This document shows, in pieces, positions 1 through 64,000 of a stretch of DNA of 64,000 nucleotides (positions within the stretch are counted from its first letter, which is position 1; each line of letters starts with the position of its first letter). The notes beneath the pieces are model-generated. The model made no database searches. It had not been told where the DNA came from and was given only the letters and a program-made list of their open reading frames with translations. Made by a program: the position numbers and the translations under genes. Source of the DNA: Eutreptiella sp. 'Long Island Sound 2002'. Taxonomy: Eukaryota; Protista; Euglenida. The stretch spans positions 30,070,001 to 30,134,000 of the forward strand of contig OZ038379.1 in assembly GCA_964036045.1 (NCBI GenBank), given 5' to 3'.

Positions 1-81
1 AGAACACACAAAACATGTGCGGAGGGCGCGTCCTGTCGCCTGCTTACACAGACAAGGTGGGCAACCTGTGTCGCAGTCAAG
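1..81 (+). CDS. GLY1: Threonine aldolase domain exon (window-truncated): (E)[26 protein letters not shown]
   Basis: Matches the LTA ENTHNxxGGRVLP motif; donor GTATGT at 82, phase 1. Confidence 0.9.
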
Positions 82-3000
82 GTATGTATATGTGCTGCAG
101 ACACATGTGTGGTGGGCGAGTGGTTGCTTGTGTGGCCTTCTGAGGGTCCGTATTTTCAAAACATGCCTTTCACACCCCTTCGGCTTTCTCCGGATTAAAG
201 GACCACTTGGGGGCTGCATTGTTTTTTAGTATGAGTATGCCCCGTCTTAGTGAGCTCGCATGGCCCCCTTCACCTCAATTTGCTGCGACTGTCTTGAAGA
301 TGCTGCCAACTCAAATCTTCTGAGGGCCAGGTCTAGTGGTTGGGGGCCAAGAAAACATGTTTTTGCGCTTACACGCTTTTTTGTGGTTTCTGTGTCCACC
401 ACCATCATTGCTTTTTGCACTTCAGACATGGCAGGTATCGAACTGACTTCTTGTTTTGCAAACCATGATGTGGTAGGATCAGATGGTTCTGATTCGGGTA
501 GTTTATCCGATGGAAATGGAGATGTGAAGCGGTTGAGGACTGTGGACATGAACAACATAGATGATGATGACTTGCTTGAGGTTCTGGAATGTGTTGGATT
601 GTGATAATGATGACACTTTGATTCATGATGTGGCTGCTGAAGTTCCATCTGCGCTGCTGGCGTTGCTGAAGTTTAAACTCTTTCAACTGATTGAGACTGG
701 GATTTTGCATGGGCCAACACATGGTCGAGGAAAACATGCTGATGGCAATTTCAGTGAGTCTGCGGACTGTAGTGCAAGCAAACGGTATCGCTTCACGGTA
801 GGGTGGCTTCTCGCTTGATATTGGTCATAACTTCGACCTACTTCATGGGGCCCCATCACGTTGGTACATTGCATGAACCTTGCCTGAACGCTGTGTTTCA
901 AGATCAGCGGTACATTGCCACTGATCTGTGGGGGGCACGTCATCTTCAACATTCAACATGCATTTCCCCTCCACTTACGGTAGCCGCCCCCCCCCCCCCA
1001 CAAACATACCCTCCCCTATGTGATGATGCCACAAATTGAGTACTGATGGGACCCCTGTCTGGTGAAGCAACACAGCAGACAGCACATCAATGCAATGCAC
1101 ACCAACGAACACGCAGATGTCGTGCATCTGCCATCCTGTGGTGACTCTGAGTCTGACATAGATGGCAGGCAATGCAGGGTTTGAAGCAGAGGTGCATGCT
1201 GCAAATCTGTATGCTGTTCACATCTCATTCGGGACTACGCTATCCACATGGCTGCCCTATGCATGGTGCTGATTTTCAGGACTCAAATTGCACATTGATG
1301 GGGCACGCATCCTCAACGCTGCCACCGCCCTCGGATGTGAGCCAAGGATGCTGACTCAAGCTGCTGACTCCATTCAGGCATGCCCCCCCGCCTCCACGGG
1401 CCAATGCTCGGCACCCCCTCTCAACTGCTTGTGCACAGGGCTGCCTCCTCCAGGGGCCAAAGGGTGCAGGGAAGGGGAGGGAAGGGGCGTGTGCAGCAAA
1501 AAAACAGTTGGCTGCACAAAACTAAAATATCCACAACCAAGCCATCCCAAAATGCCCTGTCAGAGCAACCCAACAAGGTATGCCCAATTCAATTTGCAAA
1601 ATTTGCCTTGCCCAACCAAACCCAAATTGGCCTAGCCATGCCTTACCCAACCCAAACCCTTAAAAGCCATTGAGGGCTCCTCCGCCGCGCCTTGGGAATA
1701 ATTCGGACAGAAAACAAGACACGCAAATTCATTGTCATTGTATTCACTGGTTTTTGCACACTCCACCCCTCTGCATTGTGCAATAGGTCCCCTAAGCACT
1801 CTTTTTTTTTTTTTCAAGGGCCCACCCTTTTACCCGCATGTGTGGGGGCTCCCTAAGCGATATGGATAGGCCCTTTTCCGGTTGGGGATATGTCTTGGTC
1901 TTGGGTCCTAACTCAACAATATGTCGAAGATATTCAAGATTCATTGCCGATTCGGGCACCCTAGAATCAGCTAAGCGAAACCCATGGCGGTGTGTAAGAG
2001 TGCTTTGAGCGCTAGATGGGGCAAGACGAGGCAGGAACCAAATGTCGGTTTTTGCTCATTGATCCCGCCCTCGAGCTCAGCCCCGGTTTGATGTGGTGGT
2101 GCTCCAAAGGCAAACGCCGGTGGTCACATCATGTGTTCATACGATCCTTATGCTCCTCGATGGTTGGGGCTAAGGACACCCACAGCCACACCCACACTTC
2201 GGTGTGACCCCTTTCAGGTTGGGGATATGGACTAGCCCCTTTCCCGTTGGGGATATGGACTGGCCCCTTTCAGGTTGGGGATATGGATTGCCCCTGTTCT
2301 TTTTGTAGGTAAGTCGTCCAAGGGGCGGTCCTACTTTTCGGCGTTCGGCTAGCACGGTGCCCAACCCCAAACTTGTGTGTGCCCAAACCTAAACCACACC
2401 AAACGCAGTCGCCCCAAAGCGATGGGAGTAGGCACCTAGGAAAGCACTCACCGCATCGCAGCAGTAGTATGCACCGTGTTGTCGTTGTTCGCCGTGACCA
2501 TTGAACCATTTGGCTAGCCCTCAAAATGATTGATGCCCGATTTTTTGTCTAGATTTAGCCCTCTACTCTTCTTTTTATGAGTGCATGGGATGCGCACTCA
2601 GTGTCTCATATTGCGCCTGAGTGGCTTTGGAAGCAGAAGCGGGAATGTGCTACAACCCAGATCATCAAGTGGTTTCCCTCCCCCGACCAAGTGCGCGGGT
2701 TTAGAATGGGTTTCCTACAATGCCATGAAGTCTAACGGGATTGTCGACTGGAAGAAGGTCTCCCACCATTTTAATGCGGCTTGGAGTCTACGTGGTGAGG
2801 ATGTGGAGGAACGATCTTTGCAATGGCGGGCATGGGCCACAAAGGTTAGGAATGCCCTTCGGCAGCGGTATCGTGTTGCACGTGGTACTTTTAAAGGTCG
2901 ACCGCGCCAGAGAAGTCAGAAATAAATTACTCCCCGGATGATGAATAAAGGGGGAGTGGCCGGGGAAGGTAACAAACTGACACTTACATGGGATTGGGCA

Positions 3001-6000
3001 CCCCATGTGGTTTGACTGGAAACACCAACCGATACGAAACTCGAAACGAAACCAAACACTCGCCATGCGGGAATGGGCACTCCATTCGGCAAGGGGGAGT
3101 CGTTGCCAAGCACTTTCTCCTTCGGGGATGGGGTAGCAGGAGCAATGGGGCTCCCCTCCTCGCCGAGGGCATATTGCCCATCATAAACCACAATAGAATG
3201 GTGTGATTCCCTACCATGCTTTGCACATTGGGGAGGGGCCGTAGTCTCTCCATTCTAGAGAGCGATGGTGTCAACGGATCACTGTACACCCCCATAACCC
3301 AACCCAACCGCCACCCACTCAGTGACCTGCTCATCTTGGTATGTGACACATAGCTTGGAGGCTATACAACATATCATTATGAAGGCGCAAGTGTTTGGCA
3401 ATTTTTCTGGTTTTCATATTAATTTGGGCAAGAGCAAAATTTGGTTGCAGGGCCAAGAATCCGTTTGCAGGGTTGGGGATATGTGTGGTTCGGGGGTTGA
3501 ATATCCCGGTGTCCTCCTTGGACATTGTTTGCGCAGCAAAACACAATGTAACAACGGGACTGCACCGGACCTTCTTTGTGCCGGTGTGGTAGGCCTGCCA
3601 AGCGACACGCCCGTGCTGCCCACACCGCGCAGGGTTAGAGCAACACGGAGGATTCTCTCAACAGAAGGCCACAAAAATCAACCATTATAGATGTCTTCGC
3701 CGAGCACCGTCTCATTGTGTTGTTTACCCCCCACCCTATCCCATGCAACCACCTGCCTCACAGACTAATGGCCAAGGCACATGGTAGTCATTTACTTAAC
3801 TCGGAGGCTACCTGATAGGGTACCAGGCAGGGTGGATAGTTTTGTAGAGGTTTTTGGTGGATTTTGGCAAGACGCCCCCCCCCCCCTAGTTTGTTAGAGT
3901 GTAGAGTGGGTTGGTGGGTGGGGTAGGCAAATCTCACTCTGTTGGTTTTGGAGGATTAGGTTTTTTCGTGACAATGCCCATATGTTTTTGTCAATACAGT
4001 TTTCGTGGGTGGTCGGTGAAGAATCCACGTGTCTCCTTGAGGGGCATGCGGCATTTGCTCAACATGTATGGGTTGGATGTTGGGCTAAAACGTGTTGGGA
4101 GCCCATCCACGGGGACAAGGAGAGGGCAAAAGAGGAACAGGAGTGAATAACATGGCCTTGGGGAAGTGTATTTTGTTGCGCCACTTGTGCATGTTCAATT
4201 TTAGGAAGGGGGTCCGAGAAGTCATTTTGAGAAGGGGTTCCTGATCAAAAAGTGCCTCTGGGAACCCCCTAGGGAGGTCTGAGAAGGCAAATACAAAAAC
4301 GGCCCATTAGGGCCGTTTGGCCCGGGACCGAAAATTTTCCTTATGTAGGCACCCAAGAGGCTATGAAAACACCCCCCGTCCAGTGGGACCACCTACATGT
4401 GTTCGGTTTGGAGTCGGGGTCAACCCAATCCGAGAAGGGGGGGGGGTTCCCGCTACCCCCTTCTCGGTTTCACCACATAGTAACCTAATAAGAATTTTTT
4501 TTAAAATTTTTGCTTTTTTTACCTCGAAAAAAAACGTTTTGAAAATTTTTTAAAAATTTTTTTCACTTGGTTTTACTACATTTCACTGGGTTTTACTAGG
4601 GCGCGTACTAGATTTTACGTACTGCCCATTTAGTGGCCGGTGGGCCGATGCAGGCTGTTCAGTAGCACCTGCAAAATTTCAAAACTTTGACAGTTTCTGA
4701 AACCCTTGTCTCGCCCCTGGGATGGGTTTGGGTGATCATTTGGTGACAATACAGGCAATTGAATATTCATGGGGACCCATGTAGTGGCCGCTAGGTCCAT
4801 GTGGCCCGAGCCATGGGCTACCCGCGTACCCTTTGCGAATCGCGCTTTTGAATGAACATGCGCACATCGCTGACTTTTGGCCCGTTTTGCCCGTTATTCC
4901 GTGCCCGTTTGCCCATTTGCCGTGCTTACTTCGCCAAAAAATAAAGAAAATTAAAGGCACGCAAAATGTAGCCCGAGTGGTAGCTAACCTCGCTTAGATT
5001 CGCAAACAATTGTTAAATTCGCACGCATATTCGCATGTCTCGTTCGCATGTCTCGTTCGCATTCACATGTAATTTCCATTCGCGCGAAGATGGCGCGAAC
5101 ATGTCGAAGGTTTTTCAAGTTCCGCTCCTTTCCATGCTTTTGTTCCCCTGTGCAGCTCTCATTTCTCTTGCAATGGCTCTCTCGCAACATGGCAGCGTCC
5201 CAGACCCATGCGCCAACACCCACGCCCATTTTGTGCCCCCTCCCCCCCCCCCGCTGCCCGCACACGTTGGCGGAGGCCACATACACGGGGGTCCAAACCC
5301 TTTGCCCACTCCACCATCTCCCCCACCCTCATCCACATTGACATGAGGGGAATCCGCGTGTGAAGGTGCTCTCCGCAAGAAGGGGTGGACCACAGACCTG
5401 TGGCACCAGCTGCAGCTGGCCCTCCCTGAGTTGAGGGCCATTAGCCTTATCCCCGGTTGACTCCCTCCTGGGGGTCATGTCGCAGTCGGGAGTTTGCACT
5501 GTCTACCCCACCACTAACCTCCTCCACGCCCCCCCCCCCCCCTCCCGCATGGACATGATTGCGTTGAATGAGTACTTCCCTGCCGCTGATCCGCAAGGGG
5601 ACCATTCTTCTTTCCCCTTTCGGTGGCAGACCACCACTACTGAGTGGTGGGATGACTTGGGGCTCTTTCCCGCCCACCCTGAGGTCCCCCCCCTCCACCA
5701 CATCCCCGACACCGCTCTTCCCACGCTTCATCAGATGCGTGGGTTGAGTTGGTATCGGGCATTGGCCGACCCCCCCCCCCTTCATTACCCCCGAACCCCC
5801 TTTGCAAACTGCCCCCTTGCCGGACCCCCCCCCCCGCCTGTGCAATTCCTAACCCATCCCTCCACCCCGACCGTCCTGCACCTCCCATGCCCAAGAACTT
5901 TGTTGATGGGCTTGGGTACACAGTGACCGGAGACGCCCTCACTTCCGCAGACTGCAAGGCGGCTTGGGACCGGGTGGAGAAAGTCTAGGGCAGGGGGGGG

Positions 6001-9000
6001 GGGGATAAAGTTCCACCGTTTTTCGATGTTGTGTTTAACGTACAAAATGTGGAAAAACAATGGGCCGATCCCTCCCTGCCCCGGCACTACCGGTCTAGAC
6101 CGGGCAAAACAGATCAGCTGGCTGGGAGCGTTTTCAAAAAGCTTGTTGCTAACCTGAGGGAGAGGATGCCTGACCCCTTGGCGTTTGTTTACCCCATGCC
6201 CCCGCCTCCGTTATTGTTTCCGATGTGGAGTCTGGCGATCAGTTGGCCCACACGGACACCTCCACCGCCCCCCACGTCCTCCCCCCGTCCGACCGGTCAA
6301 AGTCAGACTCCCACCTTTCCACCTTCGTGGCCCTCTCCCCCCAGTACCGCCTGGCCATTCCACCGGGAACGGCCTTGGGGGAGGCCGAGGTGGAGAGGTG
6401 GGACGAGGTCCTCCTTAACCAAGGGGAGGTTCTCATCATGGTCAGCACCGCCCTGCCATCATGGTCTTCCACCCCCCGCCGTTCAAGACATGCAAGGGGC
6501 CCTGTTCACGCAGTGGACCCCCGACAAAAAGCATGTCAACGTGCTGCCCAACACCACCCACCTCGACCCCCCCACTGACCCGCAGCTCAAGAAATTTTTG
6601 GGGACCCTTGAGCAGCACGAGGTCCCCACGTATGGCCAACTCCTTTTTGTGGGGGGGAGGTTGGAGGCCCATTTGGGGCTAGCCGTGGAGGACCTTTGGG
6701 ATGATGTTTTCAACCCCCCCAAGCCCCGGGTGAAGAAGGCCCCCCCGTGTGCCCCAACCGCCCCACCTTCCTCACCCGCTCGGCGGCGGGCCTCCACCCC
6801 GTGCCCTGGCGGGGAGGTGGTGCTGTGGCGGGGGCCGTACCAGCTTGAGCTGGCCAAGGCCGAGCGGACGGACGGGGATGCCCTGGTGCAGTGGGCAATC
6901 GGTGGGTTCTCGCCGCCAGAACGGCCCGCGAGCTGCCGGCAGCTGCTGAACGAGGCACCGCCGTTGCGCAACGCCCGGCAGACGAAGAAAGGCGGTTGGA
7001 GCATCCGCTGCCCCTGCGAGGTGGAGGTATGGTGCGTGTTGCGTGTTGCCGACCCTGAAATTCGCGCGATTTTCGCGCGACTGTGCCATCTGTGCGCGTT
7101 GTGTAGTCCGTTCGCAACTTGCTTCCCGTTTGCGCACTTCGCGCGAAAATCGCGCGATTTTTGCGCCATTTTCGAGCGATTGTTGATCTCATAGTTCTGT
7201 CTGCTCTTTCGTGATTGCTATTTGTTTTTAGGAGACGTGGAACTACTGTGAGCCTGACCCCGTGCGCTGCGTTGTACGCAGCCGCTATTCGGCCCTGCCC
7301 TGCGGCCTAGTGGAACATTGGGTCGCGTCCACTTTTCTCCTCCCCCTGAGGACATTCCCTGGAGCACCGCTCCAAATGTCTCGGCCTCCCAAGCTGGCCC
7401 AGCTGCCCCGCCACCTTCGCACACGGCGGTCGTGGCGCAGCCCAGCGCACAGACCGGGGCCACCGGTTACCCACCCAACGCCCCCCCCTTTACAGTGCTG
7501 AGCATGCTGCGCGTCCAGCCCCTGTTCGCCCGGAGGCTTGAGCTGCCGGGCCGGAAGCGGGCTAGGATCGAGTTCGTGGCGGCGGCCTGGGAGGTTGATG
7601 TGGAGACGCAGGCGGGGGAGCGCACCCCCGCCTTCCGCATTTCGTTCCCCTGCATTGTCAAGATGGCGGGGGTGCAGCTGAAGGATGGGGAGCAGCTTGT
7701 GGGGCTGTACGCCTACCGGTTGCGGGGGGGGGGGGGGGGCATTGGAATCTGGAGACGGCGGTTCTGGGGAGGTAGGGGGTGGCTGAGGGACAATTGGTTC
7801 GGCACAGGGTAATGCCGATCACCGGGGTGAGGGGGTGGGGGACCGCATGGAGGCGCACATGGACCATGCATGGCTCATGATGCACTCCCATGCGCAGGGG
7901 GAGGCCCGGGTGCACTCGGGGGAGTTGGGGGTGGTGGGGTTTGGGGGGGGAGCGGCGACGACAACGGGGGGGACGACGACGCCTGCTCTCGCAGCAGGGG
8001 GTCCAAGTGTCAGGTGGTGGGGCGGCCCCGCAAGGCCCAGAGGACGCCCCCCCCCACCCCCCTCCCCACTGTCCCCGCTATCACCCCCTCAGCCCAAGTG
8101 GCGGATTGGCTGCAGCAGCAGCAGCAGGCCCAGCCCCAGTGGCAGCAGCGGGCTGTGGCAGCGGAGGGAGAGGTCCTGCACCTGTGGGGGAAGCTGCAGG
8201 ATGCACAACAGGAAGCGCAGTGGGCCTAGGATGCAGCGCAGGCCGCGGAGAGGGAGAGGGACTAGCTTCGCGCGTGGGTGAAGGAGCTGGAGGCACGCAG
8301 ACCAAAGGGACCAGTGCAGCAGCAGCAGCAACAACAGGGGGTGGGGACGGAGGGAGGGAAGGGGGAGGCCTTGCAGTACCTCTTTGGTGCTGCCCACGAA
8401 TGGCGGCAGCGGGCAGAGGCCGCCAGGGGCCAGCTGTCCGCGGTGAGTTCGACAGTGCGACTGTTGCTATCGCAGCAAAGCGGGCGGGGGGCCCAGTCTG
8501 GAAAACTGTCCTCCCCGACTATGGGAAGACAATGACAACCCATGATGATGTGGCCTCCCGGTACCCCACAGAGACCATGGTGAAGGCTGCCTGCACCCCC
8601 GATTTCACCATCCCCCCCCCCCCCAAGGGATCGGGCACGGGGAGCAGTGGGAGCCAGGCTTCCCCGTAGCGCCTTTCTAACCTTTTTGCGTTCCGTTTGG
8701 AACAGTGTTGCGAAGATTGGCAACATTGTACAATATCACATATTACCTTTGTGAACAACGTCGCGAAAATCATGCGAAGATCGCGCGATCTTCGCACGAT
8801 TTGGCACTCCGTGCGCACTTCGTCTTCTATGCGCACCTTGCTTTCGGTTTGCGAACTTCGCGCGATTTTTGCCGATCTTTGAAAAATTTTGTTGTACATT
8901 CCTAGATGGTTGTGAATTGCACTTGGAGTGCGCTGCAAACTGCCACAGGCTGCAACCTTCACAATATGAAGTCACCCGCAATGTTCCACCACATGTTTTT

Positions 9001-12000
9001 TTCCAGTGTTGTTTTATTCTCATGCCTCGTGGCAGTGGTATCCAAGGGAAGGAGCCCCTTCTCCCACGTCAAGTCTAGACAACACAAGGCACGCCGACTC
9101 CAGTCGTTAGAGGATGTCGTCTCCAGGGAGCTAGGTGCACCCTGCACGATGCAACACCTGCCGGAGAGAGGCCAAATCGTGTTGACGCCGGTAGCCCGGG
9201 GGGGGGGGGGGGGTGCAAACCCTATAGCACCATCCCTATCGGAGAAGACCGTGGCGGCGGTGTGGCGCATCCGGTCACTCCATCTATCTAGGACCGAGGC
9301 GCAGTGCCTGACTCCTCATGTAGTTGAAGGTGTACCCTGGGAGGACGTGTGGGCCACAATGCAACAGCTCGCACAGCTTGCAGCGGAGGGCTTTGTTGCC
9401 ATGACGGGTCAGGGTGTGGAGCTCTAAGGTGCCGTATGCCCGTTACCAAAGCGGTTGCAGCACCTATATAGTTGTCGACCGGTGGAACCAGTGCACGTCC
9501 AACAACCCGGTGATGCAAGACTACATTGGATGCCGATTGCGGTGGATGGTACATCACGCCATGAGGCGTTGTATGTCCATTGCACGCTTGGGGGAACGAG
9601 CAGCCCCGATCATCTTGCTAGGTGGTGGCTACTAGGGGGTAGCGAGGAGTGGGCCATATTGTACGCGGCCGCGCAAGAGGTGGACTTCGACCAACAATTG
9701 TGGGACGCAAGTAAGGTTGTATTCCAGGATACCAACAGTTCGGACCACGAAACTCTTTCTTTTTCTGTCTGCCGATGGCAAGGCACACATTTCAATGGCC
9801 AGTTGCAAGAATGCAAGTTGCAAGTTGCAAGAATTGGAAAGCCGAGGCTCCCCAAGCCATGGTGTGTTGGGTATGTGGGTGCAATAGGGCACAATGTCTT
9901 GCCAACTTCGGGTTGGAAGACACCATCAACGGGTGGTGGGATATGGTGCTCCCAATTGGAGCGATACATCGACACATTGCAGCCGACCGCCACATTCCGG
10001 ACTACGGATTGCACGGGGTGCTTTGTGTCACTATATGTCGTGTATTGGGCATGCGCGCCGCAGTGGCGGGAGCAACGGGCAAGTCCGCCGCCGCCGTTGT
10101 GCGCAATTTGTTTTAGCCCATTCTAGACGTTGCCCGCATTCAAGCGAAGACGGTAACAAAGGGGAGGTTGAACAATGACAAGGCAAACGGGAAGGGAAAG
10201 GTTAGGTTGGAGTGTGCCGCGGTTGTGCAATTCATGCACATCCGGCGGTGGGAGGCACTCATTACAATATGCCTTGAGGAGGGGGGAATGAACAACAAGT
10301 GGGTGGGCGGCAGACTATGGGGTGATGTTTGTAGGGAGTGGTGGGACGACTTTGCCAAGATGTGTGTGTATGCATGGCAAACCGGATGGCTGTCCGGGGG
10401 GGGACGTAGGAAGGCTTCGCGAATGTAGCATACGAATGGGCAAGGCCCACTTAGTGTTACAGTGGCCTAAGCTGCTGTGGTCACATCTGTGGATTGACCA
10501 CATGTATTTCTTTGCCCGCAAGTGGAGAATCCTCTCCAAGTTTTCATGCTTTGCCATGGAAGGCAGCCACCGTAGGCTAAAGCGCATGCTGCGCAATAGT
10601 GGGGGCCTAAGCCTCCTGTGTGGCCGCCTTGGTGTGCAGGTGTTGACAACCACACCATAGATGACAGCCTCCGTCGAGAGGGGTGGGATGTTACCGAGAG
10701 GTCCATGCGTGGGCAAGGGCCCGTGACAGTGCGGCATTTGGCGCGGCGTGCCCGCAAGAGGTCACTTAGTGACCTTAACTATGTACAAATCCTCTCACAG
10801 CGTTTCAGACGCCGCCGCAAGCGGTTGGCCTAGGACATGCGGACATGGGACCATGGGTTGTGGTGGCTCTACGTACTTGAGTTGGTGCACGCCACACGGT
10901 GGAGGTGTGTGCGTGCGCGAAAATGAATGCGAAAATCGCGCGATTTTCACGCGAATATTTGCTGTATATACACGTTCGCATTGCCGCCGCAGACATAGGG
11001 AAAGTCCGCGGTAGGATTAGGGCATTTTGTGGGGCACCGTGGCACCATGGCTTTTGAAAAAGGGGCCGTTTCTTTTCATGGGCACCCGGATTTTGTTTTT
11101 TTAGAATTTTTAGAAATATTGCTACCATCCCAACTCTGTGAAAATAGTTGTTCCTGGTAAGAATCGTTCATTTGTGCAACCATATTCGTGCGATTTTCGC
11201 TCCCCATTCAAAAGTTCCTTTACCGGCCGTTCACAAAGGGTACACGAAAGCCACGCAATTGCTATTGTGCAGGACGTTTAGTGGCACCCGAAGATTTTTT
11301 TTGAAAAGTTACGTTTTTTTGAAACTCTTGTGCTGCCCCTAGGATGGCTTTGCGTGATCATTTGGTGACAATACGGGCGGGCCATGGGCCCCCCGAAAGC
11401 CCCGAAGCCCCCCCTCCCTGCCCCCAAGGATGAATCCGGCCAACAATTAGTCGTCTCTCTTTGAGGCAATAGGATTACTGATTGTGGGTCGTTCACCGCC
11501 CGTTGCTACGCATGACTCATAGGGGTGCTGTACGGAAGGCCGTTTGGGCTTCACCGAGCAAGAGGCCATTGTTGGGTTGGGCCAAACGCGTGACCTCGAC
11601 CCCACCGTGCCCCCGGGCCGGGTCCAAGGGGAGGGAGGGGGGGTGAGACTGTGTTGGACCCAAATTGCGGGCCGAGCTCCGCAGTGTGAGGTTGGAGTGG
11701 AGGGTGGTCACCGCAACTCAGCAGGCTAACCCATTGAATTTGTGTGGGCTGCCAAAAGGCCTTTTGGGCAGCTCCTATGTCGGCTGCCAACGAGCGGGCG
11801 GCTGTCCCACCGATCTATGCCAACGCCATGATGCATGCACGCAAGGCGCCGCAAAAGGGCCAAAGGCTGCGTGCACGGGTGCTGCAAGAGGTGTGGGGGG
11901 CGTCGGTAGGGGCACCACGGCGGCTGTGGGTGATGGTGCTGCCGCGGAAGGTGCATGAGCCTAGGGAGGGGTGGAGGGCGCCCCGCTACGTGCCCGGGAG

Positions 12001-15000
12001 GGCAAGCATGGAAGAGACTTAGTCCCAGCCAGCTCGTCCCTCCTGCACAGCGCACACCCTGTGGGACGTGGGCACAGAGCGGGGGACAGGTGTTTGATCT
12101 GCATTGCGGCCCATCCACACCGCCGCTCTGCCCTTGTACATAATGCAGGCGTTTTTTATAGAAGGCTACACCCCTGCGGCGCCTGCGGCATCTGCGGTGC
12201 GCCCTACGGCGCGCGTTAGGAATAACCCTGACAGCAAACAAGACAGGCAATTCATTGTTATTGGATTCACTACTTTTTCACACTCCACCCCTTTGCACTG
12301 TGCAATACGTCCCTTGGGGACTCTTTTTTCTTTTTTTTTGAGCCCCCCCCCCCCCCCGCCGCTAACTCGTGTGTGTTGGGGCTTGTGGTTGGGGTGATGG
12401 GGAATGCCGGGCTATGTAGCCGTTCTGCCCACGGTCTATGGGTACCAAGTTTGCTTCCTCTACATTTTGGTGCATTTGAAGGGGTTAGTGGTTAGTAAAA
12501 TAGTTTAGCCCATGTGGTCATGCTCAAGAAGGCAGGGGTTATGTTGCTACTTGAGAAGGTATGGGTTCCCCTTTGCCTCCCTGTCAGCAAACGTCCATGC
12601 TTTGAGCGCCAAATTTGCAAGACGAGGCGCTGCACAAATGTCGTTGGTTGCTCGGTGAAGATCCTGCATCCGGAGCTCTTCCCCGGCTCAAGTGCAGTCC
12701 TTGTGCTGGTCACTCAGTGGGTTTTGTACAAGCAGGTACTCCAAATGGTCATGGAGTGGTGTTTTTTCCTTCTTGTTGCAAGTTTCACTGTTTCTACAGT
12801 TAAAGAGGATTATTCCTGCCCTGCGCACAGGTGTAGCCCTCATAGTCCTCCATGCTCTTGGGCTAGGAAGGGGCCTTATGGGCAATAGAAGACGCCTGCC
12901 TTTGTGCAGAGTGCAGTGGACAGTAAAAGCTGGATGTCCTTGTTTGTGTTTCACCCTTTTCAGCGATTCGGATGTCATTTTTTGTGACTTCTCCACCCTA
13001 TTCAGCGATTGGGTGCACAGTGCAGCTTTCAGCCTCAACAGCTCAAAAATTGACATTTCCAACAGCTGTGGGATGGGTTTGGATGATGTTGTGGCAACAG
13101 TACAGGTGCTCGAGCACCCATGGGGAGCCACACAGTGGCTACTAGGCCCATCATCTAGCCAAGGCCATGGGCCCTTCAAAGGTACACCCCCCCCCCTCTT
13201 CAAGGTGCCTTGCTGAAGGCAAGGGAATCCTTTTCGATGCCCCCATTTGTGTGTTTGAGGGCAATCTCGAACATGACATGAAAATGTAGGATTTACCTCC
13301 TTCCCCTCCAGACCCCTGCTAGACCTGCCAGACCTTATTCTCTGGTCTTTTCTTCCTTCACCATAAATGATAATTTCATGTCACTGCTCCCACTCATGTA
13401 CAATTGAAATGGTCAGAATTTCATGGGGATCTCAGATACGCCTGTTGTGAAGCGTCAGATCATACAAGAATCCACTCTTGTCTTTGCCCCCGGATCCGCA
13501 AAGAAAAGGGTGCAACACGGTGTCATGCGCAAGAAAATGTCATGCACAGGAAACTTGAAATGTGCCAAGGCACATGACTAAAAGCGCAGGCTTTGGCTTT
13601 GGAAAGGGTATGACCTGACACAGACAGCTGCATGCGTTTTGTGTAGGTTTGTCTGAGCAAGGGTATTGGTGCCCCCGTTGGATCCATGGTGGCCGGAGAT
13701 GAGGAATTCTTGCATCGCGTGCATCGTGCACGGAAGCTGCTTGGGGGTGCTATGAGACAGGTTTTTGTGTGCTTGGTGTCACCCACCCCAGAGCTTGTGT
13801 CTCCCTCAAATTGCGTGTATTACATCGGGAATGTGTGCCAATGGGTCCACTGATGAGTTGGCGGAAGTTCTTCAGGTCCGTGTAGCATTACGAGGGACAT
13901 GTGTATGTGCATGTGTATGGGCATACCCAGATTCCAATGCTGAGGGTTGTGCTTGATATTTCGGATAATCTAGGTGGGTTGGTCCCTGACAGCTGTGAGC
14001 CATTTTGCAGGGTGTGGGTCAGCGCCGAAGGTGCCAGAAGCAGGGTTTTTTTTTTGATACCCCCCTTTCCCGTGGCTCTGGTCCAGTGGTACACTCAGCC
14101 TGCAGCGTCATCGCGCGCCAGGAAACACGCAACAAAGTGCGAAGTTGAATTCCCAAGTTGTTCAACCGTCAACTCGTTGTTGCCAGTACCAATCAGCAAC
14201 GCTACTCCACTTTTGATGGTTCGCCCCGCCCCTCCCCGGGCCCCTGAGAGGGCCTGGCCCGGCACTATCACCACGGCACGCATTGTGCCACGCAGCACTT
14301 GGCAGTGATGTGGCGGACAGCACCCTGCATGCACCATGCTACACCATGGCTTACACCGCTGTGGCAGCATGGAGGTATGCATTACTCAAGCACACGGCCA
14401 TATGGTGGCACAGCGACATTGTGACAGGCCCTCCAGTACACATGCCAATGCTCATTCTGGTGGAGCGATGGTGGAGTGGTAGTGGGCCTATACGGGGGGC
14501 ATGGGTTAGTCCAGTCAGTCCCCAAACCCTGGCTTGGCCAATGCCTTTGTTGCCTGTTGCGTGTACGCGGGTGATGTGTTTGTTGTTCAGGGTTGGACTG
14601 CATTGCACCTGCGTGCTGTACTGTTTGTAGGCCGGGGTGTTGGCAGCGGCGGCCCTCAAAGCGTTGGATGAGACGTTGCCCAATTTGCACAGGTCTGTTG
14701 CCGTTGTCCAGGAGACAATTGCTGTTTGAACAGAGAGCCGCTGCCCCTCTGTTAGCCCTCAGCCGCGGGGCGTCGTGCCTTTTGGTCCACCACCTCATTG
14801 TCATTCAGGGATCATGCAAATGCCAAGCTGCTGGCCGAGGGATTACACCAAATACCAGGTCCAGCATGGCGGGGCATGGGGCAACTCTGCGCTTTCCTAT
14901 GCGAATCAGAGGGCTGAGTTTGAGGTGTGAGAGAGATAGATACCTCCATGGCCATCACCACTACAGGGGGATATATAGCCAATGTTGAGTGGTCCCCGAT

Positions 15001-18000
15001 GATGGTAGGGGGGGGTGGCCATGGCAAGGGTTACACAGAAGTTTCATTTCTCCTTCAGAAAGGGTTATGCCGCACAGAAATGGCCTGCGATCCCCAGTGT
15101 CTAAGGGACCTGAGAAAGAGGACAATTTACTGTTCTCCCGCGCTGCGCCGTGAACGCCCCATTTGATTTTGGCGGTGAGCCCCGCTCCATGTGATCAACT
15201 GCATTTCATGACGGCATCTGCATCCCGTTGGGCCCCAGCGTAGCAGGATGCCATACAGCCAACTGCCTGGCTGCACAGGGGCGAAGGACCGCACGCACTG
15301 CGAACATGCTTCATGCGTTACCTGCGGCGTTCAGATGGGATGTGCAACTCTGGAGGCTGCTTGACCGGTCTTCTTGCAACACAGTGAGGGTTACTGGCCC
15401 CCCAGCAATGCAGAAACGTTGCCTATTGCCCCCTCAACCAGCCGAAGGCACTCACTGTTGCCGACGTTGCAACGAACGCATTTCTTGCGCGCCTTGCTCG
15501 CGTGGTTTACACGAATATAAATGCCGCTTTATGTCATGTGGGGTCTTGTTCACAGGAGTCATACTGGATCTGCAGCAAGTGCAAACCAACATTGTGCATT
15601 TTTCGCTGGGCCCCGATGCGGCCATTTCGGAGGATTTTCTGATCACAAAGCTCAGGGAATATGGTATGTGCCCCTGTGCAGTGATGGCCCCACTCTGCAT
15701 GGTTGTGGGGCGGGCGGTAGGTGGGCGTCTGAATGGGGCAGCCACTGTCCTGCTGCCAGGTATCTCCATCCCCAGTCCCTGCTCCCCATCCACGGCAACC
15801 CTCTGAAGCGCTCCGCACGCCTCAACAGCTACTCGCAACTCTCACTGACTGCGCCGAGCCAGAGTGCTACAGCCCTTGGGACAGGCCTGCACTCCTTTTG
15901 TTTTGCGCTGGTGCCCGCCGCTGGACGGCACGCATACGGCACCAAAGTCGACACGGCGGAGAGAACCCAAGACAAAGGAACGCAAGTGGGACGTTGAACC
16001 TCCCAATGAACTCTGTCCTTTGCTTGAGATAGGGGAGTGTGCGGCCCATAGGAATGCCAATGCCCAGGGGTTAGGGAATGCACAGGGGTCGGGGTATGTG
16101 GAAGATACAGGGATGGGGGCGCATGGACACCTGCCGGGGGGCAGTGCAAAGGAAGTAGGCCTCATCCAGTGAAACTGTCGGTTGCTCATTGATGCCCTTC
16201 TTGTGGTGCAGGCATTGCCATTGATTACACGTACTCTGGTTCGTTTGGGGATATGCGTGCCGTTGTGCACAAGGATGTGACGCAATCGGACATTGAGGAG
16301 ACAGTGGATCGGGTTGCGCAAGTGATGGGGCACCCCAGCCACATCCGCCAAGTGCAGGTAGTGCTTGATGCAACCGTCACCGTATTCTGAGGGTGCTGTG
16401 AGAAGCATCTTGGGGTGTTTTCGCCTTGGAGATGACGCCAAAGCCAAGTTTCACTGGCCCAGTTTGGGAGCCATCAGCCCCCCCCCCCCCCCCCGCGCAA
16501 AAATGGCTTTGCCTAAGTATGGTGACCCATTCACACCGCCATTTATCTGACCAGGTCAATAATGTAATGTGACGTGGTTCTGTGGTGTTCTCCAACCGTC
16601 TCCAGTGGATTTACCCCATGCCCATGCCTGGCATACAGAATTAGTCTGGGCATTGGTGATCTACTGCTAAGGTGGACCATGCATCACCGGAAATGCTTCG
16701 TCCCGTGGAGACATTACCTCTATCAAGGGATGCGACTGGCCAGAAACCCCTTGCAACTGCATGACATGGTCACAATGCTCGGCGTGACGGTCATCCCGTC
16801 GCTTGCCAGTTGCAGAGGGAAAGGGAGGAATGCATCGTTTTAGAATAAAAATTCCGGATGCACCAGCATGGCCTGATGCAGAATTTCTGTCTTCCCCCAC
16901 AGGAAGAAGGACTAACAATGTGGCACAAACATGTTCACTGGTGGCCTCGATGTACGTCACAGCCATGCCAGGAATAGCAACAGTAGCTATTGCGGAAAAT
17001 CACATTTCAGGCCCTGGTTGCTCTCTTCTTTGTTGTACCCTCGGTTGCGCGCAAGAATGGCATTGTCCAAGTACAAGACCCCGCCATGCTTCCTGAGTTC
17101 GCCTGTGGCTATGCGTCAGCGACCCTGTCATTTTTAATGCTTTTCAGTATCCGCTTTTCAACGCTTGGCAGCCCTGACAAACAACAGCCCTGTAAGTGTA
17201 ACTCTGGTCAATGCTGCTGCTCACAGCCCATAGCACCAGACGGCATGTAGATTGTACACAAACCTTGATGCAGTCCAATTGTTTCGGACTGTGTGGTTCA
17301 TCCGCTTTGCCCAGGGGCAATGTCCATGCTCGTCAATGCATTCCAACGTCCAGAATGCATGCTTTGCACTGCATGCACCCAGGGGTATTAATATTGACAA
17401 ACTGCCCACAACACGTCCTCATTGATTACCATTCTTGTGCTCCGCGCATCCAATGTACGTGGTGGTGATCACCTGAACTGTGTGCCTTGTAGACCCTGGA
17501 TGTACTCCCTCGTCATTGAGTAGAGCACCATGGGTTTAGGTTCTTTGCACAGAGGTCTGGGCATCAAATTTGGAGGCTGAGCTACAAAGTGTGTGGCTTG
17601 CACACATTCTTGTGTCAGCCAATGCCAAAAATTGCTGCACGAGGATGGGTTCCGAGTGGAATGCATTTGATACCTTGGGTGCACAACACACATGCTCAGT
17701 ACTGCAATCCATGTGACGGACAGGTGAGCAGTTCTTCATCACCAGCACAGTGCAATTACAGGTACATAAAACAAAAAAGCAAACTTGGGTGTACATGCCA
17801 ACTCCCCCCCCTCCTTTTGTACTCTCACCAACTGTCGTCCTCTCCGTTGACACATGCATGAGCCAGGGGGTGCATCTGCACGCATGGCTGGTCGATGGGC
17901 AGAGGTGCCAAGATCGCTAGCTTGTCGGTCAAGCTGTCAAGTTGTCCCCTTTGGCCCTGGCTGGCCTGTGATCCTGGACATTGGCCCACCAAAATCCAAA

Positions 18001-21000
18001 TAGGTTGTTTTATAACCTCCCCCCCCCCCTGTAAGTGCCGCAGAGGCCTAGGAATGCGACGGCCTTCCCAGGTCCGTTTTATAAGTAAATGATAGTCCAC
18101 AGGCAGTAGGGGAAGTGCATATGGGCAGAAGTCGTTCAGGTTTGCCACCGCTGCTGAAACAAGTGTCCGCCTGCCCTTTTTGGATTGAATTGGTGGATTT
18201 CCCCTGCACCCCATTGGGGGCACACATTGGTTGAAAATGCAGCATGATCATTCCCGAAGCTGTTGCAGTTTGTATGATGATTGCGCTGGCGATGGACTGT
18301 TCTGCCTGCCCGGTGTTGAGGGCAGGGTTCCATTTTCCCTTGGCCATGACTGGCCCACTGCTTCTCCTGTAGCCCTTGCGCAGTGCATCATTACTGCCAG
18401 GGTCTGGTGCCTCGACACCCGCCTCTCAATCAACTAATTGTGCACTATGTCAGCACAGCACTGTGCGCCACAACAAGCGAGGACAGGGGCGCGCGCGCGC
18501 AGACACACATCGACAACGCCGCCAGACCCACATGATGCATGGCACACCGCAGGACTTGGCAGCGGTGCAGCAGGGACCGGGTCACGTGATGGCGCAAGGC
18601 ACATGTGCATTGTACAGGGCACTGATGCTTGCGACACAGTATCTGCAATGGAGTGGGACCGGAAGCGGTTGCATATCACATGGGCTGATGGACAGCAGAG
18701 CTCATATCTTCATGTCTGGCTGAGGTAAGTGCACTGCAATTCCATGATCAGACGTTTGCTTAAACCCCCCCCGCTTTTAATATTCACATCGGTTTAATAT
18801 TCAACCCCCATTTAATATCCACACCCCCATTTAATATTCACGGCAGTATTACTATTCACATGGGCGGAGAACACCGGCCAAAGACACAAAGCACGTGCAC
18901 AACACTGAGCGGCGGGATAGACCCCCTTTTCATTTCGAAGCGTATTCGTATACCAAAAACAAATTACATCACTGGTCAGCAAGAGGTGCAACCTGTGCAG
19001 CCCCTTCCTTTTTGAAGAAATTAGTGATTGGTTGACATGGAGGCTTGCTTTTTTTCTGTTGCACAGATTTCAGGCCAGATGCTTTGGCCTTAGCGATGCG
19101 CTCGTCCAACTTCTGAGCATCCTGGTGAACGTCGTTTGCACCCAAATTGGGCTGAATAAATTTATATTCAGGCGCACAACACCTTCATCCTCGGGACAGT
19201 CTTCATCCTCCCCATCAGAGTCATCACAAGCATCAATATCACTATCTGATTTTTGGAAATCAGATAGAAGCTCCACTTCTGACTCTGCTGTGCTGATAGA
19301 CCACCCATCATCATCCATGCTGTGTGCAAAAACTGCATGCAAAATAGTGTAACAGTGTTGGTATGCCCTGAGAACTGCCCAACTTGTGAATATTAAACCA
19401 ACCCCCATTTAATGTTCACACCCCCATTTAATATTCACGGCAGTTTAATATTCACACGTGAATATTAAACGGGGGGGGTTTAGGGTGGGACCAACTAGAG
19501 GAGAGGGGCTGGCTGAGTAGGTGGGTGCGGAGCCTGTGGATGGAGGCAGGGGGGTCAGAGGGACGACTGCATCGGCACTTTTCATTGCTCCCCAGGGGAA
19601 AGGGTTTCTGACGGAAATGGGTGGGTGGTTCAGCCCCCCAAACGACCCCACACCCCAGTGGCAGTGCCCCAGCACCAGGGCATCGCACAATCACCAGTCA
19701 GCTCGCTGCAATCAGTTTGAGGACCTTGCAGTTTGAGCAGAGTTCGTACTCATGATGCAGCCCAGCATGGCCGTGTGCGGTGTGTGCTGTGGCTCGGCCG
19801 TCTGAAAGGCGCACACATGGTGGACACCAGCAGAAGCCCAGGGCCAATGCAGTGCGAAGGCCGGGGGCGTGCCCGTATCCTCCACGTGGGGGTGGAGATT
19901 CGGCTCGGATTCAAATTGACCCAGACCGAATTCGGTGCAAGTTCGTTTGAATTCGTGTTATGCGAGGACAAAGTGGAGAGCTTCAAGGAATTCGACCGAA
20001 TCTGGGGCAAATTTATTCGAATTCGAATTCGGGCCGAACCCGAACCTGCACCCTACTCCTCTACACGCCGCCTTGTGCCCAGTGCATGGGGGGCGCTTAC
20101 CTGTGAGGCCTGACACCAACCCTTCCCCCCCCCCCCCTCTGGACCCCCCAACCCATACTAGTCAGCACCTGGTTAGAACTGGCAATTTGGGTGCTAGCGG
20201 CGCCCGGAAATTTTTTTGAGACTGGAAAATTTGCAAAACACTTGATTTCCCCCCATTTGTTTACATTCAAAATGCTCACAATGAGTTAGGGAATGCCGTG
20301 CCACATGTCTTCTTCTGCTGGCCAGGAAGCCTTTGCTGATTCAGAGGTACATCTGTTGGAATATGGTACTGTTTTTCATTTGCTGTGAGTGGTAAAACCA
20401 AATTTCACCCCACTTGTGTTTATTCAAAATGCTCAGAATGAAATGGGGAATTCAAAAATGCCCCCAAAATGGAGAAATTTTTTCGACTGCCCCCCCCCCC
20501 CCTCCCGGACCCCCCTGCCCACGCCGCGGGGGTTGGTGTCTAGAACTGAACTGCAGAACCCCCCATGGCCCAGTGCTCGGAACACTCGTGGTAATGTTGT
20601 GGTGCCTTGTGGTGTGCGTGGCAGGGCGGGAGGGACCAGGTATTACTGCCCTCAAGGACCCCCCCCCCCCCTGGGCCCTATGTCACATTTTGGCGAGCGA
20701 AGTTCACGGCATAGGGTTTGACCGAAAGTGAGGCCTGCTGACGCCAGCTGGGGAGTGGACGTCACAAGGGGCGGACTTCCGAACATGTGAGGGCTGTGAC
20801 CCCCTTTCGCTCTGACACCATCGGTGCCAGACCCTGGCACACACCCCGTGTAGTGGCGCACCAGAGGGGGTACACGCACATGACAAGCGCTGTGGCATCA
20901 CGGATGGTACGCGTGTGCCGGGGTGGTACGGCGGGCTCCGGCCCGAGTCCAGGGGGTCTGTGGTTGTGCTACGTACCGTACCGGGGGGTACACGCCTGGT

Positions 21001-24000
21001 CCATACTGGGGGGGGGGTGCATGGCAGGTGCTCAGGTCGGTGTGGCCCACCCGCTCTGTGGCGAAGCGGAGTAATTTCATGCATTCCCATCCCACCCCTG
21101 CCTCACTTCGCGGCCAATGGTCCACGTCAGTGGCTTCTTCATCGCCATGAGTGCTGTGTTTTCGGGAGCGGGATGAGGTCATGTGGTTCATGGTTCATCT
21201 ATCATAGCCTACGCCTGACGAGGATGAGGTGCCCAGATTGAACCCCAGTTGGGGCGTCAGTGTTAGGGTTAGAGTGTCCCTGGTGACTTCGGAAGGGACT
21301 GATACTGGCAAGCTCATGCCTGGAGATCACCTGGGTCTCCCTCTTCGTAGAAGCAGTTTTTGTTGCCAAGGACGGTCACGGGTGCAGGAAGGGGACGGGG
21401 ATGGAGTCGAGTGTCGGGTACCAAAGGGGACAACGACTGGTTTTTCTGACTGCGAGGGGGCGCACGCCATCTTCGCCTTCTGTGTCTGCAACGACGGGTT
21501 TGGGAGCGCAGCATGCTGCGACACCACAGACCACGTGCGAGCACTACCGTTGTCTGCATTGCTGCCAGGGATCACTGTCCTCAGTGCACGCAAGCTCAGA
21601 CCCTTCAGCGCGACATTGATTCGTTGGATATTCCCCCCAATACCAAGCCTGTCAGGTGTGGCTTCGCACAGGGATGGCAGGTGTAGAGGTCCTGCATTTA
21701 CAGCCCACATCCGAAGTTGAACCCTGACAAGCAGCAGCAAGCAGCGAGCAGCAAGGAGAGCCATGCGAGGTTGCAGGGTTGATGTACTGCTGTCGAAGTG
21801 TTGTGGACAGCATTGCAGGGTTGTTGTACTGTGGTTGCAAAGGGGTGTCAACGCGGCAAAGGACAGCTGGCGGTGGTCATTTCAGTGCTACAGACGCCAG
21901 CGTGGAGTCCTTGCGCTCAACACCCTGTGCTACACCACATGCGGTGCTTTCAGGTAAGGTATGGTGACTCTGAAACAGGCAGCCCACCTGGCCCCTGGGT
22001 CAGCAACATGCCAACAGAGTATGCAGAACATAATGCAGCACTGCCTTTGGAATGCGGCATAGTATAGTAGTGGTCACTCGAGCCAAGGGCAGAGGCACCA
22101 AAGAAACAGTTGGAGCAAAGAAAAACCAGCCCTAGTGGTCACTCGAGCCAAGGGCAGAGGCACCAAAGAAACAGTTGGAGCAAAGAAAAAACAGCCCTGA
22201 GACGTTTAAGCCCAGCAGATGCTTGGAGAGATTTGCTTGAATGCCTGGGAGCTGTGACGAGCTGTTCTTTGTTTGTGTGCTTCTGTGCAATTGTGCTCCA
22301 TGGGGCTTTGCCTTGCGGCGTCGTCATCCTCCCGCATCCAGGATTCCCACGCTGTCATGCCTGCCCAACAGTGGTCTTGTCCAATCTGCTGCTGTACACT
22401 GTTCGCCCTCTGCCCTCTGCCCTATGCCCTATGCCCTTCGCCCCTGCCGCATGCCCTGTGCTCCGTGGATGCTTGCTGCTATCTGTGCTCTCACTGCGTG
22501 CACCGCAGCTGGTTGTGGCTTGTTCCCAATCTGTTGCCGATCAACTGAATGAAACCAAGACCAAATGTATCTGTTGATTTGGCCACTGCGTTCAACAGTC
22601 CGCCAGCTCAGAAAAGGTCCACACCTGATTCTTCTACTTCATCTTTTGAGCAACAGATCACAGGCACAGCACTCACAGCGTGGTTGAGGGACGCGATTGG
22701 CAATGACACAGTGCACTGAGCACGCATGGGACGTACCCTGACACCTGAGCAGATCCAGGACTTTAGCCATGGTTGATACGTTTTCTTACTGCTGCTGATA
22801 CATCAAAAACACAGATATGCTTCAAAACCTGCAGTCAAGCATGTCTTTCAAGCGTGAGGGGTGTTGACCTGGGGGATTGCTGTGCTTGCTGCTTGCTTCT
22901 GCTTGCTACCATTTGCTGCTGCTTACTGCTTGTTTCGCCTTGTTACTGCTTGGTACCCTCTTTCTTCTGCTTGCAGCATAAAAGTGGAGACGCGGAGGGA
23001 AGGGGAGGGAAGGGGGGGCAAGCTCTTTGCAAAAGTCTGGGCATCAGAGAAGGCTGTTGCGGTCCATGACTGGGCCACCACAAATGCCTTTTCATTGGCC
23101 ACACATGGCAGCAGCAACTGGTGGGTCCGCCCAAGACAGCAAACTCCTCCGTCCATTCTAGTAGCCGGGCATGCGACCCCTTGTGGGGAGGTGCGAGGAC
23201 CAATCCACACAGCAAATCGCTCCTTGCTCGCTGACATGTCGCTGCCCGGACTCTGGTGCATCGCCAAGTGTGTAGAGTGAACCACTGGTGTGGGAATTGT
23301 AAAACTTGGGGGGCAAGGCGGCGGGCCAAAAGGGGTCCAGGAAGCACCATCTGGCTAAGTGTCGGACACCTGTGAGCTGTCGGGTACGCGCAGGGGGACC
23401 GCAGACAAGCACCCTTACAATATCATTGAAATGCAGCAAAACATGGCGAACACACATCATGGCAGCTTTTCTCTGATAGTGCACATGTCCCTTGTGTATT
23501 TTCTTTTCATTAGCTCTTTTCGCCAGGCAATAGGCGCTGATCCTCCCATTTGTTCCAATAGTGGCTTTTGGCAGTTCCAATTTTCGTGGGGCATACAATT
23601 TTCTTCAATTGTTGTGTGTGTGCGGGAAATAGGTCACGTGGTACTATGGAAGGTATCAGGAGGCCCGGGAGGTCTGGTCACGGCACCCTACTTCTTTGTA
23701 CGCTTGTACACACATTTCTTGACTTGTTTACCTCAGGCTTTCCCCTCCCCCTGCCCCCCAAAGCAGACCTTTGACCAACAAGTAGGTCATGTGACAAGAC
23801 ATGGTACTGAACAGCGGTTCATTGCACAATAATCAACAACAACCTGTATCGAACAACCCCGGAGTTCTTCGTCGGATACTTTGGGACGTGGATCTTAGTA
23901 CAGCCTGGTTGCAGGACCCAGCTGTACCAGTAAGGAGAAGGCACCGTGTGCTTTGGGGAGGACGTCTGTCTCCTGCTATTTTATCTACCATCAACTGTTT

Positions 24001-27000
24001 TGTTCATTTCAGTGTGAGTGTCACATCGGATTCGCTGCTAATTGACTGGGGTCATGGCATCATGGTGGCCACCCCAGGAGAGCACATTTCGCAAAGCAAG
24101 TTCAGCTTGGAGTGGCTCCGGGCCAACTGCTATTCACCACATGCCCGAAAACAGAGATTGGATGCACTGCCAAGCGCTGTCTTGTGGTCTCATGATGATA
24201 AGAAGGTGTCATTTCCCCATCCCCTTGTGCCTGATTGATCAAGTCAGGGGGAAGGGGAGAACGGGTGTGTGGGGTGTGTGACAGGCAGGTAGGTAGGAAG
24301 GCAGGAGGGTCCAAAGCAGGCAGCCACGTAGGTAGGCAGGAGGCAGCCCCTTCATTTGACCCAACGTTTTTGAGGACTCTGCTCTACCAAACGTAGATAC
24401 GCCATATGTTGCGTGAGACCGTGCATTGCATGGCTACATGTCCCGAGGCAGTCTGTGGCGTGGTCCCTGAGGCTGTGTGCATCCCAACCCCACAGAGAGT
24501 GTAGCCAGTGTGCATCCCCAATATCCACTTCATGATTTTTAGAACCTCACGAAAGGCGTGCGGTATTCAGAGGATCAGGGGTATGCAAGGGACATGTTGA
24601 CAATCTTGGGGCAGTATGGAGCTGTGCTGCTGCATGGGGTGCCCCCCACATATGAGGGGCTCAACACTGTGGCTGGTCACATTGGGCATTGGAGGAGCAC
24701 TGTCTGGGGATCGGGTGTGTGTGTGCCCCACCTTCCATGCCCTGCAGAGCTGTAGAGGGAGAGGTGACGAGGTCTGCATACAGAGGCACTGCACTGAGAT
24801 TCCTGGGCACCTGAAAGCCACCCCGGACCGCTTCATGAATGATTTTGGCTCTGTGTGCAAGGTGCTCTCTTCTTTGATGACGTCACTCGGAATGGTAGAT
24901 CTAACAATCCTTGAATGTGATCCAACTGCTACACATGGCAGTTTTTCGTGCACAAAAAATAATCTTCCAAAAACAGTGGACACTCAAAAACAAAATCAAC
25001 ACTGGGAAAGCTCCTGAGCAGGGGTTTTTTTCGACAGCTACTACGTACCAGTAGAAGCAGTGACTCCTGGGAACAGTTTGCTGGGCTTTAAAATGTTTTG
25101 GTATTTAGGCTTCTTCTTTGTTTTGTCTAGCCGAGCGGGGCGGCTAGTTCGAACCCAGCCCCCCCCCCCTCCCTCCCTCAAAACCCCAAACGTTCTCCTA
25201 CCCGTCTTTCTGGCATTTGCCATTTTGGGGGAAACTGCCAAGAAGTTTTGAATGGGGTGATTTTTTTTCCACCTTATTGGTGTACACTCAAAATGCTCAA
25301 AATACATCGGGGATCTCAGGAGCAGTGCCAAATTCGCCTAGTTTAAGTGCTTCCGCGTCTTTTGGTGTCAATCAATAGCCGTCCTCACCTATTCTTCCGC
25401 CCCTACAATTTTTTCGCATTCCACCTGCTCACATTTCAAATATTCAAGTATCTGGTACACTCTTTCTCATGGCACCCATGAAAATGAAGCATGTGGTGCA
25501 CGCCGAGTATGCAGGCAAGTGTGGTATTACAATATCAATGGTGTCAGTGTTTACCAGCATGTGAATGGTACTGCCCATCGTGATGCAATGACCCGCCGCT
25601 TACAAGCCAACGGTGTGTACATTGTGTGCACCTACGACTGTGAATGTGGGGTTCGGCTTACCAACATTACCCAATTCCAAATTGATCAACACCGAGCAGG
25701 TGTGGGTTGTCGTCCGAAGGTTGGACGGTCAATGCAGCGTAGGGGACATGGGTGTGCAGCTTGTTCCGTGGGACTTTGCGTTGGATGGGTCCAATGCCCC
25801 GCAATTGGCGCCCGTGGAGCAACCCCGCCCCACGGGAATCCCGTATTTGCCGTACAGCCCCGAACAGTGGCCCGTACAGTGGGTTCTCAGAACAGAAATA
25901 GGCAATATTAGGCATTCATTTGTCTCTTTTTCCTGCCCTCCCCTATGCTCTTGACCAGACTATGCCTTGTAATGTATGCCACTCCAAGAATGCTGAAACT
26001 GTTGCTTTTTTGTCTTTGGCCGAGTCGGATCGTTGTACCCTTCGACAGAAGCATTCTGATTGTGCTGAAGATTGGGTTATTTGTGAACTGTGTGTCCGCC
26101 AAGCCCGCCCAAACCCTTTATTTGGGTCAACGTCCAGTCGGTCCGCTACTTCAACCAGTACTACTGCTGCTGCTACTAACGCTACTGATCCCGCAACAAG
26201 TTCAGCCACTATTACTGCCACGCGTGCTGTACCAGTGAAACCAGTGAAACCTTTACGCAAAGCAAAGAAAGAGAAGACATTGAAGACCATCACCGTGGAT
26301 GACCGTGTAGCAAAGTGTGGGAAGTATGGGTTGTACAACAACAATGGAGTTCTGACTTGTGGGCCCTGTGGACAAAGATTGGACTACACGAGGGACGACG
26401 TCATCACAACTCATATTACACGAGATGGTCATGACAGGAAATGTGCAGACCAAATTTCCCATGGAGCACAATACGTGTTGGCTGCAGGGTATGAGGAACG
26501 AGAAAAACTACGACAACACAAGGCAGCACAAGCCAAAGAACGAGCAGAACAACGGAGGAACCCTAGCCACAGCACCCGACCGTGGGACAAGGAGCGTGAA
26601 AAGAAATATCGGGCTCAGCTGACAACAGAAAACCGTGCAAAGCGTGAGGCTTTTCGAGAAGGGTCTGATGTCCGAGTTTGGAAAATCAATATATGAATTT
26701 ATCACCCACTTGCAGGTGGACATTGTTCCCAAAGGGAACTCAGGTGGACAATGTACCCCCATTGGCCATCGCCTGTTCATTAGGGTGATAGAGCCAGAGA
26801 GCAAACTGCAGAATTGGGCCCAAGATGTTGGGCTGGTCCTTGGTGTCAAACCATTGCTTGATATGATTCGAAACCCTGCATTGCGAGAGGCACATGTGAA
26901 CAGTTTGAAACGTGTTGCTCAAAAGGTTCTTGCTGTGATCGCCAAATACAAGGACAAGCAATTGCCTTTTTTTGATGAGCTGCGGGTGCTAGACCCCAGA

Positions 27001-30000
27001 CAAAGGTCAAGTATGTCCCAGGACCTCAGTTCTTACAACAATCTGTTTGATGCCAGCACCCAGCAGCTGTTGCAACGCTCTGGACAGTGGACCATCTATT
27101 GGAAACTGAATATTGTTGCTGGTGCTGATTTTAGTTTGTTGTGTTGGTGGGAGAACGCCTCCCTTTATATGGGTATGCCTGATTTGGCTGACCGTGCAAT
27201 CACTGCTTTAACTTTGCCAGTGACCACTGTTGCAGAGGGGTCATTCCGTATTATGAAGGGGCTCCTGACGGCCGACCGCCGGGGCATGTCTCATGACACG
27301 CAAATTGGATACCTTTTGGCCATGGTGAGTGGGGATGTCAATCACCGCATCCCACAATGGGCCCTTGTGTAGTGTTGCACTTTGTGCCTCAGGGTACACT
27401 ACCCAGCCGGCGAGTGGCTGGATTCAAAGATTTGTGGTACCCAGCTTTTTTGTTGTTGTTTGTGATTGTGTTCAATGCATGTCATGTGCACTTGTAATGC
27501 TGAAAAAGCGCAAGAAAAAGCGCCAGAAAAAGCGCCAGAAAAAGCGCCAGAAGCGTCAGAAAAAGCGCCAAAAAAGTACCCAGCTTTTTTGTTGTTGTTT
27601 GTGATTGTGTTCAATGCATGTCATGTGCACCTGTAATGCTGAAAAAGCGCCAGAAAAAGCGCCAGAAGCGCCAGAAAAAAGTGCCTGAAGCGGGTATTGA
27701 ACCCAGGACTCCTCAGCTGTGAGCGCATGCACGTACCAACTCGGGTATGACATGTCTCTGGTAACATAAGGCTTATTGGTGGTATACATTCTGAACATAT
27801 TTTGGTGATTGGGGTCACCAGGCAATGCCGTGCTGAGGGTTTTTTTTACCAAAAAAGTCCCGCCCCGCACAGTGGCCCGTACATTGGAAAATTTTTGCCC
27901 CGAACAGGGGGTGGTTTTTTTTCCACCTTATTGGTGTACACTCAAAATGCTCAAAATACATCGGGGATCTCAGGAGCAGTGCCAAATTCGCCTAGTTTAA
28001 GTGCTTCCGCGTCTTTTGGTGTCAATCAATAGCCGTCCTCACCTATTCTTCCGCCCCTACAATTTTTTTGCATTCCACCTGCTCACATTTCAAGTATTCA
28101 AGTATCTGGTACACTCTTTCTCATGGCACCCATGAAAATGAAGCATGTGGTGCACGCCGAGTATGCAGGCAAGTGTGGTATTACAATATCAATGGTGTCA
28201 GTGTTTACCAGCATGTGAATGGTACTGCCCATCGTGATGCAATGACCCGCCGCTTACAAGCCAACGGTGTGTACATTGTGTGCACCTACGACTGTGAATG
28301 TGGGGTTCGGCTTTCCAACATTACCCAATTCCAAATTGATCAACACCGAGCAGGTGTGGGTTGTCGTCCGAAGGTTGGACGGTCAATGCAGCATAGGGGA
28401 CATGGGTGTGCAGCTTGTTCCGTGGGACTTTGCGTTGGATGGGTCCAATGCCCCGCAATTGGCGCCCGTGGAGAACCCTATTTGTCCATCTGTTGATCTT
28501 CCTGCCCCTCGGAGGTGGATGAGGAGGTGCCACTTTGGTGAAGGGCCCATCAGTGCCCATGAAAATTTGTGGTGGTTGGCTTCCACCACCCTTGGCGAAC
28601 AGATTGTTCTACACCCATTATCCCTTCGCCATTCATCGCTCAGGTGGTGTGCCATTCCGTCCTTATGTTTCGTGGGTGCCGAGCTTTGAAACCGTCCACA
28701 ATCTGCATTGTTAGCTCAGCATCCCCAAGGGTGAGAAACGGTGCCCCCCGTGGTCTGCTGTGCCTGAGAACGAAGATTTGCGTGATGTGGTCAACCATGC
28801 TGTCACTACAAAGTCGGGCTTAAACTACTTTTGTTTGGGAATTGAGGTGTCGGCTGACTACATACATGACTAGTGGTGAGCATGTGACCGTAGTAGGTCA
28901 TGTACCATTAGCCTAGAGCGCAACATCATTTCTTTTCATAGGCAAGTGGATGTTGCGTCAAAGTTTGTGCTCAGCCTCCGGTTAGGGCAATACCAACTTA
29001 TCTGTCCATGTCTGGGTCGGCAGGTAGTACCTAGTTGCTCACTGCACTCGTACAATTGCAAGCGGCCCTCACCGAAGCAGAAAGTCATGCAGAAAACTGA
29101 AATTGCCGCACGTGAAGGCAAAAAATAAAGCAGCAGTAAGAAAAGCAGAGTCATGGGGAAACATAGAGCAGGGCTCAAGGCTCTAGTTCCCACAGAAGAT
29201 AGGTTGTATAGGGAAACTCCTTAGAAACAAATCTCGAGTCTAAAAGACCTCAACACCATGCTCATCTGGTGCCCTGAAGGTTGGATGCTCCTCCACGCCT
29301 TTCAATAGGCTGTACCTTCTCAATTCCCTTTTCTTGAAAGGGCATGAGCGGCCAAGGCAACCGTACAACCTCTTTGGCATCATCACCATAGTGGGTCAAT
29401 TTTGGGTGATGTGTGCAACGCCCTGAGGCGCTGCCCCCGGGCGTTGCATTTTGAGAAATAACGCCAGTATCAAGTTGGCTCCGTACGTGGCAACCGGCAG
29501 CAAGACAGAGCCCCTCAAATTATTGGTCTTTGCAAACACACCACCGGCAAGTGGCTCTACGAGGGGTTGCACAGCATACGTGCTGCCCTTGTTGACCCCG
29601 TGAAGGGCAGTCCACCTAGTAGCACAAGTACAGATTGTTGGGGTCTCGCGCCGTGCCCACGAGCAATATCACTTCATCCCTCTGTGTTTTGAGTTGAGTT
29701 CCAGTTGATTCGAAGTACGGACCCATCTACTTCATCAACTCTGATGCCGATTCTTACCGCAATGCATGCTTCAATGCCTTGCTGCGGGAAGCCCGTGTTG
29801 TGCATCCCACCCCAGGACCGCCCTACGACACCTCCCCTTGAAGTTTCCGGTACCCATTGCTGGAAATACCCAAGCTGATGGTGCCCTATCCGTTTTGTTA
29901 GGCAGGCTATGCCTGGGCCGCATACCCAATTGTTTGCAGGTGCCTCATCCCCCCCCCCCCTCTTCATGCCCCCCAAGGACCCCCCCCCTTTACCCCATGC

Positions 30001-33000
30001 ACTCCCCAGGCACCCTCCTAGATCCCCCCCCCCCCATCCTACCCTCAAAAGCTCTACACCACGGTTCAGTGTCAATATTCGAACATGCTGCCCCCCTCGC
30101 GTATGGCTTTCAATGAAATTTGATGTGTGTGCAAGCTACGTTGTTAAAGGAAGGTTTCTTTTCAGAATACAACGTTGTTGATCTAGACCTAGGTCCATAG
30201 GTGTCCCCCAAATCGGCCCCCCTATTGGGCTCCACTTGGCTGAGACCTTTGGGCCACCTCTTCGCAACGTGCGGACCTAAGACGGTTGCCACAAGGAGGC
30301 CCGGCACTACCACCATTTTTGCAAATTTTGGATGAAGAAAAAAAGTGGCGATGGTCATGCGGTGGGTGAAGTGTGGAGTGACACCCTCTTCCCCACCCTT
30401 TTGCCAAGGCCCCAACCCCCCGCGACATAGCCCACCCTTCTCCCCCTGGAGGCCCTAGGGGACCCAAGATAGTGCGGACCAGGCTGGTGTAGGCCTACTG
30501 AGCCGGGATTCCCGTAGTGTCCTTTGGTGACCACTGGGTTGCCTTGGGCCAAGGTTGGGTCATCATTGGGCGACAATGGGAGCACATAGAAATCCATGGG
30601 GAGCCGTGTAGCACCAATCAGGCCTAGCTATTGGAGTTTATGGGTCTGTGAAAGGGTTGTTGTCCGGCCACAATAGCCCATTACTATAGATGGATAGGCA
30701 CAACCCTGGGGCCACTTTGTGGTGGATTGTGAGGGGGCAAATTCTCTGTGAGCTCGACTTGCTGAAAGCAATAGAATTTGCTGAAGGAAGGTATCCTTTC
30801 AGAGCACAATGAGGAATGAGGCATTTTGGCAGCATTCATGTTCATTCATGCCCACTACTTTGTAGAGGTTATGTTCACGTTCGTTCAGGTGAATGCCGTT
30901 GTCTGCAGGCAGTGTTGCACTGCTCTGTTGCAATGGGGGGCCAGTAGCCTGCAGTTGTGTACATGGCCCCCGTAACCAACAGTGCTGGTCCCAGGTGCTT
31001 GCAGATCCCCTGAGTCCCTAACGACCCATGTGTATTCCCCAGATCAGCCTCCCGGTACCCCAGTGCCATGGAGCTGATTTGGGCATGTCGTGGGTTGACT
31101 GAGAAGTAGCGTCATTTACCGGTTGCAGCCCCTGTGCGCCGACTCAGACCCAGGTCCGAGCCAGAAAGGAGTAGACTCCCCCTCACTTCCTCATGGTACA
31201 ACTGCGATGTACAGTGCGCAAAGTGCATTGGCAGTGTGGGGCACAGGCTGTGTCTTCAGGGGTGAGGGGGAGGGGGGGCTGGGGGCAAAATTGCTCCCCA
31301 ACCTGTCGTGATATTTGGGTCCCATGCAGGATGGGGCGGGGGATGTTCGTTGTGAGATGAGTGGGGTCCATTCAGGCGATGCGACTCTTATCCGTGCAGC
31401 AGACTGAGCGTGCATCTGGGTGCGGCTTGTTGTGTTTTGGCACAGGCACATGGGACCTGGCTGCCACTACAAGTGAGGAGTCCGGCACCTACATCCCTGA
31501 TACAGGTATGTAGTGCACCGCCCTTTGTGGTTGCTTTGGGTGGGAATGATACTGAGGGCTCCTTGGAACCGAAATCTGAACCCTCGTCGGAGGGCCCTTG
31601 GGACCAATGCGTCCCTGATACAAACTGAGGTCGGAGTGGCAGTCATGGGCCTGTTCCTACCCCGACCCGCAGGAAGACCTCTCGCTGCCTTTGGTGGGAG
31701 TGGGTTCTGAGTGGGCCAGTTGCTGCGCCATGTGATGCGGGTGGGAGGGCGCCTGCGGCCGCTGGGTGTGTGAGCTGCTCGTCGGGGTCCTCGTTGGCGT
31801 TTCTTGGGGGGATTGTCCGTGTGACGCACGGGCAGTGGGCCGTGGACATGGGGCACCGGAGGGAGCCTGGGGCACCGAATTGTTGTCGGCGGGAGGGGTC
31901 CGGGGTGGGGGAGCGGCGCTTGCGCTGCTGGCGCCGCATGTCATGACCGGGGGTGCATGCCTGCTTGCCGGTGCATGTCTCGGCTCCGATGGGGGGCCTG
32001 TGATGCCCTGGTGGGGGACAGTGCGCGCTTCAGTCCACATCAGTGCCCCATTCCATCCCATGCCTCGCCACTCCAGCATCACAGTCTCGTCTGGTCTGGG
32101 CAGCGGCTCCACAATGCCCTGTGACCCCCCATTCCTGTCCCCATTTTCCGTACCTCAGCATATCTCAATGTGGAGCTCAAACCGCACGTCGACGGCTGCT
32201 ATTTTCATGACGTTCCTGGACTCCAGATCTTTCTCAGTACGCAGTCCGCTCCCGAAGGGGGCGCTACGTGGCTGTCCGATGGCTTCAGCGTTGCGGAGGT
32301 GTGCAGCACCATTCTGAAGGGCAGCGTCCGTTTGTCTTTTTGTCATTGTAAAACGCCCGCCCAACACAGGGCCCAGCGGAGACCAGGCAGTTGATGATAG
32401 CGAACTGGCGATCAGCTGCTGGCAGCAGTCGACTGCCTGCGGCGAGTCGCTTGGGCCGCTGGCAGAGTACTGCAGCGGGCAACGGCGCACCCCCGTCATT
32501 GGTTTGCAGCATCGGGGGCCTTGCGCGCATTGAGAACTACGGCGTCAAATGTGGCGGTGTGATGCATCAGAGAAGTCACTGCCCTTAGCACATTGACTGC
32601 ACACAAAGTGCCAAGGCCATGAAGCCTAACCCTTCCCAAAAAAAAGTGGTTGTTGGGCATGAGACTCACGTTGTGCCATCATGTGGTGCTGTCCAGTCCG
32701 GAGGGCCGCATCCGTGGCTCAGATGAGGCTTTCGGCGATGCATCGACATTCAGAAACAGGAAGAGGAGCCTGTTTTTTTTCCTCAAGGACCGTGACCCCC
32801 CCCCCCCCTTTTGCGCTTTGTACACCGTCAGGTTATGAGCCGTGCAACGGCCGCCGATGTGGAATCCTTGTGCCTGCCGTCTCTGTATCGTGCTACAGGG
32901 AGGGAGGGATGTACGTACTCCGGTGGTGGAGGGTAATTGGCGGGTTCGAATCGGATACGAACATCCCGATTCCAAGGTGGCTAACCACTGAATTTCCTGC

Positions 33001-36000
33001 TCCAGTGGTGGCCTCCGGGTTCGAACACGACCATTCTCAGGACCTCCTCAACGTGTCACTCAATAGGGTAGGCTGGGAATACAGTTTTATGCCTCTGACC
33101 ACTGATCTAGGGGAGTACCCTTTGTACACTGTCAGGGTGACCGTCGGTTACATGCCAACTGCTCGGGTACTTGCCAACAGCCGTCAGTTAACCACCAACT
33201 GCTGCTGACTTGTAGAGCCATGCAGAACCGCAACACAAATGAACAACCAGGCCCCCAACCAGCGGACATGCCCGTCGGCGATCCCTGGTTTGGAGAACAG
33301 GCACAAGCGCCCCAGGGCATGGTTTACTGCCATTGTGTGAGTGGGGCGGGTTGCATGCAGAAGCACGTATACCCTTTGGCATATTGGCATGTGGAGGGTT
33401 AGGAACCCTCCGCTGCGGTCATTGTCAGGAGCTTCGATTGACGAATCCGAGGGCATTCGAGTTCTTTTCCACGGTGCCTCTTCCATTCCACCACGTCACC
33501 GAGACTAGCTCTGTTTTGGCACACCACACGGTATTCCAGCGAGATGATCATGGACAAGGTGCCGGCTGCGTGTGCGTGCACAGTGTGTGCCCATGGCGTA
33601 TGCCTTTGACCTGAACAGGATCGTTAGCCTAGAACTGACCAGTGGTCGTGCCCCACCCACCCCCTTTGTCCTGCTCCGTGCGTCCATTGGGGCCCTTGCA
33701 CGTCGCTGGAGGTAATCGGAAGTGCTAGACTCAGTATACGGCGGAGCGACGTGCTCTTGAAGGCCGACGCCCTGGGGCCTGGGACCGCAGCAGGGTCCCA
33801 GGTCACGGGACGTGGGAGTTATCCTGGGCTCCGCAGCACTCGGAGGCTGACACAATGCGTCACAAGGGCACCCGGGAGGTATGAGGGCCATGAGGCATCT
33901 TTGCAGCAGGACATGGTCGTGCTGCGTGGGGACTGCCCGACAGAACAGTGCCAGTCGTCTTGTGGTCACATCTTGGAGACCGTTTGATCGCCTCATGAGA
34001 GTTTCATGTGCATACATTGCACTGTGTGCACCCCACCCCAATACTGCACATCACACCACACACCCCTTCTGAGTGACTCCTCGATGTGCCAGTGGAACTC
34101 ATTGGGGGCTCCACTGTGACATGTTGTTCAGGACATCTGCTGCACTGCGCCCTTGCACCACACAGCAGTACTAATGACTCAGGGCTATGCGGGCAGGGGA
34201 TTGCACGTTGCCTGCCCGTGTCGGCTAACAACTAGAAAACCACCACCTTTTCATAGAGCAGATTGTGTGCTCCATTGAGACCACTTCTAAACCACTGCAG
34301 CTACCGCAGGCCATGTCTGCAAGATGGCTGAGCAGCCTCAGTGAACGCCCCAGTGAATTTACTCTACGTCGGGTGGATAATTGGGAATTGGCTTCAGAGA
34401 AGGACTGGCGTGCAGCAATGGGTTTTCGTGTTTCAGTTTGGTTATTGGATACACCACCCTCACAGTACTGTGCAGTGCAGCAGCAGGGTACATAAGTGCC
34501 TCAGGAAGCACCCTTATTTGCTGGTCAGGTCCGCAATGGGACTGAAAATGGGACGTATTCTGGGAACCGATGCAACTAGAAACAGCTCAAGGCTGGGAAG
34601 CACAGGCAGCACTCCAACTGGTTGAATCCTACCCCTGGTACCCCCTTGTCCAGACACCGCCAATGTCGGCCGTCAGACTCAGACGGTTGCATTAATGGCC
34701 CCTACCAACAAGCCCCTCAATCCCTGTACTGTGCGCACCCCGTCACCTGTTGTCCTGCAAGCTGCAAAGTGTCGAAAAGAAATGCAATAAGTCATGCTGC
34801 CAAATCCCTCTTTTGGTAAGGCCACAACAAAAATGGATGAGTAATCACTCCCTTCTGCCGAGGCATGCAATTGACCTCAAAAAGGTGCTATTGGTTGTGC
34901 TGAAGCATACCAAAGGCTTGGCATCGTTGAGCTGCCGACGGGGACACCAAAAAATGTCCCACAACATGGAACAGAGATTCTGTTGATGACCTGTATTGAC
35001 AAGATATATGGCAACACTACACATAGCAAACAGAAAATGGGTGAAGGGTGAATGGGAGACGCACACACAGACACGCCCATACATATATGTTGCTTGGCCC
35101 CTTGGACTGGGTGGGAGGTTCCTATGTGCTATGTCTGTGCAGTGTTTGCTGCTTGTCATGGTCTGTGTGTGTGTGTGTGTGTATGTGCTCCGCTTGATAT
35201 GCGCTGGGGCCTGTGGGTTCATGTCTTTCTCCTGCCCTCCCAATTCATGCACTGCCAGACAGCTGGGGATGCCCAGGGGCTGGGATGGAAGGGGACTGCC
35301 GAGAAGTCTATCGCCCGGTGCACATGCCTTGCTTTGCTACCGCCAGCATTGTTGTTGAGGGTCATCGCATCGTGTGTGTGCGCACGTGTGCACCAATCGT
35401 GTTTGTTTGTGTGGGGCGGAGCAACGAACAGTGCTGGCCTACATCAACAGCCTTACAAAAGTTGTCTCAATGGCCATAGGTGCCCGTGGCTGTTTATCAG
35501 GTGAGTCTGTACGTAAAGCTCTGCATGTGCATGCTGACGTGCCACAGCTCTGTGCATCCGTGCAGTCATTGGCTTCTCATACAACAATGATGATCGTGCG
35601 GTGTTGAAAGATCTTCCAGAGAGAATTGTGGAGGAGTTTTACGAGCATTTGCCCACGTTGTTGCGACTCACCAGAGACCCAAAGTTCGGGTATGAGCGTA
35701 TGGGCCTCTGTGCAAGTCCAGCACCCAAGGGAAGGGCTTGGGTCAAGGGGCTGTGTGGGCGGCTCTGCAAGGCCTCAGCGTCTGCATGAGCACTATTTCA
35801 TTTGCTGTCGGGTTGCACAGTTGATGTGTGGGTGTCAGCCACAATGCAATGATTTCTGCAGTTGGGAAGTAAAATTACAGCCGGGGCAATTGATCATCGT
35901 CAACAACAGTCGGGTGATGCATGGCAGAAGAGCATTTCAAGGTGCCACAAGCGCTGTGTGTGTGCCTGTATTTGCCCGTCGCATGCAGTGTGTGGTGCAT

Positions 36001-36592
36001 ACAGTGCAAAGGCATATCCGCTTACGCCATGCGGACGGGCTTGCGTCAGAACCATTCGTGGTTGTGTACGTCCGCGTTTACATGCCATCAGACCGTCATG
36101 TTCCTACGCATTGATACGGACACGATGTCACTCATATGGCGACCCAACGATTGCTCCTCGTGGGGCAAGGGGGGGGGGTCGTTCCCTTTTTCAGTTGCAG
36201 TTTGAGGACCAACGAGGGCTTGAAATCGGGCCGCCAAGCAGTCCAGACAGAAAAATGCTGGAATTGTTTTCCCCCGATGCCACATACCTCAGATCATGGG
36301 GCAAAATTTGCGTCCAATGTGTTGAGGTAGCCCCACATCCCCCGACCCCACGACCGGGCCCTGGGCAAGGGCCCTGTCACGACAGCCAAGGAGGGGGTCT
36401 GGGCACATGGGCCTGGCGCCCCACCCCCAACCCCTCCCCTGGGAGAGCAATTTTCTCCGCCTACCTTCGTGGCGCTTCATGTCTCGAACGCCTTCCTCTG
36501 GCTCAGGGGCTCGGAAGATCATTGGCGGCTACATTGCGAAGGACCAGCTGCACAGCGCCCTCAGGACCATGGACATCCCGGTGGTGTACTGA
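1..36592 (+). CDS. Spliced gene, 17 exons in window, 5'-partial: L-threonine aldolase-like (putative HTML aldolase) domain fused to trimethyllysine dioxygenase-like domain; 611 aa in window
   Basis: Exons 1-81, 1280-1377, 13647-13760, 14631-14692, 14809-14858, 15556-15663, 16212-16357, 18618-18724, 21569-21655, 24013-24205, 24543-24714, 31446-31505, 32159-32298, 33429-33558, 35566-35689, 35862-35941, 36507-36592. Every junction has AG acceptor, GT donor (GC at 1378) and matching phase. Total 1838 nt = 2 + 612 codons ending TGA, with no internal stop. Confidence 0.85.
1280..1377 (+). CDS. GLY1: Threonine aldolase domain exon: [33 protein letters not shown]
   Basis: HxDGARxxNA motif of LTA; acceptor ttttcAG; GC donor GCATGC at 1378. 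Confidence 0.92.
1870..2290. repeat. 28-bp unit CCCTTTCAGGTTGGGGATATGGACTAG x3 (2208-2289) plus a dispersed copy near 1870
   Basis: Direct inspection; probably subterminal repeats of a decayed element. Confidence 0.6.
3075..3530 (+). mobile_element. Degenerate non-LTR (L1/Tx1-like) reverse transcriptase fragment
   Basis: IRQG (GxRQG-like), DLLIL (YADD-like remnant), then [17 protein letters not shown] and EYPGVLLG, which match late RT motifs; broken by stops and frameshifts. Confidence 0.7.
4600..11420 (+). mobile_element. Large decayed DNA transposon inside intron 2 with several coding blocks upstream of a CMC-like transposase; boundaries approximate
   Basis: GC-rich coding-like blocks (5450-7030, 7230-8670, 8900-10830) separated by CGCG-palindromic spacers. 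Copies of the ~190-bp repeat unit lie at 4640-4830 and 11270-11400. No TIR or TSD identified. Confidence 0.55.
9230..10830 (+). pseudogene. Degenerate DDE transposase, CACTA/Mirage/Chapaev (CMC)-like
   Basis: Across frames: IAVDGT (first D), CWVC (C2C), PDYGLHG (DxxLH), then [33 protein letters not shown] (H4H followed by catalytic E). Order fits the CMC/Transib-type motif layout. Confidence 0.65.
13647..13760 (+). CDS. GLY1: Threonine aldolase domain exon with PLP lysine: [38 protein letters not shown]
   Basis: CLSKGxGAPVGS and RKxxGGxMRQ are hallmark LTA motifs; gtgtAG acceptor, GT donor at 13761. Confidence 0.95.
14631..14692 (+). CDS. GLY1: Threonine aldolase domain exon: [20 protein letters not shown](R)
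   Basis: Continues MRQ|AGxLAAA motif; phase 0 start, phase 2 end. Confidence 0.9.
14809..14858 (+). CDS. GLY1: Threonine aldolase domain exon: (R)[16 protein letters not shown]
   Basis: DHxNAxxLA motif; cattcAG acceptor, GT donor at 14859. Confidence 0.9.
15556..15663 (+). CDS. GLY1: Threonine aldolase domain exon: [36 protein letters not shown]
   Basis: VQTNIV motif; donor GTATGT at 15664; phases match neighbours. Confidence 0.9.
16212..16357 (+). CDS. GLY1: Last aldolase-domain exon plus linker: [49 protein letters not shown]
   Basis: RxVxHxDVxxxDI is the LTA C-terminal motif. Phase-0 donor CAG|GTAGTG at 16358; unspliced read-through stops at TGA 16388-16390. Confidence 0.85.
18618..18724 (+). 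CDS. TMLHE: First dioxygenase-domain exon: [36 protein letters not shown]
   Basis: LxIxWxDGxxSxYxxxWLR is the GBBH/TMLH N-terminal (DUF971-type) motif; phase-0 acceptor tgtacAG, donor GTAAGT. Confidence 0.88.
18763..19480. mobile_element. 718-bp non-autonomous TIR element, TA target
   Basis: TA|AACCCCCCCCGCTTTTAATATTCAC ... GTGAATATTAAACGGGGGGGGTT|TA, with multiple internal TTAATATTCAC subterminal repeats. Confidence 0.75.
21569..21655 (+). CDS. TMLHE: Dioxygenase-domain exon: [28 protein letters not shown](S)
   Basis: Completes WLR|DHC...TxQRxxD motif; phase 2 at both ends as required. Confidence 0.9.
22068..22197. repeat. 65-bp tandem duplication
   Basis: TAGTGGTCACTCGAGCCAAGGGCAGAGGCACCAAAGAAACAGTTGGAGCAAAGAAAAA(C/A)CAGCCC twice. 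Confidence 0.9.
24013..24205 (+). CDS. TMLHE: Dioxygenase-domain exon: [15 protein letters not shown]...[39 protein letters not shown]
   Basis: Second LxIxW...SxF/YxxxWL repeat and LW motif of GBBH/TMLH; catttcAG acceptor. Confidence 0.88.
24543..24714 (+). CDS. TMLHE: Dioxygenase-domain exon: [57 protein letters not shown]
   Basis: YGxxxxxGVP...IGxxRxTxW/YG motif of TauD-type BBOX/TMLH enzymes. Confidence 0.9.
25253..25819 (+). repeat. 567-bp direct repeat, copy 1 (encodes small Zn-finger-like ORF)
   Basis: Near-identical to 27907-28473 at a constant offset of 2654 bp. Confidence 0.92.
25920..27372 (+). pseudogene. Internally deleted hAT transposase: CGGBP1-like N-terminal Zn finger (ORF 25920-26696) and hAT C-terminal dimerisation domain (ORF 26635-27372)
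   Basis: [38 protein letters not shown], and [40 protein letters not shown]. Too little sequence lies between them for the catalytic core. Confidence 0.8.
27435..27680. repeat. ~140-bp tandem duplication with internal (AAAAAGCGCCAG)n expansion
   Basis: CCCAGCTTTTTTGTTGTTGTTTGTGATTGTGTTCAATGCATG occurs at ~27440 and ~27579, each followed by 12-mer repeats. Confidence 0.85.
27688..27754 (-). ncRNA. tRNA-like Pol III cassette (SINE-head-like), not a functional tRNA
   Basis: Minus strand reads ATGTCATACCCGAGTTGGTA (A box) ... GGGTTCAATACCC (B box), followed by T7. Confidence 0.6.
27907..28473 (+). repeat. 567-bp direct repeat, copy 2
   Basis: Matches 25253-25819; contains ORF 28068-28496 ([23 protein letters not shown]...[21 protein letters not shown]). 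Confidence 0.92.
31446..31505 (+). CDS. TMLHE: Dioxygenase-domain exon: [20 protein letters not shown](A)
   Basis: Supplies the W...DTAY substrate-pocket segment; ggcacAG acceptor, GTATGT donor, phase 1/1. Confidence 0.85.
32159..32298 (+). CDS. TMLHE: Dioxygenase catalytic exon: [47 protein letters not shown]
   Basis: HxD iron-binding motif (HVD), followed by YxxxxPGxQ and GGxTxxxDGF. Confidence 0.95.
33429..33558 (+). CDS. TMLHE: Dioxygenase-domain exon: [43 protein letters not shown]
   Basis: LRxxxPxAFxxxSxxPxxF motif; phase 0 start, phase 1 end fit the flanking exons. Confidence 0.88.
35566..35689 (+). CDS. TMLHE: Dioxygenase-domain exon: [42 protein letters not shown]
   Basis: YNNxDRAV motif typical of TMLH; GTATGA donor at 35690. 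Confidence 0.92.
35862..35941 (+). CDS. TMLHE: Dioxygenase-domain exon: [26 protein letters not shown]
   Basis: LxPGxxxxxxNxRVxHGRxxF carries the distal iron-binding His and a 2OG-binding Arg. Confidence 0.95.
36507..36592 (+). CDS. TMLHE: Terminal exon: [28 protein letters not shown]
   Basis: RxxxGxYxxxD C-terminal motif; TGA at 36590-36592. Confidence 0.9.
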
Positions 36593-37315
36593 GCATGTGG
36601 CTGTGGAGCTGCTGCATGGCACGTCAGACCCCCACATGTCCCTGTCCCTCTTGCAGTCGACCCTGCCATGGGACGATGGTGAGGATCTATGGCTGTTCGC
36701 CTCCTCGCTCATCACACGGCACCGCAGGCCATGCCATCGCCAAGTGGGTTCCACAGACCACAACGGCATGTTGTTGGAACGGCATGGGCCTGCGCCCTGT
36801 GCCCTCCCCCACCGCCCGATTCCCTATCCAATGCTGAACAGAGCACCGTTAGTGAGAAGACTGGGGCAGTTATACGCCTTCATGGCTTTGGCTGTAGTCA
36901 ATCTCGCTGACCAGCGCCACAGCCGGTGAGCTGTGCATTTGTAAGCAAGAGGCAGGGAGGCCGAGTATGCGGATGACAAGTCGGTTCTCGTCGGGGATGT
37001 GGATTGCACTGTGGAGAAGGACCCTTTGCTCAGAGCAAGGGGTGAGTGGGTATCCCACCATCATAACGGGGAGAAGAAGGACTACAACGGTGGTCGTGAG
37101 CTTGACGAGTTGCAGAGTTTCACTGCAGAGACTCTGGACAAGACCAGGTGTGAGGTGAACACCCTCGCCGACTACTCGAAGAAGGAGATCTCGTACATTG
37201 AAAAGATGAACGAACTGACCCCTGAAGAGTGCAAGGAGAAGCTGGAGGCTGTCCAGAAGCTGAAGGGCAACAAGTTTGTTAAGGACCCCAATTTTGTTGG
37301 ACATGGTGTTGCTAT

Positions 37316-38305
37316 CCCGGGGGGGTCGCCGGGCCCGGGTCCTTTACGCCGACTCCCCCCCCCCCCCAGCCTGGGGTCTTCGTGATGACCGCATACCGGG
37401 CACTGATCAGGCCGTCAGGGGAGGACGCCATGGGCTGAAGTTGCATTCTGGATTCACACCCAGGAATGTGGATGCCCGCGGCAGCGCGGATGCCCGTAGT
37501 AGTACGGATGCCTGATTGTCATCGCAGAAGGTTCAAAGGCGAGAGGCCAATAGGCGCCGCCACAGGCTAACAGAGCCAACCACCAAGGCCTTGTGCCAAC
37601 CCCCCCCCCCCCCCCCTGGAAATTGGCACCAAAGTGCCGGCGGCGCCGAAGGCGCCTTAAGGAAAATTTGCTTGATCTAGTAGAGGGTGAAAAAATGGGT
37701 TTCCACCCAAGGTGTCTATACTCAAAATACTCAGTTTTTTCAGGAGAACCCAATAATGGATGAAAAGCAACTTGGACCAATTATCAATACCACCCCTGTG
37801 CAGAGGTTTTTCACAGATGGCACATTCCCTAGTGGGTACAGTAGTGCCTCTGCGACTGAAAGGTCATGGGTTCAAACCCCAGTGGGGGCAATCTGCAGGA
37901 CTGTAGGCAGCATCAGGGCCACAATCAAGAATAGTTTTTTTTGTTTTTTTTGTATTTTTGGTGGTTTGATTTTGTCCCTTTGTTGGGGACCCCCAAGAAT
38001 GCAGGGGTGATGTAGCATTTCCGCCCTCCTTTGGGCCCACGAGAAGGCAGGGGTGAGGCAGCCCTTAAACAAAAGTACCACCTACCATCCCCCCCCCCCT
38101 CCTGCAACATTTTTGCTCCTACATCTGCACCTCAAAGTGATCAGCGCGATGAGGCGGCCATTTCAAGCCATATATGTAGGGGTCCGGAGCCCCCCTGCCT
38201 CCTCTAGCTGGCCCCCTACCCCCCCCCCCCTGACCCAGCCCCCCTGCCCCCCGCACCGACGCCGCAAGGAGTCGGCGTATGGCCCATTGTCCCGACCCCC
38301 CCGGG
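37316..38305. mobile_element. 990-bp MITE with 8-bp TSD (hAT-type)
   Basis: TSD GTTGCTAT (37308-37315 and 38306-38313); termini CCCGGGGGGGTCG...CGACCCCCCCGGG; subterminal TACGCCGACTCC / GGAGTCGGCGTA inverted pair. Confidence 0.9.
37817..37890 (+). ncRNA. tRNA-like Pol III cassette within MITE
   Basis: TAGTGGGTA A-box-like, T-arm TGGG-TTCAAAC-CCCA (B box), oligo-T ~45 nt downstream. Confidence 0.55.
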
Positions 38306-38619
38306 GTTGCTATCCTGAAACAGCTTGAATAAGCAGCTGATGCAGAGGTCCATTTCGATTCTTGAGCATGGTGTGGTTGCGGCACTGGATTGCTGCCTGT
38401 GAAGGAGTGCCATGCGATTTCCATGAAGGCGGTCAGATAAAGCGCAATTCCATCACTGTTGCGCTCTGGTGGCCAGCCGGAATTCCATTTGTTTGTGTGG
38501 CGCTCGGACTGAGGGTAATCAATGCAGGGAACAAATAGATCATGGATGTTGGATTGACTAAAGTATTTTGGTGGGGCTGGGGTACAGGGGCTCTGGCTGG
38601 GCTGACATGACGACTGACC

Positions 38620-39170
38620 AATGACGAGACTTCGACGCCCCCCCGCCCCACCCCCTTTTGGGTCATGGATCCCCCTGCTCTTGGGCTTCTGCTTGCTCAC
38701 CCACTAGGCAACCTGAAAATTGCTCTGCGGGGGGGGGGGGGGTGACATGGACGCCCGCCGAAGGAGGGGGGGGGGTTGGGGAAATGGGGTTCCGTGTCGG
38801 GCCCTTTGTTTTGTGTAAGAACGGATGTTGGTGCCAAAGGCACAGGAACACAAAATTTGGCCCGAAAAAGTTTTTTCTACCAATAATTTCCCCCCCCCCC
38901 ACATTTGAGTAGTCAAAATGATCAGCGCGATGTGGGTATCATTTTGAGCCATAGATGTTGGGTTGACCCCCCCCCCCCCCCCCGGCACGGCAGGTCGGGC
39001 GCCCCCGCCCTGAACCCCCCCCTCCCGTCACGGCGGCCAAGGAGGGAGGGGGGGGGGTTGGGAAAATGGGCTTCCGTGTCACCCCCCCCCCCCCCCCGGA
39101 GCAATTTTCTTCCCGCCCTACCCTTGGCTCGCCAGGTCATCCGTGTGGCAAAAGTTTGGTGTTTGTGACA
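38620..39170. repeat. Related GC/poly-G-C-rich repeat sharing segments with the flanking MITEs
   Basis: Shares GATCAGCGCGATG..CATTTT..GCCATA.ATGT.GGG with 38155-38200 and 40290-40330; ends not defined. Confidence 0.5.
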
Positions 39171-39617
39171 CAGGGTGCTGTTTGCTCTGTGCTGCCCCGG
39201 TTGACCAGGTGGTAGATGTGGCGCTCACAGAGGGTGGCAGCAATCGCGGTTGTTTGCCACACTGAGCAATTCATCATCTTGGGGCCTGCCCCCCATGTTA
39301 TATCCATCCCTGCATGCCCGTACGGCGTCAACCACGAGTCTGCCTGGAGATGTATCTGCAAATGACACATGGAGCATTTGGAAAAAGGGGCTGGAGCTTT
39401 AGGGCAGTTCACGTTGTGGTATTTACGACGATGGAAGTCCATGACTCAACACCCACGCCGGTTTAGGAGCACCAGCGTGTTTCTGTACAGTTTCCATAAC
39501 CCAATTTTTGGCTTGGCCAAGAAGTTCACCTGTTCGTAAATAATGTACTGCAAGCTTGAGGTGCCCCCTCCTCATCGCATGCATTGGGGTGAGATATTAT
39601 GAATCTCAATCTACCCC

Positions 39618-40454
39618 CACGGGGGGGGCGCCGGGACCGGACCCTTTACGCCGACTCCCCCCCCCCCCCCCCCTCCCTGGAAATTGGCTGGAAAGTGCCG
39701 GACCATGGGCGCCGAAGGCGCCCTAAGGAAATTTTGCTTGACTTAGTAGAGGGTGGAAAAATGGTTTTCCACCCCATGTGTCTATACTCAAAATGCTCAG
39801 TTTTTTGAGGAGAACCCAATAATGGATGAAAACCAAATTGGACCAAATATCAATACCACCCCTATGTCAGAGGTATGTCAGAAATGGCCCATACCCTAAT
39901 GGTAAAGCAGGGCTTCTGCAACCGAATGGTCCTGAGTTCAAACCCCGGGGGGGGTAGTCTGCCAGACAGTAGGCAGGATCCAGGACGACATGGTACAATT
40001 TTTGTTTTTGATTTTTTTTGCTTTTTTTTTGCTTTGACTTTGTCCCCTTTGTTGGGGATCCCCGAGAATGCAGGTGCACTCTTTTGTCAACCATGATCTT
40101 CGGGTTTTTGGAGCAAATGGCCTGAATGTCTTGGTTGGCGAAAGAGGCCTGAGGGGGGCGCCACTGGCAACAATGGCCGGGAATTGACTCAGGGGTGCTA
40201 TGCCCCTAAACACAAGTACCACCTACCATGCCCCCCCCCCCCTGTTGCAATTTTTTTTTGCCCACATACATACCGCAAAAATGTCCACCGCGATGAGGGG
40301 GTCATTTTAAGCCATATATGTTGGGGTCCGGGTGCCCCCCTCCCCTTCAGCCGGCCCCAGACCCCCCCCCCCCCCCTCCCCCCCCCCCCGCCTTGAAATT
40401 GGCTGGAAAGTGGGAGGGAGTCGGCGTATGGCCCGTTGCTACGCCCCCCCCGTG
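39618..40454. mobile_element. 837-bp MITE, same family as 37316-38305, 8-bp TSD
   Basis: TSD TCTACCCC (39610-39617 and 40455-40462); termini CACGGGGGGGGCG...CGCCCCCCCCGTG; internal sequence aligns with the first copy. Confidence 0.9.
39884..39956 (+). ncRNA. tRNA-like Pol III cassette within MITE
   Basis: ATGGCCCATACCCTAATGGTAAAG (A box), GAGTTCAAACC (B box), oligo-T runs downstream. Confidence 0.55.
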
Positions 40455-41454
40455 TCTACCCCACTGACCGAATTAACCAAAACTCAAACCCTGACCCTGA
40501 ATTCCAATCGCTCTCTCCACCAATACCATGTGCCTCTGCACAGACACCGGAGATGTACAGCCGTCTGGGGGTGCACCTTGGAGCAATGTACAGGAGGTAC
40601 ATACTGTATGTATGTGTGTATAATTTGGTACCTAATTGAATTCCGAAGAAATACAATGGCACACTTCCTTCCCGTTATTTGCCCTGTCAGGATTCTAGAT
40701 CTAGTTGCTAGGATAACTGGGAGGACCAACACAGAGTATGACACAAACCCACCCCCTCTATCCATTACGGCTTGTTTCCAAAAAGTGTGTCAGATTTTGC
40801 AAGCAGATACGTGGACTAAACATACTCCCATACAGCAGCACATCTCACAATACAGGGGCCTGTACATCTCGTGTAGGGACGATCTCCAGTTGAGCATGGA
40901 GTGGAATGATGAAATGAATTCTCGTACACATCCCTCCCCCACTCTATTGACCTACTTGACACAAAAGCATTCACTGATGGCTCATACTTCACTTCCATGA
41001 ACAAATGCGGCTCAGCGGCTGTCATGCCTGATGGGACTGTACTGCTTGCCAAACCCCCCGGTACACCAGGGATCTACAAGGTGGAGCTGGTAGCTTGTGT
41101 GTAGCCACAACCCATATATCCCCTCGGTCCACAATCTACACCAACTTGTGGCCGGCTACAGGGCAGTAGCCGGGATTTCGGTGACCTTCGGTGATTGGTG
41201 GTTGGGGAGTTTTTTACACTCGGTGACTGCGGTGACTGGCAATTTACAATAAGAAAAGTGAAACAACAAGGGGCATGCAGGGGCTGTGTTACTCGTTACT
41301 GCTGTGCTGACGTGTGGTTTGTTATGTACTGGGTGTATCAAACCATTGAAAGACCCAAAAAAAAGTTGACAAAAACCGGGAGGAAATATCACAAACCATT
41401 TAGCAACGATCGGGCAATGACGGGATGCATCCCACAACCCCTTGTGCAGTTGTT

Positions 41455-41555
41455 TAAAAGTTTTTTACAGTTTTTTTTTATAGTCTTTTACAGTTTTTTT
41501 ACAGTTTTTTTTACAGTTTTTTACAGTTTTTTTTATTTACGTTTTTTACATTTTT
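41455..41555. repeat. (T7-8ACAG)n low-complexity repeat
   Basis: Direct inspection. Confidence 0.8.
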
Positions 41556-41619
41556 TTACAAGGCCGTGGAATGGGCCGGTGACTTTGGTGCCGGAGACTT
41601 AGGAGGTCTGCATACTATA

Positions 41620-41990
41620 TATATATACTATACTCTACTATACTATACTATACTATACTCTACTGTACTATACTGTACTCTACTGTACTATACTATACTG
41701 TACTGTACTGTACTGTACTGTACTGTACTGTACTGTACTGTACTGTACTGTACTGTACTGCACTGCACTGCACTGCACCTGCACTGCACTGCACCTGCAC
41801 TGCACTGCACCTGCACTGCACTGCACCTGCACTGCACTGCACTGTACTGTACTGCACTGTACTGTGCTGTACTGTACTGTACTGCACTGTACTGTACTGT
41901 ACTGTACTGTACTGTACTGTACTGTACTGTACTGTACTGTACTGTACTGTACTGTACTGTACTGTACTGTACTGTACTGTATACTATATA
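41620..41990. repeat. Pentanucleotide microsatellite (TATAC)n>(TACTG)n>(CACTG)n>(TACTG)n
   Basis: Direct inspection; explains the YCTVL/STVQY pseudo-ORFs. Confidence 0.98.
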
Positions 41991-42048
41991 TATACATATA
42001 TAGTCATAGTCATAGTCATAACCACTTATCATTATATTTATATATATA

Positions 42049-42468
42049 CCGTCCAAACTTCAAGAAAGCTAAACCTAATTAATTCTGGGTAGGTCGTGCG
42101 TATACAGTTAGTCCCACGCAATCTAGAATCAATTGCAAAAAAAAAATTAATTGTAGCATTACAATCGAAAAATACAACGCGAAATTCGAAATAATCGCAA
42201 AAATTAAATTAATTCCACACATCACGTCAGAGGTATTTCGTGTTGTACCGGGCCTACAGTGTGTCATTTGTATGCATGGAAATTTGCATAGGGTGCATTG
42301 GTTTTGTTTGTGAACGCAAATTGAAAAAACAACCGCAAAAAAGAATTAATTTCTCGCCCGCCATTCAAATTTTTGGTCGCAAAACCAAAAAAAATTGCAA
42401 AAAAAATAATTCTGGGGGGGTGTCCTTTGCAAAAATGCCGGTTTCGCAAATTTTAAAAGTTTGGACGG
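42049..42468. mobile_element. 420-bp AT-rich MITE, TA target (Tc1/mariner/pogo-like) inserted in (TA)n
   Basis: TA|CCGTCCAAACTT ... AAGTTTGGACGG|TA perfect 12-bp TIR. Confidence 0.85.
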
Positions 42469-42629
42469 TATATATATGCTGCATACTGGAGCATACTCCG
42501 TGATAAGATCCAAGCCCATAGTCGTCACAGAAGCACAGTGGGTAAATGCCATGCGGAGTCAAGTCAGGGAAGAGAACCACAGTACTCCAGTATTAGGGCA
42601 CATAAGGGTACACTTGGAAATGAAATAGC

Positions 42630-43210
42630 CGATGAGTGGGCAAAAGTTTCAATTTAGAAATTGCCTCCTCAAACATCAGTTCACCCCAAAGCAGCTTTGG
42701 AGGTGGGATTCAAGGGAGAAAGAGTATTTGGGCCACCAAAAACATGGGCACACTCACATATTCCTATGCACCGGCATGAAAAAATACACCCGCAGACACG
42801 GAGGCAATTGTCCAAAAGTGAGAGATGTGACAAATGGCTCTTTGGCCACATCTCAGCGATGGGGTATGAACATCCACAATCATTTTGGTGGGATAATCCC
42901 ACTACCAAGGAATGTCCCCATTGCCACCAGCAACACAATACATATGTACATGGGATGCTGGCCTACTGCAGTGACGTGGTAAAAGCATGGGTTAAAGCAT
43001 GGAGCCCTGCTTCAACCCAAGTGGTGCAAAAGAGAAACACCGCAACAAAGAAAGACAAGTAGATCACAGGAAGATGCATGAAAAGTCACATAGGGCACAA
43101 TATCACCAACACCCCAAGGGCATGTCAAGTCTTACCCCACTTGCAGATGCAGCACCTGTGATCTTTGCTTGGCTAGTGGAGTATTTTTTTGACCTAATCC
43201 AACACCGGCT
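42630..43210 (+). mobile_element. Probable 3' remnant of a LINE ORF2 (zf-RVT-like CCHC)
   Basis: ECPHCHQQHNTYVHGMLAYC resembles the C-x2-C...H-x4-C motif at the end of L1/Tx1 ORF2; degenerate. Confidence 0.4.
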
Positions 43211-45988
43211 ATGACAGATAATTGTAGACCGATACCCTGTAGGCAAGGGCATAGGTCCGCACACCGACCTCCACGAGTTTGGCCGTTATGTCCTAAGCTT
43301 GAGCTTGGGGTTGGATAGTGCCACGCACGTTCATTGGGAAGACAGAGAGGTAGTTCTATAGCTGCCCCGCCGCAGAATGATTATCATGTTGGACAACATC
43401 CGTCTCTGGTGGAAGCATGGTATCTGTTGTCACAGGTGATAGGACGAGCATCACCTTGCGCGGATAAGTCAATGAGAGACCATGGTAAAACCTCCAACCG
43501 CCCGAAATCACCAAGAACTACAACAGAGGGTCTGCATGTCATTTTCCTTGTCTTGCTGTCTTAGTTTTGTTCCTCAAATGGTCTTTGTGCCTTGTGTTGC
43601 CTTCTTTTGTTGCACACTACAGATCAATGATTCTCAGGATGGGAAACACCAGACCAACCCCCCCCCCCGTTGGGAAGATGGAGCCAATCCATAGACGGTG
43701 TCCCACTCGATTGTTGGACAACACTCCCCAGTTTCCCTGCCTATGGATGCGGGATGACACCCCAAGACATTGGTCCCTAATCACGGTGGTTTGACCCTCA
43801 AAGGTCCCGGGGCCTGTCCCATTGATGACAAGGTATTGACTCAGTCCCGAAAGGCTATACTCGGTCTCCTACCTAGCGGGGACACTTGACGGAAATGGTT
43901 GGTAAAACTAGCCCAAACGCGGTCCCACGTAGGTGCAGGGATGACTCCCAACAGAGTCCCTCGACCAAGTCCTCCATTCGGTGCCCCTGCCCCAGAACAT
44001 AGCACTCTACTATGTCTCTCAAGCATGTTTTTGTGATGTGACACGGGACACCAACTACACCCCTGAGCAGTAACTGGAGTTCAGTTGTGCTGTTCAATCG
44101 GAGAAACCAATCTTAGCGTGCTCGTTATGCGATTGGGAGATATTCACCGACGTCATCAATTCCATGTTTCCATTTCTGCCGACCGCTTGATTCTAAGCAG
44201 CCCTGCATGCATTGTGTCACTGGGAGTACTTCACATACTAGTGTCGTAGAAATATTGCCATCTTTGTCATTTTTGCGTGCCGCAACCTACCACCGCCGAG
44301 GAAATTTTGCAGCCATGTCTGTGTCAGAATTACCCAATTTGGATTGCTAGCTGTCACTGCCACTGGCGACCTCTGGACCTCGAGTGCCGTTAGTTACTGA
44401 TGATCGCTCGGCCGTGAGTACGTCGATGCTGAGAACGATCTGCAAACAATGCACCAACCCCTGCGATCGGAATCCCTCAATCTATTTTGCTAGCAGCTAT
44501 TGGTACCAATACTGATCAGGTAGTTGATAGAGTACTGAGAACAAGGTGTAGATGACTCCTGTGCCAACAGTTGACAATTTCATTGAGGATGTCCTGGTGT
44601 TGACTACTGTCAATTACTACACATCTTGCGTTTCAATCACTATCAATGCTAACAACGGCCTACTAACGACACGCCTCGTGTTATCGGGATTTCTATCAAG
44701 CAGCTTCTCATCTCCACACTGATTCTTGTGACTAGGGTTATGCAATTTGTATTGCCAGTGTTTGCTAATTTATTGAAGACCATCTGACTTTGATTACTAC
44801 CAGTTACTGATGATCTCTGTATTACAACTACGGCAGCTTCAATTAATGGCTTTTATCATGGAGGCCGCTCGTGCCGTGGTGGTCCTCATGCTCGTGCTCA
44901 AGGTGCGTGCAATGCAAAATTTCGGTATCTGTGGGGACCCACAGGGCTATATAGCACCTGCTAGGGAGGCGTTAACCACGTGTTGTTGTGCCCATGTGCT
45001 GCGGGTATGTTGTCTCCACATGAGGTGGTGTAGGTACGAAATTCTTGTTGTCTCACAGCGATGAAACAATTCGTCTTTGTCTTGGATTGCCCCCGGCACC
45101 AACGTCTTCTACAATTTTTCCACTACACAGGAGAGAGTTCTTGCAGTTGTTTTGGGCCCCTCCAAGCTGGATGGTGATTTCTTGGCCATCGAATATACGA
45201 TGAAGGGGAGGACAATCACGCATGATTGTGCACCCCTTCACCGGTTGGAGTTCCCCATCGGCGGCACATCACTAGCATCCCAGCCCCAGAAGAAGCTGAT
45301 GCATAGCCAACGCTTTTTGGCGATGAGGAGGCTGCATTCAATTTTGGCTGCCCCAGTTCGGCCACATCTGAGTTCCTGAGTTCCTTTATAAATGAGCCGA
45401 TACACCGTGCATCTGAGTCATATTGGTTTGCTGACATGATAGGTAGTGGAGAACATTCTCATTCTTGGAGTTCCGGTCTGGGGTCTGGCACCAGAAGGTG
45501 GATGTGTTGGGGCCAGAACTTGGGTATAGCCTTTCCAAACATGTGTGTAATCTCCTTCGGTCAGGCACATATTCGATCTCGTGGTGCTCATTTGCTAAAT
45601 GATTGCACACATTTCTTCCCACTCTCCTGGGAACCACATACACAGGTATTCAATATTAGGGATCTCTCTACAGACCATCACCAAATGTTTGCTCCAACCA
45701 CAATTTGAACCCCCCGCCCCCCCCACCCTAATCTTGATCCGTTGGATCCGCGAGGTTGCTATGCAGACAAGATTATTTACGCCCACAAGTGTCATCTTAT
45801 CGAGTTTCGTTCTGTGGCGAACAGTTGCTGAATAATTGCGCTCCAATGATAGGGCCTTTCGGTATGCCATGTACCAAGGGAAGGGTACAAGCCACTGTAG
45901 CTTTCATGTGTGCAGGCTAGGTCCACCGGGTTGTTCTGCAGGTAAAATTAGGTCCTCAAAACACAGCCCCCCCCCCCCCTGATCCCGG

Positions 45989-46226
45989 TCTTGGGTTTCT
46001 AGTTTTGCTATGTTGGCAAGTTGCTGCGCCGTGCAAAGGAGTCAGTTAGACGATAGTCTTACTAGTCTCACTATGTGTCCGCAATCCCCACCTCCAAGTT
46101 GCATAGATCTTGGGTTTCTAGTTTTGCTATGTTGGCAAGTTGCTGCGCCGTGCAAAGGAGTCAGTCAGAGGATAGTCTTACTAGTCTCACTATGTGTCCG
46201 CAATCCCCACCTCCAGGTTGCATAGA
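45989..46226. repeat. 119-bp tandem duplication
   Basis: TCTTGGGTTTCTAGTTTTGCTATG... starts at 45989 and 46108; near-identical. Confidence 0.92.
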
Positions 46227-47524
46227 CTGCGAGGTGATTCAAGATGGGCACTACGGTGCATTGTCCGCGGACGCCTCACTTACACTATGTTGAATCCATC
46301 CCGACAACAATTTTGCTGTGTGTCCACCGCCCCCTTGTCCTAGGGCCCAGGTTGGTGGTGAGGTGGTGTCATGATGGATTGCCCAATGTTTTTTTGTCTA
46401 GAGTGGAAAAGCTGGCATCTCTGGTCTCCCTTTCCCTTCCCAGCACTTCGGCACCGCACAACACAAACCCATATTCAGCAAGATTGCCTTGAGTGCGTGC
46501 GGGGTACGCGAGAATATGGGAGGTCGGTAATACAGTTACCCCAGTCCACTATTGGTACTTGTGTCTCCATCGGAACACCATGTATTATATGCAGCAGCGG
46601 GTACACCAGGTCTCACTCCGGTCTTGCTTAGTGGCTGAGTCTATTTATGGGACGGGTGTGTTGTATGATGGGCTAACCCTCCCATGGACTTCGGCTAGCC
46701 ACGAACGCTACATGCCCGTGGTCAAGCCGCCAAGATGGTGTCACTGCCTTTTTTTAAAAAAATGAAATACAACGGCGCATTGAAACATGACGGTTTAGAT
46801 TTGACATGGCATCATGCTTGATTGTACGGGTGCCTCTGCTGTGCTGCTCATTCACATAAAGGGTTGATTGTTGATTGATTGGAGCTAATTGTCACAAGAT
46901 GGGGTGGATGTTGAGGTGCCCTGGTGACAGAGTTGGGCGAACATTCAAGGGAAGCCGCATGGTTTCAACCTTTTTTTGCCGCTTGATGTTGAGTTGGGCC
47001 AGGGGCAATCCAGCTCACCTTACAAGGAACCAAGAAGACGATATTTGGCTACAGAGCTATGATTGGCCAAGAGAACAATGGTGCATGTGTTTGTGTCAAG
47101 CGTAAGCCGCTTATTTTTTTTATATTTGGCGTAAGTCGCTTATTTAAATTTTTTCTAGGCGTAAGTCGAGTGTGGAAAAAACAAACTGAAAAACGTAACA
47201 TACGCGACTTACGCTTTTTTTGCGACGGGACCTACACCTAAAAAAAAAGTTACGCGACTTACGCTTTTTTTTATACGCGACCTACGGCAAAAAAAAAATG
47301 AATAAGCGAGTGACACTTTTTTTTTTCTAAAAAAGCGAGTTACGCTTTTTTTTTATAAAACAGCGAGTTATGCTTTTTTTTTTTTATAAAACAGCGAGTT
47401 ACACTTTTTTTTCTATAAAAAGGCGAGTCACGTTTTTTTGTAAAAAAAGCGAGGTACGCTTTTTTGGTTACGCGACCCACACTTATTTCGATACGCAACC
47501 TACAGCCAGAACAAATAAAAATGG

Positions 47525-47870
47525 GGAGAAGGAGTCACAATCCACGCTTTTTTTGTGTGGCCCCTCGAGTTGGGGTTAGGGACTCACAATCCATGTTTTT
47601 TTGCGTGGCCCCTCGAGTTAGGGTTAGGGACTCACAATCCACGCTTTTTTGTGTGGCCCCTCGAGTTGGGGTTAAGGACTCACAATCCACGCTTTTTTGC
47701 GTGGCCCCTCGAGTTGGGGCTAGGGACTCACAATCCACGCTTTTTTGCGTGGCCCCTCGAGTTGGGGTTAGGGACTCACAATCCATGCTTTTTTGCGTGG
47801 CGCCTTGAGTTGGGGTTAGGGACTCGCAATCCACGCTTGTTTGCGTGGCCCCTCGAGTTGGGGTTAGGTT
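47525..47870. repeat. 48-bp minisatellite, ~7 copies
   Basis: Unit GGACTCACAATCCACGCTTTTTTGCGTGGCCCCTCGAGTTGGGGTTAG, head-to-tail without spacers. Confidence 0.95.
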
Positions 47871-48027
47871 GTTGTTGTTGTTGTTGTGTGGCCCTTGAGT
47901 TGGCCCCTCCAGTCGGGGTCTAGGACTAAGTAGTTATGCTTTTTGTCCCTTGCACAGGGACCCTACAGTGCCTTGAGCGTGCTGGCCGGCGGGTAACGGC
48001 TCATCGCACCATTAGGTTTGGGGTGTT

Positions 48028-49257
48028 GTGCCCCCCGTTGTGCCTCCCTCCAACGTAGCCAAGCCGTTGATTGCCGGCATTTCCGAGGAGGAGGATACTG
48101 CTATCCCTGTGGCTCCAGCATGCATGGCGACCCGCCGGACGCCCGTTGATGAAACCAAGCCTCTTGTTGTGGGAGATTGGTTAAGCAACAAGGACATTGT
48201 TGCGTGGCAGAACGACAAGTTGTACCACAATGAGGCCGAGGAGCCACGGGTATGGACTATGGCGCTGACATACATTGCGTCCTGCCTGAAGAGGATGAGG
48301 AAGTACGAAGACATTAAGGGCAACAACCGTAAAACTGTTCGTTTGGCTTGGAGGCAACGCCACATATTTACTGTTAATAGTGACGATCGCGAAGGGCTCC
48401 ATTGGTTTCTTTGTGCCATCGATTGCAAAGTCCCAGTATGGGCCTTCAAAGTCCACATCTGGGAGCCACTTTGTGGTAATTCTTTGGTCGGCCAATGTTC
48501 AATGTTCAACGCCTCCAGTCAAAGGGTGTTGCCGCACATGCTCGGGCTTTGGGTTTTCAAGAGGATGGTTGGTCATGTGGCTATCAATCGCCGCATCTTT
48601 GTGATGAGGTGGCCAACCAAAGGGGAAGCCTGGACGATGTTGTTGTTACACCTTTGCCGAAAGGATTCATCAAGGAAGCACTGCGCATCATCCGTCCGAG
48701 TCCCTCGCACCATCCCGGAGAATGGGTGGGAGAAGGAGTTGACTTGCTGGAAGCCTGGAGAATCTCCTCCTCCCCCAGCCTCCAACCCTGAGTCCCTGCC
48801 CCCATCTACTTCCCCCCTCCTTTTCGATGAAGAGGATCCTCTTTCGGAATCCGAGGGCAACATTGCTGCCTCCTTGGAGCCAACGGTGGGGGAATTCCCT
48901 GCCTTCCTGGCCTCCAACTCCGAGGACGTGCCCCAAGATGGGAAGTCAGTGAAGGGCAATGTTAAGGCCCCTCCACAAACCCCGCAGTCCACTTCCTCTT
49001 CTAACCCCCCCACGAGTGATGATGCCCGTCCATACGTGTTCATCCGTGGGAAGCTTTTCGAGGTGCCCGAGGCGTACCCAAAGGGCGCAGAGGGTCGGTT
49101 GGTGAATGACAAACGATTTATTCGAGAGCTGGAAGAGTTGCTTGTGAAGGACATCCGTAACGCTTGTGCGCGGAACACAAATCCGTGTGCAAAGCCGAAG
49201 GCATCGGACACAAAGTCTGATTTGATCTACAAGCGTGTGTTTGGCGACTTCTTGTAG
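48028..49257 (+). pseudogene. Ulp1/SENP-like (C48) cysteine protease, frameshifted near 48490
   Basis: GDWLSNKDI, GLHWFLCAID (His), IWEPL (acid), and in the shifted frame (ORF 48495-48791) FQEDGWSCG (oxyanion Gln and catalytic Cys). Confidence 0.75.
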
Positions 49258-52200
49258 TTGGCCCCACGCCATTATGGTTGCATGCGAAGAATGTAGTTGG
49301 CCCCAGGCCACCGGACTCAGGTGGTATCACTGGCTTGAGCTTCATAGCCAGTGGCACCGGCAGCAATATAGTCATTTTGATACCGCTTGCCAAAGGCCGA
49401 AGGGCAAATTGCATTTTTTGTTTGCGGTCATGATGAGTGTGCTCCACGTTATTTCCGCCATCTGCCGCACGTTATTTCCGCCATCTGCCGGCGATGAGTA
49501 TAAAGCCCACCCTTCACGCCACGGCTCCATTGCTTTACCAGTGCCGGAGGTACCCAAAATGTCCGTGGGGGCTATATGCTTCACCTCCTCCGGTAGCAAT
49601 GGCGGTTGTTGGGTGGTTCCTGTGTTTCCCCGCCTTTTTTTTTTCGGAAAAATGGGTTTTTTTTCCCCATACGCGACTTACGCCAAAAAAAAAGTTTACG
49701 CGACTTACACCAAAAAACAATTTCCGTCGAAAAAAAAACGCAACTTACGCCAGAAAAAAAGTTTACGCGACTTACGCCAAAAAAAAAATAAAAAAGCGAC
49801 TTACGCTTATTTCCACAATCGAGCTACGCTTTCCTCCATGTGTTTGCTCTGGAGTTGGATCTGACTGCGTGTCATTGCTGATACGTGCAAGATACGGTTG
49901 TGTCCAAGGTACTGTTCAGTGCACGTGCTGGATGAATTTAGCACGTGGGCGTATCTTAGAGGGGGGAGGGGTGAGCAAGTGGCATGGTAAAGCGTGCCTA
50001 AAAGCCTCATTTCTTTGCGAATTTTGTGTGGACTTGACTGTTCATTCTGCTTCGCTGCCCCAATGTTCTTTTGGGAGACGGTGCTTTCCATTTTCTTGCA
50101 AAGGTTTGAATTCACAAAGTGCAAAGTGCAAGTTGATGGACAACACCAAGGATCATCGGGTACCTTGCTACTGCCCAATTTGCTTGAGGCAACAACCGAC
50201 CACAAACTGACACATCATTTGGTTTGGATTGCTTTGTAGGACCGTCACTTTTTTTTTCACTGCGGATAGCCCTTGGGACTAGTCTCTCCACTGGCCAACA
50301 CAATGAGTGCGACTGAGAATCATCAGAGTGACAGTGTTGGTTCGTTGACCCAGACACGCATTGTGCCGCCCCCCCCCCCCCCCCCTATTTGAATAGAAAC
50401 CACCCTTGATTAGCTAACGGGGGGGGGGGCGAGGGAACCGTCACTTTCAGTTTTCCAAATTTTCTTAGAAGGCTAGATATTGAGCTTCCCCTGTGTGTTT
50501 GCTGGTTGGACAAGGTACCCCCCACCCTCCATTGCAATCTCCCCCCCCCCCGAGGAGGAAGACCGTCACTTCACTGTTTTGCTAGGCAGCATCTATTGCG
50601 GTGGTTTGTGTTCCCCATCTGTCACACACACATTTTTGCATTGCTTTCCCATTACTTCAGATCAGTCACCTGTGTGTATTCTGTTATATTCTCTCTCCAA
50701 AGGCAGTGTACAGGGTGTCGTGTCCCTTTTTCAGACCCAAGATGTTTTCTCCTGGTGACCGTGTGTGGCACCACTCACACACACTTGGTGCACATGTGTT
50801 GGCCCCTGTTGTGGGGCATTCACCAAATGGGCTGCAATTTTGACACATGCGGTGCTTACGCCCTGGTGGGGTCACTCAAAGTGATCATGAGAGTGCTCAA
50901 CTCTCAAGGCTCGAGGCTGTGGTGGTTGCATCACCCAAGTCGCTTCACCTGTGTTCTGTTTGCTTGCATCAGTGGAGGGTACCACCGTTTGCCTTGAAAT
51001 ACCCTTGCACCCCCCCCCCCCCCTCTGGGGGGGTGCCTTTCTCTGTCTTGTAGCATATAAACACTCTCATGTTGACAAAACAAGGCCAACAGGTGCAGTG
51101 ATTTGTATGGTAGCACATTTGTACCATACCAATGATCTCATGGACCTGCCGAACATTGCTGCATATCTCTCGGGGACGGTACTGATTATGCCAACACGGA
51201 GCGTTTTCTGGGGTCGCCGTCATTGTTGCCTCGTTTGTGCCCGCTGAGTGTCCCAAAGGGGTGGGTATGTGGGGTATATTCGGAAAGCCCTTGAAAAGGG
51301 CTTTTCGGAGATGTATGGGTTAGGGGGGGGTCCGGAACCATATTTTTTCAAAAATTGGCCGTTACCGTTGACAGGTTGGGTTTTTTTTGCCTGTTCTAGT
51401 CCGGTTTCAGACAGACTGCACCGCACCCCTACCCCCATTACTCCAACAGATCGGCATATGAGGGTCAAGTCATTAGGGTGGATTTGTTGCATTTGATGTG
51501 TAGAAGACATGTGCAACATGGGTCCCCTCAAGACCCCAATATGTTGAAGACTTTGACCAATAACTACCTTGGACACCCGGGTGATGCCTGGTGCAACTTG
51601 CAGCATCAAGCTCACCACAGTGCAAGAAATCAAGGATGGCAGAATTTCTCAAACAGGCTGTCAAGTTGGGACATGAGACCACAATATTTGGATTCAGCAC
51701 GTGAAACTGCATCCATTTACCTCCTTTCACTTTGCTCCAACTCCACAATATGTCGGAGCACCCAGGGGAAAACCTGTGAGTTGGTGTCCCCCACGCGTGA
51801 GCGGAGCAGCCTGAGGCCCGAAAACCCTGAAACGCCAAAAAGTTCGGCCTCAGTACTCAAAGATATGGTCACCTATCCCCCCCCAACCCATACATTTCTG
51901 AAACGGCCTTTTCTCACAGATTTCGAAAAGCATACACATACCCCCCCCTATGGAACGAAATTTTGGTGCATTGGACCAAAACGTGAGAAAACCCTGAAAA
52001 ATTGCGAATTTGCTCCGTGTTGGCACGTTCTGAATGTCCCCGAGAGATATGCATACCAGGACGTGCATGTGTAGAGCGCTTTGAGACCTGCTTGCGCCCT
52101 GGGGGGAGACCATCACTTGGCGACTGTCTCCTCCCCCCCCCCCCCTGGGGGGGGGACCGTAGCGCGCTGCGGGGGGAGATTGCAAGGGGGGAGGTAGTAT

Positions 52201-53659
52201 AATTGGTGCATTGCTGTGTACTTGAAATTTCGTGCATCCAAGCCACTACAATGAACCCTGTATCAAGCAGAACACCTAGTTTTTCGCAATTTCAGCCATG
52301 GATGTCGATCATATCAACACTTATTCACCTGGTACTGTTGTCAATTTCCACCGTTCAGGAGGCAGTGTTGTGCTTGCCAAGATTTTGCCAACAGGAAATT
52401 GTATTTCATGTGTGATGTTCCTGAGCCAAACTGCTTGCCAGAGGGGTTGGATCCCCCGGTCAAACCTGCTGCCAAGCCTGCTCCCAAAGCTGCCAAACCT
52501 CGTGCCAACCCCTCTTCTAAGAGAGCAGCCAAACCTGCTGCCCAGGTGGCAGCCAAGCATGCAGCCAAGCCTGCAGCCGGAGAGCCCATTCCAGTGGCCC
52601 CTGTTGAGCATGTGCAGAAAAAGTGCCAACAGAGCCTGTCCCTCAGTAGAGCTGGACATGCATTCCAACAGGCAGTTTCCGGGTCTTTTTGTGGTTCATA
52701 TGCCCTCGTGTTTGCATGTTTTGCTTGTCACGCGTCCTTTGTGTTCCCTCAGGGGGCGAGGGAACCGTCTCTTTTGGTATGTTCCCCCTGGGGTGTTAGG
52801 ATACCGTGGTGTGCAGGTGGTTACTTTTCAAGAGGGAGGGGGGTAATCTAGGAGCAACACATGTGGCAGTCGGGTATTGCGGTCTCTGGAAGCCTCATCT
52901 GCCACTAAGGCATTATGTTTTTTTCAAAAATTGAAACCCGTTACTTTTTTGCGAAGGAGGTACGAGGTTTCAAAAAGGTTTCTTCTCGGGGTTTGTAAAA
53001 GAAACTGCTTGAAAACCAAAAAGGGTACTTCTGTTCAAAAGAGGTAACTTCTTAAAACATTTTATCTCTAGCAGCATGCCCAGCTCTGGATGTAGTGAGA
53101 GGGTAAGAGTGGTTTCAGACGGGTGAGAGGTGATTGGTCGTGAATGTCATGAGATTGGGCATGTGTACAGGTGGGTCTCCTGTTTGGCATCATGTGATTG
53201 CCATGGATTCTGGGGGCAGGGCTTAGCTCAAGGTGCGCCCTACTTCAAAGAGTTGATCAGCAATTTAGAACTGCTATTTGAGAAGGTCAACTTCATCACA
53301 GCAAGGGGCAAGACACGTCGGCAGCTTGGAAGCTAGGTCCAGAACTACTGCCATTCAACATTACTCTGGTTCTGGCTCCTGGTGCACTGTATCGTTCCTA
53401 TTGGCAGGTTTGCTACATCGTTGCTGGGATGGGGGAAGAGCGGGCTGCGGTAGAGGTACTGGGTGTGTCTGCCTGTTTTTTGCGGTTTTCGAGTGCGCAG
53501 GCGCCCACTTTATGTTGTTTGTGTTTTTCTGCTCAAACGCTCTGCTCTTGTTTTTTTGGCAGTTTAATCCCCCCACAGGGAGTTTGTCAGCCCACAGGGA
53601 GCACGCCTCTGTTTTGTATTCCTGGCTTTGGTGTCCAGATTGGGTTGTGAGTGCACAAT

Positions 53660-56600
53660 ATGAGCTTTGAGTTTGATTTTGGCTGCGAAAAAGATGCAGC
53701 AGACGCAGCAATGGAGGAGTTGCCCATCTGCGAGTTGGTGGAGATCAGTCTATCGGACACATGTAAAGTGCCATTTGAAGCAATGGTGCAAGGCTGCAAA
53801 CACGTGTCTGTCAATTTCAGCAAAGGAGTTCAGTTGCAACATTTCGTCCTGAATCCAGCTTATCTTTCAACAACAACGGCGAGTGCTTTTGCAGCAGAAC
53901 TGACCAAAACTGACATCATCCCCAACGTATATGAAGGTGTCGATTGTGCTCCTTTGTGCGAGGAAGGAAGGGAAGTGCCTTACTTCCTTGATTCAAAACA
54001 CAAACATGAGGTAAGGTGAAACATTCGACCACAGGTCGCATGTGACGTTGCTTTTGCCCTCCCCCCCCCTGGGTCATGTCCAGAGGAGGGTGGTTATGAA
54101 GGTGTGCTGGGTGCCAAATTCGGTGAGCCCTGATCACCCTGACAAGCATCCCCAGCACAAGCAAGCACTTTTTCCTGTGTAGCCGGGGGCTGCAAAAAAC
54201 CGTGGGGAGAAGCTACAAGTCCAACCCCTGCAAAAGGGGGAGTGTCACCCCCCCTCATTGAGCCTTTATGACCCCCCCCCCGCCCGGTGCATCCCTGAGG
54301 ATTCCCTCCTCAAAGGCAAACACGTACGCTCACCTGGAAGTACCAACCGGCATACTGTTTCAGCCGTTCTGGCGACCCCCCCCCCCAATCGTTCGCAATT
54401 CAGCCAGCAGCAGCGCTCTTCAGCTGTCAGGCTCTTGGGCTTACCTGCATGCCCTCCTCTCATTACAGGCCTGTTGGGGGCGGAGGGGCGGATGGGGGGT
54501 AATTTTTTGCTTTTGCCCCACATGTTTGTACTGAATGTGCACAGAATTTAATGAAGAATGAGACATGAGACATTTAATGAAACATGAGACAGAAACATCA
54601 AATTTAGTTTTGACCCATTTCCCTTTTTGGGGACCCCGAGACGGCAAGGGCTTTGTGGCCACTTTGATTTCTCCCTCCTTTGGGCATCCCGAGACAGAAG
54701 GGGTTAAGCAGCCATTTCTGTTTTTCCGAGATAGCAGGGGTCCTCTTCCAGCTTCCCGCCATTGGATGCTGGGTCATTTGCAAGTGGCCGGCCCCGAAAA
54801 GATCCCCCGCCCCCCGGTTCTGGTGATAGATAGTTGGTTGGTAGTCACCTGTGGACCGACTGCCCCCCCCCCCCCCCTTTGGGCATGCAACTTATTGGCA
54901 TGGTCTCTTTTTCCCTTGACCAAGACCCCAAGACCTGAGCAAAGGCCATATGTTGGCGCTTGGAAAGTGTTGGTGACTCTCTTGGGGGTAGTAGCCCGAA
55001 AAGGCAAAGGGTCACTGGATTTTAGTGTGCACATAGTGGACAAGGCATCTGGGTGGACACAGGCCACAACTGTCGGTGGGGGGACATGGACTGAGATACC
55101 CATGCACTGCACCGTTGGGGTCATGCACCAACACTCACAGATGGCACCTGGATCCAACATGGTCCAACATGAGTGCAGCACCTTGAGGGATCTACCTTTA
55201 GGGCGCGTGCAAGTTGCAATGTTATGCAGATAGGGTACATGGAGGAGGGAGGGTAGGGACCTTTTTCTGCCACCATTACATTGTCATGAAACTGGTGCAA
55301 CCTGACAGTGTTTCCTATCGGCAGTAGCCATTAGACAACCCGTGAATCCGCCATGAACATACAGCACATTTGACGAAGCAAAGAAACCCTGGTTTTCCAC
55401 ATCCATACACACTGGAGGTCAACGGACTGGTTGCAAAAGGGGCGTCCTTTGGGCATGGCACCGGTGCAGCAACAGGGTTCCCTTTCAGCTGGCACAGTAT
55501 CATCTTCGATGCAAGTGGCTACGTTGTCTGTGTGCCTGTTGTCCGCTTTGTGCACTTCCATGGTGTGGGTTGTGTCGATTGTTGGCCACGGAATGGGACA
55601 TCCCCATCTTTGTATACTGGGTCTTCCACATAGTTTGCCCCTCACTTTGTAGGACGCTGTATCTGATTTTTTTTGGCATTGGTTGTGCCAGTTTGCTTTT
55701 TTTGTTGGTGAGAGGCTATGCCTGTCGCATTTGCTGCACTCCAGGCTTTGTTCTACCCAATGTGCCGATTGGGCGACTGATTTTTGTGCCTTTTCAATCC
55801 TGTGTGTATCCCGAGACCCTTCGCCATAGGGGGACTGGGGTGTCCACGGAGGAGGGCCCCTTGAATTTGCAGATCATCCCAAGTGTGGTGCAAGTGTGGT
55901 GGGTTGCTGGTCGTGGCGGCGATCCAGCTTGTGCACGTGCTGAACTCCTTGTGTCGCTTCAGTGAAAGGAGCATATGACATGTCGCTGATGATTTGTGTT
56001 GACTTTTGCTTTGCTCCTCCTTGGGGTACATGGGTTATCTCAAGCATGTGCTTCCTTTGAGGGAACTCAGATGAGGGGTACTCGAGAGGTAGCAGTGACA
56101 TTATGAGGGAGTAACAGCGCACTAGGTGCACCCCGGGCATCTTTTTTGGCCACTTCCAGGGGCATACCGTGCACTGTAGGCTATTTTGGGGCATGTGGTT
56201 GTACTAGAAATTCATACTTCTTGATACTAGGGGCATCCTTGTTGTTTGAAAATGGGTATTTTGATGCTTCTTCATTAGTCATTGATGCCCCATGGTTTCC
56301 ATCTTCTTTGGTATCGGTTTCGAGTCTCCACCACCCCCATCGATTCCCGGAATGGACGTCCCTTCAAAAGTCCCTTTGCACCTCCCCGGTGGAAAGGATG
56401 ATGGCAACCCCTCCCCATCGGTCTGCGCAACGGAAGTCCCCCCAAAAGTCCCTTTGGACCCCCTTGGTGACAGCCAACCCGTTCGCGGTGGATGTTCATG
56501 GGTGGTACAAGGCATGCATTGAGCAGCTGTTTACTCACTTGTGGCATTGGGGTTGGGTTAGGAACATTTGGTGTGGTGCCCCGATGAGTTGCACTAGTCC

Positions 56601-59600
56601 GTGCATGTTTTGTTGCATTTCACGCAATTTTGCATTCAGAGGCAGGTCCGTCACCCTGCTTATGGACCATGGGAGCACCTCTCGCCTCATGTTTGGATTG
56701 ATAAAAGCAACTCAGTCGCGACACAAGATGAGGGAGAGAATGTGGCAACTGTGTGTGCTTTGTGTTGTCAGAAGCCCTCTTGGACCCCCCCCCCCCCCAA
56801 ACCACATCAAATGGGCCGCGGTGGGCTGCCACCGAAGCTCCAGATCGGCTTGGTGGCCTCGTACAGGAGCAATATGGCCTAAGAGTCCCAATCCTTACCC
56901 ATACCTATACCCCCTAAAGCTGGTTTGGGGGGTGGGTGGGTGCGTGTTGTGGATGCCGTGCGTCGATTTAGAGGACCCTTTGACCAATGGTGGGGATCTC
57001 GGATCTGAACTCGGGTTACCCCGAGTCTCTTGCCGGTGAAGACCTTTTTTGGGCCGTTTCAGGCCAACATGCGTTGGCTTAGAATTTTCAAAATTTGACT
57101 TTTTCCGAAATACCTCTGTCGCCTTTGGGATGGGTTTTGGTGATCATTTGATGCTTGGGCCATACCCCCTTGAAAGCCCAAAAATCCCTCATCATCTCCC
57201 TCCTCTTCATTTTCGACGGCGGCACCTGCTTCGCCTCAGCAGCTAAGCCAACCCGCATTCATCAATGCGGGGTGGCAGGCCAGTTTGCTGGGGCTGGGGC
57301 TGCCCGGTCCTCCCGCTCGGGGAGGACGCCGCTTAGTGGGCAGCCGGATCGGCTCCATGGGAGGGCGAGCATAGAAGAGACCTAGTCCCAACCAGCTTGT
57401 CCCTTGTGGCCGTCGTGCTCCAAAGGTGGGGGGCTTGTATGGGGGGAGGGGGCGCCCGAACTCTGATCGGCCCCCTCTCTCCACCCCTCTACCTCTGTAC
57501 ATAGGTTTGCGGACATTGAAAGGAGTTGTACCCAAAATTGCTATCTTTTAGGCTGTTTAGTGGCACCTAAATTTTTTGTAAAAAATTACTTCTTTTGAAA
57601 TCCTTGTGTTGCCCCTGACATGGGTTTGGGCTATCATGTAGTGACAATACAGATACTCTAGCACTTATGGTGACCCACGTAGTGGTCGCTAGGCTCATGT
57701 AGCCTAGGCCATGGGCCACCTAAAAGCCCTGAAATTGCTGTTTAGTGGCACCTAAAATTTTTCGAAATTTGACCTTTTCCAAAATCCTTATGTCACCTTT
57801 GGGGTGTGTTTGTTGATGTTTGGTGACAATACGGGTACTTGAGCACCCATGGAGACCCACTTCGTGGCCGCTAGGCCCATGTAGCCCACCCAGGCCATGG
57901 CTCTACCGAAAGCCCCCAAAATTCTGTTGTTCAAGCAATCTATGGCACCTGAAAATTTTCCAAAATGTGATTTTTTTTCAAACTTCTTTGGTGCCTTTGG
58001 GCTTGGTTTGGATGGTCAGTTGGTGGCAATATGAGTACTCGAGCACCCATGGGGACCCACGTGGTGGCCTTTAGGCCCATGTAGCCTGAGCCATGGGCCC
58101 CCGAAAAGCCAAAATTGCTGATGGTTTGGTTGTTTTGTGGCGCTTGTTTAGTGAAATTTTTTTAGGATGTGACTTTTCCTGAGCTTCTTTTGTTGCCTCT
58201 GGGATGGGGTTTGGGGATCATTTAGTGACAACATAGGTACTCTAGCACCACCCATGGGGATCCAAGTAGTGGCTTCTAGGCCCATGTAGCCCGGGCCATG
58301 GGCCACCCGAAAGCCTCGAAATTGTGGGTTTTTAGGTTGTTTGCTTCTTGCAAATTTGAATTTTTCTGAAACTATTCTATCGTCTTTGGGATAGGGGTGG
58401 GCGGTCATTTGGTGGCAATCAGGGTAAACCCCACCATCAACACCGGAGCATTCGGTATAATTTTTGCGTTGCCGTTTTTTGTGGGATGGTTTGTTGTAGT
58501 GGGGGGATTCGTTATATTTGGGTACCACAGTGAACTGCAATAAATAGCGTGCGTTATAGTGCCCCCATGTGTGTTCTCTTTTGAACAGAATATGGCTCAA
58601 AGAATCAATGTTGTTTTGCATGATTTTGTTGATGAAAACGTGTTGCCATTTCTTTGCTTGTAGCAGAGGCACACGAGCTAACCATGTAGGCTTTGGAGCC
58701 CACTATATTTGAAAACTTTGTGCAATTTGGCTATATTCACATGAAACACACCGGGCAGATGAAGCTGCTTACCATGCCTAGTGATTACAAGTATGCCAAA
58801 CAGGACGATGTGATCCAGACGCTTCGGGCAACACTTTTGGCTGCTCCAAAGCTGCTTCCCGCTCCTGAGCCTATCGTACAACCCTAGAAAAGGCAGCTTT
58901 CCATTGCTTCATTCTTCTGTCCAAACAACAACTTGCAGTGAAGAGAGACATCGTCCTGCGAAATGGTCCAGTGTAATTGTGTGCATGCTGTCTTAGGTCT
59001 CAGGGTTTGGTGTATTTTGGGGGGTTCATTATAGTGGTGGGGTTCGTTCAACAAGGGGTTGGGGTTTACTCTGGCGCCCATAGGGACGCCCGTGGTGGCT
59101 GCTAGGCCCATCCAACGCACATTTGTTTTGGGGGATTCGTGTTGCCAAGCCACAGATCCAAGCTCCAAAAGTGCTGCTAGGGAGCTCCAAAGTGGTAAGA
59201 AATTATCGATCCGTGTAGGGACAAAGTCTTGCAAATGGCCATGATAATATGTGCCCCCATGTAGCCTGGGCCATGCCCCCCCCGAAAGCCCCAAATCTGT
59301 TGTTTTTGGTTTGGCAATTGGTTGGCTGGTAGCTGCCATTGTGTGGTGAATCAGACCCAGCTCCCATTCCACTATTTTGTTCGATATGTACCCCCTAACC
59401 AATGGTGGTCACTTGGGTGCTATCTCCAACTTTCTGAGATTTGCCCCCCTATGGGTGCCCATCATTTGAAGATGTAGCTATTTTTAGGCCGGCATGGTGA
59501 GCTGAAAAATCGTGACTTCAGGGTGACCTCCCACGACCCCTGCTGTTGGGTGACCATTTTTGACAGTGGGAGTGCATATAAAGCCATGGGGAGTTGTGTA

Positions 59601-61515
59601 GCACCAGCTACGCCCACTGGTGGTGCTTATTGGCCACTGAAAGCGCCGTTTTGGTAGTTGCACTATGGTGGGCAAATCTTGGTTGGAATATAGCTGCCAG
59701 TGTACGACGATTCAGACCCAGGTCCCGTTCTACTTTTTTCTTCTATATGGACCCCCTAACCAATGACGGGGTCCTAGGTGCTATCTCCCACCTTCCAAGA
59801 TAGGCTCCACCGTGGGGCCCAGGCGCTGAGGACTCAGTCGTTTTCAAGCCGGCATGGGTTGGCTGAAAAATTGTGATTGGGGGGTGACCCCCGGGGACCC
59901 TTGGGCTGTTGTCGGGTGAATAGTTAGTCACAGTGGGAAGTGTATAAACTCATGTAGCACCAAATAGGCCCTTGTAATGGTGGTCAAAATATCCTTTTTG
60001 GTGTGTTTCCACTGCAATGGTTGGAACTTCGCTGGCCTGTGGGTTACAACCTTCCCGTGACGTCGCTTGTCTCTCTTCGAGGTGTCTTGCCAAATGCAAT
60101 AGAATTTGTTTTTTGACTTGGGCTTATGGCCTTTTGGGGATGAGCCCCCCAAGGGGTGGGGGTGCGAAAAAATATGATGTAGCGAACCCCCCCCTCCCCC
60201 CCCCTACCCCCCAGACAACCATGTGGCCAGAAATGGCCGGAATTCTGACATCAAGGAAGTCATATTGCAGGGTAATGTTCAAAGGATGCAAGCCAGTTGA
60301 GGTCGGTGCTTTCAGGGATTTGGGTCACTACATCCCCCTTTTCACGTTGTAGGTGGGTTCAAGTTGTGGAATTGTGCATTGGATTTGATTGAGTACTGTA
60401 TTGCAAACAATGTCGTCGTTCCAGGGCACAAGGTGCTGGAGGCTGGGTGTGGGCATGGCCTGCCTGGCCTCTACGCACTGCAGGCCCAGGCCGCTGCGGT
60501 CTGCTTTCAAGTATGCAATCTGCTTGCAGGCTCCAACCTTAGAGTGTGATGAACAACAGGGTATCTTCACCGTCAACTTCAGTGTTTCAGGCTGTGCATG
60601 TGGATTTCTTTGGCTGTGGCAATAATGTACAGTTTTTCATGGCTTAACCACCTCTTCAGAGCTGGCAGGGACAACACCCTCAATAGGAGACGTTGAGCGA
60701 AGTATTGCACATTAATACCGATCTGAGACGCGAGACATATGTTTCCTGGGCACAGGGATATGATTGTTTTGAGCTTCAGCATGGCAGTGATCTGGCCTCA
60801 ATACCAGGCATCAGATATCAAGTTTCTCTGTGTGCCCCCAGTGTTTAATTTTGTTCTCGCAATGGGCCTACCACTGGACGGAGTTATGTGACATGCGCTG
60901 GTGATGTAGATTCCAGAACCCTCTTCGTTGATGTGCCTTAATGTAATATGCTGTTGGATTGTACATTGCCCCCTTGTTGCCATGACTCCACATTCCCTGT
61001 TCTCCGAGAACCGTCTGCAGTGCACGTGATGTTTGGTGCAGGACTACAATTCAGAGGTTCTCCACGAACTGACTATTCCAAATTTGTGCCTGAACTTCTG
61101 CAACGCTGCAGGGCATGCCTCGGGGCATGCATCGGATATGTCCAAGATCATTGCGACACTGCAAGATCGTACCGTTTTCTGGGCAGGGGATTGGGCGGCA
61201 GGATTCCCGCGAAGCTCGCGGCTTGCCGACGAGGGTGGTGTAAAATTCGATGTGATTCTGTGTTCCGATGTGTTGTACACGGCCCAAAGCACTGTGAAGG
61301 TGCTGCAGTTTATCAAATGCAATTTGAAGCCCCACGGCAGCGCGTACATCGGCACCAAATCCTTTTACTTCGGATGTGGAGGAGGGGTGTTGGAGCTGCA
61401 AGAGCTTGTGGACAAAGACAAAACTGTGCAGTTGGAGAGTGTGGCAAAGTTTGGGGAGAGTAATGATTTGCAGCGAGAGATTTTGCGGTTGTATTTTGCA
61501 CCAAGCCAAAGCTAG
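53660..61515 (+). CDS. METTL18: Histidine protein methyltransferase 1 homolog (METTL18/Hpm1), 3 exons (53660-53936, 60353-60510, 61042-61515), 302 aa
   Basis: Spliced frame is 909 nt with GT-AG junctions. Motifs: DIIPNVYEG|GFKLWNCALDL, KVLEAGCGHGLPG (SAM motif I), FQ|DYNSEV, FDVILCSDVLY, YFGCGGG. Confidence 0.9.
55315..55503 (-). pseudogene. PHD-finger-like remnant in METTL18 intron 1
   Basis: YGCGKPGFLCFVKCAVCSWRIHG resembles a decayed C4HC3 finger. Confidence 0.35.
57540..59300. repeat. Tandem array of diverged ~190-200-bp units in METTL18 intron 1, interrupted by an insertion
   Basis: Unit core TTTGGTGACAATACGGGTACTCGAGCACCCATGGGGACCCACGTGGTGGCCGCTAGGCCCATGTAGCC..GCCATGGGCC at ~57640, 57820, 58020 and 58220. 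It resumes after 59073. Confidence 0.85.
58420..59073. mobile_element. 654-bp TIR element nested in the ~190-bp array
   Basis: CAGGGTAAACCCC (58420) and GGGGTTTACTCTG (59061-59073) inverted ends split one array unit; TSD not recognisable. Confidence 0.55.
59350..59990. repeat. Two diverged ~360-bp tandem units
   Basis: CCCCCTAACCAATG..GGTGCTATCTCC..GCCGGCATGG..CTGAAAAAT at ~59390 and ~59750. Confidence 0.7.
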
Positions 61516-63299
61516 TGCACAGTGTTGCTGAAGGCTGCAGGCGGTCGTGTGGCTCTCAGTCCATATGCAGCTCCAAGACGATTATCATGTTCACTCGCCA
61601 GTCTTCATGATTCATGGACTCAGCCACAGAAAAGTCCAGTTACGGAATTCGGTTTAAATCCCAGCTTGGGGGTTGTACTGCTTGTTTTATGGGGGCTCAT
61701 TCTTCGAGGCTGCATGTTCTCCCACGGACGGAAGGAGTTCATGTTGATGGATGCGTTGGGAAGAATGACTGAGGAATGATGCAACGGTGGGCCCCATGGC
61801 ACGAGGCAAGGAACACGGCGGCATCTGAGTCCATCCACAGCCACTGTGTGACACCCTGGATGACAGCTGGTGCATCAGGCGCGTTTATATTTCACTGCAT
61901 GAGGCAAACTGCATGGGGAAGTCTCCAAGAAACAGAAGGCTGAACAACCCCAATCAAAGATTGGTTCTCGTGAACTATTTGGCATTAGAGCCTGAAAACA
62001 CTTCGAAGGCTGCCTGTGGTGCTGTTGCACTGTGCAAGAAGCAGTCTGACGTTCGGCTGCTGGTTGGTGCATGCAGAGTTGGTGAGTGTGCTATGATGGA
62101 ATGACATGCGTGGGCCGTGCGCTGTGGTGTGCCGACAGCCAACAGCAGGGCTGTGGGCACATGGTTACCTTTGTGATTTGCACGACGATTAGATGGCTAT
62201 TCAGGGGAGCCATTGCATTCGGGTGAAGTAAGAACCTGCCACTGGGCACAGCGAGGCCACGTGACGGGTCATAAATGCCAATAGAGTTGTGGATATTTGG
62301 CACGATTTCGGGCTGGAAGAGAGATCGAGGGTCCGATGGAAGTGGGAATGAGGAGGCAGCGGTGTGCAACTCTCACTCTGTAAACTACTACTACCACCAC
62401 TTGCTACCACTAGCTACTAGTACCACTGCCACCTGACAAAGGTATCAATCGTGGCTCATGAGGCTCCTTCCTTCCCTGCTTACCCCCCTGGTTGTCCCGG
62501 TTCCTTGCCTAACAACCCAATTGTCCCCGGTACTAAATGAACAGTCAGTTTTTGCATTGGTCCGCTCTAACCTCAGCATGAGTTCATCCCAAACTGGTAC
62601 ACAGGCATTCTGGCTAGCTAGTCCTGAAGGCCAACACAGCAGCAGCGGCAGTTGCAATGTGAGCAGCACAATAGTCCACAATGGGTTGTGTAGTATGATC
62701 TTCTGGCATTCTTTGAGTGGGAGTTGCATTTGATCGGGTAGTTAGCTTTGGATACGTGGTTGGATACAGGGAGCCACGATGTGGACAACCCAAAGGATTG
62801 TAGTACGCCGCACTAACAAACCCATCCTAGTGCAGGCAAGCATGTCATAATAACCAGCCACGCCACCTGTTATATGGCAAAGAAGCCGTTTTTTGCTTTT
62901 TTTTCGCATCTTTGACCATTTTCCATTGTTTTTGGGCTTTTATGTGTTTTTTCTGTGTCTTTTGGTGTTTTTCACCACATAAACCCACATGTTTGGGCAC
63001 TCCAACTCAAGATTATACCACTTTTTGTGTTTTCTAAATTTGACCACTGCATGCGATTTGCGCAACGCACTCCAATTCTGACAAGTTTCTCAGGTACCCT
63101 CGTAGGTTCAGTTGCGGGTCACTCAATTGTTGCAAGTTCATCATGTACCATCATATGAGCAAGTGTATGAGACATGGGAATCGGAACATAATGAGCCACT
63201 GGGACATGGTTGGGGGCAATGACATGGACCGTGGTGGTTTGATGTGCTATGCAGGTTGCCCAACGGGATGGGGATGATATTATATAAGTAACATCGGCA

Positions 63300-64000
63300 T
63301 GGGGTTGAGTTGGGGACTCCAAGGGAAGGAAGGTGTAATGTGGGGCCAACATGATATGCTGGCGGCACAGGGGAATTTGGGGAAATTGCATAGGAATAGA
63401 GCCGTCACAACGGGAACACTCCGTTGGTTGGAGTAGGGCAGAGAGCGCATCACCAATGGGTTTTGGAAAACGGGGCGTAAAGGGAGTAGAGGTATTGGAA
63501 TAATTATAGAGGAATTGCTTCTCTTCTCTTTCTGTTCAAACACCATGTTGAACCCCCGCCGCACCCCCATTTGGATGCGCCCCACCACCGGTGGCCTGTG
63601 GACCCAATTTACTCACGCTACAGAAGCTGCAAGGTGAACAATGAAAAGGGCATCACTATTTACCACACACAGGTGACATGTGCCGCTGAAAAGCAGAAGG
63701 TATGTGATGGGTGGGAATTTACGGACAAAGACCCGGAGGAGACACCACCACCCTCCCAGTCAGCACCACCTGGCTTGAAGGCCACAACACTAACATCCTT
63801 CTTCACCCCCGCCTCCGCATCCTGTGTTTGTTGCAATGAGAAATTACATGGCACAATTTTGTGGTGCTAGGTTTGTGGCCGCGACGTGCCTGAGATGTGT
63901 CTACAAAACGGGCAGTGCCTTAGTTGCATTTGCCGTGTTTGTGAGTCACCCACCACCTACAAGCATTATGCGCACTTGCAAGAAGTGCCACTGAGGGGTG
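63300..64000 (+). pseudogene. Possible decayed transposase C-terminus followed by a Cys-rich PHD-like finger
   Basis: WGQHDMLAAQGNLGKL (H..GxLG-like segment), then CVCCNEKLHGTILWC*VCGRDVPEMCLQNGQCLSCIC; stops present. Confidence 0.3.

Follow-up and report, generated by a model that had tools for sequence, protein, structure and literature searches.

The second enzyme of carnitine synthesis in animals was assigned only in 2024, when co-evolution and homology analyses were termed inconclusive (PMC11016064). Mouse Tha1 (Htmla) is an efficient aldolase for hydroxy-trimethyllysine (HTML); this enzyme and the Candida albicans HTMLA belong to the PLP fold-type I threonine aldolase family and are stand-alone proteins, HTMLA being described as cytosolic in mammals (PMC11016064). 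For trimethyllysine (TML) hydroxylation, human TMLH uses the iron triad H242/D244/H389 and the 2-oxoglutarate arginines R391 and R398, and its Asp231, the counterpart of Asn191 in BBOX, binds the alpha-ammonium group (PMC7764450). BBOX1 (TIGR02409) and TmpA (PDB 6NPB) have the same two-domain fold. In guanitoxin biosynthesis the hydroxylase GntD and its partner GntG (NCBIfam models NF041363 and NF041359) likewise carry out hydroxylation followed by retro-aldol cleavage, but on another amino acid.

The window, a 64,000-nt stretch of contig OZ038379.1 from Eutreptiella sp., contains a nuclear euglenid gene in which two such enzymes are joined. The predicted product consists of an N-terminal PLP-dependent low-specificity threonine aldolase, a linker of ~20 residues and a C-terminal complete Fe(II)/2-oxoglutarate dioxygenase. 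Exon reconstruction on the + strand gave 17 visible exons that form a frame of 1857 nt without an internal stop, ending at 36592 (Table 1). Fifteen of the introns are GT-AG and one is GC-AG (1378-13646, 12.3 kb), and the exon order is colinear with full-length fused homologues across the whole visible length. The sequence-only reading had proposed 17 phase-compatible exons in one frame and had named five motifs (HIDGAR, CLSKG, HVD, YNNDDR and HGR); splice signals and colinearity bear out the frame, and all five motifs lie on the + strand where that reading had put them. The window start truncates the gene on its 5' side, so that ~175 N-terminal residues, with the aldolase domain's first half among them, lie upstream. 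Three junctions were verified by RNA (15663/16212, 16357/18618 and 18724/21569), and the remaining ones were placed by splice signals and homology. Between 23985 and 24705, 14-36% of the words of the sequence are present in the RNA runs.

Table 1. Exons of the fused gene and the intron between its two halves (positions in the window)
Feature	Position	Strand	Evidence and remarks
Aldolase exon L0	1..81	+	5'-truncated by window start; frame from base 3; tblastn against P0007 and P0128 (ENTHN.CGGR motif); donor GTATGT
Aldolase exon L1	1280..1377	+	HIDGAR 1291-1308; PF01212 32.2 bits, profile 163-193; followed by GC-AG intron
Aldolase exon L2	13647..13760	+	PLP lysine motif CLSKG 13650-13664; PF01212 41.4 bits, profile 195-232; 63-66% identity to P0004 and P0007
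Aldolase exon L3	14631..14692	+	tblastn, GT-AG sites, some RNA depth in run X9
Aldolase exon L4	14809..14858	+	tblastn, splice sites; X9 RNA depth in bins 14600-14999
Aldolase exon L5, ends LREYG	15556..15663	+	X1 RNA contig over 15586-15662, joined to 16211
Aldolase exon L6 (last of aldolase), contains MRAVVH	16212..16357	+	Donor at 16358; X1 record 1 and X9 record 16 without mismatches, spliced to 18615/18618
Intron between enzyme halves	16358..18617	+	GT...AG, 2260 nt; retention gives frame stop 16388-16390
Dioxygenase exon T1	18618..18724	+	GBBH-like_N 20.1 bits; RNA contigs X1, X9, X10; internal ATG 18648
Dioxygenase exon T2	21569..21655	+	Loose end of X10 contig past 18725, GATCACTGTCCTCAGTGCACGCAAGCTCAG, equals exon T2
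Dioxygenase exon T3, second half of N-terminal domain	24013..24226	+	Pfam and homology searches, splice signals
Dioxygenase exon T4, ends STVWGSG	24543..24714	+	tblastn and splice choice
Dioxygenase exon T5	31446..31505	+	Cage Trp; Asp 31499-31501 at TMLH Asp231 position; located by pattern and splice signals
Dioxygenase exon T6	32159..32298	+	HVD iron ligands 32185-32193, DGFSVAE; tblastn E 1e-10
Dioxygenase exon T7	33429..33558	+	tblastn, exon reconstruction
Dioxygenase exon T8	35566..35689	+	YNNDDR 35580-35597; motif search, tblastn
Dioxygenase exon T9	35862..35941	+	VMHGRR (MHGR at 35917); distal iron His and Arg at +2
Dioxygenase exon T10, with stop	36507..36592	+	Arg at +9

The reading of the locus depends on the join between the two halves. 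The sequence-only reading had placed it at QVQ/GTD (16357/18618) and had stated that a lack of transcripts joining the halves would refute the fusion. Transcripts that do join them were recovered from two separate estuary metatranscriptome runs of different samples and studies, as low-depth contigs (depth 4-5.5) and not as full-length reads. One contig (X1 record 1, 364 nt) joins 15586-15662, 16211-16354 and 18615-18725, and another (X9 record 16, 208 nt) joins 16214-16354 to 18615-18681, both without mismatches and in frame. Because CAG is shared by both sides, the join is a GT-AG splice at 16357/18618. Cis-splicing of the aldolase and dioxygenase halves into a single mRNA is confirmed by these contigs. 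An exact search for the 31-nt junction in JGI metagenome contigs gave no match.

We considered whether the halves, which share a strand and are separated by 2.2 kb, represent neighbouring but independent genes whose join is an artefact of assembly or of read-through. The aldolase frame could indeed stop 31 nt past its last exon. However, the contigs were built from 31-mers and a 3-nt overlap could therefore not make a false join; the identical in-frame junction occurs in two separate runs, and at least five further records have intron-free transcripts with homologous fused ORFs. The RNA contigs and the fused homologues contradict this explanation, and we give it almost no credence.

A different possibility is that the locus yields separate enzymes in addition, the aldolase through retention of intron 16358-18617 with its stop at 16390, and the dioxygenase through trans-splicing of a spliced leader onto the 18618 acceptor, with translation beginning at ATG 18648. 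Most euglenid mRNAs are trans-spliced, the in-frame ATG lies 30 nt past the acceptor, and a stand-alone relative exists (P0003, whose ATG is preceded by in-frame stops). Against this, no RNA depth was found over the alternative stop in the RNA runs, depth within the intron was zero over 16400-16799 and 17200-18599, while DNA contigs (X2) continue through it, and no loose end at 18618 was reported in three RNA runs. The residues ahead of ATG 18648 are also conserved in the homologues. On account of these residues and the RNA joints we rejected this ATG as the gene start of the main form, and we regard additional separate products as quite improbable. A search of the window for the dinoflagellate spliced leader, allowing ≤3 mismatches, found none, which, combined with the 52% identity to the Euglena proteins, points to a euglenid source.

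The fused form has counterparts in other protists, where the sequence-only reading had suggested looking for the same architecture. Full-length fusions are P0128 (labelled EG_transcript_3771, transcript-derived, 770 aa) and P0127 (GGOE01018063, 781 aa, ORF called complete), to each of which the window protein is 52% identical, and P0125 (Gymnodinium catenatum MMETSP0784, CAMPEP_0117563606, 795 aa). Both halves are also present in P0007 (779 aa, encoded by the intron-free transcript contig L001), P0004 and P0126. EG_transcript_3771 is presumably from Euglena gracilis and GGOE01018063 from Euglena longa; the fusion is conserved among further euglenids and in dinoflagellates. Identity of the window protein to P0125, P0007 and P0004 is 40-44%. 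The Pfam set PF01212+PF06155+PF02668 (Beta_elim_lyase, GBBH-like_N and TauD) is present in P0128, P0127, P0125, P0007 and P0004; for P0126 Pfam does not list PF01212, yet the N-terminus aligns to the aldolase C-terminus. All three domains had been expected in the window protein as well. On the window exons Beta_elim_lyase was detected, with 32.2 and 41.4 bits against a threshold of 27 (profile positions 163-232), while GBBH-like_N fell below its threshold (20.1 and 16.8 bits versus 22.8). These and the other family-model scores refer to the homologues and to single window exons, not to the spliced window protein.

The AlphaFold model of P0128 has two confident domains (mean pLDDT 92.7) but a pTM of only 0.63. 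Compared with the three named public proteins (EG_transcript_3771, GGOE01018063 and CAMPEP_0117563606), the window protein has identical domain order and motifs at 40-52% identity. Those proteins are cDNA-derived predictions from other species, and the window adds the intron-exon structure and independent RNA evidence for the junction. Fused proteins of this kind are already present, unannotated, in public transcriptome sets, and therefore the sequence is not new. The sequence-only reading knew of no characterised example, and our literature search for the fusion, for carnitine-biosynthesis gene fusions and for trimethyllysine, butyrobetaine or carnitine synthesis in Euglena or dinoflagellates likewise found no paper describing one. 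Scanning metagenome contigs with a degenerate pattern returned 16 dioxygenase loci, with 0/16 showing a matching aldolase half in the best segment, and the ESM Atlas held no cluster of ≥50 members with the fusion architecture. A phmmer search with one 71-aa exon gave three matches, including P0003.

The aldolase half carries conserved catalytic residues of its family. The window protein contains the PLP Schiff-base lysine (SKG), the Asp of HxDGAR and the carboxylate-binding Arg ahead of VxH (MRAVVH, exon L6); the N-terminal part with DxRSDT and the PLP-stacking His lies upstream of the window and is present in P0128, P0127, P0125 and P0007. PF01212 scores 253.8 bits on P0007. The homologues stay below the cut-off of the LtaE equivalog NF007825 (215-285 versus 312 bits) and pass the broader GntG-family subfamily model (305-413 bits against 230). 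The half matches L-allo-threonine aldolases and the L-threonine aldolase entry 8PUM/8PUS (E 1e-77 to 1e-85), which we take to be mouse Tha1. For P0128 the match to 8PUM/8PUS is E 1.8e-77, with somewhat better scores on bacterial L-allo-threonine aldolases. Membership of the same family as mouse Tha1 is supported by these comparisons, and the proposed reaction is the same; the difference is that here the aldolase forms the N-terminal half of a larger protein. The tree of the aldolase half is too poorly resolved (support 75/75) to separate a single origin of the fusion from several.

The sequence-only reading had described the second half as a complete TMLH-type dioxygenase, and both residues and phylogeny agree. 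The window protein has the HxD...H iron triad with 2-oxoglutarate arginines at +2 and +9, and it carries the TMLH marker set of Asp231, aromatic cage and Asn334. An Asp at -11 and a Tyr at -8, together with the upstream cage Trp and YNNDDR, occur in the window protein and in all fusions, whereas GBBH-like proteins have N at -11. In a tree whose sequence set held no experimentally characterised TMLH, a 20-row Asp-type clade comprising oyster TMLH and all fusions (support 99/97) stands apart from the fungal and bacterial Asn-type GBBH-like rows; P0003 sits within the fusion clade. The fusion thus shares with TMLHE/TMLD (TIGR02410) the GBBH-like N and TauD-fold domains, HxD...H, the arginines at +2 and +9, the cage, the Asp231-type residue and the NN motif. 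Animal TMLH is only ~30% identical to the dioxygenase of the fusion, which differs further by its attachment to an aldolase. The best solved matches are TmpA (E 2e-49) and then BBOX1 (E 1.6e-35), but both carry Asn where the fusion and TMLH carry Asp.

The family models leave room for a real fusion that acts on another substrate, either as a general beta-hydroxylation/retro-aldol module for another cationic amino acid or in trimethyllysine breakdown for nitrogen or glycine rather than for carnitine. The homologues miss the TIGR02410 (TMLD) equivalog cut-off of 268.3 bits (P0128 195.7, P0127 205.9, P0125 235.3, P0007 233.8), which the control oyster TMLH passes with 352.9 bits, and they score equally on the NCBIfam TMLD, GBBH and TmpA models. 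Their closest solved structure, TmpA, is no carnitine enzyme. The aldolase half scores best on the GntG-family subfamily model (P0128, 413 bits). GntD and GntG also combine an Fe/2OG beta-hydroxylase with threonine-aldolase-type retro-aldol cleavage, as proposed for the fusion; they are separate proteins with another substrate, and GntD is of another dioxygenase subfamily, its model giving only ~20 bits on the homologues. The known carnitine pathway, moreover, is described as occurring mainly in opisthokonts (PMC11016064).

On the other side, agreement with TMLH extends to the Asp231-type residue, the cage and the Arg at +9, and animal TMLH falls in the same clade. In another record (L004) an Asp-type dioxygenase is joined to a GBBH-like one of the Asn type, an arrangement in keeping with a role in carnitine metabolism. 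Gamma-butyrobetaine dioxygenase is likewise disfavoured as a label: the homologues score 197-234 bits on TIGR02409 against 414.75, and Asp replaces the Asn191-type residue. We consider a substrate or role outside carnitine synthesis unlikely.

The fusion partner itself favours trimethyllysine over butyrobetaine as the substrate: threonine aldolases act on beta-hydroxy-alpha-amino acids, a class that includes hydroxy-trimethyllysine but not carnitine. For BBOX1 and TmpA, whose products fall outside the alpha-amino acids, being paired with an aldolase would be senseless. We believe that this one cis-spliced euglenid gene probably encodes a fused TML hydroxylase-type enzyme and HTML aldolase for steps 1 and 2 of carnitine synthesis, and the most likely function is conversion of TML via hydroxy-TML to trimethylaminobutyraldehyde and glycine. 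The dioxygenase half would hydroxylate N6-trimethyllysine at C3, and the tethered aldolase half would cleave 3-hydroxy-trimethyllysine to glycine and 4-trimethylaminobutyraldehyde, so that the first two reactions of carnitine (or gamma-butyrobetaine) synthesis would take place in one compartment. A short Arg-rich leader at the start of the full-length homologues suggests that this compartment is probably the mitochondrion; the targeting N-terminus of the window gene lies outside the window, and the leader is known from the homologues. Were the hydroxy intermediate handed between the tethered active sites, an export step for hydroxy-trimethyllysine would therefore be unneeded. A wider proposal, which we put forward tentatively as a possibility, is that euglenids and dinoflagellates possess a mitochondrial bifunctional enzyme that passes the intermediate between its tethered sites, the fusion having arisen once and moved between unrelated lineages.

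The earlier interpretation of the fusion as a Rosetta-stone joining of TMLH-type and aldolase-type enzymes is supported by the RNA contigs and the sequence comparisons above. That a threonine aldolase and a trimethyllysine-type hydroxylase occur naturally as one expressed and conserved protein is independent evolutionary evidence for the aldolase assignment. If the proposed function is true, nature itself would supply a Rosetta-stone proof that the long-missing second carnitine enzyme is a threonine aldolase, and the carnitine pathway would be present well beyond animals and fungi. The fused protein could also be a compact two-step catalyst for engineered carnitine or butyrobetaine production and would lend itself directly to studies of whether an oxygenase can channel its product to a PLP enzyme. 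For the organisms themselves, the finding likely extends the first half of the carnitine pathway to euglenids and dinoflagellates and suggests that both steps take place there in one compartment, whereas in mammals they are divided between mitochondrion and cytosol.

From sequence alone the aldolase and dioxygenase halves could be read in two ways, as the aldolase frame continued past 16357 reaches a stop codon at 16388-16390 and the dioxygenase exon has an in-frame ATG at 18648. The RNA runs containing the fusion locus were all environmental; three of these and one DNA run were placed on 14600-20590. Two RNA contigs, from separate samples and separate studies, joined the halves as the sequence-only reading had proposed. 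One (run X1, record 1, 364 nt) matched 15586-15662, 16211-16354 and 18615-18725 without mismatches and continued for 32 nt more, while the other (run X9, record 16, 208 nt) matched 16214-16354 and 18615-18681, also without mismatches. Since the contig breakpoints share CAG, the junction is identical to the GT-AG splice 16357/18618. A false contig join at this point was ruled out because a 3-nt overlap is too short for 31-mer contigs. RNA from the third run (X10) read on after 18725 into GATCACTGTCC, the exon at 21569. RNA depth was zero over 16400-16799 and 17200-18599, and the sole intronic signal, a 50-nt piece (16934-16983) with unrelated flanks in a bin of high DNA word depth, was read as a repeat. 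The DNA run covered 14600-18794 contiguously, so the intron 16358-18617 is genomic. RNA thus settles that the two halves are on one mRNA. The junction RNA consists of low-depth contigs rather than full-length reads, and minor separate isoforms of the halves may exist beside the fused mRNA.

Exons were identified by tblastn guided by the homologous proteins P0003, P0004 and P0007, together with splice signals. As first proposed, 17 exons share one frame, giving 1857 nt after joining with 0 internal stops; the introns are 15 GT-AG and one GC-AG. Comparison with full-length homologues places ~175 N-terminal residues, among them those of the aldolase domain's first half, upstream of the window. 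The predicted motifs were all found on the + strand, HIDGAR (1291) and CLSKG (13650) in the aldolase and HVD (32185), YNNDDR (35580) and MHGR (35917) in the dioxygenase. Single window exons matched Pfam Beta_elim_lyase above threshold (profile positions 163-232) and GBBH-like_N weakly.

Exons of the aldolase-dioxygenase fusion gene (window positions)
Exon	Position	Strand	Remark
1	1-81	+	truncated by window start
2	1280-1377	+	
3	13647-13760	+	
4	14631-14692	+	
5	14809-14858	+	
6	15556-15663	+	
7	16212-16357	+	
8	18618-18724	+	
9	21569-21655	+	
10	24013-24226	+	
11	24543-24714	+	
12	31446-31505	+	
13	32159-32298	+	
14	33429-33558	+	
15	35566-35689	+	
16	35862-35941	+	
17	36507-36592	+	

The GC-AG intron (1378-13646, 12.3 kb) lies within the aldolase domain and contains long GC-rich (up to 64%) ORFs on both strands, with no Pfam match. 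The 6.7-kb intron 24715-31445 has two overlapping ORFs, 25920-26696 and 26635-27372, the latter with a weak hAT dimerisation-domain match (E 0.0015). These are flanked by two direct repeats (~25041-25911 and 27815-28496) whose own ORF translations are near-identical; from its sequence the insert resembles either a hAT-type element or a duplicated insertion. Word depth in the DNA run (X2) rose from ~35 to 1,000-30,000 at 16400-16600, 18800-19600 and 20000-20590, which are highly repeated short elements within introns; many RNA contigs matched the last of these, with mismatches. On the + strand ~400 bp past the stop codon, ORFs at 36967-37385 encode a motif resembling that of disulfide isomerases, CSEQGVSGYPTI, and a tail rich in lysine and glutamate; they probably represent the following gene, in the same orientation, and one tested piece had no Pfam match.

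The aldolase half matched L-allo-threonine aldolases of Aeromonas and Thermotoga (E 1e-81 to 1e-85), E. coli LtaE (8e-71) and the L-threonine aldolase entry 8PUM/8PUS (1.8e-77), which we take to be mouse Tha1. It passed the broad NCBIfam model 'GntG family PLP-dependent aldolase' and did not pass the LtaE equivalog. Mouse Tha1 cleaves hydroxy-trimethyllysine ~1000-fold better than threonine (PMC11016064). According to the same paper, whose text lacks the words fusion and fused, homology and co-evolution analyses had earlier been inconclusive for the aldolase step, and the carnitine pathway is 'especially present in opisthokonts'.

Among solved structures, the dioxygenase half came nearest to TmpA (E 2e-49), followed by human BBOX1 (1.6e-35), and this search matched no structure of a trimethyllysine hydroxylase (TMLH). 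Fused homologues scored about equally on the NCBIfam models for trimethyllysine dioxygenase (TMLD), butyrobetaine hydroxylase (GBBH) and TmpA, under every cut-off, reaching 196-235 bits on the TMLD equivalog versus a cut-off of 268.3, which oyster TMLH passes with 353 bits. TMLH specificity is thought to be due to Asp231, the BBOX counterpart being Asn191, and key TMLH residues are H242/D244/H389, R391, R398, the cage W221/Y217/Y234 and N334 (PMC7764450). The Asp231 position lies 11 residues ahead of the first iron His and is occupied by Asp in the window protein and all fusions. These proteins also share a Tyr at -8, a Trp upstream, the NN motif and, counted from the distal His, Arg at +2 and +9. 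In contrast, GBBH-like fungal proteins have Asn in place of this Asp and lack the +9 Arg. The predicted type of the dioxygenase half is decided by these residues and not by the NCBIfam scores.

In a maximum-likelihood tree, oyster TMLH orthologues and all fusions formed an Asp-type clade (99/97) separate from Asn-type proteins, within which the fusions grouped weakly (86/63). P0003 (L003:1-1582, JGI 3300025763) comes from a transcript for a stand-alone dioxygenase of the Asp type, whose ATG is preceded by in-frame stops. It was nested among the fusions as sister to fused P0004, which suggests either that the fusion has split or that it arose more than once. A tree of the aldolase halves left their branching unresolved. 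In a separate record (L004:1-2072, ENA ERZ1764445 k141_27799037), one open frame, P0135, encodes an Asp-type TMLH-like dioxygenase (SDSAYT..PHID, YNNDDR, VMHGR) and then a complete Asn-type GBBH-like dioxygenase (NIAYT..LHQD); it may be a fusion of carnitine-synthesis steps 1 and 4.

Protein searches found the same architecture (PF01212 + PF06155 + PF02668) in other records: P0004 (620 aa, partial; JGI sample 3300006415), P0007 (779 aa, complete; intron-free 2917-nt transcript contig, SRR13378176), P0125 (795 aa; Gymnodinium catenatum MMETSP0784), P0127 (781 aa, ORF called complete; GGOE01018063, presumably Euglena longa) and P0128 (770 aa; EG_transcript_3771, presumably Euglena gracilis). P0126 (512 aa, partial) aligns at its N-terminus with the aldolase-half end, and Pfam lists no PF01212 for it. 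The window protein aligned colinearly with all six, with identities of 52% to P0128 and P0127 and 40-44% to P0125, P0007 and P0004; the linker between halves varies in length and sequence among fusions. From these identities the window is euglenid DNA, in keeping with the finding that it lacks the dinoflagellate spliced leader. The locus occurred in RNA from estuaries and seawater, which points to a marine or brackish source species. Such fusions are rare: ESM Atlas clusters of at least 50 members all lacked the architecture, and of 16 related loci in metagenomes none had a match to the aldolase half. The best named feature match in an Atlas search with P0128 (0.79, weak) was a giant-virus cluster of 160 proteins in which a 2OG-Fe dioxygenase is fused to a class-V aminotransferase, another PLP-plus-oxygenase fusion.

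It is thus established that the fusion is carried on a single mRNA with a single open frame, that its architecture is conserved, and that each half has its catalytic motifs intact. The C-terminal half would hydroxylate trimethyllysine at C3, and the N-terminal half would then split the product into glycine and trimethylaminobutyraldehyde. The aldolase partner supports trimethyllysine as the substrate, as threonine aldolases require a beta-hydroxy-alpha-amino acid, which the TMLH product is and the GBBH and TmpA products are not. Full-length homologues carry 15-35 Arg/Ser/Ala-rich residues ahead of the aldolase DLRSDT start, a low-confidence helix in the P0128 AlphaFold model, and this leader suggests putative mitochondrial import. 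In that model (mean pLDDT 92.7, linker ~80, pTM 0.63) both domains are predicted to fold confidently, and the moderate pTM makes their relative position uncertain. We read the model as halves brought close by tethering, with no sign of a built tunnel; substrate channelling between them is speculation.

Both enzyme families and both reactions are already known, and threonine aldolase was established experimentally as the hydroxy-trimethyllysine cleaver earlier in Candida and mouse. Fused sequences were already present, unannotated, in public transcriptome sets, and a literature search, with subscription literature outside its reach, found no published description of the fusion. What is new is that the fusion has been recognised, its exons placed on the genome, its junction supported directly by RNA, and its distribution shown to span euglenids and dinoflagellates.
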